Of a DNA stretch of 64,000 nucleotides, positions 1 through 64,000 are shown piece by piece. The translations under genes were made by a program, and so were the position numbers. The notes under the pieces were generated by a model. That model worked only from the letters and a program-made list of their open reading frames with translations, was not told the DNA's origin and ran no database searches. Source of the stretch: an uncultured Bacteroidota bacterium (GTDB taxonomy: Bacteria > Bacteroidota > Bacteroidia > AKYH767-A > OLB10); contig CAINEC010000193.1 of the NCBI GenBank assembly GCA_903847585.1, forward strand, positions 52,507-116,506, written 5' to 3'. How positions within the stretch are numbered: position 1 is the stretch's first letter; the number at the start of each line of letters is the position of its first letter.

Positions 1-1359
1 TTGATTTTGATTACAAGAGCTTAAAGATATCAGGCTAACTAGCATTATTGCAGTAACGTTAATTTTCTTTTTAGAAACAATTAAATAAAACACTGCTCCA
101 ACAGCTACGAATAACAAACCTAAACCACTCTCATAAGGTTTGTTCATTAATAAATAGAACATAATCCAACAATTAAATACGATATAAACTATAGGAAGTA
201 TAGGATAAAGAGGAACACGAATTGGACGTGGTACATCAGCTCGTTTCTTCCGGAGCCAAATTAAACCAGCCGCTGTAAGTGTTGTAAAAAGTGTTAACAC
301 AAAACCGATACATGTAATCACGAATTGAAAGTCGGTGGTAAGTAAAATCACAATTGCAATTAACGATTGAATAATGATTGCCCGAACAGGAACATCGTTT
401 TTTGAGAATACCGATAAATAATTTAATTCTTGAAAATCCTGAGCAACTCTACTGATCACTCTTGGGCCAACTACAACCATAGAACTAATTGTTGATACCA
501 AGAAGAAAGAAATAAGCGCACCAATAATTAAAGCTCCTCTGCTACTAAAAATATAATCTGCCACAACAAACCCAACATCTTCTTTACCTCGCATAGCATC
601 AGCCGGGGCAGACAATAGAAAAACAAAATTCATCAATACATACAAAAGCATTACTACTAATGTACCTGTTAAAATAGAACGAGGAACATTTTTTTCAGGA
701 CTTTCAATTTCATCAATCATGTAAGCAGTTGCATTCCAACCAGAGTATGCATAAGAAACATAAATCAACGACACCCAAAATGCGGCGCTGAACAATTCAG
801 TCGACATATCAGCATTCGTAATTAAAAAACTAATTTGTTTATCAGAAGAAGAAAAATAAAAACCTGCAATTATAAAAAGCGACATTAATATTAATTTTCC
901 GGCTGTAATAAATATTTGAAAATTGGCACCAATGTTCTTTTTAAATAAATGAACGATGGTAATTAAAATGATTAATGAAACCGAAAGCAAATTTGGACTA
1001 ACACCAACTGGCAATAGGTGAGAAAAATATTTTGAAAATGCATGTGCTGCTGCTGCAATAGGCGCAGAAAATCCGAGTGTAATAGAAACCCATCCCGAAA
1101 GGAATCCAACGAAACGACCGAATGCTTCAGATAAAAAATGATATTCACCACCTGAACGAGGAAAGGCCGCACTTAATTCTGCATAGCAAAATGATCCCAT
1201 TACAGCGAGCAAACCACCCACAATCCACAGTAACAATATCACGCGATAATCTGATAAACCAAAGAGTTGAAATCCAAGACTCGTGAATATTCCCACTCCT
1301 ATCATATTCGCAACGACCAAAGAAAAAGCTGCTGCGTAATTTATTTTTGATGACGACAT
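1..1359 (-). CDS. Amino acid permease, APC superfamily. The start codon is at 1359..1357 and the ORF runs off the window start, so the 3' end is truncated. It was not in the ORF track because it is incomplete.
   Basis: Hand translation of the reverse strand gives MSSSKINYAAAFSLVVANMIGVGIFTS...GGEYHFLSEAFG, about 12 hydrophobic helices over 453 aa, with no in-frame stop back to position 1. Confidence 0.65.
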   Translation of the reverse strand, partial: MSSSKINYAAAFSLVVANMIGVGIFTSLGFQLFGLSDYRVILLLWIVGGLLAVMGSFCYAELSAAFPRSGGEYHFLSEAFGRFVGFLSGWVSITLGFSAPIAAAAHAFSKYFSHLLPVGVSPNLLSVSLIILITIVHLFKKNIGANFQIFITAGKLILMSLFIIAGFYFSSSDKQISFLITNADMSTELFSAAFWVSLIYVSYAYSGWNATAYMIDEIESPEKNVPRSILTGTLVVMLLYVLMNFVFLLSAPADAMRGKEDVGFVVADYIFSSRGALIIGALISFFLVSTISSMVVVGPRVISRVAQDFQELNYLSVFSKNDVPVRAIIIQSLIAIVILLTTDFQFVITCIGFVLTLFTTLTAAGLIWLRKKRADVPRPIRVPLYPILPIVYIVFNCWIMFYLLMNKPYESGLGLLFVAVGAVFYLIVSKKKINVTAIMLVSLISLSSCNQNQ

Positions 1360-1372
1360 TTTAGCTAACTAA

Positions 1373-2089
1373 TTACTTACACTTTTTACTTATTCCATCA
1401 ACAAATGAAGGAATAAAATTTATTTTCGATGCCAGGTTACTTCCCTTAAATCCCTTGATATCAGCATAAGAAATTTTTGCATGATACTCATTTAAAAATT
1501 TAGTTGATTCAGGCAAGTATGACCAATGCCACTTTTCCTCTTGATAACCTGTCCTACCTGTTTTTTTCATATCGTCGTAAACCTGACAAAAGCCAAACTT
1601 ATGAGCATTGTTTACGAGCCAAGTATATTCTTTCAAACCTTTACCCGTTGCGAAATACGAAGGTTCTAAGCTATTAATATCGATATCCGTTCCCCAATGA
1701 TGTCTGGATGTAGACGGCATTGAACTGTATAAAAGAATCTTTTTCATGCAGGCAATACTATCACCATTCTTAAAATAATTATTCCACTTATTATCCCAAA
1801 TATTTTTTTGTTCAGAATAGCTTCGAGTACCTGAAAGTGCTTTTAAAGTAACTCCTGCTTTTGCAGCAGAATCGGCCATCGCCTTAAATTTTTCAAAAAC
1901 AGTTTTTCGCAAATAAATTTCTTTAGTCGAATAAGCAAGTGGCAGTTTAATGAAATCAGGATCGGTTTTGTAATTAAACTGACCGGTTAAACGCTCTTTA
2001 TCAGATACGGGTTTGTTGACACAAGATGATTGAATGAAAAAAGCAGTTAAGCAAACAAATAATAACAAAAATATTGATTTGAAATTCAT
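1373..2089 (-). CDS. M15 family zinc peptidase, D-Ala-D-Ala carboxypeptidase (VanY)-like; lipoprotein.
   Basis: Lipobox-type signal (FIQSSC); motifs SGTRSYSEQ, SRHHWGTDIDIN and EEKWHWSY match the LAS/M15 SxHxxGxAxD and ExxH signature. Confidence 0.6.
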   Translation of the reverse strand: MNFKSIFLLLFVCLTAFFIQSSCVNKPVSDKERLTGQFNYKTDPDFIKLPLAYSTKEIYLRKTVFEKFKAMADSAAKAGVTLKALSGTRSYSEQKNIWDNKWNNYFKNGDSIACMKKILLYSSMPSTSRHHWGTDIDINSLEPSYFATGKGLKEYTWLVNNAHKFGFCQVYDDMKKTGRTGYQEEKWHWSYLPESTKFLNEYHAKISYADIKGFKGSNLASKINFIPSFVDGISKKCK

Positions 2090-2091
2090 GA

Positions 2092-2571
2092 TTAATCGCC
2101 AATTTCTAAATCAACAAATTGCCCAAACACCCAACCAACCTTTCCTGATTCTGTCCTGACTTTATACCATCCATCTCCATTTATAAATTTCAAACGATCA
2201 GTAGTGATTGTAGCGTATCCTTTACTTTTATCGCGTTGTGTGTATGAAATTTTCACTTTGCTTCCATTTAGATGCTCTATTACCTTTACCGCTTTCCCCT
2301 CAGGAAGTTTGAAAACGTAGTTGCCATCGTAAGTATCATAAAAGCGAGTTTCGTATTTTAAAATTGCTTCATTCGTATTGTTTGTAGGATAAAACTCGTC
2401 TAAAATCTCTAATGATTCGCCTTTTTTCAAAGATGTTAATTTAGATGACGATGTAGAATGGTTAGCGCGCAAAATAATGCTACTTCCATTCGTGTAACCA
2501 TACCTACTATACTGTGCTTCAGCACAGATAGAAGTCAAAATCAGAATAAATAAAAAACTTAATATTCTCAT
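2092..2571 (-). CDS. Secreted protein with tandem bacterial SH3 (SH3b) domains. It sits 2 bp upstream of the M15 peptidase, so probably in one operon.
   Basis: Signal peptide, then two about 60-aa units with SH3b-like GW/GY cores (GYATI, GWYKVRTESGKVGWVFGQFV). Confidence 0.5.
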   Translation of the reverse strand: MRILSFLFILILTSICAEAQYSRYGYTNGSSIILRANHSTSSSKLTSLKKGESLEILDEFYPTNNTNEAILKYETRFYDTYDGNYVFKLPEGKAVKVIEHLNGSKVKISYTQRDKSKGYATITTDRLKFINGDGWYKVRTESGKVGWVFGQFVDLEIGD

Positions 2572-2770
2572 TGCTGATATTAATATTTTAAGATTTCAAA
2601 ACTAACTTTTAGCAATCATTTTAACAAATTGACCCTGTTTTTTTATTAACATCAATGTTCATTATTGTGAATTACTTTTAAAGCTAAAACAACTCTGAAA
2701 ATTCAAATAATTTCAAGTAGTAATTAATAGATTATTACCTTCGCTTTCCATTTATTTCACCCGAAGATTC

Positions 2771-3964
2771 ATGAAATCAATTTATCGCTTTATTCAAATA
2801 ACTTTCTGTTTTATAGCCTTTAGTTGCAACAATCCGACAGAAAAGAATTCGCCTACAACACAAACTACTACTGAAACTAAGCAAGATAGTTCATCAGCAC
2901 CAACTGCAGATGTTAAAACGATCAAAGTCAATATTGATTCATCCTACAACAATCTATCTCATTTAATTGCAGGATACCCTATCAACTATTACCAACCGCA
3001 GTGGGACAAAACCTTCATTGATTCGTTTAATAAAAATGTCAATCAGAAAATGGCCTCGATTGAAAACTCTCGCTTATCTAAAATTAAGAGTTGGAATGAA
3101 AACAATATAAAATCAAATGGTGCTAATGACACCAACTTTGTTTTTTATCCATTTTCTGGTGGTGATTTCATTCATATGGCTTGGCTTTATCCGAATGCGA
3201 ACGAGTACTTTATGATTGCGCGTGAATATGTAGGTGATATTCCTAATTTGTTTGCTAAAGACTCAGCTTATACTTCTCAGTATTTGAAAGACATCGAATA
3301 TGTTTTGCGCGATATTTATAACAAGAGTTATTTTATCACCAAAAACATGAGTGCCGATACCAAACACAATACTAAAGTAAATGGTATGCTTCCATTGATT
3401 TTATGGGGAGCAGTTCGAACGGGACACGATATCAGTCAGGTATCATTTGGTAAAATTGATGACGAAGGCAATTTCACCGCGGTAAACAATCATGAAAAAA
3501 GCAATATAGTTCAAGTGATATTGTGGAATAAAAAATTAAATAAACAACAAAAGGTCACTTACTTCTGCTGCGACTTAGCTAACGACGAACTAGTATCACA
3601 TCCTGGGAATATGATATTCATGGAAAAATCTATAGGAGCAAACTGTAATACTTTTATTAAATCTGCCTCTTACCTATTACACTATGGTAGTTTTACTACT
3701 ATCAGAGATTTTGTTCTATCTAAGAGTAATTACCTTGTTCAAGACGACACAGGAATTCCATACAAACATTTTAATAATGAGCAATGGAAAGTAAGTGTTT
3801 TTGGAGTTTACGAAAAACCGGTAAGAGATTTTAGTGATAATTTATATCAGGAAGATTTAGATTCAGCATATAAAACGCCATCCTATCTTGGTGATCTTAA
3901 TTTTTCATTGGGATATCACTGGGGATCCAAAAAGCAGAATCAAATTGTTGCTAAGAAGAACTGA
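2771..3964 (+). CDS. Hypothetical lipoprotein.
   Basis: N-terminal FIAFSC lipobox and a Thr/Ser-rich linker; a conserved-looking FYPFSGGDF motif; no family recognised. Confidence 0.4.
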   Translation: MKSIYRFIQITFCFIAFSCNNPTEKNSPTTQTTTETKQDSSSAPTADVKTIKVNIDSSYNNLSHLIAGYPINYYQPQWDKTFIDSFNKNVNQKMASIENSRLSKIKSWNENNIKSNGANDTNFVFYPFSGGDFIHMAWLYPNANEYFMIAREYVGDIPNLFAKDSAYTSQYLKDIEYVLRDIYNKSYFITKNMSADTKHNTKVNGMLPLILWGAVRTGHDISQVSFGKIDDEGNFTAVNNHEKSNIVQVILWNKKLNKQQKVTYFCCDLANDELVSHPGNMIFMEKSIGANCNTFIKSASYLLHYGSFTTIRDFVLSKSNYLVQDDTGIPYKHFNNEQWKVSVFGVYEKPVRDFSDNLYQEDLDSAYKTPSYLGDLNFSLGYHWGSKKQNQIVAKKN

Positions 3965-3973
3965 AAGAACCAA

Positions 3974-6900
3974 TTAGTATTTGAGTTCTTGTCCTACGTG
4001 AAGCACATTCAATCTTGAATTATTTTTCTTTCTTAGATCTGTGATGGAAATACCGAGTCTTCTACTAATACTATAAGGTGTATCACCTAATTTAACCACA
4101 TAAATACCATGACGCTTTTCCATCATCTCAGAACTCGATAATGTTAAAGAATCTTTTGGAGTAACAACTGGCTTCACAACGTGAGCTGTATCTAATTCTG
4201 TCATACAAGGACAAAGTATTTTCTTTTGACTTTGAGTAAAATCATATCCTGAAAGCGGTTTGTATTCTTTGATTCTTGTCCTCACATTATTATAGCCTTT
4301 GTAATTATTTTCTGTACACAACTCCCAATACTTTAATGCCTGAGTGGAATTGAAATCACAAAACTGCATCAATGATAAAGCAGACAACATACCTGATTGA
4401 TGCCATCCGTTCCAGCAATGTATATAAACCTTCTCCTTCTCGTTATCAATTTTATTGTTAACCCGATTCAATAAATCTGCATAAAACTCCATTAAAAAAG
4501 TATCTGATATTACTGGCCTGCAGTCATAATCTAAACCAATGCTTTTTAACGAATCTATTTTAAACGAATCATAACGTTGTGTAAAATTTTTTGAATAGAG
4601 GTAATAGATTTTATTAAATCCAGCTTCATGTAAATTATCTATTGCATAATAAGGCAAAGGATTTTGAACATAATATTTTGGAATGGAATCTTTCAAATCA
4701 AGATTGTTACCGCCACCTCTATAAAGCAAACCTGGAAATACAGCTCTTACATTGCGTGTACCTAACATAGAGGAATCACCTTTCCCTGAATTATCAATAT
4801 ATCGTTTAAGTACAGAATTCCCTTTATCACAATTCGTTTTAATTGTGTCTACATCGCTTGAATTCTTTACAGCTTTATTATCCACTTGTCCATTACATGA
4901 TGCGGCCATCATGCACAAAAATAATACGATAGGCAAATTCGTGAGTTTATTATTGCGCTTACGAATAAGGAATAACACTATCAAAATAATTAGCAAACCC
5001 GAAATAATTGATATCATATAAATAGTGCTGTTTCCAGACTTTTCTTTATTAACGGATGCGTTAAATTTTAATTGTTTAAGCTTTGATATTGAAATATTCT
5101 TGACCTTAATTTTACCATTCTCCTTTTGAATCAAATAACCTGCATGTAAAATTAACATAGAATCGCTCACAAGATAATGTAAACTATCTATCCATGTATG
5201 ATTTATCGTATCAATAAGATTAAACTGTACATCATTTAAAAAAGAACTTGATTCAAATGCTGGAACTGCTTTCAAATTCTTACTTTGAATATTCGAATTA
5301 AACAAGTTCAAGTTATTAGTAAGAATTATTGAAGAAGATGCAGGGATAACTACATTACTTAAATCAACAGCCAAACCGTTTCGATCTTCATATAACTTTA
5401 CACCCTTTAAAGAAATATCGCTAGTGTGTTTGTTAGCCAACTCAATAAATAGCAACGGCTCTTTCTTCGAATTATTGATATAGTATTTTCTAATCTCTAA
5501 ACTATCTTTTTTAGACGATGCTTTTAGATGACTAAAATTTGCAGTAAGATTTAAATTCGATAACAGCTGAACATTCCTGCTCGATGTTTTTACTCCATCA
5601 CTCCATCCATCAAATTGATATTGATGATTTGAATTCAGAGCAGATAATTCAAAAGGAATACTTCCAAAGAAATAACCATTAATTGCATTCGTATGAACAA
5701 CCGAATTATTTATAGTGAGTCCTTTGAATGAATTATTATTTTGACCAACTGTTAGTCGATAAATCGAATCAATTGAGAAAGTGATTTTCAAATCTTTAAA
5801 TAACGTTGTATCGCGAACAGAAAAATATTGCTTTAGCTCATTAAACTTTTCTGTCCAGGCTTCCATATCCTCGCCATACAAATTTTTTCTGCGATTGAAA
5901 TGACGAGGCAGCTCCCCTTTTATTTTTTCTGCACGTAAATCCAAACTACGACCAAAATAAGACGCATTCAAATAAGTCGCATTCAAGTAACAATACTGCG
6001 TTACAAATCGATTTCGCAGTGTATCATTTTTCAATAAATGTTCAAGTATTGTAGTAGTATAGCTAGGGTTATACCATAGTCGTTCTTTAGGCAAACAACG
6101 ATTCTGAATAAAATTCGATTCAGCAAATGCACATGCTTGATCAGCATCATAAACTACCCATTTCCATTTACCATCCTTATGCTTGTAAAAACGAACATTA
6201 CCACGTGAGTCGATGTTTGTTATATACGTTTCAAATATTTGATAATTGAAATAATTTTCGATGTCGATACTATCTTTTATCAAATTAATAAAATCAGGCT
6301 TATCAGAACTCTCTATGATATAAGAAACTAATGAATTGTATTCAGGACTTTCATCTCCTGAACCTTGCAATTCAATAAAATCACCTTTCTTCCAATCATA
6401 GCGGTATTTAAAATAATCGCCATTAACTTTCTCTCTCAAGTTATGTATTCCGTAATAAATACCATTGACATATAAAATCACCTGACGATAATCTTTCGTA
6501 TTTAAATCAATATCCGCTGCTACCTGACTAATTGCAATATCTTTTATTCGTGTTGCATGTTGATCATTTCCAGAAGTTCGAAGCACTACATGCTGATAAT
6601 CTCTGAAAGGTAAATTCTGGAATAGTTTTACTTTTATCTTACTGCGTTCATATTTATTATCTCTCGCCGATAACTGCAAAGACTTTTCTTTCCAACCTAA
6701 AGTCATACCTCCGTAAGTCTTAACATCAAGCGCTAATTCATCAACCAATTCATTGTAAAAATAAAACTGTGCAAAGCATGATATTGGTTTTTTATCCCAA
6801 GCCTTACCAACTACTTTTGTTTTTGCTTTTTTATTCTTTTTCTTTTCTTCTCGATTAGCAACTTCGCCATAGTAAATTCCTTCTGGTGGAAAAAACTCGA

Positions 6901-7291
6901 TTGAATCGACAATTATTGAAACAATTGGAATCTGATGAGGAGAATTAATAAAATAGGTTCCTAGGTATTTACTATCTTTTCCATTCTCACCCTTCAAAAT
7001 TATTGTTAACGAAGATGTTTCTGTGATTGTAAAATTCAAGCCCGGATACGTTTCTCCTTTTTCATTTGAAACAATTATTCTTGCATTTGATGTATCGATT
7101 CCTGTAATTGAAATTGCAACTGGAGATTTATAAAATCCTGAAAGATGATTTATCTTAAAAGTTGTAGCCTTCTCCAGACTGTAAATCATTAAGGGCTTTT
7201 TAGCTGCCGTATCTTTGACATTGGGAATATCTTGTCCGAATGCAAATTGACAAATTATAACTAAAAGAAGCACGAGTCGTTGTTTCATCAT
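3974..7291 (-). CDS. Composite ORF: signal peptide, CotH-like kinase-fold domain, TM helix, lipobox-like hydrophobic segment, dual-specificity-phosphatase-like domain (HCxxGxxQSG), and a C-terminal LysM. It may be two genes fused in frame.
   Basis: CotH-like core (VLRTSGNDQHATR, YVNGIYYGIHNLREK, NIDSRGNVRFYKHKDGKWKWVVYDAD) is paralogous to 13271..15637. A TM helix plus RKRNNK lies at about 4970..5030, followed by LPIVLFLCMMAASC. VYIHCWNGWHQSGMLSALSLM aligns with the DSP P-loop VxVHCxAGxSRSxT. The C-terminal YVVKLGDTPYSISRRLGISITDLRKKNNSRLNVLHVGQELK is a LysM. Confidence 0.55.
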   Translation of the reverse strand: MMKQRLVLLLVIICQFAFGQDIPNVKDTAAKKPLMIYSLEKATTFKINHLSGFYKSPVAISITGIDTSNARIIVSNEKGETYPGLNFTITETSSLTIILKGENGKDSKYLGTYFINSPHQIPIVSIIVDSIEFFPPEGIYYGEVANREEKKKNKKAKTKVVGKAWDKKPISCFAQFYFYNELVDELALDVKTYGGMTLGWKEKSLQLSARDNKYERSKIKVKLFQNLPFRDYQHVVLRTSGNDQHATRIKDIAISQVAADIDLNTKDYRQVILYVNGIYYGIHNLREKVNGDYFKYRYDWKKGDFIELQGSGDESPEYNSLVSYIIESSDKPDFINLIKDSIDIENYFNYQIFETYITNIDSRGNVRFYKHKDGKWKWVVYDADQACAFAESNFIQNRCLPKERLWYNPSYTTTILEHLLKNDTLRNRFVTQYCYLNATYLNASYFGRSLDLRAEKIKGELPRHFNRRKNLYGEDMEAWTEKFNELKQYFSVRDTTLFKDLKITFSIDSIYRLTVGQNNNSFKGLTINNSVVHTNAINGYFFGSIPFELSALNSNHQYQFDGWSDGVKTSSRNVQLLSNLNLTANFSHLKASSKKDSLEIRKYYINNSKKEPLLFIELANKHTSDISLKGVKLYEDRNGLAVDLSNVVIPASSSIILTNNLNLFNSNIQSKNLKAVPAFESSSFLNDVQFNLIDTINHTWIDSLHYLVSDSMLILHAGYLIQKENGKIKVKNISISKLKQLKFNASVNKEKSGNSTIYMISIISGLLIILIVLFLIRKRNNKLTNLPIVLFLCMMAASCNGQVDNKAVKNSSDVDTIKTNCDKGNSVLKRYIDNSGKGDSSMLGTRNVRAVFPGLLYRGGGNNLDLKDSIPKYYVQNPLPYYAIDNLHEAGFNKIYYLYSKNFTQRYDSFKIDSLKSIGLDYDCRPVISDTFLMEFYADLLNRVNNKIDNEKEKVYIHCWNGWHQSGMLSALSLMQFCDFNSTQALKYWELCTENNYKGYNNVRTRIKEYKPLSGYDFTQSQKKILCPCMTELDTAHVVKPVVTPKDSLTLSSSEMMEKRHGIYVVKLGDTPYSISRRLGISITDLRKKNNSRLNVLHVGQELKY

Positions 7292-7308
7292 CAGCTTGAA
7301 TACACAAT

Positions 7309-8328
7309 TTAAATCACTTTGTAACTTAAGATTATTTCAACTTCGGGACCTCTCAATATTCCTATGTGAAGTTCGCCAAGTTTTAATTGCTCCATTGTTT
7401 TTGAAAAAGTGTTTCCAGATTTATTATCGAATAATATTAAATCTTGATTATTAAGCAACACAATGGTATCATTCGACAACTGTTCAATTTCGAAATAAAG
7501 AGTTGAGGCTGCTTTTATTATTTTATTATAAGGAGCGCTATTAATTTTGAAAGATACACTCTCCATATTAAAAACAGTAGGGAGACTAAATTTAGGGTCG
7601 GTTTGTGATTTAATCAGAATACTATCCACATTGAAGCCCATTTGAAAAACAGTACTGGTTTCAAAATACATCATCTTTTTAAATTGTTCACGAGTAACTT
7701 TTTTGGGTAAAAATTGATATTTACTGCTATCTGGAAAATGATTAAACAAAAACTCTTTAGGGTTTACATCAAACCAATAAACGTTATAAATCGATTTTGA
7801 TTTAGCCTTACCATTTATATTCTCAGCATATCCACTACCCCAAGTAGGATCCATTAAATGCCATTGATCATTATACTGGACAGCATTCCAAGCATGATTA
7901 ACTCCAGTGACTGGCATACCTAATTTAAACCCGTATCCTTTGGCAAAACCATCAATCGACACACAAGGAATATTTAATTCATCACATATGGCTTTAAACA
8001 AAAAACTATAACCTGCGCATACCGCTTTACGTGATTTAAAAACTGCTTCCGCACTAGGATCATTAAAAACATGAGAATTGAAGGCATCATCATCATAAGA
8101 GATATGATGAGCCACCCAAGAATAAACTAAGCGTGATTGATAATTTTTATTATTGGTGATTTTCTGAAAGTAATTCGCCAATTTACCAATTGACTCTTCA
8201 TTCTCTACAGGAACATTTTTTCCTAAGCTATCTAATTGAGCATAGCTGTAATTTTGAGCATAGCTTAATTGAAAACTAAAGCACAATAAAATTAAAATTA
8301 TTATTCGCATACTTATTTTCTGATACAT
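7309..8328 (-). CDS. Transglutaminase-like (TGc) cysteine-protease-fold protein, secreted.
   Basis: AVCAGYSFLF ... NHAWNAVQYNDQWHLMDPTWG gives the Cys-His-Asp triad context of the transglutaminase-like superfamily; signal peptide present. Confidence 0.65.
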   Translation of the reverse strand: MYQKISMRIIILILLCFSFQLSYAQNYSYAQLDSLGKNVPVENEESIGKLANYFQKITNNKNYQSRLVYSWVAHHISYDDDAFNSHVFNDPSAEAVFKSRKAVCAGYSFLFKAICDELNIPCVSIDGFAKGYGFKLGMPVTGVNHAWNAVQYNDQWHLMDPTWGSGYAENINGKAKSKSIYNVYWFDVNPKEFLFNHFPDSSKYQFLPKKVTREQFKKMMYFETSTVFQMGFNVDSILIKSQTDPKFSLPTVFNMESVSFKINSAPYNKIIKAASTLYFEIEQLSNDTIVLLNNQDLILFDNKSGNTFSKTMEQLKLGELHIGILRGPEVEIILSYKVI

Positions 8329-9053
8329 CGGATTGAGAACCCATTTTCAAGAACAAAGTTACCAATTCCTTGCTCCATATCAGATTGGCAGTTACCAATA
8401 TAAAGTGCTTTAAGCTCCGTATTCGTAGAGTCAGTAGGTGTATTCACCCAAAAAAAAGAGCAAGCCCCTTCTGCTAAATCCCCATTGAATAAATAACCGC
8501 CTTTATTTGCTCCAAAACCAGATTGATTGTTACTTACTACTTTTCTTGAATAAAGAGATTGCTCCGCCTCATTCCAATCTTCAACACTCCAATCATATTT
8601 CGCCAATTTGGTCATTACCTTTTCTGTAAACTTTTCACGCCCCCCAAGATATGCCGCGAGCATAAGATAGTCATCAGCAATAGGTAACCGATATCCCTTG
8701 GGACATACTGAAACAGAGTCTAGCAATACATAGCCATTGTAAAGCACATCGCCATTTTTCATAACATAACAGCATGGCATCTTACGTTCGTTATACTTAT
8801 TCCAGTCTTTGATCGACTTTACTTTTTTAATCTCTCTGCCATCAGAAAAGGTAGTTGTACTAACGTTATTGGACATCCATACTTGAACACCAATTTTTAC
8901 ATGAGGCACGGAATCCAGTAATTCAACGGAATCGATTTTCGCTACCTTTTCTTGCTTAGGCTCTGTGATTAGCTCCAAATCTTTTTTCTCCACCACATCA
9001 CATGCGCAAAAACACAAGATTAAGAATCCTGACAAACGATAAATTATCTTCAT
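8313..9053 (-). CDS. FISUMP (Fibrobacter succinogenes major paralogous) domain lipoprotein. It overlaps the upstream TGc gene by 16 nt.
   Basis: VQVWMSNN ... CPKGYRLP ... FWVNT ... GFSIRCIRK matches the FISUMP pattern (WMAENL, CPxGWRLP, SVRCV); lipobox LCFCAC. Confidence 0.55.
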   Translation of the reverse strand: MKIIYRLSGFLILCFCACDVVEKKDLELITEPKQEKVAKIDSVELLDSVPHVKIGVQVWMSNNVSTTTFSDGREIKKVKSIKDWNKYNERKMPCCYVMKNGDVLYNGYVLLDSVSVCPKGYRLPIADDYLMLAAYLGGREKFTEKVMTKLAKYDWSVEDWNEAEQSLYSRKVVSNNQSGFGANKGGYLFNGDLAEGACSFFWVNTPTDSTNTELKALYIGNCQSDMEQGIGNFVLENGFSIRCIRK

Positions 9054-9109
9054 TTTAATGAATTAAAAGCCGAGGCGAAAATAGTAAAATCCTGAAACTT
9101 AGCCCTTAT

Positions 9110-10873
9110 TTACTTACGCTTTATATATAACTCGATCTTATGACGTCGTTTGACGTATAGAATACACTCCTTCCCTGCCATTTTAAGCTCATTTTCTCGC
9201 TTTTTAGCTAATTTGAGATTATTAAACACTTCCACTTTCTTATACACTTTCAAATCGATGTTCATCTTAGGATATTTGACTACTGCACTTGTCGTATCTT
9301 TATCCTTGACTGGCTTTTTAACTTCAACAACAACAGGAACAACATCTTCTTCATTTGGAACATTTACAGGATTTGACTCAATCATTCCAAATCGATAGAG
9401 GTTACCATCTCTACAAGCAATATAAATACTCCCATTAAAGCAAACGGGAGTAGACTCAAAATAACCTTTTCGAGTAGCTATCTTTTGAAAACTAGCATTA
9501 GAACCTATTTTATAGATATTAATTGAACCGTATCCAGCCATTACTAATCTATTTTTTGCAAATACAGGAGTTGAAATAGAAGTGCAGACCTTTTCTCTAT
9601 AATGTAATTTCGGACAAGGGTATTTCGTTTCACCATCAGGACCTAATACAAGAGAATCCGATAATTCCTTATAACGAATAACATTAAGATAACCATCAAT
9701 TCCAGTGAATGCTGCAAGGAAAGGATCATTATTATTTCGATAACGATCGTTCACCGCACATGACCCAACAACACCACCAATCCAACTCGAATATTTCTTG
9801 TCTTCAGTAGGATAAAACCATTGTACACATTGATTTGGAGGCAGATTTGGATTCAACTTAAACACTCCACCATGACCTTTGATATATTGCTTTTCAACAG
9901 CAATTAATAAGCAATTATCATCTGTTACGACAGGAGTCCCATCCATATCAGAGCCGATATAAAAATCCCAATCAATAATTTTCTTTTTCAGATTATAACC
10001 AAATACATGTCCGCAACCCGAAGCAATATATAAGTGATCACCAAGTTTGGCAGGTGAAGCCTCGGTTACAAGATTACCACCATGCTGATGTGCATCTTCT
10101 TTCGAATACAGAAGCGTTTTATTATAAACTAACGGCGAGCAATATCCTTTATTTGATTTTACATTTTTTAAGGGATCGAAAGAAACCCAGTATCCATTTT
10201 CTAAACCAATATATCCAGTATCATTCACAAACAAGGCTGATGCATCCACATCATTGCTGTAACACTTCGTTCTTTGCATTGGCATTCTCCAAACTTCTTT
10301 TCCATTAGCACAGTGTAGCGCTCTAAAACTAGTAGCAGCAGAATCTTTTAATGAAACATGAACACCTTTACGACTACCTTGAAAAATATAAAATGGGTTA
10401 CCTTCTGAATGATTATTATTTCTCCAAATTGTACCAGTGCCTTTTAAAATATCTTCGTACTCATATTGCCATACAAGAGAAGCATCTGATAGTTTAATTT
10501 TCTTTAATGTATGATCAAAACTAGCTTGATAAATAAAATATTCACCTTGTTCTTTTGTAATGAGCGGTTGACCTGTCCACCCTGCTCCACTCCATACTTC
10601 TACTCCTGACTGAGCATTTACTATTGTTTCGCCTTTACCAAGTTTATATTTCCAAATTACATTAAGCGAATCAGAGCAAGAATCCCCATAAAATTTTCTC
10701 GTTTCATCACCTAAAAAAGTTCCAATAACAACTTGATAGGGGTCTTCTTTTTTCTTACTTGTAGCAGAATTATTATTCTTTATTTCGGATTGACTACATC
10801 CAAAGATTAGAATTAAACAACCCCAAACAATAATTTTAAAAAAGCTGCGTCTCATTTGATTAATGCGTTGCAA
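9110..10873 (-). CDS. Hypothetical lipoprotein, possibly a beta-propeller.
   Basis: Lipobox IFGCSQ; repeated Gly/Trp/Tyr-rich blades with a PQQ/BamB-like feel; a Lys-rich C-terminal tail; no specific family recognised. Confidence 0.35.
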   Translation of the reverse strand: MQRINQMRRSFFKIIVWGCLILIFGCSQSEIKNNNSATSKKKEDPYQVVIGTFLGDETRKFYGDSCSDSLNVIWKYKLGKGETIVNAQSGVEVWSGAGWTGQPLITKEQGEYFIYQASFDHTLKKIKLSDASLVWQYEYEDILKGTGTIWRNNNHSEGNPFYIFQGSRKGVHVSLKDSAATSFRALHCANGKEVWRMPMQRTKCYSNDVDASALFVNDTGYIGLENGYWVSFDPLKNVKSNKGYCSPLVYNKTLLYSKEDAHQHGGNLVTEASPAKLGDHLYIASGCGHVFGYNLKKKIIDWDFYIGSDMDGTPVVTDDNCLLIAVEKQYIKGHGGVFKLNPNLPPNQCVQWFYPTEDKKYSSWIGGVVGSCAVNDRYRNNNDPFLAAFTGIDGYLNVIRYKELSDSLVLGPDGETKYPCPKLHYREKVCTSISTPVFAKNRLVMAGYGSINIYKIGSNASFQKIATRKGYFESTPVCFNGSIYIACRDGNLYRFGMIESNPVNVPNEEDVVPVVVEVKKPVKDKDTTSAVVKYPKMNIDLKVYKKVEVFNNLKLAKKRENELKMAGKECILYVKRRHKIELYIKRK

Positions 10874-10922
10874 ATGTATTAATTCAATTTGAATTCGATT
10901 TAATTATAATTTTACCAAAGTC

Positions 10923-11909
10923 ATGAAAAACACAAAACGAGTTACCATCTTAATAACACTTATTTATTTCACGATTAGCTTAACGAGTTCTTTGTATGGT
11001 CAAATTGCAATTACGACAAATCAACTTTTTCAATCTAACAATAAAGTTTTAGTGGCAGCTCACAGAGGTAACTGGAAGGATTTTCCAGAGAATAGTATTC
11101 CCGCAGTACAATCCTGCATAGGTACGGGCATTGACATTATTGAAATAGATGTTCAACGCACGAAAGATGGAGCCTATGTTTTAATGCATGATGGAAGTAT
11201 AGACCGAACAACAAATGGCAAAGGGAAAGTAAGTGATTATACATTAAAACAACTTCAGCGATTTAAACTCAGAGGAAAGGGCGATACCATAACGGAATAT
11301 CGAATTCCGACACTAGACACGATTTGAAAAATCACAAAAGGTAAAATTATTCTCAATATTGATAAGAGCAGTGGTCGCTTCAACGAACTCACAAAACTGA
11401 TAGACTCACTTGAATGTAATCAGCATGTATTATTAAAAGGAAATGGCAAGGGAGAATACTTTAAAAGTTTAAATAATCAGGATACGAATAGCATTTACTA
11501 CATGCCTATTTTAAGCACTAAAAGCAATGTAGATTCTTTTATGCTTAGTTACCAAACACCATTATTTGAATTTCTATTAACTAATGACACCTCCATTTAT
11601 TCGAGTCTTGTGTTTCTAGATTCACTGAAAAAAATGAATGTAAAAATATGGTATAATGCTTTGTTTAATTCCATTTCTGGAGGTCATACAGAAAGTATAG
11701 ATGCAATTAATTCATGGGATTGGTTTATTGGTCATAATGCTTACGTAATACAAACAGATTATCCTTTTCACTTAGTAAAATATTTAAATCAATTAGGACT
11801 TCATGAGAGATTAACGAAAGAAGATCAATATGACTTAACCAAGTTGCCAGTTCGTGAAGCGATTGAAAAAAAAGAATTAATTGATTCCAGCGAAATAAAA
11901 AGTAAGTAA
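10923..11909 (+). pseudogene. Glycerophosphodiester phosphodiesterase (GDPD family) interrupted by one in-frame TGA at 11325..11327. The track splits it into 10923..11327 and 11502..11909.
   Basis: The N-terminal part carries the GDPD signature AAHRGNWKDFPENSIPAVQSCIGTGIDIIEIDVQRTKDGAYVLMHDGSIDRTTNGKG. The same frame continues stop-free after the TGA as KITKGKIILNIDKS... to the end of the domain. Confidence 0.6.
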
Positions 11910-11998
11910 ACGAATTAGTATCAGATTAAATAAAAACAAAATTGTTAAATTCTAAAATAAAATAACAAAGTGAATTTTGAATTTAAAAAAAGAAAATT

Positions 11999-13102
11999 CT
12001 AATTCGCTTTTTTCTTGAATCCGAGATGCGTATAAACTGCTCTTTCACCTCCATCACTTGGACGATTAATCACACCGAGTTGCTTTGAATACATTAAGCT
12101 ACTACCACCCTGATCGCAGGCCATTGCATTATACACACCAACCTTTTTAAATACTTCAACAGCTTGTGTCATTGTAACACCAATACTATATAACGGCTTT
12201 CGTCCATCAACCACCATCATAAAAATACGGTTACCATCTTTATTCAACCCAATTAGCGTACGAGGAAAAAAATGATCTGCTGTATAATCATGTTTTGATA
12301 TTGCACTTTCCCCATTCATCATCATATCAAACCTCCCCCAAATGGCATTGTGCATTTGTTCTGAGGGCTTCTTTACTACATCTTCTTCTTTTGAATAATA
12401 AACTTGATTGTTGCTATCAAAATAAATAAAAGGACGATACCTCGTATCCTCCAACATGATGGGGTTACCGTTAACAATAAAATTTCCAATCCAACTGCCA
12501 AGTGGTGCTTCACGCGCAGGCGCTGTTCCTGCCTCACCATTAACTGCTATATCCCAATTATTCTTTTTAGCCACTTTAGCTGTACGCAGTTTAACAGACA
12601 TCGCAGTATCTAATCCAACATTGTATTTGGTCAAATCAACTGTAGCAAGAAACACGACGTTAAGCGGTTCAGCCATGTTAATTTTAATGATCTCAAGTCC
12701 TTCTTCTGCTTGTAAAAAATCAACAGATTGAACTTTGCCAAAAGACAATTTCTTTAATTCTTCAAAATACTGTTCCAAATAAGATCTTTTATTACCACTA
12801 TCTTTTACAACTACAATTTGCTTTTTTGTTTTAGCATCTATTTCTATGTTATGTAGTTGATAATCGCCGATTGCTATTGCACCAATGATTAAAAAGAAGA
12901 TAGTAGAAGATGTATATGCATAAATTTTTACTGCTGGTTGAATAGAGGTTTTCTTGAAAGCACCTAAAATAAAAAAAGTAAAAAGCCAAAAAACGGAGGA
13001 GCAAAATATCCAAAGTAACCCTTGAAAGGCCAAGGGTAATTCAAAAACCCTAAGTAGAACCATCCACAAATCATCAATTAAAATATTTACAAAATCACCC
13101 AT
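11999..13102 (-). CDS. Phosphodiester glycosidase family protein (NAGPA/DUF2233-like) with N-terminal TM helices.
   Basis: FFPRTLIGLNKDGNRIFMMVVDGRKPLYSIGVTMTQAVEVFKKVGVYNAMACDQGGSSLMY matches the phosphodiester glycosidase core (RTAIG, VVDGR, LDGGGSS). Confidence 0.6.
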   Translation of the reverse strand: MGDFVNILIDDLWMVLLRVFELPLAFQGLLWIFCSSVFWLFTFFILGAFKKTSIQPAVKIYAYTSSTIFFLIIGAIAIGDYQLHNIEIDAKTKKQIVVVKDSGNKRSYLEQYFEELKKLSFGKVQSVDFLQAEEGLEIIKINMAEPLNVVFLATVDLTKYNVGLDTAMSVKLRTAKVAKKNNWDIAVNGEAGTAPAREAPLGSWIGNFIVNGNPIMLEDTRYRPFIYFDSNNQVYYSKEEDVVKKPSEQMHNAIWGRFDMMMNGESAISKHDYTADHFFPRTLIGLNKDGNRIFMMVVDGRKPLYSIGVTMTQAVEVFKKVGVYNAMACDQGGSSLMYSKQLGVINRPSDGGERAVYTHLGFKKKAN

Positions 13103-13270
13103 GCTAACAGTATGAAATCCGCTTTCTAACGAGCAAATATAGCAAGATTTAAAGCTTCATTTTTTTGCTAATACGATTTAACGTAGACTGATTTTCAAAC
13201 AATTACAACCATTAACAAACCCAAACAACATAAGATTAATCATACAATAGTCTTTTGTAATGATTAAATA

Positions 13271-15637
13271 ATGATATTTGCCCCACTTGAAACAACTGCA
13301 TTCATTTACCAACGAATGATTAAATCGAGTTACTTGAAGTTAACTTTTTTAGCTATTATCTTTTTTTTCACTCAAAAAGATAGTTATGGCCAACACTTCA
13401 CACCTATAGTGAATGCGCAGCGATTTGGAATTAAATTCAGTCATTTACCAGGCGAATTTGATTCGAGCATCAATTTAAAAATCACCCGTCCTGCAAATAT
13501 CAAATTAGCATTTAGAAACAGCGACAGTACTTCAATACCAATTAAGGGCGATACAATCACTATTAAAATAACAACAACCGCTTCCATTTACATGACAGTA
13601 AATATAGCAGGACAAGTGGTTGATTCAAGTTATACAGGAACTTATATAATTGGAAAAAAATCAGATTTGCCAGTTATCAATTTGCACTTAAAAAGAAAGT
13701 ACTTTGATGGTGATGAAGGTATCATCAATGGATATATGGATTATGAGAATCATAAGCGATTTGGGAAAGTGTGGAGCAAGTTTTCCATCCCTACTTACCT
13801 TGAATATTACGAGGATAAATCGTTTGTTTTTGGGGAGACTTATCGTGTAAAACCATTTGGTGGATGGACATTAGGAATGAGGGAAAAATCATTGAGAGTA
13901 TACTCAGAAAAAACAGAAGGCGCCTCAAAAATTAAAATTAGTCCTTTTGAAAATAAACCATACCTATCCTATAAAAGTATTGTTCTACGTACATCGGGAT
14001 CTGATCAAGGAACTACAAGACTAAAAGATATTTCTATTTGCTCGCTAGCAAGAGACCTTGGATTAGACTATCAGGATTACAGACAGGCAGTTCTTTTAAT
14101 CAATGGTGAATATTGGGGTATTTATGATATCCGTGAAAAAATAAATTATGAATATTTAAAATATAATCATGGTGCCAGCAAAGACAAAACTCAAACTGAA
14201 TTGTTGGAGCTTGACGGAATGCGTAATGCAGATTATAAGTCGATGACAGAATATATTGGCAAGGACTTTAAAAAAGAAGAAGCATTTGACTCAATCAATC
14301 AAAAAGTTGATATTGAAAATTATATTAAGTACATCATCTTACAAATACATATTCAAAATATCGATTCGAGAGGTAATGTAAGATTCTGGAAGAGCAAATC
14401 GTTGGATGATCGTTGGCGCTGGATTTTTTATGACTCTGATTTAGGTTGTGAAAACAGCAGCGTAAATATGAATTATCTTGGTAAGCGTTTGAGCCCTGTA
14501 CAAACGGATTGGTACAATCCAACATGGTCAACAGTGATTTTAAGGAACCTTGTTAAAAACGAAGAAATAAAAAATTATTTCATAAATCAGTATTGTCTAT
14601 TACTAGGAACAAAGCTTCATACCGACACCATAAAAAATCGTATTGAGTATTTTGCAAATAATATTCGTGACGAAATTCCTCAACACGTCAACAGAAGAAA
14701 TAGTATTTACGGCGAAACCGTAGAGAAATGGAATAACAGAATTGCCAACTTCAAAAAATACTTCGACTTAAGAAATCCAACAGCCTATTCACATCTTAAA
14801 GATTGCTTTGGATTAACACAAGATGCCGTTAGTTTAACCATCAAAACTAATTTACCACAGGTAAAATCATTGAACATTTATCGTTCAAGTTACAACTTCA
14901 GTTATATCAATGGAAATTTCTTTCCGGAGGTTCCTATTACCGTTAAAGCAAGCAATGTTGATCATCTATATTACTTCTCTCATTGGAAACAAAATTCAGA
15001 CACGAATAGTCTAACTACAATCTATCCCGGAAAAACAAAAGAACTGGAAGCAGTTTATATGCATAAACCGTATTCGGATTTGCACAAGAAAATTATTGTT
15101 GCCAAACTATTTTTCGAACAATCTAAGAAGGACACATTATTCACGATTGGATTGATGAATATTGGCAATGATTCTTTAGAGCAGATTAAAATTAATTACT
15201 CTTGCAATGGATATAATAACAATTATCAATTTACGATTAACAAGATAAGAGTTGGAGAAATAGTTTACTTTACTAATAAACCTAAGAAATCAAATAAGTT
15301 ATTAAGTGAGAGTAATTACAATCAAATTTCATTACCAGAAGGATTTGATTATCGAGGTGGCCGATTAGTTTTTGCTGATATGCACGGAGCTATTATCGAT
15401 ACGCTTTTCTTAAATGTGCCAGACACTGCTGCAAGATACAATCACCTAATAAAAGCTACGCGTAATATTCAGAATGGAAAATGGATGTTTGGCAATTATG
15501 AAATAAAATTTGTGATACCTGAAAAACCAATTAACTACAAATTATACGTTGCCATTAGCCTTGGAGCATTAATTATTTTAATTGCACCGATTGTTTATTT
15601 TAGAAGTAGAAGAAAAAAGGCAAAACAGCAAAGTTGA
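13271..15637 (+). CDS. CotH-like kinase-fold protein, secreted, with a C-terminal TM anchor and basic tail. The likely true start is the Met at 13316.
   Basis: VLRTSGSDQGTTRLKD, LINGEYWGIYDIREK and NIDSRGNVRFWKSK...WRWIFYDSDLG match the CotH Pfam core. The C-terminus is YVAISLGALIILIAPIVYF-RSRRKKAKQQS. Confidence 0.55.
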   Translation: MIFAPLETTAFIYQRMIKSSYLKLTFLAIIFFFTQKDSYGQHFTPIVNAQRFGIKFSHLPGEFDSSINLKITRPANIKLAFRNSDSTSIPIKGDTITIKITTTASIYMTVNIAGQVVDSSYTGTYIIGKKSDLPVINLHLKRKYFDGDEGIINGYMDYENHKRFGKVWSKFSIPTYLEYYEDKSFVFGETYRVKPFGGWTLGMREKSLRVYSEKTEGASKIKISPFENKPYLSYKSIVLRTSGSDQGTTRLKDISICSLARDLGLDYQDYRQAVLLINGEYWGIYDIREKINYEYLKYNHGASKDKTQTELLELDGMRNADYKSMTEYIGKDFKKEEAFDSINQKVDIENYIKYIILQIHIQNIDSRGNVRFWKSKSLDDRWRWIFYDSDLGCENSSVNMNYLGKRLSPVQTDWYNPTWSTVILRNLVKNEEIKNYFINQYCLLLGTKLHTDTIKNRIEYFANNIRDEIPQHVNRRNSIYGETVEKWNNRIANFKKYFDLRNPTAYSHLKDCFGLTQDAVSLTIKTNLPQVKSLNIYRSSYNFSYINGNFFPEVPITVKASNVDHLYYFSHWKQNSDTNSLTTIYPGKTKELEAVYMHKPYSDLHKKIIVAKLFFEQSKKDTLFTIGLMNIGNDSLEQIKINYSCNGYNNNYQFTINKIRVGEIVYFTNKPKKSNKLLSESNYNQISLPEGFDYRGGRLVFADMHGAIIDTLFLNVPDTAARYNHLIKATRNIQNGKWMFGNYEIKFVIPEKPINYKLYVAISLGALIILIAPIVYFRSRRKKAKQQS

Positions 15638-15646
15638 TTCTGAAGC

Positions 15647-16114
15647 TTAATACTTTTCGAGCCGATATTTTTCAATTACACCGATAATATGTTTTGACCA
15701 GACTTTTGCATTAGCTGCATACCCTGTATTAGAAATCGAAACCACCCATTTTTTATAGTCCTTATTCCCCTTTAAAGAAGGATAAAACTTTTTACGAGCT
15801 ACCAAATTACAAAAGTATACATAGGAGTCTGCAGGCTTTGCAAAGTACTTATACGACGATTTTACGGAGACCGTGTCACCACCAGCTACTCTGCCTTTTA
15901 AACCAAAATGATTATTCAACCTTCTTCCTACGACACTTGTCCCCCCACCCGACTCCTGATAAGCTACTGCTAAAATTACAGATGCAGGGATTTGATAAAC
16001 TGCAGCGAGACTATCTGCTAATGGTCTGTACTCATTAAAAAATTTATTCTGTGAATTTGCTCTTCCAGAAAAAAGAAAGAACACAAGAAACAAGGTCAAA
16101 TATTGCTTTTTCAT
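15647..16114 (-). CDS. Glucosaminidase-domain (mannosyl-glycoprotein endo-beta-N-acetylglucosaminidase-like) protein, secreted.
   Basis: ILAVAYQESGGGTSVVGRRLNNHFGLKG matches the glucosaminidase AxxESGWG...NNxFGIK motif; the start is taken at MKKQYL. Confidence 0.6.
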   Translation of the reverse strand: MKKQYLTLFLVFFLFSGRANSQNKFFNEYRPLADSLAAVYQIPASVILAVAYQESGGGTSVVGRRLNNHFGLKGRVAGGDTVSVKSSYKYFAKPADSYVYFCNLVARKKFYPSLKGNKDYKKWVVSISNTGYAANAKVWSKHIIGVIEKYRLEKY

Positions 16115-16140
16115 TGAATAAATATACAAAAAATCAGTTA

Positions 16141-17190
16141 CTAATTTAACAAATTAGCTAAAAATCGAATTCTCGAAAGCAAAGCAATTAGTAAAAGTGA
16201 TATTGCATAACAAACAACAATAGTTATAATTGTTCCTGCGATAGGATTTATAAATCCACCATTTATATTAAAAATTTGTAATGCATCCAACACAAATACA
16301 TGAATAAGGTAAACACCAAATCCGTATTTATTGCAATACTTTATTTTATCGAGATAAAAACCACGTGAGCTAAAACTATTCTTCACCAACATGAACAATG
16401 CAGCTGAGGCGATAACAATATTAATACTCAAATACTGATAATACTTTCCATTGAACATTCCATTAGCTATTGGATAATATAATGTTGCTAAAAAAGTAAA
16501 GGCAATTGATGCTGCAAATATGGCTAACAACAAATAGGAATTGAATTTAGATGACCGATGAGCAATATAATATCCAAGTATTAAATACCCCAGATATCCA
16601 GTAAAGATCGTTAGTGAAAAATCTTTGTGAAGATTTAAATCAAAAAAATTAATTGTCAATCCTAAGAACCATATAAGTAAAAAATATAAAACCGAATTAC
16701 TATCAGCATTCAACACCCATTTATTAAGTATTGGAATAGCGAGATATAAGCCAATGAGCATATAGATATACCACAGATGATAAGAAGCACCATCTACGAG
16801 CGATGATAAAAAGTAATTCAGGTAATTTGCGCATTGAATTTCTCCCGACTTACAAAAATGATAGATTGAATATGCAACTGTCCAAAACAAGAACGGAATT
16901 AAAATTCGAATAAATCTCTTTTTCAAAAAATCGGTTAACGTAATTGAGCGATTCAATAACAAGGCTCCACTTAACATCACAAAAAATGGAACCGCAAAAC
17001 GTGAAAGCGAGTCAATCAGATTATAGATATTCCAATCCGTATTAGAAATTTGTCCGTATTGATAGAGATAAGGCGCCACCACATGAATAGTGATTACTGC
17101 AATGGTTGCGAGCCACCTTACACTATCTAACCAATCTGTTGATTTATTTTCTTCTTGACTAACGGTACTCATTATTGCTGGGGAGTCCAC
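16141..17190 (-). CDS. Acyltransferase family 3 (OatA/WecH-like O-acyltransferase) integral membrane protein.
   Basis: About 10 TM helices; the N-terminal WLDSVRWLATIAVITIHV is typical of acyltransferase_3; it overlaps CapA by 19 nt. Confidence 0.65.
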   Translation of the reverse strand: MDSPAIMSTVSQEENKSTDWLDSVRWLATIAVITIHVVAPYLYQYGQISNTDWNIYNLIDSLSRFAVPFFVMLSGALLLNRSITLTDFLKKRFIRILIPFLFWTVAYSIYHFCKSGEIQCANYLNYFLSSLVDGASYHLWYIYMLIGLYLAIPILNKWVLNADSNSVLYFLLIWFLGLTINFFDLNLHKDFSLTIFTGYLGYLILGYYIAHRSSKFNSYLLLAIFAASIAFTFLATLYYPIANGMFNGKYYQYLSINIVIASAALFMLVKNSFSSRGFYLDKIKYCNKYGFGVYLIHVFVLDALQIFNINGGFINPIAGTIITIVVCYAISLLLIALLSRIRFLANLLN

Positions 17191-18380
17191 TCATTAATTT
17201 GTGTGACAATATTTTTTACATCCTCAAAAAACACTGCAGCCTTTGTGCTATCATCCGACGGAAGCATCCCTAATTTCTGCTTGGTAATTGGGTAATATCC
17301 TTTAATCAGATTGTTGGCTTCATTATACGACTCAAGCTTCCATACCCAGAATGGTAAATAATCTACCGCTGCAATTGAGTACTTATTATTTTTACGTGAA
17401 ACGGTCAAGCGAACCATTATACCACCATCTCTGTTTCGGTCGCGTTGATTAGAAATATAATTACCCAAGCTATAAGCAACAGGAATCGAATCTTGCTGAT
17501 GCTTCTTAAAATTAGTTTTAATGTACTTTACAGGCTCAACAACATGCGGATGCATTCCAATGATAGCATTTACTCCAGCATTGCTTAATATTTCTGCAGT
17601 AAGCTGTTGCTCTTTGTTTTCTTTGGTCTGATATTCAACACCCCAGTGCATTACTGGAATAATTAAATTAGCCCCCATTGATTGTGCCTTTTTAACATCT
17701 CTGATCATAGCAGCACTATCAATCATATTCACGATGTTCGGATTTTTTACAATAAGTCCATTAGTACCATAAGTATAATTCAATATTGCAATTTTACATC
17801 CTGCAATATTTACTACAGGAGGATAAGAATTATTAAAGATGGTAGTGTCTGAAAATGTTCCTGTGTGTGGGATATTTAAGCTATCTAACACTTTAATTGT
17901 TCTTTCTAACCCTTTGCTTCCTCTATCTTGCGAGTGATTATTTGCGGTAACCAGGAAATCAAATCCAGCATTCTTTATTGCTACAGCATATTCATCAGGA
18001 GAAGAAAACTGCGGATATCCGGTGTATGGCTCACCGCCTAATGTAACTTCGAGATTTGCACAAGCCCAATCACATTTATTGATGTATGGTGCAATAAACT
18101 GGAACCAATGATCATAATGATATGCCTTTAATGAATCGTCATAAGCTGCAGAAATCATTGGTTGGTGTCCCATCATATCTCCACCAAATAACAATGTAAA
18201 TGTAGTATCTGGTAATCCTGTTTTTTTAGGGACTTCTACTATTTTCTTTTTATCTACCTGTGCAAATCCTAAAAACAGCGATAAGGAAACAGCAGAAAAA
18301 ATTAATACGAGAATAATGGGTGATTTATATTTCATAATAAACTTAACAACTAATGAATTAAAGAAATTATTGTCTGACAT
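17172..18380 (-). CDS. CapA/PGA_cap family metallophosphatase-fold protein (poly-gamma-glutamate capsule CapA homolog).
   Basis: GDMMGHQP, NLEVTLGG, TANNHSQDRGSKGLERT and HWGVEY motifs; an N-terminal signal anchor. Confidence 0.7.
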   Translation of the reverse strand: MSDNNFFNSLVVKFIMKYKSPIILVLIFSAVSLSLFLGFAQVDKKKIVEVPKKTGLPDTTFTLLFGGDMMGHQPMISAAYDDSLKAYHYDHWFQFIAPYINKCDWACANLEVTLGGEPYTGYPQFSSPDEYAVAIKNAGFDFLVTANNHSQDRGSKGLERTIKVLDSLNIPHTGTFSDTTIFNNSYPPVVNIAGCKIAILNYTYGTNGLIVKNPNIVNMIDSAAMIRDVKKAQSMGANLIIPVMHWGVEYQTKENKEQQLTAEILSNAGVNAIIGMHPHVVEPVKYIKTNFKKHQQDSIPVAYSLGNYISNQRDRNRDGGIMVRLTVSRKNNKYSIAAVDYLPFWVWKLESYNEANNLIKGYYPITKQKLGMLPSDDSTKAAVFFEDVKNIVTQINEWTPQQ

Positions 18381-18392
18381 TAATAAATTAAA

Positions 18393-18779
18393 TTAAGATT
18401 CAACATAATAAACATCAGACTGATTACGAGTTATATTTTTGAATTCGAAGCAACCTTCACCGAGTGCAATTTCAATTAAATCAAATTGAATACAGCTTTT
18501 AGGCAAACCTTCAAATAACAACGTAAATTTATAAGGCTTCGCTGTATGTACTGGAGTCCAAGTAGGCGCAAGAGAAATATTTTCAAAATGCACAAGCTTA
18601 CTATGATGATTACTATGCTGATCAAATAAATAAGTAGAACCCCAGATACGAAGATTCACAGGCTCCGAAGACCATATAGAAACATGTACGACCACCTGCG
18701 ATTCTACCGCAACGGCATCAGCAGCTAACGTTGCTGTTTCAGTATCAAGCTCTATTGAATATTTAATTGAATCAGACAT
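18393..18779 (-). CDS. Hypothetical cytoplasmic protein.
   Basis: A 128-aa ORF tightly packed in a same-strand gene run; no recognisable motif. Confidence 0.35.
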   Translation of the reverse strand: MSDSIKYSIELDTETATLAADAVAVESQVVVHVSIWSSEPVNLRIWGSTYLFDQHSNHHSKLVHFENISLAPTWTPVHTAKPYKFTLLFEGLPKSCIQFDLIEIALGEGCFEFKNITRNQSDVYYVES

Positions 18780-18788
18780 ACCACTCTC

Positions 18789-19295
18789 CTACTTCAAAGG
18801 TATATAAATTTCTTCTCTAACAAGAGGATTATTACGGTCATAATTGATTGGCAACTTCATAAAATGCGGACGATTATCTAATTGCTCATTACTATTTACT
18901 AACCATTCAGAAAAGATATATTGAAAGGTTTTATTGATATCGGTTGCTAATCCTTCATGAACAAAAACAGCATAACGTCCGTCAGGTATAATTAACTTTT
19001 CAAAATCATAATCAGAAGTTGAATCTGACTTCACACCAGCGAATTTATCAAACAGCAGAGTAAGATTGTAACTTTCAAAATAATGTTCACTGTAAATATT
19101 TACATCGTAATAACATGAACCATCATACTCTTTTAACTGATGTTTACTTTTCATGAACTTTTGCCAAACTTCATTTGCTTTAAAATCAGCCATCGACATT
19201 TGCATACTAAATCCTACAACTGAAAATTCAGAAATCAAATCAAACCCTAAAAAAATATCACTTTTGATTGTCGTCATAATATGGTTTAATTGCAA
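18789..19295 (-). CDS. GyrI-like small-molecule-binding domain protein.
   Basis: Length and pattern (EVWQKF..., IPDGRYAVFVHEG, IFSEWL) fit the GyrI/AraC effector-binding fold. Confidence 0.45.
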   Translation of the reverse strand: MQLNHIMTTIKSDIFLGFDLISEFSVVGFSMQMSMADFKANEVWQKFMKSKHQLKEYDGSCYYDVNIYSEHYFESYNLTLLFDKFAGVKSDSTSDYDFEKLIIPDGRYAVFVHEGLATDINKTFQYIFSEWLVNSNEQLDNRPHFMKLPINYDRNNPLVREEIYIPLK

Positions 19296-19704
19296 TATTT
19301 TTTGAAGGCTTATCAGATAAATACCAGGTATTATTATACTTTATCCACTCACTTTTCATCTGATAAATGTAATCACCTAACCCATCCAACAACCAATATT
19401 GGTCAACAAACACAGTCGCTATTGTTGAGTCATTATTATATTCAATTTTAAGAATCTCGATTTTCTTAAATTTATTGTTGACATTGAACTGCGCATTCCA
19501 GTAAGAAAAATAATCGCCACAAATACTATCACGATTTAATTTAGTTGAAGGAGATATAAAATCATCAACTCGTAGTTTATAAGCTGTTTCTATTAATGAA
19601 GTATTCGAAATTGCATCGTAAAAAAGATTAATGCGAAGATTTAAATCCTGAGCATTAACATGGATTGAAAACATAAGCAATAAGCAAACGAAATATTTTT
19701 TCAT
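19258..19704 (-). CDS. Secreted hypothetical protein.
   Basis: Signal peptide MKKYFVCLLLMFSIHVNAQ; no family recognised; overlaps the downstream gene by 38 nt. Confidence 0.35.
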   Translation of the reverse strand: MKKYFVCLLLMFSIHVNAQDLNLRINLFYDAISNTSLIETAYKLRVDDFISPSTKLNRDSICGDYFSYWNAQFNVNNKFKKIEILKIEYNNDSTIATVFVDQYWLLDGLGDYIYQMKSEWIKYNNTWYLSDKPSKNIAIKPYYDDNQK

Positions 19705-19705
19705 A

Positions 19706-20479
19706 TTACAAAATTCCTAGACCTAACAACAAAGCAATACAACTTAAAAATACAATAATTAAGGTTTGTATCGATTTTAAGGTAACTTTCTGAATATATT
19801 TTTTACCAATTAAAGACCCGCTTAGCGCCGCCAATAAAGCTACGAGCATCAGATTTAATTGTGAGTTTAAATTCAAATCAGACCAATTCTGAATATAAAT
19901 CGACAAACGAGAGATATCAACTAAACAAGCTATCAAAACACCTGTGGCGATATATGATTCTTTTGATAATCCAGCCTTCATTAAAAACATCGAGCGTAAT
20001 GCACCTTGATTTCCTGAAAGTCCTCCGAAGAATCCACTAAAGAATCCTCCAATCATATAACTTATTTTACCAGTAACTTTAAATGTCCATTGAGGTACTA
20101 ATTCAACAATAACAAAAACAATCATTAAAAATGAAACAAGCAACTTAACAGGAGTTATAGTAGCATCTATACCAAAAACAGAATACGCATAATTAAATTG
20201 TTGAATAGAGACATAATCTAATAGCTTAGCACCTACAAGCGACATAATAACTGCAGTCAGCGCAAAGGGTAAAGCCACGTTATAAGCTATGTGTTTTCTA
20301 AGCAAGGAAAATTTGAATATGTTATTTGAAAAATGCACAATAGCTGTTAAGGCAATCGACTCCTGCACTGAAAAGAACAAACAGAAAAAGGGTGTTAAAA
20401 TTGTTCCTAATCCAAAGCCAGAAAAGAAAGTCATTATTGCTGCAAAAAAAGCAACTACTGCAATTAGAATTAACATCAC
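19706..20479 (-). CDS. TSUP family sulfite exporter TauE/SafE membrane protein.
   Basis: Internally duplicated 4+4 TM protein with GFGLGTILTPF and GGLSGNQGALRS motifs. Confidence 0.65.
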   Translation of the reverse strand: MMLILIAVVAFFAAIMTFFSGFGLGTILTPFFCLFFSVQESIALTAIVHFSNNIFKFSLLRKHIAYNVALPFALTAVIMSLVGAKLLDYVSIQQFNYAYSVFGIDATITPVKLLVSFLMIVFVIVELVPQWTFKVTGKISYMIGGFFSGFFGGLSGNQGALRSMFLMKAGLSKESYIATGVLIACLVDISRLSIYIQNWSDLNLNSQLNLMLVALLAALSGSLIGKKYIQKVTLKSIQTLIIVFLSCIALLLGLGIL

Positions 20480-20488
20480 AATTTAATT

Positions 20489-22135
20489 TTAATTAATACC
20501 AAAGTAATTAGGCTTATCAGTTCCTGAATATTGTACTACCAGATATTTATTTTCTTCAAGATTCTTGAAATAACTTTTGCATACATCATTACACTCCATT
20601 ATCACAAAACGATATTGATGATGATCTAACTTATGATTTAAAATTAATTCACTCTTCAATGATTTATCAATTTCTGGCAAATAACGTTGTTGTGGTTTCA
20701 CTTTATAGTTTAATTGATAATCGATGGTCATCAACAACTGTAAATTAATATCCTCTTGATAATTTTCAATAATGAAATTATTCAAAGCATCGTATACATC
20801 AAACAACGTATGATGATGGAAATCGTACCTGGAATTAAAGTAAACACCTAATTGATGTAAAAAATCGAAAATACTATACTTATCCGCTACATACTTCAGT
20901 GTATGGATTGCTCGCTTTTTATTCCAGTAAACCTCTAATGCTTCTTCGAGTAAAACAATTTGCTCTAACTGATATGCACTTAAGAAATCACTTTTGATAA
21001 TCTGATACGGTGGATTAGGATCGAATTCATAGCCATATTTCTCATGCTTATCACGTACTGGCGTGCCGCGCAAGAATTTCAAAAATCCAAGTTGCAATTC
21101 AGATGGATGTAATGCAAATACCGATTCGAAACTAAACTTGATATCTTCCCATTCATCGAGTGGTAGTCCAACAATTAAATCGAGGTGCATTTCAATAATA
21201 TCATCCAGCTGCTTTATTACAGCTGCTGTTTTATCGAAATTCTGTTTACGACTAACTTCTAAATTCGCTTTTTGATTTACGGTTTGAATTCCTATTTCAA
21301 ATCGAAACACCCCGGGAGGAACATTTTCGCGAATGTATTTTACGATATCAGGATGAACGATATCAGCAGTAATTTCAAACTGATAAATATTTCCAGGCTT
21401 ATGATGCTCTAAAATAAAACTAAACATATCAATGGTAAAATCTCTCTTCACATTGAATGTTCTATCTAAGAATTTAATTACGCGGCCATGATTAATCAAG
21501 TAAAGCAAATTACTTTTTATTGTTTCAATTGGCAGATAGCGTACTTTATTATCTAGAGAAGCTAAACAAAACTCACACTTATACGGACAGCCTCTAGATG
21601 TTTCGATATAACCAACTTTGTTTTTCAACTCTGCAGGATCATCAAATTGATAAGGATTTATTCCAGCATAATTCTTTAAATCGAAAGTGACACTTTGCGG
21701 AATAAAAACCACTTCATTATTTGCATTCTTATGTACAAGGTTTGGAACATTGGATACATCGGGATAATTATTCAGGAAATTTTCCATCGGAATTTCCCCT
21801 TCGCCTACAATAATATAATCGATAAAAGGTTTATTGATGATATCGTCGTATTCATAACTCACTTCAGGTCCGCCTAAAAGAATTTTAATTTCAGGATTGA
21901 TTTCCTTTAACAATTTAGCGACTGCCATTGTAGGAGTAATATTCCAGATATAACAACTAAACGTTACGATATCGAAATCTTTGCAGAATTGAGCAATTGA
22001 TTCAGGCGATTCTTTAATTGTAAATTCTTTAAATGATAGTCCTTGATGACGATCTTTATTCAGACTATACAAAAGTCGTATAGCTAAATTCAGATGAATA
22101 TATTTCGCATTAAGAGTGGTTAGTAATACTTTCAT
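20489..22135 (-). CDS. B12-binding domain radical SAM protein with a DUF4080-type C-terminus.
   Basis: An N-terminal B12-binding-like Rossmann segment; a CxxxCxxC radical SAM cluster (SRGCPYKCEFC). Confidence 0.75.
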   Translation of the reverse strand: MKVLLTTLNAKYIHLNLAIRLLYSLNKDRHQGLSFKEFTIKESPESIAQFCKDFDIVTFSCYIWNITPTMAVAKLLKEINPEIKILLGGPEVSYEYDDIINKPFIDYIIVGEGEIPMENFLNNYPDVSNVPNLVHKNANNEVVFIPQSVTFDLKNYAGINPYQFDDPAELKNKVGYIETSRGCPYKCEFCLASLDNKVRYLPIETIKSNLLYLINHGRVIKFLDRTFNVKRDFTIDMFSFILEHHKPGNIYQFEITADIVHPDIVKYIRENVPPGVFRFEIGIQTVNQKANLEVSRKQNFDKTAAVIKQLDDIIEMHLDLIVGLPLDEWEDIKFSFESVFALHPSELQLGFLKFLRGTPVRDKHEKYGYEFDPNPPYQIIKSDFLSAYQLEQIVLLEEALEVYWNKKRAIHTLKYVADKYSIFDFLHQLGVYFNSRYDFHHHTLFDVYDALNNFIIENYQEDINLQLLMTIDYQLNYKVKPQQRYLPEIDKSLKSELILNHKLDHHQYRFVIMECNDVCKSYFKNLEENKYLVVQYSGTDKPNYFGIN

Positions 22136-22153
22136 TTTTCGTTTATCAAAGAA

Positions 22154-22630
22154 TTACTGACTGATTATTTTTTTCATTGGGAAATATTCGTAACGCATCG
22201 TATCCTTTTCCTTTCCTCCTATTGTTGCCAACATCGAATCAGGTGTGAAGAATGTATAAGAAATTACTTGCGGAAAATCGTGGGTTTTATTTTCAAATAC
22301 TAATCGACGATTATTACATTTCTTCAAATAAAAATCTGTTTTATGTTCTTCACCTTTTAACAAGAATGAAGTTGCATAAACATAACTACCAAGATTTTTA
22401 TAAATCTTCATTGTTTCAAAAAACAAAGTATCCTGATTATTCATTAGCACACAATTACCATTATAGACATTTGCATTCTCCATCTTCCAGCATTCTTTCA
22501 TTTGTCCCTCATTCACATAAACCTTCCAATCGCCATTCATTTTCATTATAACGGCATCTTGATTTTTACATGAGTAAAGTGAAATTACCAGACATAAAAC
22601 AACAACTATTCTTAACATAAAATGCATGTA
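22154..22630 (-). CDS. Hypothetical lipoprotein.
   Basis: Signal and lipobox LVISLYSC when started at the Met at 22630; no family recognised. Confidence 0.35.
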   Translation of the reverse strand, partial: YMHFMLRIVVVLCLVISLYSCKNQDAVIMKMNGDWKVYVNEGQMKECWKMENANVYNGNCVLMNNQDTLFFETMKIYKNLGSYVYATSFLLKGEEHKTDFYLKKCNNRRLVFENKTHDFPQVISYTFFTPDSMLATIGGKEKDTMRYEYFPMKKIISQ

Positions 22631-22652
22631 CAATATTAACGATATCCTTCCA

Positions 22653-23630
22653 TTAATCATCGTGACCTTTCAGAAAAATAGTAGAAACTTTAGATGATTG
22701 GGATAGATTAATTGAGTCAGCTATTTCCGCTTGTAAAACTCCATCATTATTGCCAACTTTCAGCATCGGCATACCTGCATTGACCCACGCAGTATACCAA
22801 AACGAGGCAGTCATTATAATTGCTTTCCGCATTCGTCTTTCGACCATTCCATTTAAAAGATGATTATAAGCCTGAGAATATTCTTTGCTATATACTTTTA
22901 TCACCTGCCTACCTTTAATTTCATAGGAGTACTTCTTGTCCGCATCAAACTGCTTGTTGAGCAAAGCTTCAAGAAATAAAACAGAGTCTTTCGCTGCATA
23001 GCTTTCGCTCAGCGTTTGCCATATAAATGCATTTGGATTATCAATATAAAGCGAACGCCCGATTAGATAATTATAATTATCACCCATCAATTCAGGAATA
23101 CGCGACTCCCAAAATCCGTGAATACCATGCTGACCGGTTAATTGTCCGTTGTAATTACGCGTACAATGCAAGGGCACATGTGCATCACCGATATAATGTC
23201 CGATTTCAGCAGAATACTTTAAAATCTTGTATTCATTTTTCTCTTTAAAAGCATTTGTTAATCGATATAACATGATTTGAATATGATATGGAACAATTCC
23301 ATGCGCTTTCAGCGTATCCTCCCCTATTTTAGCAATGGCATCTTTCCAATTATGCGGCAACGAATCGAAGGGATGATCACCATAACGATCTAAGTCGATA
23401 TAATGCCTTGGAGCCTCTTCAGGATCGGCATAGCGACGCATATCTGGATCAACCGCATGTTTTGTAATAAAATCGATGTTGGCCTTGTAGAATTGAAGAA
23501 GTGGCTGCGGTAAACAATACACCGCCTTTTGATTTATTCGTTGATGTCCCCAGAAACCCCATCCAGTTAATTCAACACTAAAAGCAAAAATGATAACAAC
23601 TAAACTGACTGTAAAAACAAGTTTTTTCAT
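22653..23630 (-). CDS. S1/P1 family zinc nuclease, secreted.
   Basis: The mature N-terminus WGFWGHQRIN (S1-P1 WGxxGH) and the HYIGDAHVPLH zinc-ligand motif. Confidence 0.65.
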   Translation of the reverse strand: MKKLVFTVSLVVIIFAFSVELTGWGFWGHQRINQKAVYCLPQPLLQFYKANIDFITKHAVDPDMRRYADPEEAPRHYIDLDRYGDHPFDSLPHNWKDAIAKIGEDTLKAHGIVPYHIQIMLYRLTNAFKEKNEYKILKYSAEIGHYIGDAHVPLHCTRNYNGQLTGQHGIHGFWESRIPELMGDNYNYLIGRSLYIDNPNAFIWQTLSESYAAKDSVLFLEALLNKQFDADKKYSYEIKGRQVIKVYSKEYSQAYNHLLNGMVERRMRKAIIMTASFWYTAWVNAGMPMLKVGNNDGVLQAEIADSINLSQSSKVSTIFLKGHDD

Positions 23631-23716
23631 GCCTGCAAAATTGCATCAGGCAAAAGCTAAAAACAATAGTGAAACTAAAGTTAAACGATTATAAATGTTT
23701 GTTGTCGGATAAAAAT

Positions 23717-24448
23717 TTACTGCTTCAGTAAATCGACCATTACACCATTGATAATTCCTGGAACAACAGGTGCTTGATTAGGAGTCAAACAATATTCGAT
23801 ATCCTTATCGATATTTAATTTCTTCAATCGGTTGCGATGCGACGACTCTTCAAGAAATCCATTTAAATCATCTTTAGCTAAAAGGTAAAGTCTTTCAGCG
23901 ATGATTGCAGTATCACGCAAATTTGTGAATTCAAAATCACCACGCATCTGATGCACTACCGCTCCAGCAAAGAGGCTATCTTCCATATTCACAGAATTTT
24001 TCCATCCTGAACAAAGCAGTACAATGTTACCTTCTTGCTTTGACAACCAAGAACACAAAGCATCTAAATTTAAAAATGATCCAACCACAATTTGCTTGGC
24101 ACCCTTTGAAGCTGCAATTGCTTGTGTACCGTTAGTAGTAGTAAGTGCAATATCACGACCTTTCACCTTTTCATCCATATAGCTGAATGGTGAATTACCG
24201 ATATCAAATCCTTCTAACATTTCACCATTACGTTCTGCTCCGATTAAGAATCCTTTTTCTTTGTAAGCAATACTCTCATCGATTGTAGCAACTGGAATTA
24301 TGCAATTCACTCCTTGTGTAAAAGCAACACACATCGAAGACGTAGCACGCAAAACATCAATCACCACTACTGTTGCATTTGATAAATCATGCAAGTGTAT
24401 AAGTGCAGGTGTTAAGCAAACTTCTATCGTACGATTACTTCCCGACAT
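23717..24448 (-). CDS. comB: 2-phosphosulfolactate phosphatase (ComB family).
   Basis: VVIDVLRATSSMCVAF and the overall length match the ComB family. Confidence 0.65.
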   Translation of the reverse strand: MSGSNRTIEVCLTPALIHLHDLSNATVVVIDVLRATSSMCVAFTQGVNCIIPVATIDESIAYKEKGFLIGAERNGEMLEGFDIGNSPFSYMDEKVKGRDIALTTTNGTQAIAASKGAKQIVVGSFLNLDALCSWLSKQEGNIVLLCSGWKNSVNMEDSLFAGAVVHQMRGDFEFTNLRDTAIIAERLYLLAKDDLNGFLEESSHRNRLKKLNIDKDIEYCLTPNQAPVVPGIINGVMVDLLKQ

Positions 24449-24454
24449 ACTTTC

Positions 24455-25558
24455 TTATTGCTGAATAAATGGAGTTTTAACTACTGTTGCTTTAATTTTT
24501 TTATCACGAATAGCAACATAAATATCAGAACCAGGAGTTGCAAAAGCAGTTTGCACATAGCCCATACCGATAGCCTTTTGTAATGATGGCGATTGAGTTC
24601 CTGATGTAACAACACCAATCTCATTTCCTTCGGCATCACAAAGTGTATAACCATGACGAGGAATTCCTTTCTCAATCATTTCAAAGCCGCATAACTTACG
24701 CGTTACTCCGTTATCCTTTTGAGATTTCAATGCATCAGAATTTGTAAATGACTTGGTGAATTTCGTAATCCATCCTAATCCTGCTTCAATAGGAGAAGTT
24801 GTATCGTCAATGTCATTTCCATAAAGACAGAAAGCCATTTCAAGACGCAATGTATCACGAGAACCTAATCCCGCAGGCTTAATACCATAAGCAGCTCCTG
24901 CATTCATCACGGCATCCCAGATTGTTTGTGCATATTGATTTTCGAAATACAATTCAAATCCACCAGCACCCGTGTAACCCGTATTGCTGATAATTACATT
25001 CGGACAACCTGCAAACTCCCCTTTAGTAAAATTGTAATAAGGGATGGAGTTTAAATCAACAGAAGTTAAAGATTGAAGAGCCTGAGATGTCATAGGACCT
25101 TGTACTGCCAAAAGCGATGTTCTATCAGAAATATTATGCATTTCGACACCATCGGTGTTATGCTGGCTGATCCAATTCCAATCTTTATCAATATTACCTG
25201 CATTTACTACAAGCATCCAGTTATTATCTTCTAGCTTATAAACTAAAAGATCATCAACAATACCACCTTCTGCATTTGGCATACAAGAATATTGCGCTTT
25301 CCCTGGAGTCAGCTTAGAAGCATCATTACTTGTAACGCGCTGAATTAAGTCGAGGGCACCCTCCCCTTTCAGGATAAACTCACCCATATGGCTTACATCA
25401 AAAACACCTACAGCCTTACGAACTGTTTCATGCTCAATGTTAATTCCTTCGTATTGAACAGGCATTAAATAACCTGCAAAAGGGACCATTTTCGCATTTA
25501 GCGCTTTATGGGTTTCGGTCAATGCCGTATTTTTTAATTCAGTAGCTACAGTAGACAT
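24455..25558 (-). CDS. gcvT: Glycine cleavage system aminomethyltransferase T.
   Basis: [23 protein letters not shown] ... [11 protein letters not shown] and a C-terminal GcvT barrel. Confidence 0.85.
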
Positions 25559-25608
25559 AGTTGATAGTTAAATGAGGACGCTAAAATAATAAATTTAAGG
25601 GTATGACC

Positions 25609-26277
25609 CTATTTACTGAGCTCCTGAAAAGAAATATCATAAATTGGATATTGCTGATAGCCTGAATAATCAAAATGCCACCATTCCGTCGCAAAAAGCT
25701 GAAAACCATTGCATGTCATTGCCTGTTGCAGGAGTTCCACATTCTTTGATTGGAGTTTAGTCCGATCTTTTGAATTAGCTGCTGCTTTTTCAGAAAAATC
25801 ATCATAGGCTGTTGGCATGTCCAAAGACTTACCTGTTTTCAAATCATAAAGGCCTACATCAACGGCACAACCACGATTATGACGAGATCCTTTTTGGGGG
25901 TCAGCTACATAGCGATCATCGTGAATTAAATCCCAGAATTTAACTGTATAACGGTAAGGCCTATACGCATCGTAAATTATCAAACCAACATTATAGGGCT
26001 TAAGGAAGTCAATTACTTTCAAAAGAGCAGTATGCGCATCGAGCGACAAAAATATTGCGGCTGTATCATACACTATTTCATGAGTGAAGTTATCGGAAGT
26101 AGCGTACTTGATATTCTGTTGAATAAAATTACTTTTAAGAGATACGAGCTGAAGTTTAGGAGATGCTTTTACGATGCTATCGTACTGAGATGAGCTTACA
26201 ATAGTTAATTGCGCAAATGAAGTTGTGGCACTTCCCAAAAGTAGAAATACAAAAATTATTTTTAAAAGAAGCTTCAC
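25609..26277 (-). CDS. M15D (VanX-like) D-Ala-D-Ala dipeptidase, secreted.
   Basis: DAYRPY, SRHNRGCAVDVGLYD and EWWHFD are VanX/DdpX motifs; signal peptide present. Confidence 0.6.
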   Translation of the reverse strand: MKLLLKIIFVFLLLGSATTSFAQLTIVSSSQYDSIVKASPKLQLVSLKSNFIQQNIKYATSDNFTHEIVYDTAAIFLSLDAHTALLKVIDFLKPYNVGLIIYDAYRPYRYTVKFWDLIHDDRYVADPQKGSRHNRGCAVDVGLYDLKTGKSLDMPTAYDDFSEKAAANSKDRTKLQSKNVELLQQAMTCNGFQLFATEWWHFDYSGYQQYPIYDISFQELSK

Positions 26278-26283
26278 TTATTT

Positions 26284-27366
26284 TTATTTTGAAGTTAATG
26301 AAGTAAAGTGCTTCACATAATCAGTTTTGATAGCTTCCACTGAGTATTTTTCTTCTACTGTTTTTCTTCCGTTAACAGCACATTTTTCTCTTAATGCAGC
26401 ATCGTCAATTAGTGCACTTATCTTCTCTACCCACTCATCAACTTCTGTGGCCAGCATTCCATTCTCGCCATCCTGAATAATATCAGAATTAACTCCTACC
26501 GGCGACATAATTGTAGCCATTCCTAGAGCCATATATTGAAGTCCTTTTAATCCGCATTTACCTTTTGCCCATTCATCATCAGGAAGTGGCATAATTCCAA
26601 TATCAATCTCTGATAATTCGGCCAGTTCCGTTTCTTTCTTCCAAGCGATACCTTCAATAGATAATTCATCGTTACGATAGGATGCATCACCAATAACTTT
26701 AATCTTGATTTTATCGCCATACTTAGCCTTCAATACTTTCAAGAAAGGAACAGCCATTTCAAAATGACGAATCGTAGTTATTGATCCCGACCAACCAATA
26801 CAAATAACATCAGAATTTTTAAAAGGAACCTGCTGATAGTCGTTTAAGTCGATGGTTGTAGGAATGATGGTTACATTTTTATTAAACTGAGAAGCATAAT
26901 TTGCGAGATACTGATTACCTGCAAAAATCAAATCTGCCATTGCAATTATTTTAGAAGTCTTCTCCGGATTCTTTAACCATCCAAATTTTTTATTGGCTTC
27001 TGAAACATCAAAATGCCAGATGGCATCATCAAAATCGTAAACTACAGGGACGCCTGCTGATGATAATTGCTTTTCGAAGTATGTAGTACCAGTTAGAAAT
27101 GCCTCGCGACAAATAAAAATCAAATCAAATTGTTTGGCACGTTGTACATCCTTCCAGCGAACAAGCACAGACTTCAATAAAATCATTAACTTATTGAACA
27201 AATGACCAGGCTTATAAAAAACAGCATCTGCCTTTTCATCCAACAAAAAAGACACTTCACATTCATACCCTTTTGATTTCAAGAAATCAAGATATTGCTC
27301 AAAACGAAATCGCTGATTAGGTGCGCGATTTAGTCGATGGGCTGTTACGATAAGTACTTTTTTCAC
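26284..27366 (-). CDS. Glycosyltransferase, GT4-like.
   Basis: A C-terminal EX7E-type region (GLQYMALGMATIMSPVGVNSDIIQDGENGML). Confidence 0.65.
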   Translation of the reverse strand: MKKVLIVTAHRLNRAPNQRFRFEQYLDFLKSKGYECEVSFLLDEKADAVFYKPGHLFNKLMILLKSVLVRWKDVQRAKQFDLIFICREAFLTGTTYFEKQLSSAGVPVVYDFDDAIWHFDVSEANKKFGWLKNPEKTSKIIAMADLIFAGNQYLANYASQFNKNVTIIPTTIDLNDYQQVPFKNSDVICIGWSGSITTIRHFEMAVPFLKVLKAKYGDKIKIKVIGDASYRNDELSIEGIAWKKETELAELSEIDIGIMPLPDDEWAKGKCGLKGLQYMALGMATIMSPVGVNSDIIQDGENGMLATEVDEWVEKISALIDDAALREKCAVNGRKTVEEKYSVEAIKTDYVKHFTSLTSK

Positions 27367-27376
27367 TTGATACTAA

Positions 27377-28372
27377 TTAATCTTCTAACCAGATTTTAGG
27401 AAGCTTTTCTGTTATTTCGATATTCTCGAATTTCTGACTTTTTCTGCTTCCCGCTGTTTTTGCCCACTCCGCCATTTTCGCTAAACCATCTTTTAAAGAA
27501 TAGTTAGAAGTAATGTTAAATGCTTTATGTGCTTTTTCATGATCAGCATATGCATGTTGCACTTCGTTACGAGCATCTAAATATCGAATATCAGATTTCA
27601 ATCCCATCACCTCAGACACTGTAGTAGCAAGTTCATTTACTGTAAACTCTTTGTCTGCTCCAATATTAAAAACCTGGTTATAAGCAGCAGGCACATCCAC
27701 GCATTTTGCAATGTATGGAGCCACATCACCAATGTAACTAAACGCACGAGTTTGAGAACCATCTCCAAAAATTGTAAGCGGCAACCCTTGCATTAATTGA
27801 TTCATGAAAATACCAACAACATTACGGTATTTATCACCTAAATTCTGGTATTCTCCATACACATTATGCGGACGGAAAATCACATAATTTAAACCGAACA
27901 TTTCATGCGTGCATTGAAGATCTAATTCAACAGCAAACTTAGAAACGCCGTAAGGATCTTCAGGCATTGGAACTGTCGATTCCTTCATTGGCAATTGTCC
28001 TTTACCATACACAGCAATTGAAGAGGTAAAAACAAAGCATTTTATCTTATGCTTCACCGCTTCATTGATTAAGTTTATACTACCAATCAGGTTATTATTG
28101 TAATTAAAACGTTTGATGAAATGACTTAATCCTTCAGCGGCGTAGGCGGCTAAATGATAGACATAATCAAACTTATATTGATTAAATAAATCTTGAAGTA
28201 ACTTATGGTCGGTAACAGAACCCTCTACAAAAACAGCGTTAGGATTTACATTATCGATAAATCCACCACTTAAATCATCTAGCACAACAACAGTATGTCC
28301 CATTGAAATTAATTCGTTGGTAACATGGGCCCCAATAAATCCAGCCCCTCCGGTAACAAGTGAAACAGCCAT
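27377..28372 (-). CDS. NAD-dependent epimerase/dehydratase (UDP-sugar 4-epimerase family).
   Basis: VTGGAGFIGAHV Rossmann motif and a YxxxK context; the start is taken at MAVSLV rather than the longer ORF at 28426. Confidence 0.75.
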   Translation of the reverse strand: MAVSLVTGGAGFIGAHVTNELISMGHTVVVLDDLSGGFIDNVNPNAVFVEGSVTDHKLLQDLFNQYKFDYVYHLAAYAAEGLSHFIKRFNYNNNLIGSINLINEAVKHKIKCFVFTSSIAVYGKGQLPMKESTVPMPEDPYGVSKFAVELDLQCTHEMFGLNYVIFRPHNVYGEYQNLGDKYRNVVGIFMNQLMQGLPLTIFGDGSQTRAFSYIGDVAPYIAKCVDVPAAYNQVFNIGADKEFTVNELATTVSEVMGLKSDIRYLDARNEVQHAYADHEKAHKAFNITSNYSLKDGLAKMAEWAKTAGSRKSQKFENIEITEKLPKIWLED

Positions 28373-28408
28373 TATTTTTATTTTGAGCAAAGATATAATT
28401 TTTAATGA

Positions 28409-30358
28409 ATGTCGCTTAGCCCGCACTATTTGGTTATAAGAGCGAAATATGACTATTTTTACAGCCTAACAAACCGACACTTGAAGAAGCTTCTGGACAT
28501 CAACCTACCTCGTGTAGTTATTCTGATTGGAGATTTACTGCTATGTATCTTCTCTTTGTTTGTAGCCTATCAATTAAGGTTCAATTTTAATATCCCTCTC
28601 AAGGAAATAAATACATTCAGCTTTGTATTTCCTTTTGTTTTGATTGTACGATTCTCGTCCTTTTTAATTGCAAAGACCTACACAGGTATAATTCGTTATA
28701 CGGGTACTAAGGATGCATTTCGTATTGTTCTGACCTTAGCAGCGGGTTCTGCAATAATGCTGATTAGTAATCTTGTCAGGCATTCTTTAAGTCTTTACTA
28801 CTTAGTTCCATTTTCCATTATTGCCATCGAATTTCTCGTTACTGTTTTTTTAATGATCATTGGAAGATTGTCGGTTAAGGTGGTTTACAGCGAATTGAAA
28901 AACCCATCAAAAGACAAAGCAGGTGTCATTATTTACGGTGCCGGTGATGCAGGAATTATCACTAAGCGCACATTAGATCGCGATAGAGGTACGCGTTATA
29001 AGGTTGTAGCATTTGTGGATGACGACCCTAAAAAAGCAGGAAAAAAAATAGAAGGCGTTGAAATTTACAATAGTAATCAGCTAGAAAAATTGCAGCAGAA
29101 TAATGAAGTAAAACATTTGATTATTTCTATTCAGAACATCACCACTTCTCGTAAACAGCAAATAGTTGATACCTGTTTGAAGTATAATACGCGCATTTTA
29201 AATGTACCGCCTGTACATTCATGGATTAACGGTGAATTAAGCTTTAAGCAAATTAAAAAACTTAAAATTGAAGACTTACTCGGAAGAGATCCTATTCAAC
29301 TTGATCTGAATAAAATTCAACATGAGCTTACAGGTAAAGTTGTATTAGTAACTGGAGCTGCAGGATCTATCGGTAGTGAAATTGTTCGTCAAATAATTCC
29401 ATTTAAACCTAAATTATTAGTGATGCTTGATATGTCAGAGTCGGCATTGTATGATTTAGAATTAGAGGTAAATGACTTAAACACTGATAAAAATTGCAGA
29501 ACAGAAACGGTAATTGGCGACATCAGAAATAAAGATAGAATGCATAATGTGTTCAACACTTTTAAACCAGATATCGTTTATCATGCAGCGGCTTATAAGC
29601 ATGTGCCAGTAATGGAGAATAATCCGAGTGAGTCCATTTTAAATAACGTAAAAGGCACATGTAATCTTGCAGATCTTGCTGTCACTTTTAGAGTTCCAAA
29701 GTTTGTAATGATTAGTACTGACAAGGCGGTTAACCCAACAAACATTATGGGTGCAACAAAACGTATAGCAGAAATTTATTGTCAGTCGCTAAACGACAAC
29801 AACGAACACACTCGCTTTATCACCACAAGATTTGGAAATGTATTAGGCTCTAACGGTAGCGTAATACCGCGATTTAAAAAACAAATTGAATTAGGACTAC
29901 CAATTACTGTTACCGATCCGCATGTGACGCGTTATTTCATGACCATCCCAGAAGCTTGTCAGCTAGTATTAGAAGCAGGTGCCATGGGAACAGGAGGAGA
30001 AATCTTCATCTTTGACATGGGTGAATCGGTGAACATCGCAGAGCTTGCAAAGAAGATGATTCGCTTAAGTGGTTTAGAGCTAGGCAAGGATATACAGATA
30101 GTTTATACTGGATTAAGACCAGGAGAGAAGTTGTATGAAGAGCTCTTAGCTAATGAAGAAAACACATTGCCTACGCATCATAAGAAGATCATGATTGCAA
30201 AGGTGAAGAAGTATAATTTCGAATCGATCAGTAAAGATATTTCTGATTTGATTTCCCTTTTTGGTGCGCAGGACAATGAACAAATCGTTCGTAAGATGAA
30301 GGAGATTGTACCTGAGTTTAAGAGTCAAAATTCGATTTATCAAAAGCTCGACAACTAA
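28409..30358 (+). CDS. Membrane-anchored polysaccharide biosynthesis protein, CapD/PglF/WbpM-type UDP-sugar 4,6-dehydratase.
   Basis: N-terminal TM helices, then VLVTGAAGSIGSEIVRQI and the short-chain dehydratase core. Confidence 0.75.
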   Translation: MSLSPHYLVIRAKYDYFYSLTNRHLKKLLDINLPRVVILIGDLLLCIFSLFVAYQLRFNFNIPLKEINTFSFVFPFVLIVRFSSFLIAKTYTGIIRYTGTKDAFRIVLTLAAGSAIMLISNLVRHSLSLYYLVPFSIIAIEFLVTVFLMIIGRLSVKVVYSELKNPSKDKAGVIIYGAGDAGIITKRTLDRDRGTRYKVVAFVDDDPKKAGKKIEGVEIYNSNQLEKLQQNNEVKHLIISIQNITTSRKQQIVDTCLKYNTRILNVPPVHSWINGELSFKQIKKLKIEDLLGRDPIQLDLNKIQHELTGKVVLVTGAAGSIGSEIVRQIIPFKPKLLVMLDMSESALYDLELEVNDLNTDKNCRTETVIGDIRNKDRMHNVFNTFKPDIVYHAAAYKHVPVMENNPSESILNNVKGTCNLADLAVTFRVPKFVMISTDKAVNPTNIMGATKRIAEIYCQSLNDNNEHTRFITTRFGNVLGSNGSVIPRFKKQIELGLPITVTDPHVTRYFMTIPEACQLVLEAGAMGTGGEIFIFDMGESVNIAELAKKMIRLSGLELGKDIQIVYTGLRPGEKLYEELLANEENTLPTHHKKIMIAKVKKYNFESISKDISDLISLFGAQDNEQIVRKMKEIVPEFKSQNSIYQKLDN

Positions 30359-30462
30359 AAAAGCAATTTAACTATTACTGTGTTTTTCTGATTTGTGAAT
30401 AACTAAACGACAGTAAATGCTTAAAATTTTGGAGTAATACTGTCGATTGATATTTTTGGTTC

Positions 30463-30479
30463 GGGGGGGGGGCGCCCCC
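30463..30479. repeat. G10-CG-C5 homopolymeric, self-complementary G/C tract in the convergent intergenic gap.
   Basis: ggggggggggcgccccc seen directly; GGGGGCGCCCCC is a perfect palindrome; the surrounding DNA is AT-rich. Confidence 0.6.
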
Positions 30480-30518
30480 TAAATGAAGATGAATTTTAAA
30501 AGTTGATTTTAAAATCCA

Positions 30519-32462
30519 TTATTTACTTGTACGACTCTTCAATCGATCCACCTTATTCAATCCTTTAACAAACATATGCTCCGCAGTTTGATAAATTGAA
30601 ATCGCATCTGTTTTGAATTGCTCTTCAACCTTCACTTCTTTCATATCACCGGTATAACGATCAAAACTAAATTGAGCAAATTTTTTCTGCGGTGATAGCA
30701 CCATCAATTTATTTCCTTTGATGTATCCCAACTTCTGATAAGTACCAATAAAAGCTCGTTCATCATTTGGTGTCATTGTTAAAATGTTTTTACCAAAGAA
30801 TGTAGACTCATAACTCCAGTTCATTAAACCAGCCAATGTTGGAACCACATCCACTTGGCTACATAGTTTATCAACTTGCATAGGTTTAATTAATTCAGGG
30901 GCATAGATTAAACAGGGGATTTGATATTTCAAGATTGGCATCTCTGCTTTCCCAGCACTACTTCCACAATGGTCGCCAATAATTACAAAAAGCGTATTAT
31001 TAAACCAAGCATGATTTGGAGCTTCTTCAAAAAACTTCTGAAGTGCATAATCAGTGTAACGCACTCCCCCACTCCTATTCTTATTCAGCTTTAATCCTAC
31101 CTCCGGGAAAGTATAAGGCTTATGATTAGAAGTAGTAAGAATAAAATTAAAGAATGGTTTACCGGCTTTATAACTTTGGTCGGCCTCCTTCATTGCACGT
31201 GAATAAGAATCCTCATCACAAGTCCCCCAAACATTCGCAAAACGAATTTCTTCTTCGCTGTAATTACTTCTATCAACAATTTGAAAATGATTCCCACTGA
31301 AAAAGGTATTCATGTTATCAAAATATCCGAACCCACCATAAATAAATTTATTATCGTACCCCTTCTGCTTGAACAACCATCCAGAAGAAAACAAATTATC
31401 ATTTGACGGACGGCGAACGATGCTGGTACCTGGAGTTGGCGGGATACTTAAATTTAATGCTTCTAATCCACGTACAGTACGAGTTCCATTTGCATAAAGG
31501 TTCGTAAAAAACATTCCTTTCTTTACCAGCTGATTTAAGAATGGCATTTCATATCCATCACCTGGATCAATGTATTCAAGGTATTCACCACTTAAACTTT
31601 CAACTGTAATGAACATAACGTTGTAACGCTTTTCTTCTCCAATATTTTTATATGAATAAATTAAATCATTGGTAGGATATGAAATAAAAGAATCCTTCAT
31701 CAAAGCCTTTACATGATCATTAGCCTTCTTATCATCGATAGTATAATAAAATCGATCGTAATCTAACTGATTATTTTTATAGGCTTCAAACAGACTATAA
31801 AAACCATTTTTTGCTAATTCATTATTGTAAGAGTTATTGCTAATTCTACTCCAATTAATATTCACAAAAAGAAATGCAAAAAGAGGAAGAATTGAAATCA
31901 GCAACAGACCTTTCAAACGACTTAAATAAGTGGTGTCTGAATTTAAAGAGCCCCCAACGTAATTATTTTTCACTAACCAATAAATTGCAAGAGCTGTTAA
32001 TCCTGCAACAATCGCCACCAAGGGACCAATAGAATACGATTCAACAATGTTTCCAATTACTTCATTGGTGTATACTAAATAATCTACTGCAATGAAATTA
32101 AAACGCACTTCAAACTCATCCCAGAAAAAATATTCAGCAAATGCATTAAAGATCCAGATAAAAATTGTCAAGCCATAGAAGAACCAGCAAAGTCCTTTGT
32201 AAAACTTAGTTCTTGCAATTACTGATGGAATCAAAAATATTATGATGGCGATTGGCAATGCATAATAAGAAAAAGCAATTACATCAAATAAAAATCCTGA
32301 AAGAAAACTTAGTGTAATATCAATTACATTAAAACTAACATTAAGATATGATTTTACAGTAAGAACAATTCGCGCAATTAGAGAAACAACAAGAAATATT
32401 TTTATAAATCCTGCTAATGTTCGATAACGACCATTATAAATTTTACTTAGCAAATTATCCAT
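30519..32462 (-). CDS. LTA synthase family protein (sulfatase-like phosphoglycerol transferase; N-terminal polytopic membrane domain).
   Basis: Five N-terminal TM helices and a sulfatase/alkaline-phosphatase-superfamily ectodomain (FITVESLSGEYL, GTRTVRGLEAL). Confidence 0.6.
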   Translation of the reverse strand: MDNLLSKIYNGRYRTLAGFIKIFLVVSLIARIVLTVKSYLNVSFNVIDITLSFLSGFLFDVIAFSYYALPIAIIIFLIPSVIARTKFYKGLCWFFYGLTIFIWIFNAFAEYFFWDEFEVRFNFIAVDYLVYTNEVIGNIVESYSIGPLVAIVAGLTALAIYWLVKNNYVGGSLNSDTTYLSRLKGLLLISILPLFAFLFVNINWSRISNNSYNNELAKNGFYSLFEAYKNNQLDYDRFYYTIDDKKANDHVKALMKDSFISYPTNDLIYSYKNIGEEKRYNVMFITVESLSGEYLEYIDPGDGYEMPFLNQLVKKGMFFTNLYANGTRTVRGLEALNLSIPPTPGTSIVRRPSNDNLFSSGWLFKQKGYDNKFIYGGFGYFDNMNTFFSGNHFQIVDRSNYSEEEIRFANVWGTCDEDSYSRAMKEADQSYKAGKPFFNFILTTSNHKPYTFPEVGLKLNKNRSGGVRYTDYALQKFFEEAPNHAWFNNTLFVIIGDHCGSSAGKAEMPILKYQIPCLIYAPELIKPMQVDKLCSQVDVVPTLAGLMNWSYESTFFGKNILTMTPNDERAFIGTYQKLGYIKGNKLMVLSPQKKFAQFSFDRYTGDMKEVKVEEQFKTDAISIYQTAEHMFVKGLNKVDRLKSRTSK

Positions 32463-33036
32463 GTATAGTTTCCTTCAATCCAAAGCCTTTAATTATTTCT
32501 CCCTCGTAATCCAGCCATTGTTGCCAACGTTCATCCACATTCTCCTCCACTGCATACTTTCTGGCAAAATTGATAAACATCGTATAGTGATTGGCCTCAC
32601 TAATCATCAGCATTTTATAAAACTGTTTTAAATCTTCATCATTAATATTTTCCGAAAGCACTTTAAAGCGTTCGCAACTTCTTGCTTCTATCATTGCTCC
32701 GAAAAGCAAACGATCTATCAAGTGTATTTCTCTTGAACCACCCTTGCGTTGAAATTCATATAGCAAGTTTACATATTCATCCTTGCGTTCACGACCTAAA
32801 ACAAATCCGCGTTCTGTTAATTTATCGTGTACTTGTTTAAAATGACCTAACTCTTCTTGTGCTAATTCAAGCATTGCATTTACCAATTCCGTTTTTTCAG
32901 GAAACTTCACTACGATAGTAATTGCATTCGTTGCTGCTTTCTGTTCACAATAAGCGTGATCAGTTAATATCTCTTCGATATTTTTTTCTACTATGTTTAC
33001 CCAACGAGGATCAGTTGGCAATTTCAATCTAAACAT
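32455..33036 (-). CDS. miaE: tRNA-(ms2io6A)-hydroxylase MiaE-like ferritin-fold diiron protein.
   Basis: Two ExxH motifs (EELGHF, EANHYTMF); length and pattern fit MiaE. Confidence 0.55.
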   Translation of the reverse strand: MFRLKLPTDPRWVNIVEKNIEEILTDHAYCEQKAATNAITIVVKFPEKTELVNAMLELAQEELGHFKQVHDKLTERGFVLGRERKDEYVNLLYEFQRKGGSREIHLIDRLLFGAMIEARSCERFKVLSENINDEDLKQFYKMLMISEANHYTMFINFARKYAVEENVDERWQQWLDYEGEIIKGFGLKETIHG

Positions 33037-33040
33037 GAAA

Positions 33041-35119
33041 TTAGTATTTTAACAACTCAGCGATTTTAATCTTTACTTTATCTGCATTTGGAAGCATCGC
33101 AAACTCCAACGTACTGTTTAGAGGTATAGCAGGTAAATTTTCAGAACCAATAACAACCACTGGCGCATCTAGATGCATAAAACAGTTTTGAGATATCCTT
33201 CCAGCTAGTGCTTGTGCAAATGAATTATTATAAGGCTCTTCAGTAAGTACAATACACTTATTATGTTTCTTCACAGAATTAAATATTGCTTCCTCATCAA
33301 GTGGAGCCAATGTTCTTAAGTCTATAATTTCAACCTGTCCTTCAAAATCTTTTGCAGCATTCTTTGCCCAATACACCCCCATACCATACGTTATAACGGT
33401 AAGCGTATCCGAAGAATTATTAGCCGATGCTTCCTGAACTATACGAGCTTTACCAAGAGGCAAAATATAATCTTCGGATGGTTCAATTGTCTTAGCATCT
33501 TCAGTACCTTTTATCTTCGACCAATAAAGTCCTTTATGCTCTAGCATTACAACCGGATTTGGATCGTAGTAGGCAGCTTTCATCAAGCCTTTTAAATCAG
33601 CACCAGTTGAAGGATAGCATATTTTAATTCCTCGAATATTAGCTAAAACACTTTCTACACTCGACGAGTGATACGGTCCTCCACTTCCATAAGCACCAAT
33701 TGGAACACGAATAATTGCACTTACGGGCCATTTACCATTACTTAAATAACAAGAACGGCTAACCTCAGTAAACAACTGATTTAAACCTGGCCAGATATAA
33801 TCTGCAAACTGAACTTCTACGATAGGCTTACAACCGGTAGCGCTCATGCCGACAGTGCTTCCAATAATGAAAGCTTCTTGAATAGGCGTATTGAAAACAC
33901 GATTATCACCAAATTTCTGTGCTAATGTTGCAGCTTCTCTAAATACACCACCTAATCTTCCTCCTACATCTTGTCCGTATAACAAACATTCAGGATGCTT
34001 TTCCATTAACTCTTGAATAGCAAACAAAGCACAATCAACCATTACTTTAGCTTCACCACCCTGCGGAGCACGAACACCTTGCTCTTCTACAATTGGCGTA
34101 GGTGCGTAATCGTGAGTATATAAATCTTCTGGTCTTGGGTCTTCGGAAGCTTTTGCAATTTCATAATCAGCAAGCACTTGCGTCGTTACTTCTTCTTCAA
34201 TTGAAAACAATTCAATTTCGTTAATTCCTAAATCAAGTAACTGCTTTCTGAACTTCGGTAATGGGTCACGTTTAGTAGCCTCTTCTAAATCATCACGATA
34301 CCATTCCTTTCTAACACCTGATGTATGATGATTCAACAAAGGAACTTTCGCATGCACGAGCCAGGGCTTCGATTCTGTTCGAACACTTTTGAAAATATTA
34401 TTGATGACTTTATAACACTCAATAAAATCAGTTCCGTCTATTGTTACTGCTTCAATTCCTTTGAATCCTTTGATGTATTCATAGGCATTCATAGCACGTG
34501 TTTCTTTCGATGTAGCAGAAATATCCCAATCGTTATCCTGAACAATATAAACTATTGGAAACTGCTTTAAAGCCGCCATTTGAAAAGCTTCAGCTACTTC
34601 TCCTTCTGTAACGGATGCATCTCCTAAAGAACAAACAACTAACGGATTTTCACTAATATTTTTATCCTGTAACCCTTGCTTTTGCAAATACTGAATTCCC
34701 ATAGCAACTCCAGTTGTTGGAATCGCTTGCATTCCTGTTGCTGAACTTTGATGAGGTATTTTAGGCATGCCTTCCCTTTTCAAACTTGGATGGCAGTAAT
34801 AGGTTCTTCCTCCACTAAACGGATCATCGCGCTTAGCCATCAATTGCAACATCAATTCAAATGGTTGCATTCCTATACCCAACAACATACTATCATCACG
34901 ATAGTAAGCACTTAAGTAATCTTGAGATTTAAGTTGAAGTCCAACTGCTAACTGAATAGCCTCATGTCCTCTTGATGTAGCATGAACATATTTAGCGGTA
35001 AACGAAGCCCTTTCTTCATACAATACTGCCATTTCCTTGGCAGTTGTCATTAGTTTAAAGGCATTTAACAATTCCTCTTTCGACAACATTGATTCCTGAT
35101 CCGATGCATTTGAATTCAT
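33041..35119 (-). CDS. Fused 2-oxoacid dehydrogenase E1 component alpha/beta (TPP-dependent, BCKDH-like).
   Basis: An N-terminal E1-alpha TPP-binding region (GDASVTEGEVAEAF) followed by E1-beta transketolase-like domains in one 692-aa ORF. Confidence 0.75.
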   Translation of the reverse strand: MNSNASDQESMLSKEELLNAFKLMTTAKEMAVLYEERASFTAKYVHATSRGHEAIQLAVGLQLKSQDYLSAYYRDDSMLLGIGMQPFELMLQLMAKRDDPFSGGRTYYCHPSLKREGMPKIPHQSSATGMQAIPTTGVAMGIQYLQKQGLQDKNISENPLVVCSLGDASVTEGEVAEAFQMAALKQFPIVYIVQDNDWDISATSKETRAMNAYEYIKGFKGIEAVTIDGTDFIECYKVINNIFKSVRTESKPWLVHAKVPLLNHHTSGVRKEWYRDDLEEATKRDPLPKFRKQLLDLGINEIELFSIEEEVTTQVLADYEIAKASEDPRPEDLYTHDYAPTPIVEEQGVRAPQGGEAKVMVDCALFAIQELMEKHPECLLYGQDVGGRLGGVFREAATLAQKFGDNRVFNTPIQEAFIIGSTVGMSATGCKPIVEVQFADYIWPGLNQLFTEVSRSCYLSNGKWPVSAIIRVPIGAYGSGGPYHSSSVESVLANIRGIKICYPSTGADLKGLMKAAYYDPNPVVMLEHKGLYWSKIKGTEDAKTIEPSEDYILPLGKARIVQEASANNSSDTLTVITYGMGVYWAKNAAKDFEGQVEIIDLRTLAPLDEEAIFNSVKKHNKCIVLTEEPYNNSFAQALAGRISQNCFMHLDAPVVVIGSENLPAIPLNSTLEFAMLPNADKVKIKIAELLKY

Positions 35120-35172
35120 GGCGCAAAAATAAGGATATTCCCTATCTAATTCGAATAGTTACCGGTAAATAA

Positions 35173-35202
35173 AAAGGGATTTCCAAAACTGAAAGTCCCT
35201 TT
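35173..35202 (-). terminator. Rho-independent terminator for the 1593-aa adhesin gene.
   Basis: aaaggga-N16-tcccttt hairpin; on the minus strand it is followed by a T-run. Confidence 0.5.
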
Positions 35203-35220
35203 CTGCTATTTTTAATTTAA

Positions 35221-38200
35221 TTACTCTAAGATAAGTCTTGTTTGAGTAACCAAGCCACTACCTTTTAGTGAAACGATATAAGTTCCTTTAACCAGGCTTT
35301 CAAGATTTAGTTCCTTTTGATTAAATCCTTCAATCGCATTAAGAACATAAGAGTCTACTAATCTACCAGACATATCGTAGATATTTAATGTGTAATCGCT
35401 GTTGTCAATTGATGTATAGGCAATTGTTACATTACCTCTTGTTGGGTTTGGATAAACCACTATACCTGATAAGTCAAATGCGCTTCCGTCACGTGCTGTA
35501 GGGCAAGCTGCGGTAGGATTTACAGATACCGATTTTGCTGTGCTTAATCCACATGCATTACCTGACTTAACTGTAATAGATTTTGATCCAGTAGCAGTAA
35601 ATCTCAAAGTAAGATTTGTTGTACCCTGTCCACTAACATAAGTAGTTCCTGATGTGGGGTAAGTCCAGGTATAAGATGTTGCACTAGTTACAGGTGCAAT
35701 TGAAAACACTTGAGGAACTGTTGTTCCTATACATAGTACAGAAGGGATAATTATTGCACTAGGAACAGATGGTACTACATTAATTTTCACTCCTCTTTCT
35801 GCACTAGAACCACAACCATTATTGGCCTTCACAAACAATGAATCGAATGTGGTTGTGTTAGCTGGATAAGTTACCGTAATTGATTGTGTAGGTGCTGAAA
35901 CAGTGAGAGAAGATACAGCCTGACCATTTAATAATGCCCCGACCTTTTTTGTTCTCCACGTATAAGACGTTGCATTTGTTACAGCGCTTGCAAAGGAATA
36001 AGTGAATGTTCCTCCACCACAAATTCCAGTAGTCTGTCCTGTGATAACTCCCGGAGTTGTTGGAGCTGCGGTATTTCTTGTAATTACTTTTGTACGAACA
36101 GTACTTAATCCCTTACAGTTTCCGCCATTTACCTTTAAAGTATCACCCACAAATCCCGTAGTGAAGGTAACAATAACAGAAGTATCCGTAGTCGTTAATG
36201 CGGTTGCTGATCCATTTACCAGCATTCCAGTTTTAGGTGTCCAAACATAATAATCAGCAGTAGCCACTTTTGCAATACTATACCTAATAGCATCACCAAT
36301 ACAAGCCGTTGCGGCTCCTGTAACTGTACCTGGCTGTGTCGGCTTAGCCGTTCTAACAATAATTGTTCTGATTGTTGAGTCCTTTCCGCATGATGAGGTT
36401 CCGACAACTTTAATAGCTCCTGTAACAGAAGTCGATGACCATGATGTAGTTATCGAATTAGTTCCTGCACCTGCAGTAATTGTAACACCTGTTGGAACTG
36501 TCCATACGTACGTTACTCCAGTTTGCGCTGCTACAGAATAAACAACTCCTGTTGCAGGTCGACAAATTGGAGAATTCCCTGAAATTGTACCAACTGTTAC
36601 GCTACCAGATGTAATTGCTACCGGTAAAGAAGAAGACGCATTATTACATACACCAGAAGCCACAACAGAAACATTTCCACTTAAAACTCCAATAGGCCAT
36701 GATGTAATAATCTGACTTGTTCCCTGTCCTGATAGTATTGTTACTCCCGTTGGAACTGTCCATGTATATACCACACCAGGCTGACTTGTTATAGAATATA
36801 CTAATTGTGATTGAGGTAAACAGAATGAAGTAGAACCAGATATAGACGATAACTGAACATTTGTTGAAACAGTTACCGCTTTAGAAGAACTTACCGAAAT
36901 ACAATTGTTGGCTAGTGTAACAGAAACATTTCCTGAAACAGCTGTTGCCCCCCAGGTGGTAGTAATTGAATTAGTTCCTTGTCCTGCAGTAATTGATACG
37001 CCTGTTGGAACTGTCCAATTATAACTAGCACCTGATTGCGCCGTTACACTATAAACGACTCCAGAAACGCCAGTACAATTTGAAGAAACGCCATTTATAA
37101 CAGGAGTAGAAAGTGAAGGAATAATTGAGATATTAACTGTATCAATAGCTGCAATACATGGACCGCCACCATCAGGATCATTAGTTGTTAAAAATAGTCT
37201 TGCAAATCCTGCTGCAATTTCTGATGCTGAAGGTGTATAAGTAATATTTAATGATGTGTTGCTTGGAGAATAAGTTCCAGTACCGCCACTCCAAGTTTGA
37301 CTTGTTGCAGCACCGCCAATACTTCCTGCAATTGATGAAGTTGCGTTGTAACAAATAGTTTTATCTACACCTGCATTAGCAGTTGGCGGATTAGTACATA
37401 CACTGCAATTTGTTACCGTAATTGCTGAGGTATCATTTGCTGTACAACCAGCTGCTGTCGTATAATAATAAATCAATGTATAAGTACCAGGACCTGCCGT
37501 TGAAGGATTGAAAGTGTTATTGCTAACTCCTGTACCAGCATAATTTCCACCTGTTGGTGAACCACCGGTTAAAGTAAATGGAGCTGCTGTATTACAAACA
37601 GGACTTAACGAAGCAAATGTTACAGTTGGTAAAGGATTAACTGTATAAACCTGTGATGCACTACGAGAACATCCTACTGTATAAGTCACCGTGTATGTTA
37701 TTGTCTGTGACCCAAAGGCAGGGTCGAAAAATCCATTTGATACGCCAACTCCTGAATACACCCCACCTGATGGTGAACCGCCAGAAAGTTGTTGCAATGG
37801 CGCATTATCGCAAATTGGGGAGAATGCACTTAGCGTTACATTTTGAGGAGTGATTACCGTAACAGAAGCGCTTCCACTTGCAGCCCCAACACATGTAGCA
37901 TCATTCATCGCGGTAAGTGTATATGTTGAAGTTGATGATGGACTAACTACTAAATTATAATTAGTAGTTGTTATACCTGTTACACTTGCTGAAGTTGTCC
38001 CGTTTGAATAAGTTAATGCAAATGGCGGAGTTCCAGTAAATGTAACTGGAATACTTACCGTACTTCCAGTACAAGCAGTATAAGACCCTGATGTTGTTGC
38101 AGTAGGGTTAGAGCATCTATCGGTGATGCATATACTAAAAGTACCTGCTACAGTTGAGTCGGTCCATACGCGTAAAATGTAATCTGCTTGAGGATTTAAC

Positions 38201-40002
38201 CCGGTAATCGTTTTGGTGTTATTTGTAACTGGATTCCAGCACGCTATTTCAAATCCTCCGCACTCGAATAACAACTGGGCTTTTACATTCGTAGCAGTAA
38301 TTGCATTAATCGTTAAATCAACATCGCTAAAACTTCCAGTATTAAATACAAACCAAACATCGCCTTTTAGTAAAGAAGCATCACAACTTGATGCATCAGT
38401 ATTTCTAGTCGCATAATTATTCAGAAATGTTCTGGCATTTGTAGCACATGATAATGGTGGATTAACACTTAGTCTGATTGCATTTGCACAGTTATCATTA
38501 CTAGGAGCAACCGCACACATAGTTGTTTCATAGATACACAAATTCATAGTACCTGTTGAAAATGGAATGTATGTCCAAACTCTCACATAATAGGTTTGAC
38601 CGGCCACATATTCATTCTGACACATTGAAATCTCTGGCATTCCTCCATTTTGATCATCACCGCATTTAAACTGGTATCCTGTTCCACCCGGACAACCTGT
38701 CCATACTTCCATTACCCAATCGTTATTAGTTCCTGCTTGAGTAGTTAAAACCAATTTCTTTCCATTAGCAGGTGCAACAAACTTAAACCACTTATCATTG
38801 GTTGCCTGATTTCCATTGATATCGGAGCAGAAAGAGGTAGGACCATTTATAGAAACCCCAGTTGATACAGTAGTATAACTACAAGTGGCTAATGAAGATG
38901 CAACTGAAAGCAATGGTGCTGTTGAACAATCCTCACCGATACCACCAGTACTGAAATTAGATGGTCCAATTTTCAAACTATTATTTCCAGTACCACAACT
39001 TTTCTGAACGTAAAAACTATAAGAAGTTAACGATGATAGTCCTGTTATTGCTGCAGTCGTTGAAGATGTATTGATAGTTGTTCCTGTTCCTGGAGTAAAA
39101 CCAACAGGACCATATTCAATAGTAAAGGTTCCACCTGTTACTGGATTTGTCCAAGATAAAGTTGCTCCATTAGTTGTAATTTGCGTAGCTGATAAGTTAG
39201 TTGGTGAAGGGCAAGAAGTCGGAGCATATCTAAAATTTAAACCTTGAGCAGGTAATAATGTAGATGAAATTCCGCATGTAGAGGTGTTTGCTGTACCATT
39301 AGCAGATGTAGCCCAAGTATTTGTACCAGTAACAACCGATCTGTTTTTAATATTTGTAGGATATGTATTATTTGCACCTCTTAAACCAACCTGGTATGAT
39401 CCGGCTGTATATGTTCCTTGAGTAAATTTATAAATAACGTCAATGGCATTTGATGTCTCATTCAACACGATTTGAAAATTCATAGCGGTAGTATATGTTG
39501 TACCACTTTGTGCTTGAGGCTTAAAATTTTTGTACTGAATCACAAACTTTCTGTTTGGTGTAGTTCCCAGCGTTTGATAACTGATAGAACCTGTCTGAGA
39601 GGCATTTCCTGAAAAGAAATATGCATTCAAATTTCCTCCTAAAGCTGCAATAGCACCTGCGTAGGATGTTGATGCCGATATCGGAGTATAACTCGTTGTA
39701 GATGGACTTGTAGCTCCAAAAGTCATATATCCATTTGTACTAACTACACATCCCGAATAAGACACACCGTCATATACAAATGAAAAAGGAATCGTTCCTG
39801 CTGCGAGGGTATAAGTAAGATCATCGAGCGATCCCGAGCCTGTTGTTGCGGTTGCTGTTGCTAGAGTAGTTGCTCCAGTTAACTCTGTGTACGTTCCGTT
39901 ACTTTGAACAAAATCGTAGAGATTAACTTGTGCTGTACCCAAATGATAATTTCCAATAATAATTAGAAAAATCATCAGTAGTTTCAATAATAATTTACGC
40001 AT
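35221..40002 (-). CDS. Giant secreted cell-surface protein with FN3 and tandem Ig-like repeats and a T9SS type-A C-terminal sorting domain.
   Basis: Signal peptide; an FN3-like segment (LSWTNPVTGGTFTIEYGPVG); repeated about 85-aa units (YxWTVPTGVxITAGQGTNSITTxW...); C-terminal YPNPTRGNVTI...IYDMSGRLV...GTYIVSL...TQTRLILE (Por_Secre_tail). Confidence 0.6.
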   Translation of the reverse strand: MRKLLLKLLMIFLIIIGNYHLGTAQVNLYDFVQSNGTYTELTGATTLATATATTGSGSLDDLTYTLAAGTIPFSFVYDGVSYSGCVVSTNGYMTFGATSPSTTSYTPISASTSYAGAIAALGGNLNAYFFSGNASQTGSISYQTLGTTPNRKFVIQYKNFKPQAQSGTTYTTAMNFQIVLNETSNAIDVIYKFTQGTYTAGSYQVGLRGANNTYPTNIKNRSVVTGTNTWATSANGTANTSTCGISSTLLPAQGLNFRYAPTSCPSPTNLSATQITTNGATLSWTNPVTGGTFTIEYGPVGFTPGTGTTINTSSTTAAITGLSSLTSYSFYVQKSCGTGNNSLKIGPSNFSTGGIGEDCSTAPLLSVASSLATCSYTTVSTGVSINGPTSFCSDINGNQATNDKWFKFVAPANGKKLVLTTQAGTNNDWVMEVWTGCPGGTGYQFKCGDDQNGGMPEISMCQNEYVAGQTYYVRVWTYIPFSTGTMNLCIYETTMCAVAPSNDNCANAIRLSVNPPLSCATNARTFLNNYATRNTDASSCDASLLKGDVWFVFNTGSFSDVDLTINAITATNVKAQLLFECGGFEIACWNPVTNNTKTITGLNPQADYILRVWTDSTVAGTFSICITDRCSNPTATTSGSYTACTGSTVSIPVTFTGTPPFALTYSNGTTSASVTGITTTNYNLVVSPSSTSTYTLTAMNDATCVGAASGSASVTVITPQNVTLSAFSPICDNAPLQQLSGGSPSGGVYSGVGVSNGFFDPAFGSQTITYTVTYTVGCSRSASQVYTVNPLPTVTFASLSPVCNTAAPFTLTGGSPTGGNYAGTGVSNNTFNPSTAGPGTYTLIYYYTTAAGCTANDTSAITVTNCSVCTNPPTANAGVDKTICYNATSSIAGSIGGAATSQTWSGGTGTYSPSNTSLNITYTPSASEIAAGFARLFLTTNDPDGGGPCIAAIDTVNISIIPSLSTPVINGVSSNCTGVSGVVYSVTAQSGASYNWTVPTGVSITAGQGTNSITTTWGATAVSGNVSVTLANNCISVSSSKAVTVSTNVQLSSISGSTSFCLPQSQLVYSITSQPGVVYTWTVPTGVTILSGQGTSQIITSWPIGVLSGNVSVVASGVCNNASSSLPVAITSGSVTVGTISGNSPICRPATGVVYSVAAQTGVTYVWTVPTGVTITAGAGTNSITTSWSSTSVTGAIKVVGTSSCGKDSTIRTIIVRTAKPTQPGTVTGAATACIGDAIRYSIAKVATADYYVWTPKTGMLVNGSATALTTTDTSVIVTFTTGFVGDTLKVNGGNCKGLSTVRTKVITRNTAAPTTPGVITGQTTGICGGGTFTYSFASAVTNATSYTWRTKKVGALLNGQAVSSLTVSAPTQSITVTYPANTTTFDSLFVKANNGCGSSAERGVKINVVPSVPSAIIIPSVLCIGTTVPQVFSIAPVTSATSYTWTYPTSGTTYVSGQGTTNLTLRFTATGSKSITVKSGNACGLSTAKSVSVNPTAACPTARDGSAFDLSGIVVYPNPTRGNVTIAYTSIDNSDYTLNIYDMSGRLVDSYVLNAIEGFNQKELNLESLVKGTYIVSLKGSGLVTQTRLILE
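35560..37070 (-). repeat. Intragenic tandem array of about 6-7 diverged Ig-like repeat units (about 255 bp each).
   Basis: Protein-level repeats within residues about 980..1480 of the 1593-aa ORF; coordinates are approximate. Confidence 0.45.
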
Positions 40003-40075
40003 AATAAGTCGTGCTTGGATGGTTTGTGTATGATAATTTAATGTCGGATTCTAACGAGTAATTTTGATAAAAGTT

Positions 40076-43000
40076 CTAATTACTATTTATTGATTGTTTT
40101 GCTGTGTTTTTACTTCGTTGCGATGAGTTTGGTGAAGCAAAGTTATAGTTAATTCCTCCCAGTGGCAATAACACGGGGTTTTTACTCCATGTCTCCAAAG
40201 AATTACGATGATTGACTACCAGATAATAACTTCCTCCAGAGTAAACACTTGGGAATGAAACCGAGGCATTTCCTGCTACATCCAACACAGTTCTTCTAGT
40301 GGTGATGTAATTATATGGGAATGCACTTGAATATAAAGAAACACTTATTGTATCTGCGGTTAAAGGTGCGTTTATCGCGTCAGAAACAGGTATCAATGAA
40401 TTATTTAGTGCATAGAACCCCTCAATTAAAAGTTTAATATTTACAACGCATGATGCAGTTGGAACGCCAACCCCAAAAGGATTAACTGTGGAAGTAAAAC
40501 AACCTTCAGCGTTTGTTATTTTAATTGCCCCTGTAGTAGCTCCACTAGGCACAATCGCATGAATTGCTAAATCATTCACCACGTTAAATTGTGAAGATGA
40601 AATGTTATTGAATTGAATATTATTTACTCCAGTGAAATTATAACCAGAGATCCCAACATCAGTTCCCACAGGCCCTGTTGAAGGTGAAAAGCTTGTGATA
40701 ACTGGAGCGGCAACAGCTGTAATGGTGCTTGATGCTGATTGCTGACAACCCGTACCTAAACCATAGGTATAGGTAACTGTAAATGTCCCAGGCCCTGATA
40801 AATTTCCGAAGAAACTGCCTGACTGAACATAAGAACCACTGTAAACTCCTCCGGATGGACTTCCTTGATTTAAAACTTTCGAAGTGTTAGTACAAACAGT
40901 ACCCAGATTAGCCAAAGTAACAACTGGAACCGCTGAAACATTAACAATAGCACTTCCGGAAACTGTTCCACTACAATAGGGGCCGCTTACACTCGTTAAT
41001 GTATAATTTTTAGAAGATGTAGGAGCTAAATTGATGTAGTAAGGATTTGTGGATGTAGTAACTGAAGTATTCGTTGTGCCATCTGTATAGATAAACGTCC
41101 AAGGCGAATATCCTGTTAGATCAACTTTTGCTTGAACGATAGCTCCGGAACAAATTGCAAAAGACCCGCTTATTGTTGCAGTTGGTGCATCACACTGATC
41201 AGAAATACAAATTTTAAATGTTCCCGGAGTTCCTGTTGCTGGAGTCCATACTCTTAAAACATAATCCGCTTGCGGATTTAAACCATTCAACGCAAATGTT
41301 CCATTTGGATTAGCATAACATTGAATTTCAAAACCGCCGCATTCAAATATCAAAGCAGCCTTCAATCCCACGGCAGTTAAAGGTGTTATTGACAAATCTA
41401 AATCACCATAATTACCGGTATTAAATTTAAACCATACATCGGTGTATCCTGCGGCCAAGGCATCACATGTCTGAGCTGCAGCTGTTGAAACCGTTGCATT
41501 AACATTGGTAAATGTTTGTCCGCTTGCAGGGCAAGATTGAGGCGGTGTTATGGTAATATAGGTTGATGTAGCACAGTCATCATTTGCGGGAGGCAATGGA
41601 CAAGCTGTAGTCGTGTAAGCAGCCACACTACAGGTCCCGCTTACTCCTCGCGAGTAAGTCCAAATCCGAACATAATAAGTGGCACCTGGCGTGTACTCGT
41701 TTTGACATAATGAAATTTCTGGCATAAATCCATTAACATCATCTGCGCAACGATAAGCGTTAATATTTGAACCTGGACAATTAGTCCAAACTTCCATTAC
41801 CCAATCGTTGATTGTTCCAGCTTGTGTGGTAACGACTATCTTAGAATTATTGGTAGAGGGAGCAATGAACTTAAACCAAACATCATCGTCACCAACCTTT
41901 CCAATAGAATCAGAACAAATATTGTTTGGGGCATTTAAAGAAACCCCAGAAGCAACTGAAGAGTAAGAAATGGTAGACAGTGAATTCTGCAATGATAAGG
42001 AGGCTGCAGTTAAACAGTCTTCTCCGTCTGATCCCGTAGTAAATGTAAAACTTTGAATCGAGCTTGAATCCGTCAAACTACAAAATTGTCGCACGTAAAT
42101 CTGATAGGTTGTTTGAGCTGTTAATCCCGATAAATTAATGGTATTCGTTGTCACTTCTGACCTAGTACCGTTTCCTAATGTAAACCCATTAAGTCCATAT
42201 TCGACTTTATATTTTAAGGCTGAAACAGCGGGATTCCAACCAATTATTGCTGACGTTTTAGTCACATATGTAGCAGAAAAACCAGAAGGAGGAGGGCAAG
42301 AAGGAGGAGCAAATCGAAAAACAATATTATTCGGATTTAACGTGCTTCCTACATTACAATTAGCATTATTTGCAGCACCTGCAACTGAATTAAGCCAACT
42401 AGTGTGTGTCCCTGTAACTACACTCCTATTTAATACATTAGTTGGGAATGTATTATTAACACCTCTCAACCCTACTTGCATTTTGTTACCTGCAGCACTT
42501 GTAGAAAATCCTGTTCCTACATTTCCATAACAATACTCTATCGCATTTGATGTTTCATATAGTTTAACCTGAAAGTTTAAATAGTTAACAAGCGTAGTTG
42601 CGCTAGACCATGGACGCATAAACTTCCATTGCACAACAAAAACTCTGTTAGGTGAAGAACCTAAAACCTGATACCTTATTTCCGAATTTTTTGTTGTATC
42701 AACTGCATTATAAAATCCGTTCAAGTCATTGGCCATTGGCGCAAGTACTCCAGCAAATGCAGAATTATCTGACAAGGGAAGATTCAATGAAACATTCGGC
42801 GATAATGTACCAAATGTGATGAATCCATTTGAACTTACATACATCCCCGTATATGAATTGTTTTCAAACTTAAATGAGAAAGGTATAGTGCCAGCCGGAA
42901 GATTATAAACTGCCTTATCCAAAGAAGGAATATTACCAGTACTCGCTGTAGTTTTACCTAGTAAGGTCCCGCCAGTAATTAGACTGAATGTACTTGTTGA

Positions 43001-43105
43001 GCTGGTAAATTGATAAGTTGATAATGTTTGGGAAAAACCATTTACCGCCAAAAAACAAATCAGAAACGATAAACAAAAAAAGTTTTTGTTGTAGAAATTA
43101 AACAT
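40076..43105 (-). CDS. Large secreted surface protein, paralog of 35221..40002 in its N-terminal 600 aa, with an IPT/TIG-like domain. No recognisable T9SS type-A C-terminal domain.
   Basis: Shared N-terminal architecture (TIPFSF...SNGFITFG, FN3, GEDC.TA, DDVWFKF, DWVMEVW, MPEIS.CQNEY, TYYVRIWTY); an IPT-like PVITSFSPSTGPVGTDVGISGYNF; the C-terminus lacks the YPNP ... K(L/I)(I/V) pattern. Confidence 0.5.
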   Translation of the reverse strand: MFNFYNKNFFCLSFLICFLAVNGFSQTLSTYQFTSSTSTFSLITGGTLLGKTTASTGNIPSLDKAVYNLPAGTIPFSFKFENNSYTGMYVSSNGFITFGTLSPNVSLNLPLSDNSAFAGVLAPMANDLNGFYNAVDTTKNSEIRYQVLGSSPNRVFVVQWKFMRPWSSATTLVNYLNFQVKLYETSNAIEYCYGNVGTGFSTSAAGNKMQVGLRGVNNTFPTNVLNRSVVTGTHTSWLNSVAGAANNANCNVGSTLNPNNIVFRFAPPSCPPPSGFSATYVTKTSAIIGWNPAVSALKYKVEYGLNGFTLGNGTRSEVTTNTINLSGLTAQTTYQIYVRQFCSLTDSSSIQSFTFTTGSDGEDCLTAASLSLQNSLSTISYSSVASGVSLNAPNNICSDSIGKVGDDDVWFKFIAPSTNNSKIVVTTQAGTINDWVMEVWTNCPGSNINAYRCADDVNGFMPEISLCQNEYTPGATYYVRIWTYSRGVSGTCSVAAYTTTACPLPPANDDCATSTYITITPPQSCPASGQTFTNVNATVSTAAAQTCDALAAGYTDVWFKFNTGNYGDLDLSITPLTAVGLKAALIFECGGFEIQCYANPNGTFALNGLNPQADYVLRVWTPATGTPGTFKICISDQCDAPTATISGSFAICSGAIVQAKVDLTGYSPWTFIYTDGTTNTSVTTSTNPYYINLAPTSSKNYTLTSVSGPYCSGTVSGSAIVNVSAVPVVTLANLGTVCTNTSKVLNQGSPSGGVYSGSYVQSGSFFGNLSGPGTFTVTYTYGLGTGCQQSASSTITAVAAPVITSFSPSTGPVGTDVGISGYNFTGVNNIQFNNISSSQFNVVNDLAIHAIVPSGATTGAIKITNAEGCFTSTVNPFGVGVPTASCVVNIKLLIEGFYALNNSLIPVSDAINAPLTADTISVSLYSSAFPYNYITTRRTVLDVAGNASVSFPSVYSGGSYYLVVNHRNSLETWSKNPVLLPLGGINYNFASPNSSQRSKNTAKQSINSN

Positions 43106-43296
43106 AAGTCGATTATTAATTAGATTCTTTACAAACGAAAGAAATTTAAACTTGATTATAACTGACTAATTTACATAAAACATGCGACTTAAAACAAATT
43201 TTTAAGCACATTTTCAATCATATGAATCTAAAAAATGACACTACTCTATTTGTTTTGACAATTTTTAATACATTTGCACCTCTTAAAACCAGAATT

Positions 43297-43370
<74 letters not shown>

Positions 43371-43442
43371 CAAAGATTAGGTCCTTTTTACACAGACCTT
43401 AAAAAAAAGAAGATTTTTCTTGCATCCTGTTTTTTCGCGCCC

Positions 43443-43450
43443 TATATTTG
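43443..43450 (+). promoter_or_regulatory. Putative Bacteroidetes-type -7 promoter element TAtaTTTG for the mini-ORF/xrtF unit.
   Basis: Perfect TAnnTTTG match about 30 nt upstream of the ATG at 43480, with a weak TTG about 20 nt further upstream. Confidence 0.35.
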
Positions 43451-43479
43451 TTAGATAAAGCAAGAAAAATTATTTAACT

Positions 43480-43659
43480 ATGAAAAATAAAATCCTAATT
43501 GCGTTACCTTTAATCGGATTAATGGTATTAGCCTCTTCTCCTCTATTTGCGCAAAGTTGCAACCCTAATGTACCTATCGATGGTGGTTTAAGTGCTTTGT
43601 TAGTAGCAGGTGCTGGTTATGGCATCAAAAAAATTAACGATAAAAGAAAAGAGAAGTAA
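43480..43659 (+). CDS. 59-aa mini-protein: signal peptide, about 10-aa mature segment, C-terminal TM helix and Lys/Arg-rich tail. Candidate exosortase-F substrate. It is shorter than 60 aa, so it was absent from the ORF track.
   Basis: Translated by hand: MKNKILIALPLIGLMVLASSPLFAQSCNPNVPIDGGLSALLVAGAGYGIKKINDKRKEK. It has its own promoter-like element, is followed by a strong terminator, and sits immediately 5' of xrtF. Confidence 0.4.
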   Translation: MKNKILIALPLIGLMVLASSPLFAQSCNPNVPIDGGLSALLVAGAGYGIKKINDKRKEK

Positions 43660-43682
43660 TTCTTAAAAACAAAATAAAAAAA

Positions 43683-43710
43683 GGTTAGCATTTGCTAACC
43701 TTTTTTTATT
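43683..43710 (+). terminator. Rho-independent terminator (possibly bidirectional) between the mini-ORF and xrtF.
   Basis: ggttagca-ttt-tgctaacc perfect 8-bp stem followed by T7; an A-run precedes it. Confidence 0.7.
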
Positions 43711-43720
43711 TTTACCCTGT

Positions 43721-44251
43721 ATGAAAGTCGGTATTTTAAATTCTCAATACAAAATCGTAGTTGTATTTATTATTAAAGCTATACTGCTTTATGTAGCATG
43801 GTTCATCTTTAACGACTTTATCATTGCTCAATCAGGAGTTAACGATTGGCTTAATCATCGTGTAGCATATGATGCAAGCGTTTTTTTAAAGTTGTTGGGG
43901 TATACTACTTCTATCGAACCTGGCAACCATCAATTTTTAATTGATATCAATACCAAGCGAATGGTTGGTGTTGGTAATCCTTGTAATGGATTAGAACTAT
44001 TTGCACTATTTGCTGGATTTGTCCTTTGCTTTCCCGGCGGTACAATAAAGAAATTATGGTTTATTCCACTTGGAATTTTCATAATCCACATATCAAACTT
44101 TATTAGAGCAGCTTCACTTGCACTAATACAGTATTACAATCCAGCATATTTAGAATTTAATCATCATTATACTTTTGTAATAATTGTTTACGGAATAATA
44201 TTCGGACTTTGGATCGTTTGGGTAAATCGCTTAGCTACTTTAAAAAAATGA
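43721..44251 (+). CDS. xrtF: Exosortase family protein, XrtF-like.
   Basis: About 176-aa polytopic membrane protein with the exosortase-type Cys motif (GNPCNGLE) and Asn/Arg motif (ISNFIRAAS). Its size and pairing with a downstream small membrane protein match the XrtF system of Bacteroidota. ATGA start/stop overlap with the next gene. Confidence 0.6.
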   Translation: MKVGILNSQYKIVVVFIIKAILLYVAWFIFNDFIIAQSGVNDWLNHRVAYDASVFLKLLGYTTSIEPGNHQFLIDINTKRMVGVGNPCNGLELFALFAGFVLCFPGGTIKKLWFIPLGIFIIHISNFIRAASLALIQYYNPAYLEFNHHYTFVIIVYGIIFGLWIVWVNRLATLKK

Positions 44252-44736
44252 TTCGTTTAACGAAACCCTTCAACAATATACTTGCGGCTTTATCTTTTTT
44301 AGTGCTATTGTTTTTTGGATGGAAACGAGAAGATAAATTATTAGTGATTAGTCAAAAAGGATTTCATTTTTTAAATAAATATCCTAAAACGGAAATAACA
44401 AATTACACAAATGAGGTCAGTAATCTCGTTAGCTTTCAATTATCGCCTAAACTGCAATCATCCATTTTTTTTAGCATCATTTATATTGCACTATGCTACC
44501 TAGTATTAGTAATGCATACTCGCGATAAATACTTAGGAAAGATATTGGTGGCAACCTATTTAATTTACATGGGACTAAGTTTTGTATTTCTGACCCTGTA
44601 CAATTTTAAAGTCGATTATCGCTTAAGTGCTGGACTAGCTCATTACCTAGAAGATCTTTTTCTTTCTCCATTAATTTTAATGGCCTTTATAACAATTTAC
44701 CATTTGAAAGAAAAATTACAAGAAAAAAAGGATTAA
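44248..44736 (+). CDS. Exosortase F system-associated membrane protein (putative).
   Basis: About 163-aa, 4-TM protein, translationally coupled (ATGA) to xrtF; the start is taken at MIRLTKPF. Confidence 0.5.
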   Translation: MIRLTKPFNNILAALSFLVLLFFGWKREDKLLVISQKGFHFLNKYPKTEITNYTNEVSNLVSFQLSPKLQSSIFFSIIYIALCYLVLVMHTRDKYLGKILVATYLIYMGLSFVFLTLYNFKVDYRLSAGLAHYLEDLFLSPLILMAFITIYHLKEKLQEKKD

Positions 44737-45767
44737 TTACTTCTAGCCTTTTTGATAAAAATATTGTTAAGTATCGCCCAGAAATATTGAAAATCTGTTT
44801 TTATAGGTGCCTTCTCATATTCTTTTAAGTACTTCAATTCTGAATTAATAATCTCTTCTAAAGTCTTAGGCATATCTACATAAAAAGGTGGAAGCAAACC
44901 TGGCTTGGAATCTTTTCTTTTTTCCTGCAACTCTTTAGTATAAAGAGAATAATAATGACGACTTAAAGGACGTACACCGACTATTTTCAAATCACCTTTT
45001 AAAAGGTTATAAATCATTGGTAATTCATCCAACCAGCATTTTCTTAGAAATGCTCCCCATCGAGTAATTCTAAAGTCATCGGCGAACTTGCCGCCTTCAG
45101 TTAAATTATTAGTCTCGTAGATATATTCCTGAAGGTATTCAGCATAGGGATACATGGTGCGGAACTTATAAACGCTAATTATTTTCCCATCTTTACCTAC
45201 TCTTCTCATCGCGAATAATGGTCCGTAGGAAGGGTTTAAATCATATACTGGAGCCTTTTCTTTCTGACCAACAAAATAAAGTTTATTGTTAATTTCCTTG
45301 ATTTCTAAAATCCTGAAACCACATGAACACAATCGCCCTAAAGCTTCTGCTTTCGACATTGCGCGGTTTCTTCCGTCGGTAAGGAAAAAATATAATTTCT
45401 TTAAGAATGGAAGTTTAGGCCAAACTCTCTTAAATACAAAATCTCCGAGTTGGTACATTTGAGATACAACTGGCGGAAATTTACTTTTAATACGGAGTAT
45501 TCTTTGTTCGTGTGTTTCAACGCATCCAATATAAATTCCTCCAACAGGCAATTTTTCATTGATTGCTTCTTGAAATTTATTTACAAAGCGAATATCATTG
45601 ATCTTTTTCAGATTAACGACAGCATCAATAGTATGTTGGTCAATATTAAGAATATTAAAAGTAGTAGTTGTCATCATAACTTTTGATTTGTCAGATGCAA
45701 CATTAACATACTTTTCAAGTAGTGTTATTAGCTCAGGAGCCGTGTCTTTTAATATCTCGGTATTCAT
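44733..45767 (-). CDS. Sugar transferase (Bac_transf / polyprenyl-phosphate hexose-1-phosphate transferase C-terminal domain) with a soluble N-terminal domain.
   Basis: FAMRRVGKDGKIISVYKFRTM ... DDFRITRWGAFLRKCWLDELPMIYNLLKGDLKIVGVRPL matches the WbaP/EpsB catalytic domain; no N-terminal TM helices are evident. Confidence 0.65.
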   Translation of the reverse strand: MNTEILKDTAPELITLLEKYVNVASDKSKVMMTTTTFNILNIDQHTIDAVVNLKKINDIRFVNKFQEAINEKLPVGGIYIGCVETHEQRILRIKSKFPPVVSQMYQLGDFVFKRVWPKLPFLKKLYFFLTDGRNRAMSKAEALGRLCSCGFRILEIKEINNKLYFVGQKEKAPVYDLNPSYGPLFAMRRVGKDGKIISVYKFRTMYPYAEYLQEYIYETNNLTEGGKFADDFRITRWGAFLRKCWLDELPMIYNLLKGDLKIVGVRPLSRHYYSLYTKELQEKRKDSKPGLLPPFYVDMPKTLEEIINSELKYLKEYEKAPIKTDFQYFWAILNNIFIKKARSN

Positions 45768-45950
45768 TATTTATTAGATGACACAATCTACTATAAACTA
45801 ATCGAATTCATGAATTAATTTCCGCCAAAGGCAAAAAATAGTGGGTAAATAACTCCGATAAAATTTTGAGTAGATTGTTAAATTTAAAGCTCTAACGGAC
45901 GGAATACAAATTAAGTTGATAACTATTTGGCAAAACCTTACAGTTTACTT

Positions 45951-46583
45951 TTAGATTAGACCAGCCCAAAGCAAATAAATCAAGCGGCATCCAAACAAAA
46001 TTAAACCCACACCAGAAATCTTATTTAAGATTGAAATAAAGCGTACGGTCATCATTTTCTTTAGATTAATTGCTAATGCAGCTTTTAGTAAATCAGTTAA
46101 AAAAATGGTCGTAAGTGTGCTGCTAAAAAAAATAACTGAATCTAAAGAACCACCCGACTTATTAACAACTAAAGTAGTGCTTACACCAATCCAGAAAAAC
46201 AATACAAATGGATTCAAGGCGTTCATGACAAACCCTTTTATAATATCGAAAAATAAGTCTTTCGAACTAACATCATTTTTAATTGCAATATCCTTTGGGT
46301 CAGAAACCTTGGTTACAATTGAAGAAATCCCAAACCCGATTAATAATATCCCACCAACTATAGCAACCCAATCACGATGGCTATCAAGAAATCCAACCAA
46401 TGACTTACTGAATTCTATTATTGAAATGTAAAAACCATCGCTTAAAACTACTCCCAATGCAAAATAAAATGCTGAACGAAAACCATTTTTGATGCTAATG
46501 TTAATCAACATAAAAAACACCGGCCCAAGCATAATGGCCATTAACAAACCTAATCCTACACCGGCAACAATTTGATTAATCAT
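45951..46583 (-). CDS. LysE/RhtB family amino-acid exporter.
   Basis: 210-aa, 6-TM protein with the N-terminal GLLMAIMLGPVFFML pattern of LysE translocators. Confidence 0.65.
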   Translation of the reverse strand: MINQIVAGVGLGLLMAIMLGPVFFMLINISIKNGFRSAFYFALGVVLSDGFYISIIEFSKSLVGFLDSHRDWVAIVGGILLIGFGISSIVTKVSDPKDIAIKNDVSSKDLFFDIIKGFVMNALNPFVLFFWIGVSTTLVVNKSGGSLDSVIFFSSTLTTIFLTDLLKAALAINLKKMMTVRFISILNKISGVGLILFGCRLIYLLWAGLI

Positions 46584-46655
46584 CGAATTAAAAGGCTAAT
46601 ATATTTATTATTCCTTGACTAAACGATTTACAAGGAGATTAACTAAATTTGACCA

Positions 46656-47690
46656 ATGAAAAAAAAATCCGCTTTTTTTGTTTTATGTTTGGTACTTGGC
46701 CTTCTGATTTCATCTTGCGACAATTCGCTTGATATTTTAGATGAGTATAAGGAGACCCCAATCGTTTACGGATTACTCAATAAAAACGATACCGTACACT
46801 ACGTCCGTATTCAGAAAGGTTTTTTAGGAGAAGGAAATGCGCTTCTGATGGCTCAATATGCAGACAGCATTTACTACGACACTTCAGAAGTTGATGTGAC
46901 TATTTACAGCGTAATAAACGGGCAGCAGACGGATACAATTAGATTACAACCAACTTTCAGCAAAGTCAAAGAAGAAGGTCTTTTTACTGATGAGAAGCAT
47001 CGTCTTTATCAATTATTTCTTCAAGAACGTATTAACGGAACAATTAATCTGAAACCGTATTTCAAATTAAAAACAGATGCAATCTACCGCTTTGAGTTAA
47101 AAAATAAAGCAACAGGTTTAACATCTGTGGCCTCTACTAATCTTGTCGAAACAATTAGTCAACAAAGCCTTTTCCCATCATCAAAAATAAATCTTGCCTC
47201 CGACTATCCTTACAATGTAAAAATTGGAAGTGCAAGGAATGGAAAAGTGTATGGCCTCATTATGCGTTTTAAATACAAAGAATTTAAGCCAGGTGCGACA
47301 GTAGGTACAGATAAGTACATCGATTACTATCTTGAAAACATATTGAGCACGAACACGAATGGAGGACAATCATTAACTTTTTTAATTGATGGCGCTACGT
47401 TCTTCAGTTATTTGAAGCAACGCATTCCAAAAGATAATAGTGTTAGTCGACCAATAGGTTATGTTGCAGCTGATTTTGTTTTTACTGTTGGAACACCAGA
47501 CTTATACAATTACATTCAGGTAAATGCGCCAGGGAATACAGTGAATTACATTCCTGAATATACCAACCTTAGCAATGGAAAAGGAATCTTCACAAGCCGT
47601 TGGTCAAGTACTGTCTATAATATGAAGTTCAATACTCCTTCGCAAGATTCTTTACTTTACGGTAAATATACTACAGGACTTTTTAACTAA
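46656..47690 (+). CDS. Hypothetical lipoprotein.
   Basis: Lipobox LLISSC; no family recognised. Confidence 0.4.
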   Translation: MKKKSAFFVLCLVLGLLISSCDNSLDILDEYKETPIVYGLLNKNDTVHYVRIQKGFLGEGNALLMAQYADSIYYDTSEVDVTIYSVINGQQTDTIRLQPTFSKVKEEGLFTDEKHRLYQLFLQERINGTINLKPYFKLKTDAIYRFELKNKATGLTSVASTNLVETISQQSLFPSSKINLASDYPYNVKIGSARNGKVYGLIMRFKYKEFKPGATVGTDKYIDYYLENILSTNTNGGQSLTFLIDGATFFSYLKQRIPKDNSVSRPIGYVAADFVFTVGTPDLYNYIQVNAPGNTVNYIPEYTNLSNGKGIFTSRWSSTVYNMKFNTPSQDSLLYGKYTTGLFN

Positions 47691-47746
47691 ATTGTAGGAC
47701 TATTTGTCACTCTGTCAGATTTAATTCAAACCTTTTACGATTAATT

Positions 47747-47762
47747 GTCATATTTATGACAG
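47747..47762 (+). promoter_or_regulatory. TGTCATA-tt-TATGACA inverted repeat (candidate operator) about 65 nt upstream of the dnaK start, with additional TGTCA half-sites at 47704..47719.
   Basis: Perfect 7-bp arms read directly; it is not a CIRCE element. Confidence 0.35.
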
Positions 47763-47825
47763 AAAACTCTGATGGCATATGTATTGCCAACGGCCGCGAA
47801 ATTTTTAAAACTAAAAATCAAACAT

Positions 47826-49724
47826 ATGAGAAAAGTAATTGGAATTGACCTTGGAACAACGAACTCTTGCGTTGCTGTAATGGAAGGTAGTGAGCCTACA
47901 GTCATCGCGAACAGTGAAGGTCGCAGAACAACACCATCGATGGTTGCCTTTATTAAGGATGGTGAACGCAAAGTAGGAGACCCTGCAAAGCGTCAAGCAA
48001 TCACAAACCCTAAACACACCATTCAATCTATTAAGCGATTCATGGGTGAGTCATTTGATAAAATGACAAACGAAATTTCAAGAGTGCCTTACGAAGTTGT
48101 TAAGGGTGACAACAACACACCAAGAGTAAAAATTGAGGAGCGTTTATATACTCCACAAGAAATCTCAGCAATGATTTTACAAAAAATGAAAAAAACAGCT
48201 GAAGATTATTTAGGGTACGAAGTAAGTGAAGCTGTAATTACAGTTCCTGCTTATTTTAATGATGCGCAGCGCCAGGCAACTAAAGAAGCTGGTGAAATTT
48301 CTGGATTAAAAGTGTTAAGAATTATCAATGAACCTACAGCTGCTGCTTTAGCATATGGCTTGGATAAAAAACATACAGATACGAAAGTTGCTGTATTCGA
48401 TTTAGGAGGTGGTACATTCGATATTTCGATCTTAGAATTAGGAGATGGTGTATTTGAAGTAAAGTCAACAAATGGAGATACACACTTAGGTGGTGATGAT
48501 TTCGACCAAGTAATTATTGATTGGTTAAGTCAGGAGTTTAAGAACGATGAAGGCATTGATCTTAAAAAAGACCCTATGGCTATGCAGCGTTTAAAAGAGG
48601 CTGCTGAGAAAGCGAAGATTGAATTATCTAGTTCATCTCAAACAGAAATCAACTTGCCTTACATTATGCCAGTTGATGGAATTCCTAAACACTTAGTAAA
48701 AACATTAACGCGTTCTAAATTTGAACAATTAGCAGATTCTTTAATTCAGAGAACATTAGAGCCATGTAAAAAAGCATTGGCTGATGCAAAAATGACAGCA
48801 TCTAATATCGATGAAGTCATTTTAGTAGGTGGATCAACAAGAATTCCTGCCATTCAAGAAATCGTTGAGAAATTCTTTGGTAAGAAGCCATCTAAAGGTG
48901 TTAATCCTGATGAAGTAGTTGCATTAGGTGCAGCAATTCAAGGAGCGGTATTAACAGGAGAAGTAAAAGATGTATTATTACTTGATGTAACTCCGTTATC
49001 ACTAGGAATTGAAACAATGGGTGGAGTAATGACGAAATTAATTGAAGCCAATACCACCATTCCTTCGAAAAAATCAGAAGTGTTTTCAACGGCTTCAGAC
49101 AACCAACCATCTGTTGAGATTCACATCTTACAAGGTGAGAGACCGATGGCGAAAGACAATAGAACAATTGGTCGCTTTCACTTAGATAGCATCCCTCCTG
49201 CTCCACGTGGTGTGCCTCAAATCGAAGTTATTTTTGATATTGATGCTAATGGAATTCTCCATGTAACTGCAAAGGATAAAGCAACGGGCAAGAGTCAAAA
49301 TATTCGTATTGAAGCATCATCAGGATTAAATGACGACGAAATCAAACGTATGAAAGAAGAAGCTGAAGCAAATGCAGATGCAGATCGTAAGATGAAAGAA
49401 GAAGCAGATAAAATCAATCAGGCTGATTCACTAATCTTCCAAAGCGAAAAACAATTAACTGAGTTTGGAGACAAGATCCCTGCAGATAAGAAATCGGCTA
49501 TTGAATCTGGTCTAAACGAATTAAAAGAGGCGCATAAAAACCGCGATTTAGCTGGAATTGAAGCTGCAATGACAAACTTAAATGCCGCTTGGCAATCTGC
49601 TTCGCAAGACATGTATAATGCATCACAGCAAACTGAAGGGACTCCTGACCAAGGGCCTACGAATAATGCTGGTGACAATGTTACTGATGTTGAATTCGAA
49701 GAAGTAAAAGACGAGAAAAAATAA
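47826..49724 (+). CDS. dnaK: Molecular chaperone DnaK (Hsp70).
   Basis: [33 protein letters not shown], the full Hsp70 signature set and a C-terminal EEVK-like tail; the start is taken at 47826, not the longer ORF start at 47772. Confidence 0.97.
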
Positions 49725-49747
49725 TTCTCAACTTAGTGTAAATAAAA

Positions 49748-49778
49748 AGAGGGCTGATAAATCAGCCCTCTTTTTTAT
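49748..49778. terminator. Bidirectional rho-independent terminator between the convergent dnaK and the AT-hook gene.
   Basis: agagggctg-N6-cagccctct hairpin flanked by an A-run and a T-run. Confidence 0.7.
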
Positions 49779-49795
49779 TTTATAATAATTAATGA

Positions 49796-50344
49796 TTATT
49801 TCTTTGGTTCTTTACCTTTCACTGGCTTACCACTTTTCATCCACTCGCGAGTACCCCAAAACATATTCTTACGGTATCCACCATCTTGATAGGTAACAAG
49901 ACGCTCTTGTTTCTTTAATGAAGCCAACAATACAGATACTTTCTTAGCGAATTCAGAACGATCTACATTAGGATATTTCTTCATCATCATTGCAACAATA
50001 TCACGATTGTGAACGAAACGTTTCTGAGCTAATACTAGATCATAAAGCGTTTGCGTTAAGTTACCGTGAAACTGAGCACGAGATCCAACTGGACGACCTC
50101 TCTTGCCTTTACCTTTGATTTTACGTACGATCATTTTCAAATCGATCTCTCCTTTCATTGGACGACCAGGTTTACGCCCTAGCCCACCTTTAACGAAATC
50201 AGAGGGGTCTAATTTTGAAATTGATAATACTCTAATCGCTGCATCTAATGCATTCATGCTGCGATCGAATTCTGCTTTTAGCTGACGCTTTCCGTTTTCG
50301 AGCTCTTTGATAAGCGCTTTAACACTGTTTGTTTGAGTTGTCAT
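49796..50344 (-). CDS. Hypothetical DNA-binding protein with two AT-hook-like motifs.
   Basis: GRKPGRP and KRGRPVG motifs; a basic Lys-rich C-terminus; no enzyme motifs. Confidence 0.4.
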   Translation of the reverse strand: MTTQTNSVKALIKELENGKRQLKAEFDRSMNALDAAIRVLSISKLDPSDFVKGGLGRKPGRPMKGEIDLKMIVRKIKGKGKRGRPVGSRAQFHGNLTQTLYDLVLAQKRFVHNRDIVAMMMKKYPNVDRSEFAKKVSVLLASLKKQERLVTYQDGGYRKNMFWGTREWMKSGKPVKGKEPKK

Positions 50345-50500
50345 AATATTGTTCTAATCTGTTGAGCAAATTTGCGAAATTTTATTTAGAAACGCCAAAC
50401 CATATTATTATAAAAAACATATATATAGGGGCAAGCATAATTGATATTATGCATTTTTACAATTAATTAACTATTTTCAATATGAATACAGGGGTAATTT

Positions 50501-53500
50501 CTACTTTTTCTTTCTTTTGAAAAGATCTTTAAAAGAATTAAACTCTTGTCGATAGAAGACCCCAACCCCTTGGGTATAATTCGAGTTAATATTATTAATT
50601 AGGGTATTATTATTCGATCTATTAAATGCTTTAAGCTTAAATCGACCGTCTTTACTAGCCATGTATTCCACGTTAAAATCACCAACAATATTCGTTGTAT
50701 TTTGCCCTTTGGTTGGCGTATTAGCAGTACCGCCACTAACATCTATAAGAATTCTATTATTAAATATTGATGTTTGAACCCCTACTTCAATCTGATCATT
50801 TGTAACCTGATCACCTGGATTATAACTTACGTTTACATCGAATTGATCACTTATCTGCGATGCCCAGTTACTTAACTGATTAGTTAATAATTCATAAGCA
50901 TTAGAACCTACAATCGCCCCTGAAGAAACACCACCACGATCACTTAAATCACTTGGTGTAGTAAAACGTTTGGCTACAATCAATGAAATTGCCTGACGGT
51001 ATTTTTCTTCTTCTGTATTGATTAATCGTTTAATCTGAGTTTCAACTGTTGGATCTACATTCTGAACACTAATATCGAAAGAGATATTTGGATTGAATAA
51101 TTTGTCGGTCAAATTCAGTTTAAGTGTTACAGGCACATTCTTTTTGAAGGTGCTGTCTTGAAATAAATCGAATAAACTCACTTTAGGTTTATACAATGCA
51201 CTGATATTAATATTTGCATCGTATGGATCACCATTCCAGCGGATATAACCACCACGCTCTAAGTAAAAGTTCTTGTTCAATACATTTTGCATGGTAAATA
51301 AATACTTACCACTTTCTAATTCATAATTACCATACATCTTTAAATCTTCCGTAGGTGTCACAGTCATTCGCAAATTACCTTTACCTGTACCTTCAATTAC
51401 ATCACCAATTTTAGAATCAAACACCAAAGAAATAATAGCATCAGTTGTTGCTTCCAACGACATATCGATAGTCATTCCACTGAAGTCAATTGAATCTTGC
51501 TTTAATGAATTAGCAATATTATCAGACTGATTAACAAAAGTGACAAATCCTGTTTTACTAATTTCTTCAGGATTACTGAGTGGAATATAAATCTTTGTTC
51601 CCTTCTCTGATTTTAATCCGATATTAAATGAAAGATTATCTACAGGGCCTTTAATTACTGTACTTCCCGATGCATAAGCTTCTCCATAATATACATCATT
51701 ATCACTAGCCGTTGTGTTTAATACTTGAATATTATTTGCTTTGAATTCTAAATCGAAATTCCAATCCTTTAAGTAATTGTGCGTTATCGAACCATTAAGT
51801 TTTGCTTGATTGCCTTTAATATCATTAATTGTTACATCTCTAAAAAGGATTTTATTGTTAAGCAATTCCAACTCTGTATTTAAATTGTAAGTTGTCTTTA
51901 AATAATCCAAGGTAAGATTTACTTTTTGCAGAGTAAGATTACCAGTCAATGATGGTTTATTAATAGTTCCAACTAATTTCAACTCTCCACTTGCAATACC
52001 AGATAAATTTGAAAATATATCTTGTGCATAATGACTAAACGATTGCAGTCGTGTTTTTTTGACTTTAACTGTAAAGTCTAGTTCATCATCTTTTTCCTTC
52101 AAATAATATTTACCATTAATAAGGAAATTTTTATCGCCACCATGGGTTAAGTCTCCTCTGATTACAACCACATTTTCATTTCCATCAAACTCAGTGATAA
52201 TATTTGCATCGCCTAATGTATCAGCAAACCAACATAAACGTTGTATTGATAAATTAGCATCTATTAACGGCTTCTTTAATAATGAAGTTATCTCTGCTTC
52301 TCCATTGGCGATACCACTTATTTGAGCATCATAAATCTTAAGTACATCATTTAAGTTCCCAGTTTCAAAATTCTCAAATTTCACTTTAATTTTAGCTGTA
52401 GTATCTTGAGATAATATTCCTGATATACCTACGAATTGATCTTCCGAGTTAAAATCAAACTTACTAAACAATACACCTGTTGAATCAATAAGTAAATAAT
52501 TTTCGTTGTTTAAAAACCATGTACTTCCATTCATCACTAGGTGATCAGGAATAACTTTTAATGTAGTGTAACCTGTAGGTAAAATTTTTGTGTCAAATCG
52601 AAAGTCAGCGTTATTAATCTTTTTCTCTTCACCCGACAATTCAACATGAATACTAGCCGTATCAAAACCGGTGATACCTTCTAAATCTACTTCACCAATT
52701 AGCAATTCATCATCTACATAAACAGAATCTAAACTTGTTTGCAATTGAAAGTTTTCATTAGCAACTTCACCACTCAACAAAAAGTTATGCAACGAAATGT
52801 TTTCATATGCCACGTATTTACTTTTTGCATCCAATGATAATTCAAAAGCTTCTGAATTTAAGTTACCACTGATGCTTGTATTATCCGCAATTTTTAACGC
52901 AGGATAAAAAACATCCAAAATACTTTGAACTCTATTTAAATCAATTTTAAAATTTAATTTCTGCGGCACATCGCGACTAATTTGCATAGTCGTGTTAGTG
53001 GGAATATAATTAGAAAACACAACCTTTGATGCAGATAATACTTTATCTAGATTAAACCTCCCTGTCAGTAAACAATTAAAAGCATCAGAGTTGATTTTTA
53101 ATATTCGCTTGTCATTAATAATCGACTCTACATCAATCTGCGCTATATTGATTGATTTATCATTTTCGCTGTATTGCAAATCTTCAATACTGATTGTTCC
53201 CTGTGTATTTTCGATATTATCACCCACTAGATTAATAGAAATATCTGTGGTAACATTAGCAGACAAATCTCTGTCGATTAGTTTTAGCTTTGAAAGCATT
53301 GCAGTGCGCACAGTGGAATTAAAATGCATTTCAGGAAGGTTACCACTAAAATCAACATCCCCTTGAAAATCCATATCAAGATTTGGATCTGCAACTATAA
53401 ACTCACCATTAAACAACTTTTTTGCAAACTGACCATTCAATGAAATGTTTGAATAATTATAGCCATGCAAATGCAATTTATCTACTTTACCTTCAATATT

Positions 53501-54892
53501 GGCAACTACATTCTTTATTTCCAATCCGTGACCTTGCACCTTAACATTCAAGGTTGCAGCACCTACTTCAGGATCTAGTTTCCAAAACTTTCCTACATTA
53601 AAATTAACTAAACCAACATCCCCTGTATATGCAGTATTCTTATCTTCCTTTTCAACTTTAAAGTTTATATCAGTATTAATATTACCAATATCAGTTGTAA
53701 TATTTCCTCGAGATACAAAGTCATAAAAGTACCCTTCAAAAGATCCTGAGTAATGCACTTTACCAAGTAATGCAATATTATTTGGTAGAACAATATTCTT
53801 TTTTAAATCGAATGGATACTGTGGAAGCGACTCCACATCTTTTTTATTCAAGCATAAATCAGCTGCTTCAATAAACATGGAGGTCGACTCCATATCTGGC
53901 AATCCTGTCATAGCAACATTACCACGGAAATATAAATCATCCGTAAATTTTAAAACTAGATTTTTTGTTTTGAATTTACTGACTGTGCCTTTGTAGGTTC
54001 CTGAAACATATACAGACTCATCCACATCTTTCAATTCACTCGAAAAATATTTCAAATCTTTAAAAGATACTTTACTATCATAAATCTGTCCTTTGCAATT
54101 AACTTTATTGATGAAGTCTTCAAAATCTTCCATTGAATTATACTTCATATTAAAATCGCAAAGAATATCGCTATTAGGAGTTTTGGCCGCTAGCGTTTTT
54201 AAATCGATAATTTTATCTGCAATTGCAACTTTCGTTGCAAAAGAATTTAAAACGAATCCGCTCTTCTCTTTCAAAGAAAGCTGACGAATATTTAATGTAG
54301 TTTGATTGGTATCAGGAATAATATCCGTTACATGCAAATTAACATTGGTAAAATAGGCATCATCCCAGTTAATACATGATGTAGCATCATTATATTTCAA
54401 ATCGCGATAGGATATGATATTATCTGTAAGCCTTACATCTTCAATTTTCAAATCCCATTTTTTCGATTTTGTTTTTTTCTTTTCTGAAGAAGAAAAATAA
54501 TCAATGATAAAATCGATATTAAAACTTCGTGGATTAGCGTAACGGACCAAACCAATTCTTGCACGGTTCAATTCAACTTCACTAATAATGATACGTTGCT
54601 TAGGAATACTAAATGCTGAGAAAGTAACATTCAATTCAGGAGCAAAAATAACAGTGTCCTTTTTTTGATCGGCAAAGTACACTTCATCTAACTGTATTGT
54701 TTTAAAAAACTTGATATCAACTGCGCCAACAGAAACTTTACAATCGAGCTCATTGCTTAAATAAGTACCAACAAGATTAACCGCCCATGTTTGAACCTTA
54801 GGCGACTTGATTGCTATTTTCAACGAAAAAAATAGCAAGACAACGCCCAGCAGGACAAAAGCAACAATTTTTCCGATCTTTTTAATTTTCAC
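50501..54892 (-). CDS. tamB: Translocation and assembly module protein TamB-like (AsmA/DUF490 family).
   Basis: A single N-terminal TM anchor, then a beta-rich repetitive body of 1463 aa; C-terminal DUF490-like region. Confidence 0.65.
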   Translation of the reverse strand: MKIKKIGKIVAFVLLGVVLLFFSLKIAIKSPKVQTWAVNLVGTYLSNELDCKVSVGAVDIKFFKTIQLDEVYFADQKKDTVIFAPELNVTFSAFSIPKQRIIISEVELNRARIGLVRYANPRSFNIDFIIDYFSSSEKKKTKSKKWDLKIEDVRLTDNIISYRDLKYNDATSCINWDDAYFTNVNLHVTDIIPDTNQTTLNIRQLSLKEKSGFVLNSFATKVAIADKIIDLKTLAAKTPNSDILCDFNMKYNSMEDFEDFINKVNCKGQIYDSKVSFKDLKYFSSELKDVDESVYVSGTYKGTVSKFKTKNLVLKFTDDLYFRGNVAMTGLPDMESTSMFIEAADLCLNKKDVESLPQYPFDLKKNIVLPNNIALLGKVHYSGSFEGYFYDFVSRGNITTDIGNINTDINFKVEKEDKNTAYTGDVGLVNFNVGKFWKLDPEVGAATLNVKVQGHGLEIKNVVANIEGKVDKLHLHGYNYSNISLNGQFAKKLFNGEFIVADPNLDMDFQGDVDFSGNLPEMHFNSTVRTAMLSKLKLIDRDLSANVTTDISINLVGDNIENTQGTISIEDLQYSENDKSINIAQIDVESIINDKRILKINSDAFNCLLTGRFNLDKVLSASKVVFSNYIPTNTTMQISRDVPQKLNFKIDLNRVQSILDVFYPALKIADNTSISGNLNSEAFELSLDAKSKYVAYENISLHNFLLSGEVANENFQLQTSLDSVYVDDELLIGEVDLEGITGFDTASIHVELSGEEKKINNADFRFDTKILPTGYTTLKVIPDHLVMNGSTWFLNNENYLLIDSTGVLFSKFDFNSEDQFVGISGILSQDTTAKIKVKFENFETGNLNDVLKIYDAQISGIANGEAEITSLLKKPLIDANLSIQRLCWFADTLGDANIITEFDGNENVVVIRGDLTHGGDKNFLINGKYYLKEKDDELDFTVKVKKTRLQSFSHYAQDIFSNLSGIASGELKLVGTINKPSLTGNLTLQKVNLTLDYLKTTYNLNTELELLNNKILFRDVTINDIKGNQAKLNGSITHNYLKDWNFDLEFKANNIQVLNTTASDNDVYYGEAYASGSTVIKGPVDNLSFNIGLKSEKGTKIYIPLSNPEEISKTGFVTFVNQSDNIANSLKQDSIDFSGMTIDMSLEATTDAIISLVFDSKIGDVIEGTGKGNLRMTVTPTEDLKMYGNYELESGKYLFTMQNVLNKNFYLERGGYIRWNGDPYDANINISALYKPKVSLFDLFQDSTFKKNVPVTLKLNLTDKLFNPNISFDISVQNVDPTVETQIKRLINTEEEKYRQAISLIVAKRFTTPSDLSDRGGVSSGAIVGSNAYELLTNQLSNWASQISDQFDVNVSYNPGDQVTNDQIEVGVQTSIFNNRILIDVSGGTANTPTKGQNTTNIVGDFNVEYMASKDGRFKLKAFNRSNNNTLINNINSNYTQGVGVFYRQEFNSFKDLFKRKKK

Positions 54893-54991
54893 TTATGAGA
54901 AAGTATATACAAAAATACGAATTCACCCCCATTACTTTTAAAGAATTATTATAAAATAGTAAACGAACAAATGTTACTTTTGTGATGCAAA

Positions 54992-56020
54992 ATGAGCAAT
55001 AATCCCATTTATATTTTAGGCATCGAAACCTCGTGTGACGAGACCTCAGCCTCCGTCACAAAAAATGGTGTTGTATGTTCCAATATTATAGCTACTCAAG
55101 AGGTACATTTTAAGTATGGTGGCGTTGTGCCTGAGTTGGCTTCCAGAGCACATCAGCAACAAATAATACCCGTTGTAGATGCAGCACTTAAAGAAGCGGG
55201 AATTACCGTAAATGAATTAACAGCAGTAGCCTTTACGAGAGGACCAGGATTAATTGGAGCTTTATTGGTCGGTTGTTCTTTTGCTAAGTCGTTATCATTG
55301 GCGCTCGACATTCCACTGATAGAAGTGAACCATATGCAAGCTCATATCATCGGCAATTTTGCATCAAGACAAGGGGAAATTAAGTCTTACCCTACCTTCC
55401 CGTTTTTATGTTTGACGGTTTCAGGTGGACATACCCAATTGGTATTGGTAGAGTCGCATTTAAAAATGAACATCATCGGACAAACAATCGATGATGCGGC
55501 AGGAGAAGCATTTGATAAAGTGGCTAAAATGCTTAAGCTACCCTACCCTGGCGGACCTGAAGTAGATAAGCAAGCACAAACTGGTAATCCTAATCGATTC
55601 AAATTCCCGGTTTCTGATATTGGCGGTTATGACTTTAGCTTTAGCGGATTAAAAACTTCGGTGTTATATTTTTTGCAGAAGGAGACTAAAGAAAACCCGA
55701 ATTTTATCAGTGAAAATTTAGCGGACATTTGTGCCTCAGTTCAATATACCATCATTAAAACATTAATGAAAAAGTTAAAGCTGGCTGCCAGCAATTACGA
55801 TATTAAAACCATCGCAATTTCGGGAGGTGTATCAGCTAATAAAGGAATCAGAAATGCACTACAGGAAGAAGTCAATGCCAGTGGTTGGAATGTTTTTATT
55901 CCTAACTTCGAATATTGCACCGATAATGCAGGAATGATTTCACTTTATGGTTACTATAAATATTTAGCAAAAGAATTTTGTGAATTATCAATAAGCCCAG
56001 TTGCACGATATCCATTTTAA
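54992..56020 (+). CDS. tsaD: tRNA N6-adenosine threonylcarbamoyltransferase TsaD.
   Basis: ILGIETSCDETSASV, HMQAHI and the conserved Kae1/TsaD metal-binding pattern. Confidence 0.9.
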   Translation: MSNNPIYILGIETSCDETSASVTKNGVVCSNIIATQEVHFKYGGVVPELASRAHQQQIIPVVDAALKEAGITVNELTAVAFTRGPGLIGALLVGCSFAKSLSLALDIPLIEVNHMQAHIIGNFASRQGEIKSYPTFPFLCLTVSGGHTQLVLVESHLKMNIIGQTIDDAAGEAFDKVAKMLKLPYPGGPEVDKQAQTGNPNRFKFPVSDIGGYDFSFSGLKTSVLYFLQKETKENPNFISENLADICASVQYTIIKTLMKKLKLAASNYDIKTIAISGGVSANKGIRNALQEEVNASGWNVFIPNFEYCTDNAGMISLYGYYKYLAKEFCELSISPVARYPF

Positions 56021-56030
56021 TACTATTACA

Positions 56031-56918
56031 ATGTCAGATAACAAAAACAAATCGAACATCATTTTAATAATTCTACTTTTAATATCTGTAGGATTTAACA
56101 TCTATCAATATTCAGCAAAAAACAATCTGATTACTGAAAGCAAAAACGAGCGTGACAGTTTGATTACTGCAAGAGTAGATATTGAAAAAGAACTGAATGA
56201 GACCTACTCTGAATTAAATCAGTATAAAGGTGAAAATGCAAGAATGGACAGCTTACTGTCTAAAGCAAATACGGATTTAAAATCGTATGAAGATAAAATT
56301 GCACAATTGCTAAAATCGGAAAGCAACAAAGATCAGTTAAACAAGAAATTGTCTGAGGAGTTAAAAGAAATCAAAAAGCTTCGTGATCAGTATTTAGAAA
56401 AAATCGACAACTTACTTGCTGAAAACACAAAGTTAAAAAAAGACAATTCCGATTTAAATTCGAAAGTGGAACAGATTTCAAAAGATCTTCAAAACACTGT
56501 CAACACAGCATCTGTTTTAAGAGTAGAATATTTGAATATTGCTACGTTAAAGAAAAAGTATAACGATAAATATGCTCCTACAGTATTAGCAAAACGCACA
56601 GAAAAATTTGATATTTGCTTTACCATTTTGGAAAATAAAATTGCAAAGAGTGGTAGCAGAACAATTTATTTGCGTTTAATATCACCTAACGGAAAAGTAA
56701 TTGGAGATCGTTCACAAGGCAGCGGTAGTTTTACCGATACAAAAAGCAATAGTCAAATGCAATTTACACTAAGCAAGTCGTTAGTCTATAGCAATGCTAA
56801 TGCTAACTTATGTATGACGTGGGAGTCGGCAGGAGAAAAATACGACGTTGGTATTTACACTGCTGAAATTTACATCGATGGAATCTATAGCAGCAGTAAG
56901 ACCGTTGAGTTACGATAA
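56031..56918 (+). CDS. Coiled-coil membrane-anchored hypothetical protein.
   Basis: An N-terminal TM helix (IILIILLLISVGFNIY), then about 150 aa of heptad-rich sequence; the start is taken at MSDNK. Confidence 0.4.
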   Translation: MSDNKNKSNIILIILLLISVGFNIYQYSAKNNLITESKNERDSLITARVDIEKELNETYSELNQYKGENARMDSLLSKANTDLKSYEDKIAQLLKSESNKDQLNKKLSEELKEIKKLRDQYLEKIDNLLAENTKLKKDNSDLNSKVEQISKDLQNTVNTASVLRVEYLNIATLKKKYNDKYAPTVLAKRTEKFDICFTILENKIAKSGSRTIYLRLISPNGKVIGDRSQGSGSFTDTKSNSQMQFTLSKSLVYSNANANLCMTWESAGEKYDVGIYTAEIYIDGIYSSSKTVELR

Positions 56919-56923
56919 TCGCA

Positions 56924-58111
56924 TTAACTTTTAATCAACTTAGCTAAATACATGCTATCGGCATATGAACCGACGCCTGATATTATTTTTTGCTCTACTA
57001 ATTTTAGCGTGTGATTAGCTAATAGTTGTTTAATAACTTCTGAGTTTTCTTGTGCATATACAGAGCAAGTAGAATAATAAAGCACTCCCCCTTTTTTTAG
57101 CACTGCTAATAAATTGCTGGCGATGTTATATTGTAATTCGGAGAAGGCTTCAACCTTTTCTTTTGTGATTGACAACTTCTGCTCAGGTGTACGTGACCAT
57201 GTACCTGATCCTGAACAGGGGACATCAGCAATAATTGCATCATATAATGCAGCGCTATTTTGGGCAGTTGAATCACTCCAGTCTGCAACTCTCGATTTAT
57301 AATTAGTAATATGATTCCGCTTAAATCTTAATTGAAGATTAGTCAAAATCGATTCACGGATATCCGTTACCGTTAAATCGATATCAGATTGCAAATCTAA
57401 AAGCTGTAGCGATTTACCACCAGAAGCAGCACAGGCGTCAAGCCATTTTTCGTTTGATGCAGGAGAATAGTTAGTACCAAGTAATTGTGACGACAAATCC
57501 TGAATTTCTATCCAACCTTTCTTATATGCATCTGAATTTAAAACATCAAAATCATCAGAAAGTTGTAAAGCTAAATTTGAAGCAGGATGAATTTTAAAAT
57601 CAATCTTGTTGTTTTCAAAAAATGTTAATGCTTGCTTTTCAAATTTTCTGTTTATACGAATCCACAAATTCCGTCGAAGAAAGCCATCATAAACAAAATC
57701 ATTCAACGGCAAATTATTTTCTATTAAATCACATAGCGGAAAAATTTCAGATGGATTTAATACTATTGAAAATTCTTTTTGCAATAATTCACATTTTAGT
57801 TTTGGTTGCAATACGATTGAAGCAAGCAACTTTTCATCTTTAAAGAAACGTTCACTGAATGCATCAACGTGTTCGTAGGAAAGAAACAATGCAATGGCCA
57901 ACCGTTCATTATTAGGAAGCTCATTAACGGCATTGCCTAGACGCCACCATGCATAACAAAGCTGACGAATATTTCTTCTATCGCGCGAGCCAAGTTTAGG
58001 ATTAGTCTGAAAATATTTTTTCAGATAGATCGCAAACGGCTCCAAAAAATTATAGCCCTGTATACAATCCAGGGCTATATTGAATAAAAAATTATTAGAA
58101 ACAGAAATCAT
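56924..58111 (-). CDS. RsmB/RsmF (NOL1/NOP2/Sun) family RNA cytosine-C5 methyltransferase.
   Basis: Motif I DACAASGGKS and motif IV DVPCSGSGTWSR. Confidence 0.7.
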   Translation of the reverse strand: MISVSNNFLFNIALDCIQGYNFLEPFAIYLKKYFQTNPKLGSRDRRNIRQLCYAWWRLGNAVNELPNNERLAIALFLSYEHVDAFSERFFKDEKLLASIVLQPKLKCELLQKEFSIVLNPSEIFPLCDLIENNLPLNDFVYDGFLRRNLWIRINRKFEKQALTFFENNKIDFKIHPASNLALQLSDDFDVLNSDAYKKGWIEIQDLSSQLLGTNYSPASNEKWLDACAASGGKSLQLLDLQSDIDLTVTDIRESILTNLQLRFKRNHITNYKSRVADWSDSTAQNSAALYDAIIADVPCSGSGTWSRTPEQKLSITKEKVEAFSELQYNIASNLLAVLKKGGVLYYSTCSVYAQENSEVIKQLLANHTLKLVEQKIISGVGSYADSMYLAKLIKS

Positions 58112-60180
58112 TATATCTCTAGTTTCATTTGTGACTTATCATCTTTAGTTGGAGGTAAAAACAAATCAGGTTGTTTCTTTCTTAATTGTGTTACCTGATC
58201 AGCACTTGCTTCCACCACTTTTAAAATCGGGAATTTAGTCACAACATTACCTTGCACACCTCTTCCTTTTATCAATTGACTTCCGAAATAAATTACAGAC
58301 TCTAAATTTCTCAACTTTGGTTTTGGTTTCAACTTCACAATTACTGTTGGACCATCATTCGGCGTGCTTACTGAAAGATAAAGAATACGTGACCCTAATA
58401 GTCCTTTCGTAAGATCATAGGCTTTATCACGGGTAACACCACCAATGGTAAAACGCTTCATCATGATAGCACCTTTAGAACCATCTTGATAAATCAAATT
58501 ATAAACGGTGTTCTCGTCCTGATCCTTTTTAAATACAGTAACGTGAATAATATCTTTTCCTATGTACGACTTATCAGACACTTTCGTCACCATCACTTTA
58601 CCATCTGAAGTAAACGCTATAACGTCATCTATATCCGAACAGTCAGCAACAAACTCATCTTTCTTTAGTCCGATACCTACGAAGCCTTCAGCACGATTAA
58701 CATAAAGCTTTGCATTATTGATAACTACTTTAGAAGCTACGATTGTTTCGAATTCGCTGATTTGTGTTTTACGCTCTCTGCCCTTTCCGTATTTCTTTAG
58801 TAAGTTCTTATAGAAATTAATTGTGTAGTTCTTGATATTATCAAGATCGTACTTCACTGCTTTAATTTCATCTTCCAAACCTTTGATATGTTCATCAGCT
58901 TTGAAAGCATCAAACTTAGAAATACGCTTAATTTTAATTTCTGTCAAGCGAACTACATCTTCATCAGTAATATCACGATAGAACATTTTCTTATAAGGTT
59001 TTAATCCCTTATGAATTGTTTCCATCACTGCTTCCCAAGTCTCACAATCTTCGATATTACGATAGATTTTCTTCTCGATGAAAATCTTTTCTAACGAGCT
59101 AAAATGCCAGTTCTCTTCTAATTCTCCGAGGCGAATTTGCAATTCACGCTTTAACAACTCCATTGTATTAAGAGCTGTGAGACGTAAAATTTCATTCACC
59201 GATAAAAACTGTGGCTTGCCATCAAGGATAACGCAGGAGTTAGGTGAGATACTTACTTCACAATCTGTGAATGCATATAAAGCTTCAATTGTTTTATCGA
59301 TATCTTCGGATGAATCAGGATGAAGGTGAATAACAACTTCTACGTTAGCAGCTGTATTATCTTCAACTTTTTTGATTTTAATTTTACCCTTTTCATTTGC
59401 TGCAAGAATCGAATCAATCAAGCTTGACGTTGTTGTACCAAAAGGAATTTCTTTGACAACGAGTGTCTTTTTATCTTTCTTCTCGATGACAGCACGAACA
59501 CGAATTTTACCTCCTCTTAAACCATCATTGTACTTAGAAAAATCGGCAATACCACCTGTTGGGAAATCAGGAACAAGATCTACTTTTTTACCACGTAAAG
59601 AATCGATTGAAGCTTCAATCAATTCGATGAAGTTGTGAGGTAAAATTTTACAAGCTAATCCAACTGCAATCCCTTCAACACCTAATGCAAGTAACAAAGG
59701 AAATTTAACTGGTAATGCAACAGGCTCTTTATTTCTACCATCATAAGAAGATTGCCATATTGTTGTTTTAGGATTATATAAAACTTCTAAAGCAAACTTA
59801 CTCAAACGAGCTTCAATGTAACGAGAAGCAGCTGCACTATCACCAGTAAAAATATTTCCCCAGTTTCCCTGCGTATCGATTAATAAATTCTTTTGTCCTA
59901 TTTGCACTAGTGCATCACCGATAGAAACATCACCATGCGGATGATACTTCATCGTATGTCCGATGATATTCGCTACCTTATTATAACGACCATCTTCTAA
60001 CTCCCACATTGCATGCAACACTCTTCGTTGAACAGGTTTAACACCGTCATCGAGATAAGGCACTGCACGCTCCATGATTACATAAGAAGCATAATCTAAA
60101 AACCAATTCTGGTACATGGTTCCTACCTGACCATGTTGTTCATCTCTTTTATCTTTCGAATTATCCAAATCTTTCTGCAT
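58111..60180 (-). CDS. parC: Type IIA topoisomerase subunit A, probably topoisomerase IV ParC (no GyrA box; 689 aa).
   Basis: VLHAMWELEDGRYNKVANIIGHTMKYHPHGD and a short C-terminal domain; adjacent to the B subunit. Confidence 0.75.
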   Translation of the reverse strand: MQKDLDNSKDKRDEQHGQVGTMYQNWFLDYASYVIMERAVPYLDDGVKPVQRRVLHAMWELEDGRYNKVANIIGHTMKYHPHGDVSIGDALVQIGQKNLLIDTQGNWGNIFTGDSAAASRYIEARLSKFALEVLYNPKTTIWQSSYDGRNKEPVALPVKFPLLLALGVEGIAVGLACKILPHNFIELIEASIDSLRGKKVDLVPDFPTGGIADFSKYNDGLRGGKIRVRAVIEKKDKKTLVVKEIPFGTTTSSLIDSILAANEKGKIKIKKVEDNTAANVEVVIHLHPDSSEDIDKTIEALYAFTDCEVSISPNSCVILDGKPQFLSVNEILRLTALNTMELLKRELQIRLGELEENWHFSSLEKIFIEKKIYRNIEDCETWEAVMETIHKGLKPYKKMFYRDITDEDVVRLTEIKIKRISKFDAFKADEHIKGLEDEIKAVKYDLDNIKNYTINFYKNLLKKYGKGRERKTQISEFETIVASKVVINNAKLYVNRAEGFVGIGLKKDEFVADCSDIDDVIAFTSDGKVMVTKVSDKSYIGKDIIHVTVFKKDQDENTVYNLIYQDGSKGAIMMKRFTIGGVTRDKAYDLTKGLLGSRILYLSVSTPNDGPTVIVKLKPKPKLRNLESVIYFGSQLIKGRGVQGNVVTKFPILKVVEASADQVTQLRKKQPDLFLPPTKDDKSQMKLEI

Positions 60181-60191
60181 TTTTAAAAATA

Positions 60192-62093
60192 TTATTCAGC
60201 CGTTTCTAGTTCAACATTTTCTTTTTCTTCTAATGGCTCTAATTCTTCTTCTATACGAAGATTACTTATAATAAACTCCTGACGATCGGGAGTATTTTTA
60301 CCCATGTAATAATCTAACAAGCTATGCAATGATGATTCACCTTGCAAAGTAACAGGGTCGAGACGAATTTTCTTTCCAATAAAGTTCTTAAACTCATCAG
60401 GAGAAATTTCTCCGAGTCCCTTAAATCGTGTAATCTCTGGTTTCGCACCCAACTTTTGAATAGCCAGCTGACGTTCCATATCACTGTAACAATAAATAGT
60501 TTCTTTTTTATTACGCACACGGAATAACGGCGTTTGTAAAATGTAAACGTGATTATTCTTTACTAATTCAGGGAAGAACTGTAAGAAGAAAGTGAGTAGC
60601 AACAAACGAATATGCATACCATCCACATCGGCATCGGTTGCAATTACAATTCTGTTGTAACGTAACGTTTCTAAACCATCTTCAATGTTAAGTGCATTCT
60701 GTAAAAGGTTAAACTCTTCGTTTTCGTAAACAATCTTTTTTGTTAATCCGAAACAATTAAGCGGCTTTCCTTTCAAGCTAAACACCGCTTGCGTATTTAC
60801 ATCACGTGCAATCGTAATAGAACCAGAAGCTGAATCACCCTCGGTAATAAATAACGTAGTATTCATTCTTTCGGGGTTACGCATATCCGTTAGATGTGCA
60901 CGACAATCGCGAAGTTTTTTATTATGAAGGTTTGCTTTCTTCGCTCTTTCGTTTGCGAGCTTTTTAATTCCAGCTATTTCTTTTCTTTCTCTTTCACTTT
61001 GAAGAATCTTCTTCTTCCAAGCTTCAGCTGTTTCAGGATGCTTATGTAAATAATTATCTAATTGATTACTTACAAAGTCAACGATCCACGTTCGAAGTGA
61101 TGGTCCACCTGGATGCGTATTTTGAGAACCTAATTTTGTTTTTGTTTGCGATTCAAACACGGGCTCTTGAATACGCACGCTGATTGCACCGGTAATTGAC
61201 GTACGAACATCTGCAGGATCAAAATCTTTTCCGTAGAAGTCGCGTGCTGTTTTTACCAATGCCTCGCGGAAAGCTGCTAAGTGAGTACCACCTTGTGTTG
61301 TATGTTGTCCGTTAACGAATGAATAATAATCTTCTCCGTAAGCAGTTGTATGCGTAAACGCAATCTCAATGTCCTTCGAACGTAAATGAATGACAGGATA
61401 TAATGGTTCATCGCTGATATGCGTATTCAACAAATCAAGTAATCCATTTTCCGATCTGAATTCTTGTCCGTTAAAAACGATTGTTAAACCAACATTCAAA
61501 AACGTATAGTTACGCACCATCGTTTCGATGTAATCCATGCGATAATGGTAATCCGTAAAAATATCACCATCACAATCGAATGATACTTCAGTACCATCTG
61601 ATAAATCAGTTGGCAATTCATGTTTCGTTTTTGTCAACTCTCCTCTCTCGAATTCTGCCCATGTTGTTTTACCCTGACGAACCGCTTGCACTCTGAAATA
61701 AGAAGAAAGGGCATTAACGGCTTTCGTACCTACTCCATTCAAACCAACCGACTTTTGGAAAGCCTGACTATCGTATTTACCACCTGTATTAATTTTTGAA
61801 ACGCACTCTACTACTTTTCCCAGGGGAATTCCACGACCATAATCACGAACACGGCAACGGCCTTCTTTTACTTCAATTTCAATCTTTTTACCATACCCCA
61901 TCACATATTCATCGATACAATTATCAACTACCTCTTTCAACAAAACATAGATACCATCATCTTTACTTGAACCATCACCTAACTTACCGATATACATTCC
62001 AGGACGTAAGCGGATGTGTTGCTTCCAGTCAAGACTTTGGATACTATCTTCGGTATAATTATGGTCAATAGTTAATTCGTTCTTTTTCGCCAT
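60192..62093 (-). CDS. parE: Type IIA topoisomerase subunit B, probably topoisomerase IV ParE.
   Basis: GHKL ATPase motifs ([13 protein letters not shown]), a Toprim domain ([18 protein letters not shown]); 633 aa. Confidence 0.8.
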
Positions 62094-62289
62094 CTTAAAT
62101 CTTCAATTAAAATTAATTTTTGCAAAGGTCGTAAACTAACACGACACGCGTCTCAAATTTAGCAATTCCTCAAGGGGAAGTTACTAACCAAAACAGTAGT
62201 TTTTTAACATTATTGTTGTGAGAAAGCAGAATTTTTCCTGATTAAAAGGGGTAAATGATTGTGATACTACCAATCGAAATAAAGAAGCT

Positions 62290-63981
62290 TTACTCCACTA
62301 TTTCAAGGGGCTCAATCACTTCTAATGAATCGATTACCAAGGTATCAGGAGGCATGAGATAATTTTTGCATGCCTGCGAAAAATGCATCGGAAGGAAATT
62401 GGTATCCACCTCTGCCGCAGCTATTTTCTCACGCGTAACCAAACGATTAGCAATCATTTTATAATAGTTCTTCATCGAATTCGAGAAAGCACCTGTAGAG
62501 TCGAATGCCGATTTATAATATTTAGGATGAGGAATAATGCTTGAAAGGAAACACGATTCCTGTAAGTTTAGCGCTGATGCTGGCTTTTCGAAGTAATAAT
62601 TCGAGGCTTCACCAATACCATAAACATTTGGTCCCCACTCGATAATATTCAAATAGACCTCAAACATTCTTTCTTTTGAAACCAATCGATTACGCTCTAT
62701 GAGCCATACAATCAAAACCTCTTCAAGCTTACGTGCAATTGTTTTATTACGACTCAAGAAAACATTTTTGACAAGCTGCATAGAGATAGTACTACCGCCG
62801 CGCACGAATCTACCCTTCTTAAAATTGGTAGCAATTGATTGTTTAAAGGCTTCCTCTACAAATCCACCATGATTGAAGAAACTAGGATCTTCGGATGTAA
62901 GTACACAGTTTTGAAGATAAGGAGAGATGCCAGCAAGCGGAACAAAACTCGGATTTTCAGGTCCAACGAGAAAAGAACGAACAGGTCGACTTCCATCCAT
63001 AGCTGTGAACGAAAACGAAGTATTCATTTTTGTAAATCCGCCATTACCCCAACTCGTTACACTAAATTTACTAGGTGTAAGTTTCGAATCAAAGTCGAGT
63101 AAGTCTGGCTTATCGAAAGGCAAGTGAAAGCGTAACGAATAGGCTAATCCCCCATTCGCTTTAAAGCCTACAAACGAGGAGAACATTCCCGAAGGCAATG
63201 CATCAAATAGTGACTGAGCCTGAGGAGCATCGAAGCCTGCGTTTAATGTCAAATAACCTTTTTTACCTCTAGCATATGTTGTCTGAAAATTCACTAACAG
63301 TTTATTGACTGAAAAGAATGTTGGACTAGCGGTATAGACACTATCCTCTGAAAAGTTTAAATTGAATTGCGCCGCCATTGCAGGAATAACTACGTTTTCG
63401 GGTGAAATTCTCCAATGATTAACGAGGAAATTATCCATTGAAAAAATAACAGAGAATGGAACATTATTTTCACTGATATCTGCTTTTAATTTAATATTGG
63501 CTTTATCGAAACAAAATTTAAATCCGTCATACAAATCAACAAACGGTAATGCAACAACGTTAGATGACTTACGCACCATTGAAAAATCATACTCCCCTTC
63601 TGATGCATTAGCTGTACCAACAATTTGCCAATCCGATTTTCCTTCTTTGGAATTCATTACCAATGAAGAATTAAATTTCTCTCCATCAAAATTCAGCAAT
63701 GGTAAATCAAGTGATTCAACAACATCGTTTTTCTGATAGGATAAATGAAAATTTTCTAAAGTGATTTCCTCATTAAACAAATCATTAATCTTTTCATAAA
63801 CAGAAGCAAAGCGTTCATTGAGTCCTATTGAATTATCTTTTACTGACTGATCTTCTTTTTTACTATCACTTTTCAAAAAGATAGAATAATTATCGATTGA
63901 ATCTTTTTTGACTAAAGTAATGGATACTCCTTGCGCTACCAATGAACGAGTTGTTACTTTACCAACTAACAATTTCGACAA
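62290..63981 (-). CDS. GT51 peptidoglycan transglycosylase domain protein with the GT51 domain at the C-terminus. The N-terminus possibly extends beyond the window edge.
   Basis: EDPSFFNHGGF, RGGSTISMQLVKN, RKLEEVLIVWLIERNRLVSKERMFEVYLNIIEWGPNVYGIGEASNYYF are GT51 motifs; no TM helix at the annotated N-terminus. Confidence 0.55.
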   Translation of the reverse strand: MSKLLVGKVTTRSLVAQGVSITLVKKDSIDNYSIFLKSDSKKEDQSVKDNSIGLNERFASVYEKINDLFNEEITLENFHLSYQKNDVVESLDLPLLNFDGEKFNSSLVMNSKEGKSDWQIVGTANASEGEYDFSMVRKSSNVVALPFVDLYDGFKFCFDKANIKLKADISENNVPFSVIFSMDNFLVNHWRISPENVVIPAMAAQFNLNFSEDSVYTASPTFFSVNKLLVNFQTTYARGKKGYLTLNAGFDAPQAQSLFDALPSGMFSSFVGFKANGGLAYSLRFHLPFDKPDLLDFDSKLTPSKFSVTSWGNGGFTKMNTSFSFTAMDGSRPVRSFLVGPENPSFVPLAGISPYLQNCVLTSEDPSFFNHGGFVEEAFKQSIATNFKKGRFVRGGSTISMQLVKNVFLSRNKTIARKLEEVLIVWLIERNRLVSKERMFEVYLNIIEWGPNVYGIGEASNYYFEKPASALNLQESCFLSSIIPHPKYYKSAFDSTGAFSNSMKNYYKMIANRLVTREKIAAAEVDTNFLPMHFSQACKNYLMPPDTLVIDSLEVIEPLEIVE

Positions 63982-64000
63982 TCTGATTTTCGCACTTAGA

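What the first reader, a model, noticed from the sequence alone, without database searches (positions are those of the whole stretch)
3974..7291. One 1105-aa ORF joins a CotH kinase-fold domain, a TM helix, a lipobox-like segment, a phosphatase-like domain and LysM; possible fusion of two genes
The paralogous CotH gene at 13271..15637 ends right after its TM helix and basic tail. In this ORF the equivalent TM (IYMISIISGLLIILIVLFLI) and RKRNNKLTN are followed, with no stop, by LPIVLFLCMMAASC, a lipoprotein-type h-region plus lipobox. An ATT at 4964..4966 or a TTG at 4934..4936 could serve as an internal start for a separate MRKRNNKLTNLPIVLFLCMMAASC lipoprotein carrying the DSP-like and LysM domains. 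Alternatively it is a genuine single protein with an out-in-out TM hairpin that places both the CotH and LysM domains outside the cytoplasmic membrane. Either way a predicted kinase-fold enzyme is directly coupled to a phosphatase-fold and a peptidoglycan-binding module.
Basis: partly seen in the sequence, partly recalled or inferred. Interest (0 to 1): 0.7.

Follow-up and report, generated by a model that had tools for sequence, protein, structure and literature searches.

The report
CotH–phosphatase-fold fusion with internal signal peptide
This is a real, evolutionarily conserved fusion of two normally neighbouring cell-envelope genes, a CotH kinase-fold enzyme and a peptidoglycan-binding phosphatase-fold protein that lacks the essential catalytic arginine; the second gene's signal peptide survives in the middle of the protein and probably lets signal peptidase cut the product back into two.

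Summary

- **Not an artefact.** 48 non-identical homologues (30-91% identity) have the same in-frame junction.
- **A true fusion.** Other genomes encode the two halves as adjacent genes, in either order. The unfused second gene starts with an ordinary signal peptide that aligns with the internal hydrophobic segment here.
- **Junction.** 45 of 48 junctions keep a small-x-small|Gln site (Bacteroidota "Q-rule" signal peptidase I site; shuffles give 11%). The lipobox is confined to the query's own clade and P0025.
- **Best reading.** One precursor forms an out-in-out hairpin, with both enzymes in the periplasm. It is probably cleaved at the internal signal peptide (not proven).
- **Implication.** A simple kinase/phosphatase couple is doubtful. 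The recurrent neighbours, a NAGPA phosphodiester glycosidase and GDPD, point to wall-associated phosphodiester chemistry (inferred).

The parts
3974..7291 (-). Whole ORF, 1105 aa: a CotH / TM hairpin / Arg-less PTP-fold / LysM precursor
   Evidence: ORF; full-length homologues of 1063-1196 aa at 30-91% identity.
7235..7291 (-). N-terminal signal peptide, aa 1-19 (MMKQRLVLLLVIICQFAFG|QD), with a signal peptidase I type site and Gln at +1
   Evidence: Sequence. The same pattern occurs in other secreted proteins of the window. The Q-rule is described in PMC5837995.
5807..6715 (-). CotH kinase-fold domain, aa 193-495; invariant K203, E287, D361, N365 and D382
   Evidence: Pfam PF08757, E 1e-30. 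Invariant columns. AF2 model pLDDT 85. Best PDB matches are B. cereus CotH 5jd9/5jda, E 3e-10.
5183..5518 (-). LTD-like beta-sandwich region, aa 592-703
   Evidence: Pfam PF00932 at 27.3 bits, below the 34.3-bit cut-off. The same family is listed in the precomputed Pfam annotation of many homologues.
4964..5023 (-). TM1, aa 757-776 (IYMISIISGLLIILIVLFLI): stop-transfer anchor of the CotH half, equivalent to the C-terminal TM of the paralogue
   Evidence: Mean hydropathy over 19 residues is 2.95. Median TM1 length in the family is 20 aa.
4946..4963 (-). Basic cytoplasmic loop, aa 777-782 (RKRNNK). It corresponds to the basic tail of unfused CotH plus the n-region of the partner's signal peptide.
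   Evidence: K/R-rich loops occur in nearly all 48 junctions listed.
4898..4945 (-). Internal signal-peptide h/c-region, aa 783-798 (LTNLPIVLFLCMMAAS), with a hydrophobic core of only 12 residues
   Evidence: It aligns with the N-terminal signal peptide of stand-alone homologues. Median segment length is 12 aa, against 20 aa for TM1.
4886..4906 (-). Predicted processing site, aa 796-802 (AAS|C-N-G|Q): lipobox Cys799 (signal peptidase II) and/or CNG|Q802 (signal peptidase I with +1 Gln)
   Evidence: 45 of 48 junctions have small-x-small|Q. A lipobox is found only in the query clade (7 junctions) and P0025. Codon positions.
4190..4819 (-). PTP/DSP-fold domain, aa 825-1034, belonging to a small family not covered by Pfam
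4391..4420 (-). Atypical P-loop, aa 958-967 (HCWNGWHQSG): Cys959 is kept, Gln965 occupies the position of the CX5R arginine, and His964 is conserved in every P-loop read
   Evidence: The strand-loop-helix register comes from the model.
3980..4102 (-). LysM peptidoglycan-binding domain, aa 1064-1104
13271..15637 (+). Unfused CotH paralogue (788 aa) ending in a TM helix plus basic tail. It shows the ancestral state of the N-terminal half.
   Evidence: 39% identity over the CotH region.
11999..13102 (-). NAGPA-type phosphodiester glycosidase gene. This is context: the same family lies immediately downstream of the fused gene in distant loci.
   Evidence: Pfam PF09992, E 5e-23. Neighbourhood comparison (L034, L041, L042, L044, L046, L028).
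10923..11909 (+). GDPD plus DUF4996 glycerophosphodiester phosphodiesterase, present here as two ORFs. This is context: it is one intact ~400-aa gene next to NAGPA in distant fused loci.

Best explanation
**Origin.** The ORF is a genuine, ancient fusion of two functionally linked envelope genes. One is a membrane-anchored periplasmic CotH (atypical kinase fold) gene. The other is its neighbour, which encodes a secreted, peptidoglycan-tethered PTP-fold protein.

**Biogenesis (topology shown by sequence logic; cleavage inferred).**
1. The N-terminal signal peptide exports the CotH and beta-sandwich part.
2. TM1 stops transfer.
3. The RKRNNK loop stays in the cytoplasm.
4. The retained signal peptide of the former downstream gene re-initiates export of the PTP-fold and LysM half.
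5. That internal signal peptide still carries a processing site. In this clade it is AAS|C (lipoprotein type) overlapping CNG|Q. In all other clades it is small-x-small|Q for signal peptidase I.
6. The precursor is therefore most likely cut into two proteins. One is an inner-membrane-anchored CotH enzyme that keeps the hairpin. The other is a free or lipid-anchored PTP-fold protein that docks on peptidoglycan through LysM.
7. The fusion then serves stoichiometric co-expression and co-localised export.

**Function (inferred).** The two enzymes act on the same wall-associated substrate.
- The PTP-fold module keeps its nucleophilic Cys and a conserved His, but no member has the phosphate-clamping Arg.
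- The recurrent neighbours are a phosphodiester glycosidase (NAGPA) and a glycerophosphodiester phosphodiesterase (GDPD).
- The most likely chemistry is therefore installation and editing of phosphate or phosphodiester-linked groups on a cell-wall glycan or wall-bound polymer, and not a classical protein kinase/phosphatase switch.
For: **Real single ORF**
-.
- The junction is in frame, with both synonymous and non-synonymous changes, in the close orthologues L004 and L005.

**Fusion of neighbours**
- Split forms exist with CotH(+TM) followed 80 nt later by a signal-peptide/PTP-like/LysM gene (L001/L002).
- 83 module-encoding ORFs from the 83 loci held (L001-L083; 80 from the genome scan, 3 from contig look-ups) were classified: 18 fused, 9 with CotH immediately upstream, 22 with CotH nearby on the same strand (often in reversed order), 25 unlinked and 9 at contig edges.

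**Internal segment is the partner's signal peptide**
- Stand-alone homologues start with, for example, MLKLLRRNILLASLLLIGVASSAQ|KDMFGLDS. Fused ones read ...RK-YLFVWLLFVVFALPAMAQ|KKDRFGLDS, in the same register.

**Site conservation**
- 45 of 48 non-identical junctions carry small-x-small|Q, against 0.11 expected from shuffles.
- The segment has a median length of 12 aa, against 20 aa for TM1.
- The host genome follows the Q-rule (PMC5837995).

**Folds**
- (PTP/DSP).
- (CotH, 5jd9).

**Arg-less P-loop throughout the family**
-.
- The module is under the strongest purifying selection in the gene.

**Tethering to peptidoglycan**
- LysM here.
- OmpA-like plus LysM in other architectures, and a separate LysM on the split CotH partner.

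**Recurrent NAGPA and GDPD neighbours**
-.
Against: - No experiment or proteomic evidence for cleavage exists. An uncleaved hairpin would give the same topology.
- In the query clade the site is ambiguous (AAS|C against CNG|Q). Lgt/Lsp action on an internal lipobox is not established.
- No signal-peptide predictor (SignalP, LipoP) could be run. The site calls rest on the (-3,-1) rule and on conservation.
- ATP is not expected in the periplasm, so the phosphoryl donor of a periplasmic CotH is unknown.
- The substrate proposal rests only on domain composition and gene neighbourhood. NAGPA or GDPD was found by BLAST in only 6-7 of the 83 loci held, and 25 loci show no CotH within 6 kb.
- The mapping of K203/E287/D361/N365/D382 onto the Bacillus CotH catalytic residues is by motif pattern, not by a residue-level structural alignment.
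Confidence: 0.6

Rival explanations
1. Uncleaved hairpin. The protein remains one polypeptide. The second hydrophobic segment is only a re-entrant TM2 that holds both periplasmic modules together at the inner membrane.
For: The out-in-out topology is identical to that of the cleaved model. Keeping the two enzymes physically joined would be a natural reason for a fusion. No cleavage data exist.
Against: - The segment is short: a 12-residue core in the query and a 12-aa median, against 20 aa for TM1.
- It retains the c-region and the +1 Gln of a cleavable Bacteroidota signal peptide in 45 of 48 junctions, although the surrounding linker is otherwise unconserved in sequence and length.
- A pure membrane anchor has no need for small residues at -3/-1 or for Gln at +1.
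Confidence: 0.3
2. Two proteins by internal translation initiation. A non-ATG start (ATT I776 at 4964..4966, TTG L786 at 4934..4936, or GTG V772) yields a separate lipoprotein carrying the PTP-fold and LysM modules, in addition to or instead of the full-length product.
For: A product starting at I776 would look like a complete lipoprotein signal peptide. A few homologues have a Met in the loop (P0003, P0006, P0015, P0025, P0052, P0054).
Against: - There is no stop codon in any of 48 junctions, and no conserved Met or start position. Most loops lack Met.
- ATT is a very rare initiator.
- TTG L786 would delete the basic n-region.
- ATG M794/M795 would delete most of the h-region.
- In split forms the second gene uses a normal ATG after an intergenic spacer.
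Confidence: 0.06
3. Assembly or sequencing artefact that removed a stop codon between two adjacent genes.
For: Adjacent unfused versions exist in other genomes.
Against: The same in-frame junction is present in independent assemblies from ENA, Logan, JGI and NCBI, at 81-91% identity and in many lineages at 30-45% identity.
Confidence: 0.01
4. Functional rival: a classical antagonistic protein kinase / protein phosphatase pair acting on periplasmic proteins, with CotH phosphorylating Ser/Thr/Tyr and the PTP-fold module removing the phosphate, as TpbA does on TpbB.
For: CotH is a proven protein kinase in Bacillus (PMC7821199). The closest structural neighbour of the C-terminal module is the periplasmic DUSP TpbA, which dephosphorylates the periplasmic domain of TpbB. 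The catalytic Cys and the preceding His are retained.
Against: - The P-loop Arg binds the phosphate in TpbA (Arg138, PMC4409338) and defines the HCX5R motif. It is replaced by Gln, Ala, Ser or Met in every family member whose P-loop could be read.
- No invariant general-acid Asp is seen.
- Both partners are tethered to peptidoglycan.
- The recurrent neighbours are glycan and phosphodiester enzymes.
Confidence: 0.15

Closest known systems
Bacillus CotH spore-coat kinase (B. subtilis CotH; B. cereus CotH, PDB 5jd9/5jda)
   Same: Pfam CotH domain well above threshold. The model's best PDB match is 5jd9/5jda (E 3e-10, TM 0.66). The kinase-type invariant Lys/Glu/Asp/Asn/Asp set is conserved.
   Different: - Bacillus CotH works in the mother-cell cytoplasm on coat proteins (PMC7821199).
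- This one has a signal peptide and a C-terminal membrane anchor, so it faces the periplasm.
- It carries an extra beta-sandwich region and is fused to another enzyme.
- Sequence identity to 5jd9 is only about 13%.
- Donor and acceptor substrates are unknown.
TpbA (P. aeruginosa periplasmic dual-specificity phosphatase, PDB 4r0s) and Siw14 / PFA-DSP atypical DSPs (6byf, 7mom)
   Different: - TpbA has HCKHGNNR, with Arg138 clamping the phosphate (PMC4409338).
- Here the loop is HCWNGWHQSG, and no member of the family has the Arg.
- No curated family covers the module.
- It is fused or linked to LysM, OmpA-like domains and CotH.
Glucan phosphatases laforin / SEX4 / LSF2 (DSP domain plus carbohydrate-binding module)
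   Different: Those enzymes have the canonical CX5R motif and CBM20/48 modules, and they act on starch or glycogen. Here the binding module is LysM or OmpA-like (peptidoglycan), the Arg is missing, and no activity is known. The analogy is a lead, not a membership claim.
Polyproteins split at an internal signal peptide: Bradyrhizobium japonicum FbcH (cytochrome b/c1 precursor; own knowledge, Thöny-Meyer et al. 1991, not retrievable in the library), and viral polyproteins cut by host signal peptidase
   Same: One ORF encodes a membrane-anchored N-terminal part followed by an internal signal-peptide-like segment. That segment re-initiates export and offers a signal peptidase site, giving two mature proteins.
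   Different: Here both products are periplasmic enzymes of unknown function. The site follows the Bacteroidota +1-Gln rule, or is a lipobox in this clade. Cleavage is predicted, not shown.
CotH / polyphosphate-polymerase (VTC) / DUF4956 accessory gene sets noted next to Gram-positive pel loci (bioRxiv 10.1101/768473)
   Same: CotH homologues in non-sporulating bacteria sit in envelope or exopolysaccharide contexts. In six related loci the order is VTC, DUF4956, CotH, one unknown gene, then the PTP-like gene.
   Different: VTC and DUF4956 are absent from this 64-kb window. That paper does not describe the PTP-like partner or the fusion.

Membership tests
CotH kinase family (Pfam PF08757) | Significant match to the family profile | tested here: met
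   E 9.6e-31, 107.9 bits against a cut-off of 23.8, aa 193-495.
CotH kinase family (Pfam PF08757) | Atypical protein-kinase fold like B. cereus CotH | tested here: met
   AF2 model pLDDT 84.9, pTM 0.88. Top Foldseek hits are 5jd9/5jda (E 3.2e-10, prob 1.0), followed by HipA, PI3K/PI4K and Fam20-type kinases.
CotH kinase family (Pfam PF08757) | Catalytic residues (B. subtilis D228 and D251, plus the ATP-binding Lys/Glu pair) | tested here: inconclusive
   K203, E287, D361, N365 and D382 are invariant in 24 diverse homologues. Their order and spacing fit a kinase (D361 to D382 is 21 residues; D228 to D251 is 23; PMC7821199). No residue-level alignment to Bacillus CotH could be obtained: the PDB profile search did not retrieve it.
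CotH kinase family (Pfam PF08757) | Protein kinase activity with ATP | not testable with these tools
   Needs an enzyme assay. The periplasmic location makes the donor uncertain.
Cysteine-based PTP / dual-specificity phosphatase superfamily | PTP/DSP alpha/beta fold | tested here: met
Cysteine-based PTP / dual-specificity phosphatase superfamily | Nucleophilic Cys at the strand-to-helix P-loop, preceded by His | tested here: met
   H958 and C959 are invariant in alignments A1 and A3. They are present in all representatives but one, P0234, which has Asp.
Cysteine-based PTP / dual-specificity phosphatase superfamily | Arg of the CX5R signature (the phosphate clamp) | tested here: not met
   The position holds Gln965 here. 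Elsewhere it is A, Q, S, M, E, P, N or T, and it is never Arg in any of the fused, stand-alone or representative sequences whose P-loop could be read.
Cysteine-based PTP / dual-specificity phosphatase superfamily | General-acid Asp on a loop upstream of the P-loop | tested here: inconclusive
   No invariant Asp lies upstream of the P-loop in A1 or A3. Some bona fide subfamilies also lack it, and model coordinates could not be inspected.
Cysteine-based PTP / dual-specificity phosphatase superfamily | Match to a curated phosphatase family profile | tested here: not met
   DSPc gives 16-17.6 bits against a cut-off of 33.5. Only 3 of 46 members give sub-threshold DSPc or Y_phosphatase2 hits.
LysM peptidoglycan-binding domain (PF01476) | Profile match and beta-alpha-alpha-beta fold | tested here: met
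Sec signal peptide with signal peptidase I site (Bacteroidota Q-rule) | Basic n-region, short hydrophobic h-region, small residues at -3/-1, Gln at +1 | tested here: met
   RKRNNK, then a 12-residue core, then C-N-G|Q802. 45 of 48 junctions fit, against 0.11 in shuffles. The segment is homologous to the N-terminal signal peptides of stand-alone relatives.
Sec signal peptide with signal peptidase I site (Bacteroidota Q-rule) | Located at the N-terminus of the translated protein | tested here: not met
   It lies at aa 777-802, behind a 776-residue N-terminal part and a TM helix.
Sec signal peptide with signal peptidase I site (Bacteroidota Q-rule) | Actual cleavage and pyroglutamate formation | not testable with these tools
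   Needs proteomics or N-terminal sequencing.
Bacterial lipoprotein (lipobox / signal peptidase II substrate) | Lipobox [LVIMFSTAG]2-[LIVMFYSTAGCQ]-[AGS]-C after an uncharged stretch | tested here: met
   M-A-A-S-C799 is preceded by LPIVLFLC. The same holds in P0001-P0005 and L005.
Bacterial lipoprotein (lipobox / signal peptidase II substrate) | Lipobox Cys conserved among homologues | tested here: not met
   Only 8 of 48 junctions have one (the query clade plus P0025). All the others have a signal peptidase I type site.
Bacterial lipoprotein (lipobox / signal peptidase II substrate) | Lipidation by Lgt and cleavage by Lsp | not testable with these tools
   Needs globomycin sensitivity, palmitate labelling or mass spectrometry.
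Lamin-tail domain (PF00932) | Profile match above the gathering score | tested here: inconclusive
   27.3 bits against a cut-off of 34.3 at aa 592-703. The family is listed for many homologues in the precomputed annotation.

The most novel reading that the evidence does not exclude
The locus encodes a previously unrecognised periplasmic enzyme pair, made as a polyprotein and separated by signal peptidase at a retained internal signal peptide. One enzyme is a secreted CotH kinase-fold protein. The other belongs to a new Arg-less branch of the PTP fold with the signature HCxxGxH. Together they reversibly install and edit phosphate or phosphodiester-linked groups on peptidoglycan or a wall-bound glycan. 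This would be a bacterial counterpart of the glucan-kinase / glucan-phosphatase cycle. In some lineages the phosphoryl donor may be supplied by a VTC-like polyphosphate synthase together with DUF4956.
Probability: 0.18. Interest if true: 0.85.

Novelty: new variant of a known kind. Interest (0 to 1): 0.6.

Why it matters
1. **A natural, widespread bacterial polyprotein.** It would be processed by the general secretion machinery. Internal signal peptides are textbook for viruses and eukaryotes but are rarely documented in bacteria. The retained +1 Gln gives a sharp, cheap test: look for a fragment that starts with pyroGlu.
2. **A strong functional link.** Fusion plus conserved neighbourhood, in three gene orders, ties CotH-family proteins of non-sporulating bacteria to a specific partner. 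The function of those CotH proteins is an open question.
3. **A possible new chemistry on an old fold.** The partner defines a compact, strongly constrained PTP-fold family that has lost the arginine thought indispensable for phosphatase chemistry, while keeping the Cys and gaining a conserved His. It is either a new catalytic solution or substrate class on this fold, or a conserved pseudo-enzyme.
4. **A practical annotation warning.** Pipelines that call this a "protein-tyrosine phosphatase" or simply a "CotH kinase family protein" are likely to mislead.

Tried and rejected
- **PDB sequence and profile searches for CotH** returned only LysM hits. The catalytic residues could therefore not be aligned residue by residue. 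Fold search of an AF2 model recovered 5jd9/5jda instead.
- **NCBIfam** gave only sub-threshold or LysM-driven hits. This includes a weak "lipo-invert C-terminal anchoring" hit at aa 748-806 (15.8 bits against a cut-off of 37), which I regard as hydrophobic noise.
- **Literature searches** found no description of a CotH-LysM-phosphatase protein or of bacterial CotH in Bacteroidota. The search for bacterial internal-signal-peptide polyproteins returned essentially viral papers. FbcH is not in the library and is cited from memory.
- **A VTC/DUF4956 link in the window** was looked for and is absent.
- **My first automatic junction parser** mis-assigned TM1 in the query clade. It was replaced, whose three misses are two parsing errors (P0026 and L041) and one near-miss (L009, NFS|Q).
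- **Assembly error and internal non-ATG start** were considered and rejected as main explanations (see the rival explanations).
- **SignalP, LipoP and TMHMM** were not available.

Full report
**1. The observation**

The window has one uninterrupted ORF on the minus strand, 3974..7291, encoding 1105 aa.

Pfam finds four things:
- CotH at aa 193-495 (E 1e-30).
- LysM at aa 1064-1104 (E 4e-9).
- A sub-threshold DSPc match at aa 946-988 (E 0.011).
- A sub-threshold LTD match at aa 592-703.

- TM1 is I757-I776.
- ATT for I776 lies at 4964..4966.
- RKRNNK is aa 777-782.
- TTG for L786 lies at 4934..4936.
- The segment LPIVLFLCMMAAS is followed by Cys799 (4895..4897), and Gln802 comes three residues later.

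The paralogue at 13271..15637 (+) encodes 788 aa and ends just after a TM helix and a basic tail. It is 39% identical to the target over the CotH region.

**2. Is the fusion real?**

A search of 5.8 billion proteins returned three groups:
- Five close relatives (81-91% identity, 1103-1105 aa) from separate ENA, Logan and JGI assemblies.
- More than 30 relatives at 30-45% identity (about 1060-1196 aa) with the same CotH-to-LysM span.
- About 790-aa forms that stop after the TM helix, like the paralogue.

A scan of one genome per species found the C-terminal module in 384 genomes. Most are Crocinitomicaceae and Flavobacteriales MAGs. Some are Ignavibacteria/Kapabacteria and Bdellovibrio.

In the closest genomic orthologues, L004 and L005, the junction is in frame. 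It shows both synonymous and non-synonymous differences. An assembly artefact is excluded.

**3. It is a fusion of neighbours**

Searching with the C-terminal module alone found stand-alone proteins of 211-393 aa.

In a marine contig (L001/L002), an 863-aa CotH protein ends in a TM helix. It is followed 80 nt later, on the same strand, by a 344-aa protein with a signal peptide, the PTP-like domain and LysM.

I classified the module-encoding ORFs in the 83 loci held, L001-L083 (80 from the genome scan, 3 from contig look-ups), with home-made HMMs:

| Arrangement | ORFs |
|---|---|
| Fused to CotH | 18 |
| CotH immediately upstream | 9 |
| CotH nearby on the same strand (often PTP-like then CotH) | 22 |
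| Unlinked within 6 kb | 25 |
| At contig edges | 9 |

Fusion plus adjacency in both orders is classic evidence for a functional partnership.

**4. The junction**

A MAFFT alignment of the query with 40 long homologues and the 18 genomic fusions show the same plan:
- a ~20-residue TM1;
- a K/R-rich loop;
- a second, shorter hydrophobic stretch;
- then small-x-small followed by Gln (AFAQ, AMAQ, SIAQ, ANAQ and similar).

The first conserved motif of the PTP-like domain (for example DRFGLDS) comes only a few residues later.

Stand-alone homologues begin with a normal N-terminal signal peptide that ends in the same way and in the same register:
- Stand-alone: MLKLLRRNILLASLLLIGVASSAQ|KDMFGLDS.
- Fused: ...RK-YLFVWLLFVVFALPAMAQ|KKDRFGLDS.

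The internal segment is therefore the retained signal peptide of the former downstream gene.

Quantitatively, 45 of 48 non-identical junctions have [small/aliphatic]-x-[A/G/S/C]|Q at 12-25 residues after the loop. Residue-shuffled tails give 0.11. Of the three misses, two are parser errors and one is NFS|Q. The second segment has a median length of 12 aa, against 20 aa for TM1.

Gln at +1 is the Bacteroidota "Q-rule" for signal peptidase I substrates (PMC5837995). The window's own secreted proteins follow it: FAFG|QD, LSYA|QN, RANS|QN and others.

A lipobox occurs only in the query's clade (A[AS]SC or V[VA]SC, always followed by NGQ) and in P0025. A few stand-alone homologues are lipoproteins too (P0118 and P0121).

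In the query the site is therefore ambiguous. It could be signal peptidase II at AAS|C799 or signal peptidase I at CNG|Q802.

No Met or other start position is conserved in the loop. In the query the only ATGs near the junction are M759 inside TM1 and M794/M795 inside the h-region.

**5. What this means for biogenesis**

The topology follows from standard Sec logic, and this step is a sequence-based inference:
1. The N-terminal signal peptide is cleaved.
2. The CotH and beta-sandwich part lies in the periplasm.
3. TM1 acts as a stop-transfer anchor.
4. The basic loop stays inside.
5. The internal signal peptide re-exports the PTP-like and LysM half.

A cleavable c-region and the +1 Gln persist through deep divergence, in a linker that is otherwise free to vary. 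That argues the site is still used, so the precursor would be cut into two proteins. Cleavage itself is not shown. An uncleaved hairpin is the main rival.

**6. The two enzymes**

*CotH region.* The model (pLDDT 85) matches B. cereus CotH kinase best (5jd9/5jda, E 3e-10). Other atypical kinases follow. K203, E287, D361, N365 and D382 are invariant across 24 diverse homologues. This is compatible with an active kinase-type site. For comparison, B. subtilis D228 and D251 are the catalytic residues (PMC7821199).

*C-terminal module.* The model (pLDDT 88) has a Cys-based PTP/DSP fold:
- Foldseek: prob 1.0 to many DSPs.

Its P-loop, HCWNGWHQSG, is in register with HCxxGxxR(S/T)G but has Gln in place of the Arg.

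An exhaustive HMM search of 1.84 billion representative proteins, using a LysM-free profile, found only 374 clusters. In all members whose P-loop could be read, the signature is HC-x-x-G-x-H-[A/Q/S/M...]-[S/T/A]-G. The Arg never appears, and the second His is always present.

No Pfam family reaches threshold on this module.

The module is not decaying. Against L004 and L005 it shows 121 synonymous and 17 non-synonymous differences. That is the strongest constraint in the gene; CotH plus the beta-sandwich region shows 326 against 153.

In TpbA the corresponding Arg138 clamps the phosphate (PMC4409338). Calling this module a phosphatase is therefore unsafe. It works on the PTP scaffold with a retained nucleophile, but it fails a defining feature of the family.

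**7. Context and likely role**

The module is repeatedly joined to peptidoglycan-binding domains:
- LysM in this protein.
- Two or three OmpA-like domains, with or without LysM, in 500-760-aa relatives.
- The split-form CotH partner carries its own N-terminal LysM (P0046).

The window's neighbours are wall enzymes: VanY, SH3_3, transglutaminase-like, glucosaminidase, PGA_cap, NAGPA and GDPD.

In distant fused loci, NAGPA lies immediately downstream of the fusion and is followed by an intact GDPD gene (L041, L042, L044, L046 and others).

In six other loci the order is VTC, DUF4956, CotH, one unknown gene, then the PTP-like gene. This echoes CotH / polyphosphate-polymerase / DUF4956 sets noted beside Gram-positive pel loci (bioRxiv 10.1101/768473).

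My best functional guess is that the pair installs and edits phosphate or phosphodiester-linked groups on a wall glycan or wall-bound polymer. I do not favour a protein kinase/phosphatase switch. This is an inference from composition and neighbourhood only.

**8. Verdict**

- The protein is a real single ORF and an evolutionary fusion.
- The "lipobox" is a clade-specific version of a conserved internal signal-peptide cleavage site.
- The "phosphatase" belongs to a new Arg-less PTP-fold family tightly linked to CotH.

All the individual folds are known, and homologues already sit unannotated in databases. I therefore rate it a new variant of known kinds. It has moderately high interest, because it yields two crisp, testable predictions: signal-peptidase processing of a bacterial polyprotein, and a non-canonical PTP-fold chemistry partnered with periplasmic CotH.

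Noticed in passing
window 10923-11327 (+) and 11502-11909 (+): A glycerophosphodiester phosphodiesterase appears split into two ORFs (the GDPD N-terminal part and the DUF4996 C-terminal part, about 175 nt apart). In L042, L044 and L046 the homologue is one intact ~400-aa gene. The window copy may be a pseudogene, or it may carry a frameshift or sequencing error.
   Followed up: partly
L041, L042, L044, L046, L034, L039, L028 (e.g. L046: 6654-7809 and 7819-9019): In distant lineages a NAGPA-type phosphodiester glycosidase gene lies immediately downstream of the CotH-PTP-like gene, followed by GDPD. The same two families lie between the two CotH genes of the window.
   Followed up: partly
L047, L049, L052, L058, L070, L076 (e.g. 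L049: 1371-7192): The operon order is VTC domain (polyphosphate-polymerase-like), DUF4956, CotH(+TM), an unknown secreted gene, the PTP-like gene (CX5[A/M]), then WG_beta_rep. This suggests polyphosphate as a possible periplasmic phosphoryl source. It is absent from the window.
   Followed up: partly
L059-L067, L071, L072, L081; proteins P0190, P0202, P0213, P0244, P0252: An alternative architecture: the PTP-like module is fused to two or three OmpA-like peptidoglycan-binding domains, with or without LysM. The gene is immediately followed by CotH, the reverse of the order in the window.
   Followed up: partly
window 2771-3964 (+): A 397-aa predicted lipoprotein (…IAFS|C) with no Pfam match lies convergent to the target gene. 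Homologues recur near CotH/PTP-like genes in 11 fetched loci, including L001, L014, L028, L058 and L070.
   Followed up: partly
proteins P0060-P0065: Another family of ~1100-aa CotH fusions joins the CotH domain to a multi-pass LPG_synthase_TM (PF03706) membrane domain instead of the hairpin plus PTP-like module.
   Followed up: no
proteins P0074-P0077; L047: 2909-5932; L056: 2870-5959: These ~1000-aa CotH proteins have the same TM1 / basic loop / second hydrophobic segment ending in ...PAQ or ...TAQ. They are followed by a different, unannotated C-terminal domain. In L047 and L056 a separate PTP-like gene comes next. The internal-signal-peptide design is therefore modular.
   Followed up: partly
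protein P0234; protein P0183: P0234 has Asp in place of the P-loop Cys (HDYNGWHESG). P0183 (528 aa) matched the profile in two stretches, which may indicate a tandem duplication of the module.
   Followed up: no
window 3974-10873 (-); L004 and L005: The target is the last gene of a same-strand run: beta-propeller, Fib_succ_major, transglutaminase-like, then the target. Gaps are 18-57 nt or the genes overlap. The order is fully conserved in L004 and L005. L005 is labelled a Chitinophaga pinensis MAG, although its relatives are Flavobacteriales-like.
   Followed up: partly

Follow-up and report, generated by a model that had tools for sequence, protein, structure and literature searches.

The arginine of the CX5R signature is viewed as indispensable in cysteine phosphatases, and proteins that lack it are routinely dismissed as dead. 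The stretch of DNA analysed here (64,000 nucleotides from an uncultured Bacteroidota bacterium, hereafter the window) contains a gene for a protein in which a loop of this kind, HCWNGWHQSG, has the cysteine (Cys959) but glutamine (Gln965) at position C+6, so that C-x5-R is not matched. The same protein contains a CotH kinase-fold domain and a LysM domain. This locus therefore raises the question of whether the loop belongs to a genuine cysteine phosphatase fold and, if so, what such a domain might do at the cell wall without its arginine.

The open reading frame encodes, in order, a signal peptide, a CotH domain, a lamin-tail-like (LTD) domain, a transmembrane hairpin, the PTP-like domain and LysM:

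3974 to 7291, minus strand: whole CotH/PTP-like gene, 1105 aa (ORF list and Pfam scan)
7232 to 7291, minus strand: N-terminal signal peptide, aa 1–20, MMKQRLVLLLVIICQFAFGQ (read from the sequence)
5807 to 6715, minus strand: CotH kinase-fold domain, aa 193–495 (PF08757, E 9.6e-31, 107.9 bits, cutoff 23.8)
5183 to 5518, minus strand: LTD-like domain, aa 592–703 (PF00932, E 5e-6, 27.3 bits, under the cutoff of 34.3)
4964 to 5023, minus strand: transmembrane segment, aa 757–776, followed by the basic stretch RKRNNK (hydropathy scan)
4895 to 4936, minus strand: second hydrophobic segment, aa 786–799, with a lipobox-like AASC at its end (read from the sequence)
4187 to 4804, minus strand: PTP/DSP-fold domain without the P-loop Arg, approximately aa 830–1035 (AlphaFold2, Foldseek)
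4391 to 4420, minus strand: P-loop, H958-C959-W-N-G-W-H964-Q965-S966-G967 (sequence, homologue alignments, hhalign)
3980 to 4102, minus strand: LysM peptidoglycan-binding domain, aa 1064–1104 (PF01476, E 3.8e-9, 36.8 bits, cutoff 20.9)

The original prediction had set the phosphatase-like domain between CotH and LysM. The Pfam scan does place them in one reading frame, but the LTD-like domain and the two hydrophobic segments separate the PTP-like domain from CotH. Fused reading frames of 1105 aa also occur in two MAG genomes (L005 and L006), where the PTP-like region is 97% and 94% identical, and an LTD domain is recorded on the separate CotH partner at locus L001. Export of the protein is predicted from the N-terminal signal peptide. 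The transmembrane segment was found in all seven of the seven fused homologues with linkers read. The second hydrophobic segment is probably left over from the signal peptide of a once-separate PTP-like protein, judging from its appearance in other fused homologues, where it has signal-peptidase-like ends (SIAQ, SAQN, AFAQP, ASSC). Unfused homologues have ordinary signal peptides at the N-terminus, and lipoboxes are also visible among homologues.

The motif had been located at 4380–4430, which is correct: VYIHCWNGWHQSGMLSALSLM corresponds to aa 955–975 (window 4367–4429, minus strand), within which HCWNGWHQSG is aa 958–967. The AlphaFold2 model of the PTP-like domain has a pLDDT of 91.7 and a pTM of 0.89, and the best 50 Foldseek matches in the PDB are all cysteine phosphatases with a probability of 1.00. 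The first-ranked match is 1i9t, a capping-enzyme RNA triphosphatase, while entries for AtPFA-DSP1 are the most frequent, with TM scores of 0.6–0.72 when normalised by target length. A strand at model residues 140–145 ends at the Cys (model residue 145) and a helix at 151–163 begins at the Gln, so that in the model the strand-Cys-loop-helix cradle has the classical P-loop arrangement. When the family profile was aligned to PDB sequences, iHCWNGWHqsG paired with IHCHAGVSRSA and vyvHCkaGrsRS, with Q on the Arg position, and hhalign against AtPFA-DSP1 (probability 88%, E 3e-6) equated IHCWNGWHQSG with IHCKRGKHRTG. Profile, hhalign and model secondary structure, as three independent tests, thus agree on the register, and both the assignment as a Cys-phosphatase P-loop and the placing of Gln on the Arg position are borne out. 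Neither of the outcomes named beforehand as refuting, a profile alignment outside any Cys-phosphatase fold or a predicted structure lacking the cradle, came about. The generic DSP/PTP signature originally cited holds in register, but the closest loop is the HCKRGKHRTG of the PFA-DSP/Siw14 enzymes.

The Pfam phosphatase models all scored under their cutoffs. DSPc (PF00782) reached 16–18 bits against a cutoff of 33.5, Y_phosphatase (PF00102) 13.6–15.3 bits against 20.9, and Y_phosphatase2 (PF03162) weakly matched 14 of the 49 members (lowest E 0.0022), also under its cutoff. These low scores (16 bits for DSPc and 13.6 for Y_phosphatase) are what could be said for a chance resemblance or a mis-called reading frame with the motif outside any phosphatase-like domain. 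That explanation is refuted by a fold model with PTP-fold matches only, by the hhalign E value and by relatives encoded in 384 species genomes, and we consider it virtually excluded; because HCWNGWH is conserved in homologues and has these relatives, the motif is far beyond chance. A rhodanese/Cdc25 fold was rejected as well: its sole support was a weak sequence match to 6mxv (E 0.018), and Foldseek returns PTP/DSP folds only. We conclude that HCWNGWHQSG is the P-loop of an exported, previously undescribed branch of the PTP/DSP superfamily (Pfam clan CL0031), and that the nearest relatives of this branch are enzymes of the PFA-DSP/Siw14 and RNA-triphosphatase type.

The family comprises 369 clusters at 50% identity. 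HCWNGWH is invariant in 78 of 78 first-round homologues, 124 of a further 142 cluster representatives have near variants of it, and it is the family's most conserved stretch. Across 127 domains from representative proteins the loop positions are conserved as H958 98%, C959 97%, W960 91%, N961 91%, G962 100%, H964 98%, S966 87% (94% with Thr) and G967 95%, so the residues kept (His−1, Cys, Gly+3, His+5, Ser/Thr+7 and Gly+8) include those that tune the nucleophile. In the same 127 domains Y899 is invariant, and C978 (100%) and C1027 (98%) are likely to form a structural pair. Basic residues are conserved at R846 (R/K 92%), R849 (R/K 95%) and R858 (94%). Asp is more than 90% conserved at the column of residue 994 in a 26-sequence alignment (A2), and the homologue alignments contain no invariant Asp or Glu, as a general acid, between the first strands and the loop.

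Replacement of Arg by Gln had been presented as a feature of one protein, which does not hold, for the whole family is without the Arg and the position is variable. Arg at C+6 is absent from every readable loop among 220 retrieved members. Among the cluster representatives Ala (90) and Gln (24) are usual and Ser (4) and Met (3) less frequent, and all those with a canonical Cys loop have A, Q, S, M, T, N or P; Lys occurs in only two members, both of which are also without the Cys. Because C+6 varies in this way, Gln965 is unlikely to be a specific functional stand-in for Arg, and a Q-to-R change would be no true back-mutation, as it has no evolutionary basis inside the family. On the sequences retrieved, the family can be described as one in which cysteine is always kept and arginine never present, with the qualification that the Cys is gone from four representatives (replaced by Asp in three and by Gly in one). 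Stand-alone forms of approximately 240 aa without CotH or LysM also exist, and Bdellovibrio has the stand-alone form.

Bacteroidota members combine the PTP-like domain with LysM, and a secreted protein of the CotH kinase fold is either fused to it or encoded next to it. We counted CotH neighbours over 82 distinct loci with an HMM of the CotH core domain alone. A CotH gene was fused or directly adjacent in 48 of them, comprising 18 fusions, 17 loci with CotH upstream and 13 with CotH downstream, and the gaps between the two genes were 0, −4 or about 800 bp. Asp361, Asn365 and Asp382-x-Asp384 are invariant among the partner CotH domains (alignment A3). The spacing from Asp361 to Asp384 is 23 residues, the same as that between D228 and D251, the catalytic mutants of Bacillus subtilis CotH (PMC7821199), and by this spacing Asp361, with Asn365, is a candidate catalytic residue of the CotH domain. 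Neither a single sequence nor a profile of this domain could be aligned with the solved CotH of B. cereus.

Two further genes in the window are predicted to act on phosphodiesters, and a third is uncharacterised:

11999 to 13102, minus strand: NAGPA-type phosphodiester glycosidase gene (PF09992, E 5e-23)
10923 to 11909, plus strand: GDPD glycerophosphodiester phosphodiesterase gene (PF03009)
2771 to 3964, plus strand: 397-aa lipoprotein-like gene (unk397), which recurs near the pair in 12 loci

The window NAGPA and GDPD genes are both within 6 kb, and the GDPD gene is broken by one in-frame TGA (11325–11327). NAGPA lies directly downstream of the CotH/PTP-like gene at seven loci (L018, L035, L040, L041, L045, L046 and L047); in six loci NAGPA and then GDPD directly follow the pair, while the seventh, L045, has NAGPA and reaches the contig end. 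GDPD homologues occur near the pair in eight loci. The model of unk397 has a pLDDT of 83, and its matches, Rossmann/methyltransferase-like with E about 1e-3 and TM about 0.3, are too weak to interpret. Other window genes matched VanY, SH3_3 and transglutaminase-like families in Pfam, and SLT and SPOR genes were seen at L001. The CotH-less loci were sampled in a 381-aa Flavobacteriales clade, Ignavibacteria and Bdellovibrio, where none of nine neighbours scanned with Pfam was kinase- or phosphate-related; they matched TPR, DUF2279 or, weakly, a DnaB_C-like family, or had no family. Other neighbours in these loci resemble housekeeping genes by eye. In Bdellovibrio one neighbour, a secreted protein of 450 aa with the motif QQDRIGN, appeared kinase-like by eye but was dropped as it had no Pfam support.

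The pairing of CotH with the PTP-like domain hints at a cell-wall system related to phosphorylation that has so far gone unstudied. We tentatively favour a reading in which the PTP-like domain is a live thiol-based enzyme, anchored on peptidoglycan, that acts together with CotH on a phospho-substrate of low charge. The protein would be exported, with LysM anchoring the PTP-like domain on peptidoglycan and the transmembrane hairpin placing both this domain and CotH on the inner membrane's outer face. A phosphoryl group could be bound by the P-loop backbone amides and the helix dipole and attacked by Cys959, after which His964, paired with the near-invariant acidic residue 994, would activate water in the manner of His155 and Asp191 of AtPFA-DSP1. 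With neither guanidinium nor lysines in the loop and two Trp on its rim, the substrate would be expected to carry little charge; it may be a phosphate that is linked to a sugar or lipid and has a good leaving group, rather than a phosphoprotein dianion, and candidate linkages are a phosphodiester, sugar-1-phosphate or pyrophosphate in a cell-wall polymer. Alongside NAGPA and GDPD, the domain would process or reverse the product of its CotH partner.

The retention of an invariant free Cys in an exported protein counts in favour of the live enzyme, as do the fold and register, the selection on the loop, the signal peptides or lipoboxes of homologues, the linkage to CotH, the invariant Asp/Asn motifs of the CotH partners and the NAGPA and GDPD genes that follow the pair. 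Counting against it are the 34 of 82 loci with no CotH within about 7 kb, the restriction of NAGPA/GDPD linkage to about 10% of loci, the stand-alone position of both Ala-type members examined, and the four representatives in which the Cys is replaced. Nor is the periplasm known to offer ATP to an exported CotH. In classical PTPs such as Yersinia PTP and PTP1B, loss of the P-loop Arg costs 10^3–10^4 fold in kcat.

A different interpretation, which we think rather unlikely, takes the domain as a non-catalytic pseudophosphatase that binds a phosphorylated or glycan ligand, or CotH itself, and that, as a subunit of the CotH kinase, targets or regulates it on peptidoglycan. The residue that is key to phosphate binding and the transition state is missing from all readable loops, there is no invariant general-acid Asp upstream of the loop, tight fusion or adjacency to CotH would suit a regulatory subunit, and a few Cys-less members are still retained in genomes. 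However, a decayed loop is normal in pseudophosphatases, while here the loop is the best-conserved part and the Cys is 97% conserved despite an oxidising compartment; of the three readings in the original prediction, plain decay is the worst fit, given that the thiolate-tuning residues are kept. An Arg-less pocket would also read phosphate poorly, PFA-DSP and RNA triphosphatases show activity although they have no general acid (PMC9038691), and the existence of the short stand-alone forms argues that the domain does something in its own right.

If the domain is instead catalytic without transferring phosphoryl groups, Cys959, His964 and acidic residue 994 could form a triad with the P-loop amides as oxyanion hole, in an acyl or thioester reaction (amidase, esterase or transferase) on peptidoglycan or an uncharged glycan. 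The loop is stripped of charge and has two Trp and an Asn on its rim, typical of sugar-binding sites, the His-Asp pair beside the Cys would be inherited from PFA-DSP, and the LysM tether and cell-wall neighbours (VanY, SH3_3 and transglutaminase-like in the window, SLT and SPOR at L001) fit such a role. We nevertheless consider it improbable, since the recurrent partners CotH, NAGPA and GDPD all handle phosphate, the length of the phosphate cradle (C-x5-x-S/T) is kept exactly, and we know of no PTP-fold acyl hydrolase. The conservation of thiolate-tuning residues without the hydrolysis-promoting Arg, in a domain close to and in some cases fused with a kinase fold, could point to a phosphocysteine carrier, in which Cys959 would take a phosphoryl group from CotH or a lipid pyrophosphate and hand it to a glycan acceptor, the Arg-less loop slowing hydrolysis. 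The PTS IIB-cellobiose protein likewise has a PTP-like loop without Arg, but this is an analogy alone and its topology differs (LMW-PTP-like); the water-activating His+5 and the acidic residue are moreover retained, which favours hydrolysis, and we regard a carrier as very unlikely.

The live-enzyme reading can be extended to a two-component phosphoryl modification of the Bacteroidota cell wall, outside the cytoplasm, with a secreted CotH as writer and an Arg-independent (or Cys-His-Asp) PTP-fold enzyme whose P-loop is uncharged and lined with Trp, both LysM-tethered, acting with NAGPA and GDPD on phosphodiester-linked glycopolymers. This extension is speculative and, in our estimate, unlikely. 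The targets of such a system could be the cell's own envelope or, considering the stand-alone form in Bdellovibrio, foreign or prey envelopes. Literature searches for a CotH-phosphatase pair, a CotH-NAGPA link and Arg-less bacterial PTPs found nothing relevant, and neither a describing paper nor a Pfam family was found for the Arg-less family. If active, the domain would be a PTP scaffold that works without arginine or has turned to other chemistry, and would imply phosphoryl-group traffic outside the bacterial inner membrane, where to our knowledge no ATP-dependent kinase/phosphatase pair has been established. If inactive, it would be a bacterial pseudophosphatase serving as dedicated subunit of an atypical kinase, for which we know of no precedent. 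In both cases it offers a concrete way into the role of CotH in non-sporulating bacteria.

Among known systems the domain is most like the PFA-DSP/Siw14 inositol-pyrophosphate phosphatases (Pfam Y_phosphatase2; AtPFA-DSP1, PDB 7MOK/1XRI). The fold is common to both (TM up to 0.72), and both have an H-C-x-x-G-x-H-x-[ST]-G loop in the same register, no WPD-type general acid, an acidic residue 35–41 residues past the Cys at the place of Asp191 and, in our own comparison of sequences, the motif N-x-x-x-V...[YF]-R-[SG]-G towards the N-terminus. In AtPFA-DSP1 the loop reads C150-K-R-G-K-H155-R156-T157, and mutation of the catalytic His155 or Asp191 removes 90–98% of the activity of an enzyme that uses no general acid (PMC9038691). 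In the Arg-less family, however, K151, R152, K154 and R156 are W, N, W and Q/A/M, so the domain does not have the loop HC[KT]RGKHRTG and strongly basic polyphosphate pocket that define the PFA-DSP subfamily. The backdoor Cys92 is replaced by the invariant Tyr (Y899), and in contrast to the cytosolic PFA-DSPs the family is exported and has extra C-terminal helices that would be pinned by the conserved Cys pair.

The cysteine RNA 5′-triphosphatases (mouse capping enzyme 1I9T, which is the first-ranked Foldseek match, baculovirus BVP 1YN9 and PIR1/DUSP11) have the PTP fold and need no general acid to cleave phosphoanhydrides, but they retain the P-loop Arg together with a basic pocket, are intracellular and have no LysM/CotH context. 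The glucan phosphatases laforin, SEX4 and LSF2 are alike in the logic of their architecture, as a glycan-binding module tethers a DSP-fold domain, and LSF2 (PDB 4KYQ) is among both the sequence and the fold matches; they differ in keeping CX5R, in acting on phosphate monoesters of starch or glycogen, and in having a tether other than the LysM of the Arg-less family. Pseudophosphatases such as STYX and the inactive myotubularins also depart from CX5R within the PTP fold. STYX-type proteins have lost the Cys and kept the Arg, and the Arg-less family is the opposite, with the Cys kept, the Arg lost and the loop very strongly conserved.

On the kinase side, the partner domain is a clear member of the CotH family, which includes the Bacillus spore-coat kinase with substrates CotB and CotG. 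No phosphatase-like partner of Bacillus CotH is described in the literature retrieved (including PMC7821199). The Bacillus kinase works inside the mother cell, where its targets are Ser-rich coat proteins (PMC7821199), whereas the CotH described here has a signal peptide, an LTD-like domain and a transmembrane anchor, and is found in Bacteroidota that do not sporulate.

The motif lies within a single ORF, and because this ORF places it at 4391-4420, and the longer string around it at 4367-4429, the coordinates and sequence of the original prediction are right, as is its position between CotH and LysM domains.

3974..7291, minus: CotH/PTP-like ORF, 1105 aa (ORF list of the window)
4391-4420, minus: P-loop HCWNGWHQSG, residues 958-967 (read from the ORF)
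4367-4429, minus: longer motif string (read from the ORF)
N-terminus of the ORF: signal peptide (hydropathy scan)
Residues 193-495: CotH domain (Pfam, E 1e-30)
Residues 592-703: lamin-tail domain (Pfam, sub-threshold)
Residues 757-776: transmembrane segment, then RKRNNK (hydropathy scan)
Residues 786-799: second hydrophobic stretch, with a lipobox-like AASC at its end (hydropathy scan)
Residues 1064-1104: LysM domain (Pfam, E 4e-9)

For residues 938-988 Pfam gives two matches, DSPc at 16 bits and Y_phosphatase at 13.6 bits, both sub-threshold, and none of the Pfam or NCBIfam models accounts for the PTP-like domain. Structure prediction returns a PTP-type fold. The AlphaFold2 model of residues 815-1050, built from 49 homologues, has a mean pLDDT of 91.7 and a pTM of 0.89; Cys959 is at the exact end of a strand and Gln965 at the start of a helix, the predicted arrangement being the strand-loop-helix layout of a P-loop. 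In a Foldseek search of the PDB the top 50 hits listed were cysteine phosphatases throughout (probability 1.00, TM 0.6-0.72 normalised by target length), including capping-enzyme RNA triphosphatase, AtPFA-DSP1, Cdc14, PIR1/DUSP11, PRL and Siw14. When the family profile was compared with PDB sequences, DSPs made up 33 of the 34 matches, each weak (E about 0.1), and the displayed alignments set the Gln on the signature Arg. Hhalign against AtPFA-DSP1, using a sequence 100% identical to chain 7mok_A, paired IHCWNGWHQSG with IHCKRGKHRTG (probability 88%, E 3e-6). The motif therefore falls inside a cysteine-phosphatase fold with a P-loop cradle, and these alignments and the model bear out the proposed phosphatase-type loop with Gln at the Arg position. 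An early sequence match to rhodanese was unsupported by the Foldseek search.

The Arg-to-Gln replacement itself stands only in part: Gln does occupy C+6, the sixth residue after the nucleophile Cys, but this is not specific to the window protein. A word-indexed search found 78 homologues, all with HCWNGWH and with Q, M or A at C+6, while a profile search run exhaustively over 1.84 billion cluster representatives gave 369 clusters at E<=0.001. The best 150 of these contributed 142 new sequences, and in the 124 with a readable loop C+6 was A in 90, Q in 24, S in 4, M in 3 and P, N or T in one each, with no Arg or Lys. Arg is thus missing from the family as a whole, with Gln only one among several tolerated residues. 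Across 127 domains the loop is conserved at H958 (98%), C959 (97%), W960 and N961 (91% each), G962 (100%), H964 (98%), S966 (87%, plus 6% Thr) and G967 (95%). Conserved positions outside it are R/K846, R/K849, Y857-R858, Y897, Y899, Y922, Q976-F-C978 and Y988-W989, and C978 (100%) and C1027 (98%) probably form a disulfide. The signature of the cysteine-phosphatase superfamily is absent for want of the Arg and the scaffold is kept; the family is a new, well-delimited branch of this known superfamily. Source annotations read 'hypothetical' or 'LysM', now and then 'protein-tyrosine phosphatase', and full-text literature searches turned up neither an account of the family nor one of CotH paired with a phosphatase or linked to NAGPA.

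The nucleophile Cys is gone from four representatives, where Asp (in three) or Gly (in one) takes its place. These members (P0143, P0156, P0212 and P0150) carry the Asp loops HDYNGWHESG, HDWNGWEKVG and YDWDGRKETS and the Gly loop HGWNGWQRPP; P0150 and P0156, of ~700 aa, end in OmpA-like and LysM-like sequence, as judged by eye. The family profile matches two stretches of the 528-aa P0079, a sign that the domain may be duplicated in tandem.

Relatives occur in 384 genomes (one scanned per species), mainly of Bacteroidota (Flavobacteriales, Crocinitomicaceae, Chitinophagaceae), with some in Ignavibacteria/Kapabacteria and Bdellovibrio. Homologues of the protein carry signal peptides. The nearest are in two Bacteroidota MAGs, with fused ORFs also of 1105 aa and PTP-like regions 97% and 94% identical. 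We searched 82 distinct loci with an HMM of the CotH core alone and found CotH fused to the PTP-like domain in 18, directly upstream in 17 and directly downstream in 13, here with frequently overlapping stop and start codons. That the two occur fused, and also side by side in either gene order, strongly indicates functional coupling, and every CotH-linked copy has Q or M at C+6. The remaining 34 loci comprise a single clade of 381-aa LysM proteins whose gene surroundings are constant and unrelated, ~240-aa short forms without LysM from Ignavibacteria and Bdellovibrio, and a few copies cut short where a contig ends. Since these short forms stand alone, as do two Ala-type members, the ancestor was probably a small exported stand-alone protein to which LysM and the CotH partnership were added in the Bacteroidota lineage.

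Beside the stand-alone homologue of Bdellovibrio bacteriovorus (CP168971.1) lies a secreted 450-aa protein (L079 5241-6590, minus) with no Pfam match, in which the stretch 'LLNQQDRIGNIHY' resembles a kinase catalytic loop. At another locus a 767-aa Pkinase-domain protein (L085 2958-5261, minus) is encoded ~740 bp upstream of the Ala-type stand-alone homologue P0071, on the opposite strand and with BioY between; this may be coincidence.

In all seven fused proteins whose linkers were read, the linker holds a transmembrane segment and a basic stretch, together with a hydrophobic segment that finishes at a signal-peptidase-like site. The junction lies at 4895-5023 (minus, aa 757-799) in the window, and fused homologues in L005-L013 have a lipobox or AxA/Q cleavage site. 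The second hydrophobic segment looks like a relic signal peptide of a once-separate PTP-like gene, and because the linker keeps all three elements both domains would face the periplasm. The protein may form a membrane hairpin or be cut into two polypeptides after export. Partner CotH domains share invariant Asp/Asn motifs (D361, N365, D382, D384), and the 23 residues from D361 to D384 equal the spacing of catalytic D228 and D251 in B. subtilis CotH, to which we infer they correspond.

The genes at 1373-2571 and 7309-10873, on either side of the ORF, are envelope-related, and the VanY, SH3_3 and transglutaminase-like products among them act on the cell wall.

1373-2571 and 7309-10873, minus: VanY D-Ala-D-Ala carboxypeptidase, SH3_3, transglutaminase-like, Fib_succ_major and PQQ-like beta-propeller genes
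2771-3964, plus: 397-aa lipoprotein-like protein, no Pfam family
10923-11909, plus: GDPD (glycerophosphodiester phosphodiesterase) gene
11999-13102, minus: NAGPA-type phosphodiester glycosidase gene

SLT and SPOR genes are near the homologue at L001. The 397-aa protein, which has an invariant FYPFSGGD motif, comes from a large family (1839 hits) and recurs in 12 related loci, and its AlphaFold model (pLDDT 83) gives weak Rossmann/methyltransferase-like matches and nothing better. Six loci (L018, L035, L040, L041, L046, L047) have NAGPA a few bases after the CotH/PTP-like gene and GDPD next; in L045 NAGPA follows directly and the contig ends. In the window both are within 6 kb, and the recurrence of NAGPA, usually then GDPD, hints at a conserved phosphodiester-handling cluster. 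The window GDPD has a single in-frame TGA (11325-11327) with a clean frame either side. The gene may be a pseudogene; alternatively, the TGA may come from a sequencing error or mark a recoded stop.

The reading we tentatively prefer, while giving it somewhat less than an even chance, is a live thiol enzyme tethered to peptidoglycan through LysM. The backbone cradle would still hold the phosphoryl group, Cys959 would attack it, and His964 with acidic residue 994 would activate water in PFA-DSP fashion. The expected substrate would be a phosphodiester, sugar-1-phosphate or pyrophosphate linkage of low charge, attached to a glycopolymer or lipid carrier, and not a phosphoprotein, because the rim is now Trp/Asn/Trp, C+6 is small or neutral, and the nearest structural relatives cut substrates with good leaving groups, without a general acid.

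That the domain instead lacks catalysis and serves CotH as a targeting or regulatory subunit seems rather unlikely. Of the options in the original prediction, a pseudophosphatase in the sense of a decayed enzyme fits least well, as the P-loop is the best-conserved part of the family, the opposite of the pattern in a decaying pseudoenzyme. Cys-His-Asp acyl chemistry on peptidoglycan strikes us as improbable, and a phosphocysteine relay as more improbable again; every model in which CotH is a kinase shares a weakness, namely where an exported kinase would obtain ATP.

The loop of AtPFA-DSP1 is Cys150-Lys-Arg-Gly-Lys-His155-Arg156-Thr157, in which two Lys and two Arg side chains grip the polyphosphate substrate; His155, held by Asp191, is the catalytic base, mutation losing 95-98% of activity, and the enzyme is without a WPD general acid (PMC9038691). 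The window protein has Cys, Gly, His and Ser/Thr at the same loop positions, and an acidic residue, E994, 35 residues past the Cys (Asp in >90% of relatives). W, N, W and Q stand in place of the four basic residues, and the backdoor Cys92 of AtPFA-DSP1, which can bond to Cys150, aligns with the invariant Tyr899 of the window family.

What the first reader, a model, noticed from the sequence alone, without database searches (positions are those of the whole stretch)
3974..18380. Accessory cluster combining CotH kinase-fold, phosphodiester glycosidase, GDPD, CapA, acyltransferase-3 and glucosaminidase, with an LtaS-like gene nearby: candidate phosphodiester-linked glycopolymer system
Within about 15 kb are two CotH-like proteins with C-terminal membrane anchors, a NAGPA-type phosphodiester glycosidase (which in eukaryotes uncovers phosphodiester-capped sugars), a glycerophosphodiester phosphodiesterase (here disrupted), CapA, an O-acyltransferase and a glucosaminidase. 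Alongside them are LysM, SH3b, TGc and FISUMP wall-associated proteins, and an LTA-synthase-like gene lies at 30519. Individually these are common annotations. Their co-localisation suggests a system that builds, decorates or trims a sugar-phosphate-linked (teichoic-acid-like) envelope polymer, a function not well described in Bacteroidota.
Basis: inference. Interest (0 to 1): 0.6.

Follow-up and report, generated by a model that had tools for sequence, protein, structure and literature searches.

The report
Exported CotH–phosphodiesterase envelope gene module

Summary
The 15-kb "system" does not behave as one unit.

**Co-conserved core.** CotH lies next to a membrane-anchored NAGPA-type phosphodiester glycosidase, and that glycosidase lies next to a GDPD-DUF4996(-LysM) phosphodiesterase.
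- Among 63 non-redundant NAGPA loci, CotH lies within 1.5 kb in 21, GDPD in 20, and both in 12.
- CotH density is about 50-fold higher there than 1.5-10 kb away.
- The adjacency occurs in at least 8 gene arrangements and three phyla.

- The C-terminus of CotH1 is a Cys-phosphatase-fold domain plus LysM, with an invariant arginine-less P-loop, HCWNGWHQSG.
- An unannotated lipoprotein (2771-3964) is a conserved partner of CotH1-type genes.

**Predicted activity and location.** Both CotH paralogues keep the catalytic and Mg-binding aspartates, yet all parts are predicted to be exported.

**Not conserved with the core.** TGc, FISUMP, the propeller, glucosaminidase and AT3 are lineage-specific neighbours. 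CapA-family and LtaS-like genes recur only sporadically, and as non-orthologous copies.

**GDPD.** The disruption is a single recent in-frame TGA.

**Best reading (0.45).** A peptidoglycan-tethered, extracytoplasmic phosphoester write/uncover/erase module. Its chemistry is unproven and no report of it was found.

The parts
13271..15637 (+). CotH2. Exported CotH kinase-fold protein: signal peptide, N-terminal beta-sandwich, CotH domain (aa 194-502), two C-terminal beta-sandwich domains, C-terminal TM anchor (aa ~754-772 from the 13271 start) and a basic tail. The likely true start is M16 at 13316. Divergent from NAGPA.
   Evidence: Pfam CotH 6.3e-36. AF2 model pLDDT 85.9. Foldseek hit to B. cereus CotH 5JDA, E 1.7e-14, TMt 0.74. 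Hydropathy. Orthologues sit next to NAGPA.
14357..14440 (+). CotH2 catalytic core: 'NIDSRGN' (D365, N369) and 'FYDSD' (D388).
   Evidence: These columns are invariant in family alignments A2 and A6. They align to 'NFDG' and 'WDYD' of 5JD9. The 23-residue spacing equals that of B. subtilis D228/D251, whose mutation inactivates CotH (PMC7821199). Coordinates.
11999..13102 (-). NAGPA-type phosphodiester glycosidase: conserved acidic N-terminal motif, two TM segments, catalytic domain aa 184-362. Predicted N-out/C-out topology; this is an inference from the positive-inside rule.
   Evidence: Pfam NAGPA 5.3e-23. 108 homologues. Profile A1 hits DUF2233 structure 3OHG at 9.3e-16 and vertebrate NAGPA structures. 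Hydropathy.
12101..12118 (-). NAGPA active-site loop 'CDQGGS', a variant of the 'DGGGS' motif.
   Evidence: Invariant in A1. It aligns to 'LDGGGS' of 3OHG. PMC13474241 describes DGGGS as strictly invariant.
10923..11909 (+). GDPD-DUF4996 glycerophosphodiester phosphodiesterase gene with a signal peptide, convergent with NAGPA. It is interrupted by one in-frame TGA at 11325-11327. Most orthologues carry a C-terminal LysM; this copy lacks it.
   Evidence: Pfam GDPD 1.8e-24 and DUF4996 4.8e-13. DNA alignment with L011 and L001 shows TTA to TGA and a shared loss of LysM with L011. Read-through translation. dN/dS 0.11, like the neighbours. Adjacent to NAGPA in 20 of 63 loci.
3974..7291 (-). CotH1, a fusion protein. 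Order: signal peptide, CotH domain (nt 5807-6715; motifs at 6197-6217 and 6140-6151), LTD (5183-5518), TM hairpin (4868-5023), Cys-phosphatase-fold domain (4181-4819), LysM (3980-4102).
   Evidence: Pfam. Hydropathy. Coordinates. The two halves are separate genes in L006, L093 and the P0139 locus, and the stand-alone versions carry their own signal peptides.
4181..4819 (-). Cys-phosphatase (PTP/DSP)-fold domain. The P-loop 'HCWNGWHQSG' (nt 4391-4420) has Gln where canonical enzymes have the CX5R arginine.
   Evidence: AF2 model pLDDT 79.7. Foldseek prob 1.0 and TMt about 0.65 to ShufPTP, PFA-DSP1, Siw14, Cdc14, PRL and RNA triphosphatases. Only sub-threshold Pfam DSPc and Y_phosphatase hits. 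The motif is never Arg in 95 close homologues plus 125 of 135 50%-identity representatives. The family is rare: 256 representatives among 1.84 billion.
2771..3964 (+). Unannotated predicted lipoprotein (397 aa), a conserved partner of CotH1-type genes. It is convergent with CotH1, 10 bp away.
   Evidence: No Pfam, NCBIfam or PDB match. Orthologues at 40-41% identity lie beside CotH in L006 and in the marine locus L093. Homologues lie directly upstream of NAGPA in L032 and L033.
1373..2571 (-). SH3b (2092-2571) plus VanY D-Ala-D-Ala carboxypeptidase (1373-2089). This peptidoglycan-directed pair recurs with the module in one other lineage.
   Evidence: Pfam. In L023 the SH3_3 + VanY pair lies immediately downstream of NAGPA-GDPD.
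7309..10873 (-). TGc (7309-8328), FISUMP (8313-9053) and a PQQ-like beta-propeller (9110-10873). All are exported and lie upstream of CotH1 on the same strand. They are lineage-specific neighbours, not part of the conserved core.
   Evidence: Pfam. Found with the core only in the window's clade, L001-3, L011 and L012. Not recurrent in the flank census.
15647..18380 (-). Glucosaminidase (15647-16129), Acyl_transf_3 (16141-17190) and PGA_cap/CapA (17172-18380). They are clade-specific neighbours. Only the PGA_cap family recurs elsewhere, and non-orthologously.
   Evidence: Pfam. Orthologues are found only in L001-3 and L011. PGA_cap lies directly after GDPD in L017 and L019, at 18% identity to the window's CapA.
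30519..32462 (-). LtaS/OpgB-like phosphoglycerol-transferase-fold protein: six hydrophobic segments plus a Sulfatase domain. It lies 17 kb from the core, and no link to the core is shown in this window.
   Evidence: Pfam Sulfatase 3.8e-33. NCBIfam OpgB and LtaS hits are far below cut-off. Paralogues (110 bits) abut GDPD in L092/L018 and in L034.

Best explanation
**What it is.** The region holds a conserved extracytoplasmic module that acts on phosphate esters of a GlcNAc-containing envelope glycan, most likely peptidoglycan or a polymer attached to it.

**Members in this window.**
- Two exported, membrane-anchored CotH kinase-fold enzymes with intact catalytic aspartates. One is fused to an arginine-less Cys-phosphatase-fold domain and LysM.
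- A membrane-anchored NAGPA-type glycosidase.
- A secreted GDPD-DUF4996 phosphodiesterase.
- An uncharacterised lipoprotein.

**Proposed working (inferred, not shown).**
1. CotH is the writer. It installs a phosphate or a phospho-linked group on the glycan, in a compartment that is not known to contain ATP.
2. NAGPA cleaves sugar-1-phosphate caps, the 'uncovering' step.
3. GDPD removes glycerophosphodiester-linked groups.
4. The phosphatase-fold domain binds or removes the remaining phosphate.
5. LysM modules hold the enzymes on the glycan.

In this strain the GDPD step has just been lost to a nonsense codon.

**Outside the module.** TGc, FISUMP, propeller, glucosaminidase, AT3 and CapA are wall-associated neighbours specific to this lineage.
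For: **Shown: co-localisation.**
- CotH-NAGPA and NAGPA-GDPD adjacency occur in 21 and 20 of 63 non-redundant loci, with both in 12.
- CotH density near NAGPA is about 50-fold higher than further out.
- There are at least 8 arrangements and three CotH subtypes. The subtypes are TM-anchored proteins of 770-1100 aa, lipoproteins of about 400 aa, and T9SS-tailed proteins of about 880 aa.
- The flanks are unrelated between loci.
- Non-Bacteroidota cases are L039 (Kiritimatiellia) and L065 (Planctomycetota).

**Shown: CotH looks active.** The fold matches 5JDA. The catalytic and Mg-binding Asp equivalents are invariant.

**Shown: CotH and the phosphatase-fold domain are coupled.** They are fused, or encoded by adjacent genes, in many lineages.

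**Predicted: export.** Signal peptides, lipoboxes and TM anchors sit on every core protein.

**Glycan and peptidoglycan link.**
- LysM occurs on CotH1, on orthologous GDPDs and on stand-alone phosphatase-fold proteins.
- Recurring neighbours are SLT, SPOR, SH3b+VanY, and MBOAT+DHHW+GDSL-LysM.

**Lipid-donor hint.** Some CotH proteins are fused to the flippase-like PF03706 TM domain. LtaS-like genes abut GDPD in two lineages.

**Purifying selection.** All core genes have dN/dS of 0.03-0.13.
Against: - No biochemical data exist for any member. All relatives retrieved come from MAGs or metagenome assemblies.
- CotH is known only as an ATP-dependent protein Ser kinase in the Bacillus mother cell. 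The periplasm is not known to contain ATP, so either the donor or the reaction must differ.
- The phosphatase-fold domain lacks the P-loop arginine and may be non-catalytic.
- The NAGPA loop is DQGGS, not DGGGS, so its sugar specificity is unknown.
- About half of the NAGPA-subfamily loci have neither CotH nor GDPD nearby. L093 and the P0139 locus have CotH plus the phosphatase-fold protein without NAGPA or GDPD. The module is therefore two loosely coupled pairs, not an obligate four-gene unit.
- LysM also binds chitin, so the target glycan could be exogenous.
- No phosphodiester-linked glycopolymer is known from these bacteria.
Confidence: 0.45

Rival explanations
1. Catabolic or scavenging module. 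The hydrolases (NAGPA, GDPD, phosphatase-fold domain) depolymerise exogenous sugar-phosphate or glycerol-phosphate polymers to harvest phosphate and sugars. Candidate substrates are teichoic acids of Gram-positive debris and phosphoglycans. LysM binds wall fragments or chitin.
For: - Three of the four enzyme types are hydrolases of phosphoester-linked groups.
- The closest NCBIfam models for the GDPD are GlpQ and lysoPG-phospholipase-D types.
- Some CotH partners carry T9SS secretion tails and chitobiase-type accessory domains, PF13290.
- From background knowledge: the hosts appear to be freshwater Bacteroidota MAGs, a group known for degrading polymers, and B. subtilis GlpQ degrades teichoic acid.
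Against: - A kinase-fold enzyme with conserved catalytic residues has no obvious role in a degradative pathway.
- No SusC/SusD, phosphate-transport or Pho-type genes recur in the flanks.
- The core proteins are anchored to the inner membrane, not surface-exposed.
- NAGPA has a conserved N-terminal membrane module, typical of an endogenous envelope function.
Confidence: 0.2
2. Extracytoplasmic protein-phosphorylation module, as in the Bacillus spore coat. CotH phosphorylates Ser-rich envelope or matrix proteins and the phosphatase-fold domain reverses it. NAGPA and GDPD act on a different substrate and are linked only by shared regulation or location.
For: - The only demonstrated CotH activity is protein Ser phosphorylation (PMC7821199).
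- The kinase motifs are intact.
- A kinase-fold and a phosphatase-fold domain are fused in one polypeptide.
- CotH plus the phosphatase-fold protein occur without NAGPA or GDPD in L093 and in the P0139 locus.
Against: - No Ser-rich repeat substrate gene (CotB/CotG-like) was seen in the window or in the loci.
- The CotH-NAGPA adjacency spans phyla and CotH subtypes that lack the phosphatase-fold partner, which argues for a shared pathway with NAGPA.
- The ATP problem applies here too.
- LysM, LTD and carbohydrate-binding accessory domains point to glycans.
Confidence: 0.15
3. No shared pathway. The region is a run of independently acting exported wall-associated genes, and the recurring adjacencies reflect inheritance of a local gene order, not function.
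For:
- About half of the NAGPA loci lack both partners.
- The core genes lie on different strands in the window.
Against: - The adjacency is kept through at least 8 rearrangements, different CotH subfamilies, different flanks and three phyla.
- The local enrichment is about 50-fold.
- There are gene fusions: CotH to the phosphatase-fold domain plus LysM.
Confidence: 0.1

Closest known systems
Bacillus spore-coat kinase CotH (PF08757; PDB 5JD9/5JDA)
   Same: - Same fold: Foldseek E 1.7e-14, TMt 0.74.
- A broad profile matches the sequence at 1.3e-27.
- The catalytic Asp and the Mg-binding Asp are conserved with the same 23-residue spacing.
   Different: - The proteins here have signal peptides, TM anchors, lipoboxes or T9SS tails. 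They are therefore predicted to work outside the cytoplasm of a diderm, where ATP is not known to be available.
- They carry LTD, LysM and beta-sandwich domains.
- One is fused to a phosphatase-fold domain, and others are fused to a flippase-like PF03706 TM domain.
- No CotB/CotG-like substrates are present.
Mannose-6-phosphate 'cover/uncover' pathway: GlcNAc-1-phosphotransferase plus uncovering enzyme NAGPA
   Same: - It contains a homologue of the uncovering enzyme's catalytic core.
- That homologue is genomically coupled to a phosphotransferase-fold enzyme.
- Both act in an ATP-poor compartment on glycans.
   Different: - The partner is a CotH kinase-fold protein, not a Stealth-family GlcNAc-1-P transferase.
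- The active-site loop is DQGGS, not the DGGGS reported as invariant.
- The protein is anchored by two N-terminal TMs, not by a C-terminal EGF stalk.
- The substrate is unknown.
Glycerol-phosphate decoration and removal on Gram-positive wall polymers: LtaS/GacH-type GroP transferases and the GlpQ-type teichoicase. (From background knowledge.)
   Same: - A secreted GDPD with a wall-binding LysM.
- LtaS/OpgB-like genes abut it in two lineages, and one is present 17 kb away in the window.
   Different: - The host is a diderm Bacteroidota with no known teichoic acid.
- No TagF-type polymerase, LCP ligase or cytidylyltransferase was found.
- The GDPD carries DUF4996 and reaches no equivalog cut-off.
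Cys-based atypical dual-specificity phosphatases: PFA-DSP/Siw14, Cdc14, PRL, RNA triphosphatases, glucan phosphatase LSF2, periplasmic TpbA
   Same: - Same fold: prob 1.0, TMt 0.6-0.69.
- HC...G...SG P-loop with the Cys in place.
- A glycan-binding module is attached, as in glucan phosphatases.
   Different: - The CX5R arginine is absent throughout the family, whose P-loop is HCxxGxH[Q/A/M]SG.
- Pfam matches lie below the gathering score.
- The domain is exported and LysM-linked.
- The family is rare, with 256 representatives at 50% identity among 1.84 billion.

Membership tests
CotH kinase family (PF08757) | Pfam model match above the gathering score | tested here: met
   CotH1 scores 107.9 bits and CotH2 124.9 bits, against a cut-off of 23.8.
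CotH kinase family (PF08757) | Atypical kinase fold as in B. cereus CotH | tested here: met
   The CotH2 AF2 model (pLDDT 85.9) matches 5JDA/5JD9 at E about 2e-14, TMt 0.74.
CotH kinase family (PF08757) | Catalytic Asp and Mg-binding Asp (B. subtilis D228, D251) | tested here: met
   D365 and D388 of CotH2 are invariant in A2 and A6 and align to NFD/WDYD of 5JD9. CotH1 has the same motifs.
CotH kinase family (PF08757) | ATP-dependent protein Ser kinase activity in an ATP-containing compartment | tested here: not met
   Activity cannot be tested with these tools. Location was tested: signal peptides, TM anchors, lipoboxes and T9SS tails predict an extracytoplasmic location.
NAGPA / phosphodiester glycosidase (PF09992, DUF2233) | Family model and homology to solved members | tested here: met
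   Pfam 82.5 bits against a cut-off of 25. Profile A1 hits 3OHG at 9.3e-16 and vertebrate NAGPA (6PKI, 6PKG) at 1e-6.
NAGPA / phosphodiester glycosidase (PF09992, DUF2233) | 'DGGGS' sugar-phosphate recognition loop, described as strictly invariant (PMC13474241) | tested here: not met
   The loop is DQGGS and is invariant in this subfamily. The D, the GG and the S are kept; the first G is replaced by Q.
NAGPA / phosphodiester glycosidase (PF09992, DUF2233) | Hydrolysis of the GlcNAc-alpha-1-phosphodiester glycosidic bond | not testable with these tools
   This needs an enzyme assay.
GDPD glycerophosphodiester phosphodiesterase (PF03009) | Family model plus the catalytic HRG...E.D...HD residues | tested here: met
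   Pfam 87.6 bits. The read-through translation contains 'AAHRGN', 'EIDV' and 'MHDG'.
GDPD glycerophosphodiester phosphodiesterase (PF03009) | Intact reading frame | tested here: not met
   There is an in-frame TGA at 11325-11327, where L011 and L001 have TTA. The gene is intact in relatives.
Cys-based PTP/DSP phosphatase superfamily | PTP fold with the nucleophilic Cys in the P-loop | tested here: met
   Foldseek prob 1.0 to many DSPs. The HC motif is invariant.
Cys-based PTP/DSP phosphatase superfamily | CX5R signature, the P-loop arginine | tested here: not met
   The position is Q, A or M and never R. This holds in 95 close homologues and in every P-loop found among 135 representatives.
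Cys-based PTP/DSP phosphatase superfamily | Pfam DSPc or Y_phosphatase match above the gathering score | tested here: not met
   DSPc scores 17.5 bits (cut-off 33.5) and Y_phosphatase 14.7 bits (cut-off 20.9).
LtaS / OpgB phosphoglycerol transferases | N-terminal multi-TM domain plus an extracytoplasmic sulfatase-fold domain | tested here: met
   Six hydrophobic segments and Sulfatase at 115.5 bits in the gene at 30519-32462.
LtaS / OpgB phosphoglycerol transferases | Equivalog-level match to LtaS or OpgB | tested here: not met
   65 and 56 bits, against cut-offs of 572 and 970.
Wall/lipoteichoic acid biosynthesis system | TagF-type polymerase, TagD-type cytidylyltransferase, LCP ligase or TagGH exporter in the cluster | tested here: not met
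   No such Pfam family appeared among the ORFs scanned across the window, or in the flank census of relatives.
Poly-gamma-glutamate capsule system (CapBCA/PgsBCA) | CapB ligase and CapC alongside CapA | tested here: not met
   Only PGA_cap is present. No CapB or CapC is found in 1-35 kb.

The most novel reading that the evidence does not exclude
Diderm bacteria run a bacterial counterpart of the mannose-6-phosphate 'cover/uncover' pathway on their own cell wall.
- Exported CotH kinase-fold enzymes act as extracytoplasmic phospho(glycosyl)transferases.
- They use a non-ATP donor, for example a flipped lipid-pyrophosphate-sugar or a phospholipid head group. This is consistent with the CotH-PF03706 flippase-like fusions.
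- The target is peptidoglycan or a polymer attached to it.
- NAGPA uncovers the phosphate.
- GDPD and an arginine-less Cys-phosphatase-fold domain erase it.

This would be a reversible phosphorylation code on the sacculus of Gram-negative bacteria, and a new reaction type for the CotH fold.
Probability: 0.15. Interest if true: 0.85.

Novelty: new variant of a known kind. Interest (0 to 1): 0.58.

Why it matters
- **CotH outside spore formers.** CotH-domain proteins are common in bacteria that do not form spores, and to my knowledge they have no assigned function there. Bacterial NAGPA/DUF2233 proteins are likewise orphans, apart from a crystal structure.
- **A testable pathway.** A conserved genomic coupling of the two, together with a glycerophosphodiesterase and a new arginine-less phosphatase-fold family, all exported and tagged with LysM, gives a concrete hypothesis for both families.
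- **Two wider questions.** How can a kinase-fold enzyme work in a compartment not known to contain ATP? Do Gram-negative sacculi or envelope glycans carry regulated phosphoester modifications?
- **Value for annotation even if the mechanism is wrong.** The analysis separates a real co-conserved core from incidental neighbours.

Tried and rejected
1. **Exact lookup of the window's NAGPA.** It is not on record, so I worked from homologues.
2. **Narrow subfamily HMMs.** HMMs built only from close relatives missed distant CotH genes. The first census undercounted the CotH-NAGPA adjacency. A Pfam spot-check exposed this and a broad iterative CotH profile fixed it. The GDPD and PGA_cap screens may still undercount.
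3. **PDB sequence searches.** CotH2 alone and the narrow profile A2 found nothing. Only the broad profile A6 reached 5JD9.
4. **'GDPD is an old decaying pseudogene'.** Rejected. dN/dS is 0.11, the same as the intact neighbours, and there is a single nonsense codon. A sequencing or assembly error cannot be excluded.
5. **'The cluster is a mobile accessory island'.** No compositional shift, no mobile-element genes among the ORFs scanned, and synteny in related MAGs.
6. **Promoter and terminator scan of 2500-18900.** Counts do not differ from shuffles, and Bacteroidota promoters are not covered by the tool. It was uninformative for operon structure.
7. **Rfam and tRNA scans.** Only tRNA-Met at 43297-43371.
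8. **Literature.** No paper in the library holds both 'CotH' and 'phosphodiester glycosidase'. The DUF2233 papers do not mention CotH. Das et al. 2013 is not held. The CotH + polyphosphate/VTC idea could not be tested here: no VTC gene is in the window and the two papers found were not read.
10. **Flank census for further conserved partners.** Nothing is strong. PGA_cap appears 3 times, Sulfatase 2 and LytTR 2, among 116 genes.

Full report
**1. What is in the window**

| Coordinates | Strand | Content |
|---|---|---|
| 1373-2089 | - | VanY |
| 2092-2571 | - | SH3_3 |
| 2771-3964 | + | 397-aa protein, no family match |
| 3974-7291 | - | CotH1 (CotH, LTD, LysM) |
| 7309-8328 | - | Transglut_core (TGc) |
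| 8313-9053 | - | Fib_succ_major (FISUMP) |
| 9110-10873 | - | PQQ-like propeller |
| 10923-11327, 11502-11909 | + | GDPD and DUF4996 fragments |
| 11999-13102 | - | NAGPA |
| 13271-15637 | + | CotH2 |
| 15647-16129 | - | Glucosaminidase |
| 16141-17190 | - | Acyl_transf_3 |
| 17172-18380 | - | PGA_cap (CapA) |
| 30519-32462 | - | Sulfatase-fold, six N-terminal hydrophobic segments |

- Most proteins encoded between 2771 and 18380 have a signal peptide, a lipobox or a TM segment.
- GC content is flat at 0.32-0.35.
- The rest of the window is ordinary chromosome: glycine-cleavage T protein, sugar epimerases/dehydratases, T9SS cargo, DnaK, TamB, ParC/ParE and a transglycosylase.
- The only RNA gene is one tRNA-Met.

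- CotH1's TM is internal, not C-terminal.
- The GDPD gene is broken by one in-frame TGA.
- The LtaS-like assignment is at fold level only.
- Nothing marks the region as accessory.

**2. Which genes travel together**

*Homologues and first look-ups.* The NAGPA protein has 108 homologues in the protein collection. Context look-ups gave these results:
- At 83% identity, the whole 20-kb arrangement is syntenic.
- At 48% identity, the order is CotH(1034 aa)-NAGPA-GDPD/DUF4996/LysM next to recA.
- At 38% identity, the order is CotH(820)-LysM protein(332)-NAGPA with a convergent GDPD, in yet another context.
- At 43% identity (L092), the order is CotH-LysM(1069)-NAGPA-GDPD-LysM, followed by a 650-aa sulfatase-fold gene.

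*Wider scan.* A scan of one genome per GTDB species with a NAGPA alignment returned 80 loci, all from MAGs. They come from Bacteroidota, Kiritimatiellia, Planctomycetota, Verrucomicrobiota and Poribacteria.

*First census and its flaw.* My first census used narrow HMMs and undercounted CotH. A Pfam spot-check showed that a distant NAGPA clade (32% identity) is followed by two CotH genes, of 464 aa and 882 aa, the latter with LTD and a T9SS tail.

*Corrected census.* I used a broad CotH profile.
- Of 63 non-redundant NAGPA loci, CotH lies within 1.5 kb in 21, GDPD in 20 and both in 12.
- As a control, there are 26 CotH ORFs in the 174 kb within 1.5 kb of NAGPA, against 2 in the 695 kb lying 1.5-10 kb away. 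This is about a 50-fold enrichment.
- The adjacency persists through at least eight arrangements: upstream on the same strand, divergent, downstream, convergent, single or paired CotH, and with or without GDPD.
- It spans three CotH subtypes. The roughly 400-aa type has lipoprotein signal peptides.

*What does not travel with the core.*
- TGc, FISUMP, propeller, glucosaminidase and Acyl_transf_3 occur with the core only in the window's own clade.
- A Pfam census of 116 flanking genes from 25 non-redundant loci found no strongly recurrent family. PGA_cap appeared 3 times, Sulfatase 2, LytTR 2 and LysM 2.
- The PGA_cap genes that directly follow GDPD in L017 and L019 are only 18% identical to the window's CapA.
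- The sulfatase-fold genes that abut GDPD in L092/L018 and L034 are paralogues of the window's 30519 gene, at 110 bits.

**3.

*(a) A phosphatase-fold domain in CotH1.*
- Residues about 825-1037 of CotH1, between the TM hairpin and LysM, fold as a Cys-based phosphatase. The AF2 model has pLDDT 79.7.
- Foldseek gives prob 1.0 and TMt about 0.65 to ShufPTP, PFA-DSP1, Siw14, Cdc14, PRL, RNA triphosphatases, LSF2 and TpbA.
- The P-loop HCWNGWHQSG is invariant in close homologues.
- Across the family the canonical arginine position is Q, A or M, and never R.
- Pfam DSPc and Y_phosphatase matches are sub-threshold.
- The family is rare: 256 representatives at 50% identity among 1.84 billion proteins.
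- The domain is fused to CotH in many lineages. In others it is a separate, signal-peptide-bearing LysM protein encoded next to CotH.
- The second hydrophobic segment of CotH1 looks like the retained signal peptide of the formerly separate gene. This last point is inference.

*(b) A conserved lipoprotein partner.* The unannotated 397-aa lipoprotein at 2771-3964 has orthologues at 40-41% identity beside CotH in L006 and in a marine TARA locus. Homologues lie directly upstream of NAGPA in L032 and L033.

*(c) Peptidoglycan-related genes recur around the module.*
- L093 has SLT and SPOR proteins.
- L023 has SH3_3+VanY immediately after GDPD, and MBOAT+DHHW+GDSL-LysM upstream of NAGPA.
- The P0139 locus has MBOAT with Wzx/Wzy/GT genes.
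- L093 and the P0139 locus lack NAGPA and GDPD. The module is therefore best described as two coupled pairs that are frequently joined: CotH with the phosphatase-fold protein, and NAGPA with GDPD.

**4. State of the enzymes**

*CotH.*
- The CotH2 model (pLDDT 85.9) matches B. cereus CotH 5JDA at E 1.7e-14, TMt 0.74.
- A broad profile aligns to 5JD9 at 1.3e-27. This places CotH2 D365 and D388 on the 'NFD' and 'WDYD' aspartates.
- These residues are invariant. They are 23 residues apart, as are B. subtilis D228 and D251, whose mutation inactivates the kinase (PMC7821199).
- CotH1 has the same motifs.

*NAGPA.* The family profile hits the DUF2233 structure 3OHG and vertebrate NAGPA structures. 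The loop reported as strictly invariant, DGGGS (PMC13474241), is DQGGS throughout this subfamily.

*GDPD.*
- It keeps the HRG, E.D and HD motifs.
- TTA has become TGA at 11325-11327.
- dN/dS against L011 and L001 is 0.11-0.12, like its neighbours. The stop is therefore recent, or an error.
- The window and L011 have both lost the C-terminal LysM. L011 also has HRG changed to HIG.

*All core genes.* dN/dS is 0.03-0.13.

**5. How it most likely works**

*Shown.*
- The co-localisation is conserved.
- The proteins are predicted to be exported.
- The kinase motifs are intact.
- LysM modules sit on three components.
- All four enzyme types act on, or are folded like enzymes that act on, phosphate esters.

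*Inferred.*
- The module writes, uncovers and erases phosphoester-linked groups on a GlcNAc-containing envelope glycan, most plausibly peptidoglycan or a polymer attached to it.
- CotH would be the writer.
- NAGPA would cleave sugar-1-phosphate caps.
- GDPD would remove glycerophosphodiester-linked groups.
- The phosphatase-fold domain would bind or remove residual phosphate.

*The donor problem.* The periplasm is not known to contain ATP, so CotH may use another donor. Two observations point towards membrane-lipid head groups or lipid-pyrophosphate-linked sugars. One is the fusion of CotH to the flippase-like PF03706 TM domain. The other is the LtaS-like neighbours. This is speculation. I put 0.45 on the general model.

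*Rivals.*
- A catabolic teichoic-acid or phosphoglycan scavenging set: 0.2.
- An extracytoplasmic protein kinase/phosphatase pair with unrelated hydrolase neighbours: 0.15.
- No shared pathway: 0.1.

**6. Comparison with what is known**

- The parts belong to, or resemble, known families: CotH, NAGPA/DUF2233, GDPD and PTP-fold. The membership table records three defining features that are not met. These are cytoplasmic ATP-dependent CotH action, the DGGGS loop and the CX5R arginine.
- Functionally, the closest analogies are the mannose-6-phosphate cover/uncover pathway and the glycerol-phosphate decoration and removal seen on Gram-positive wall polymers.
- No teichoic-acid or poly-gamma-glutamate biosynthesis set is present.
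- In the searchable literature, no paper links CotH with phosphodiester glycosidase or DUF2233. That library is incomplete.

**7. Verdict**

- Its interpretation is partly right. A phosphoester and wall-glycan system is plausible and its core is co-conserved, but half of the listed genes are bystanders, and synthesis of a teichoic-acid-like polymer is not supported.
- I rate it a new variant of a known kind, with interest 0.58.
- The most novel reading not excluded is a reversible phosphorylation cycle on the Gram-negative sacculus, driven by an exported kinase-fold enzyme that does not use ATP. I give it a probability of about 0.15.

Noticed in passing
window 11325-11327; L011:11090-12260: The GDPD gene carries a single in-frame TGA where relatives have TTA (Leu). 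The closest relative, L011, is intact there but has the catalytic HRG changed to HIG. Both lineages have lost the C-terminal LysM that other orthologues keep. This may mean the GDPD step is being relaxed in this clade.
   Followed up: yes
window 16141-18779 compared with L011: Synonymous divergence between the window and L011 is very uneven. dS is 0.05-0.08 for CapA, Acyl_transf_3 and the 128-aa ORF, against 0.28-1.9 for the adjacent genes. This suggests a recent recombination or gene-conversion tract covering about 16.1-18.8 kb.
   Followed up: partly
P0140, P0143-P0146, P0152; L091:8001-11384: A subfamily of CotH proteins (about 1105-1138 aa, 33-37% identical to CotH2) is fused to the flippase-like PF03706 (LPG_synthase_TM) membrane domain. 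In L091 the gene is followed by a CTP_transf_like gene and an NMN-transporter gene.
   Followed up: partly
window 4181-4819 and homologues P0229-P0443: These sequences form a rare Cys-phosphatase-fold family whose P-loop is HCxxGxH[A/Q/M][S/T]G. A histidine is fixed at C+5 and arginine never appears at C+6. The more distant members (about 200-290 aa) lack LysM. One of them, in an Ignavibacteriae MAG, is not next to CotH.
   Followed up: partly
window 19706-24448: This run contains a TauE/SafE sulfite-exporter-family gene, a B12-binding radical SAM gene with DUF4080, DUF6265, an S1/P1-nuclease-like gene and a 2-phosphosulfolactate phosphatase (ComB-like). It may be a sulfonate-related set. TauE and two neighbouring ORFs (about 18789-20479) are absent from the syntenic locus L001.
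   Followed up: no
window 35221-43105: Two large tandem paralogous surface proteins of 1593 aa and 1009 aa carry fn3 and a T9SS-associated galactose-binding-like domain. Only the first has PKD repeats and the T9SS C-terminal sorting domain.
   Followed up: no
window 1373-2089 and 25609-26277: The same 64 kb holds two D-Ala-D-Ala-directed peptidases: VanY-type at 1373-2089 and Peptidase_M15/VanX-type at 25609-26277. The second lies beside a GT1 glycosyltransferase and sugar epimerase/dehydratase genes.
   Followed up: no
L042:8946-10001, L056:5307-6383, L071:4947-6008: In the distant clade with the order NAGPA-CotH(464)-CotH(882, T9SS), a conserved ORF of about 351-358 aa lies directly upstream of NAGPA. 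It was not characterised and may be a further clade-specific partner.
   Followed up: no
L038:11984-12787; P0139 locus: Other phosphodiesterase-type genes sit beside the module in single lineages: an Exo_endo_phos (EEP) gene next to GDPD in L038, and an Endonuclease_NS gene directly after CotH in the P0139 locus.
   Followed up: no
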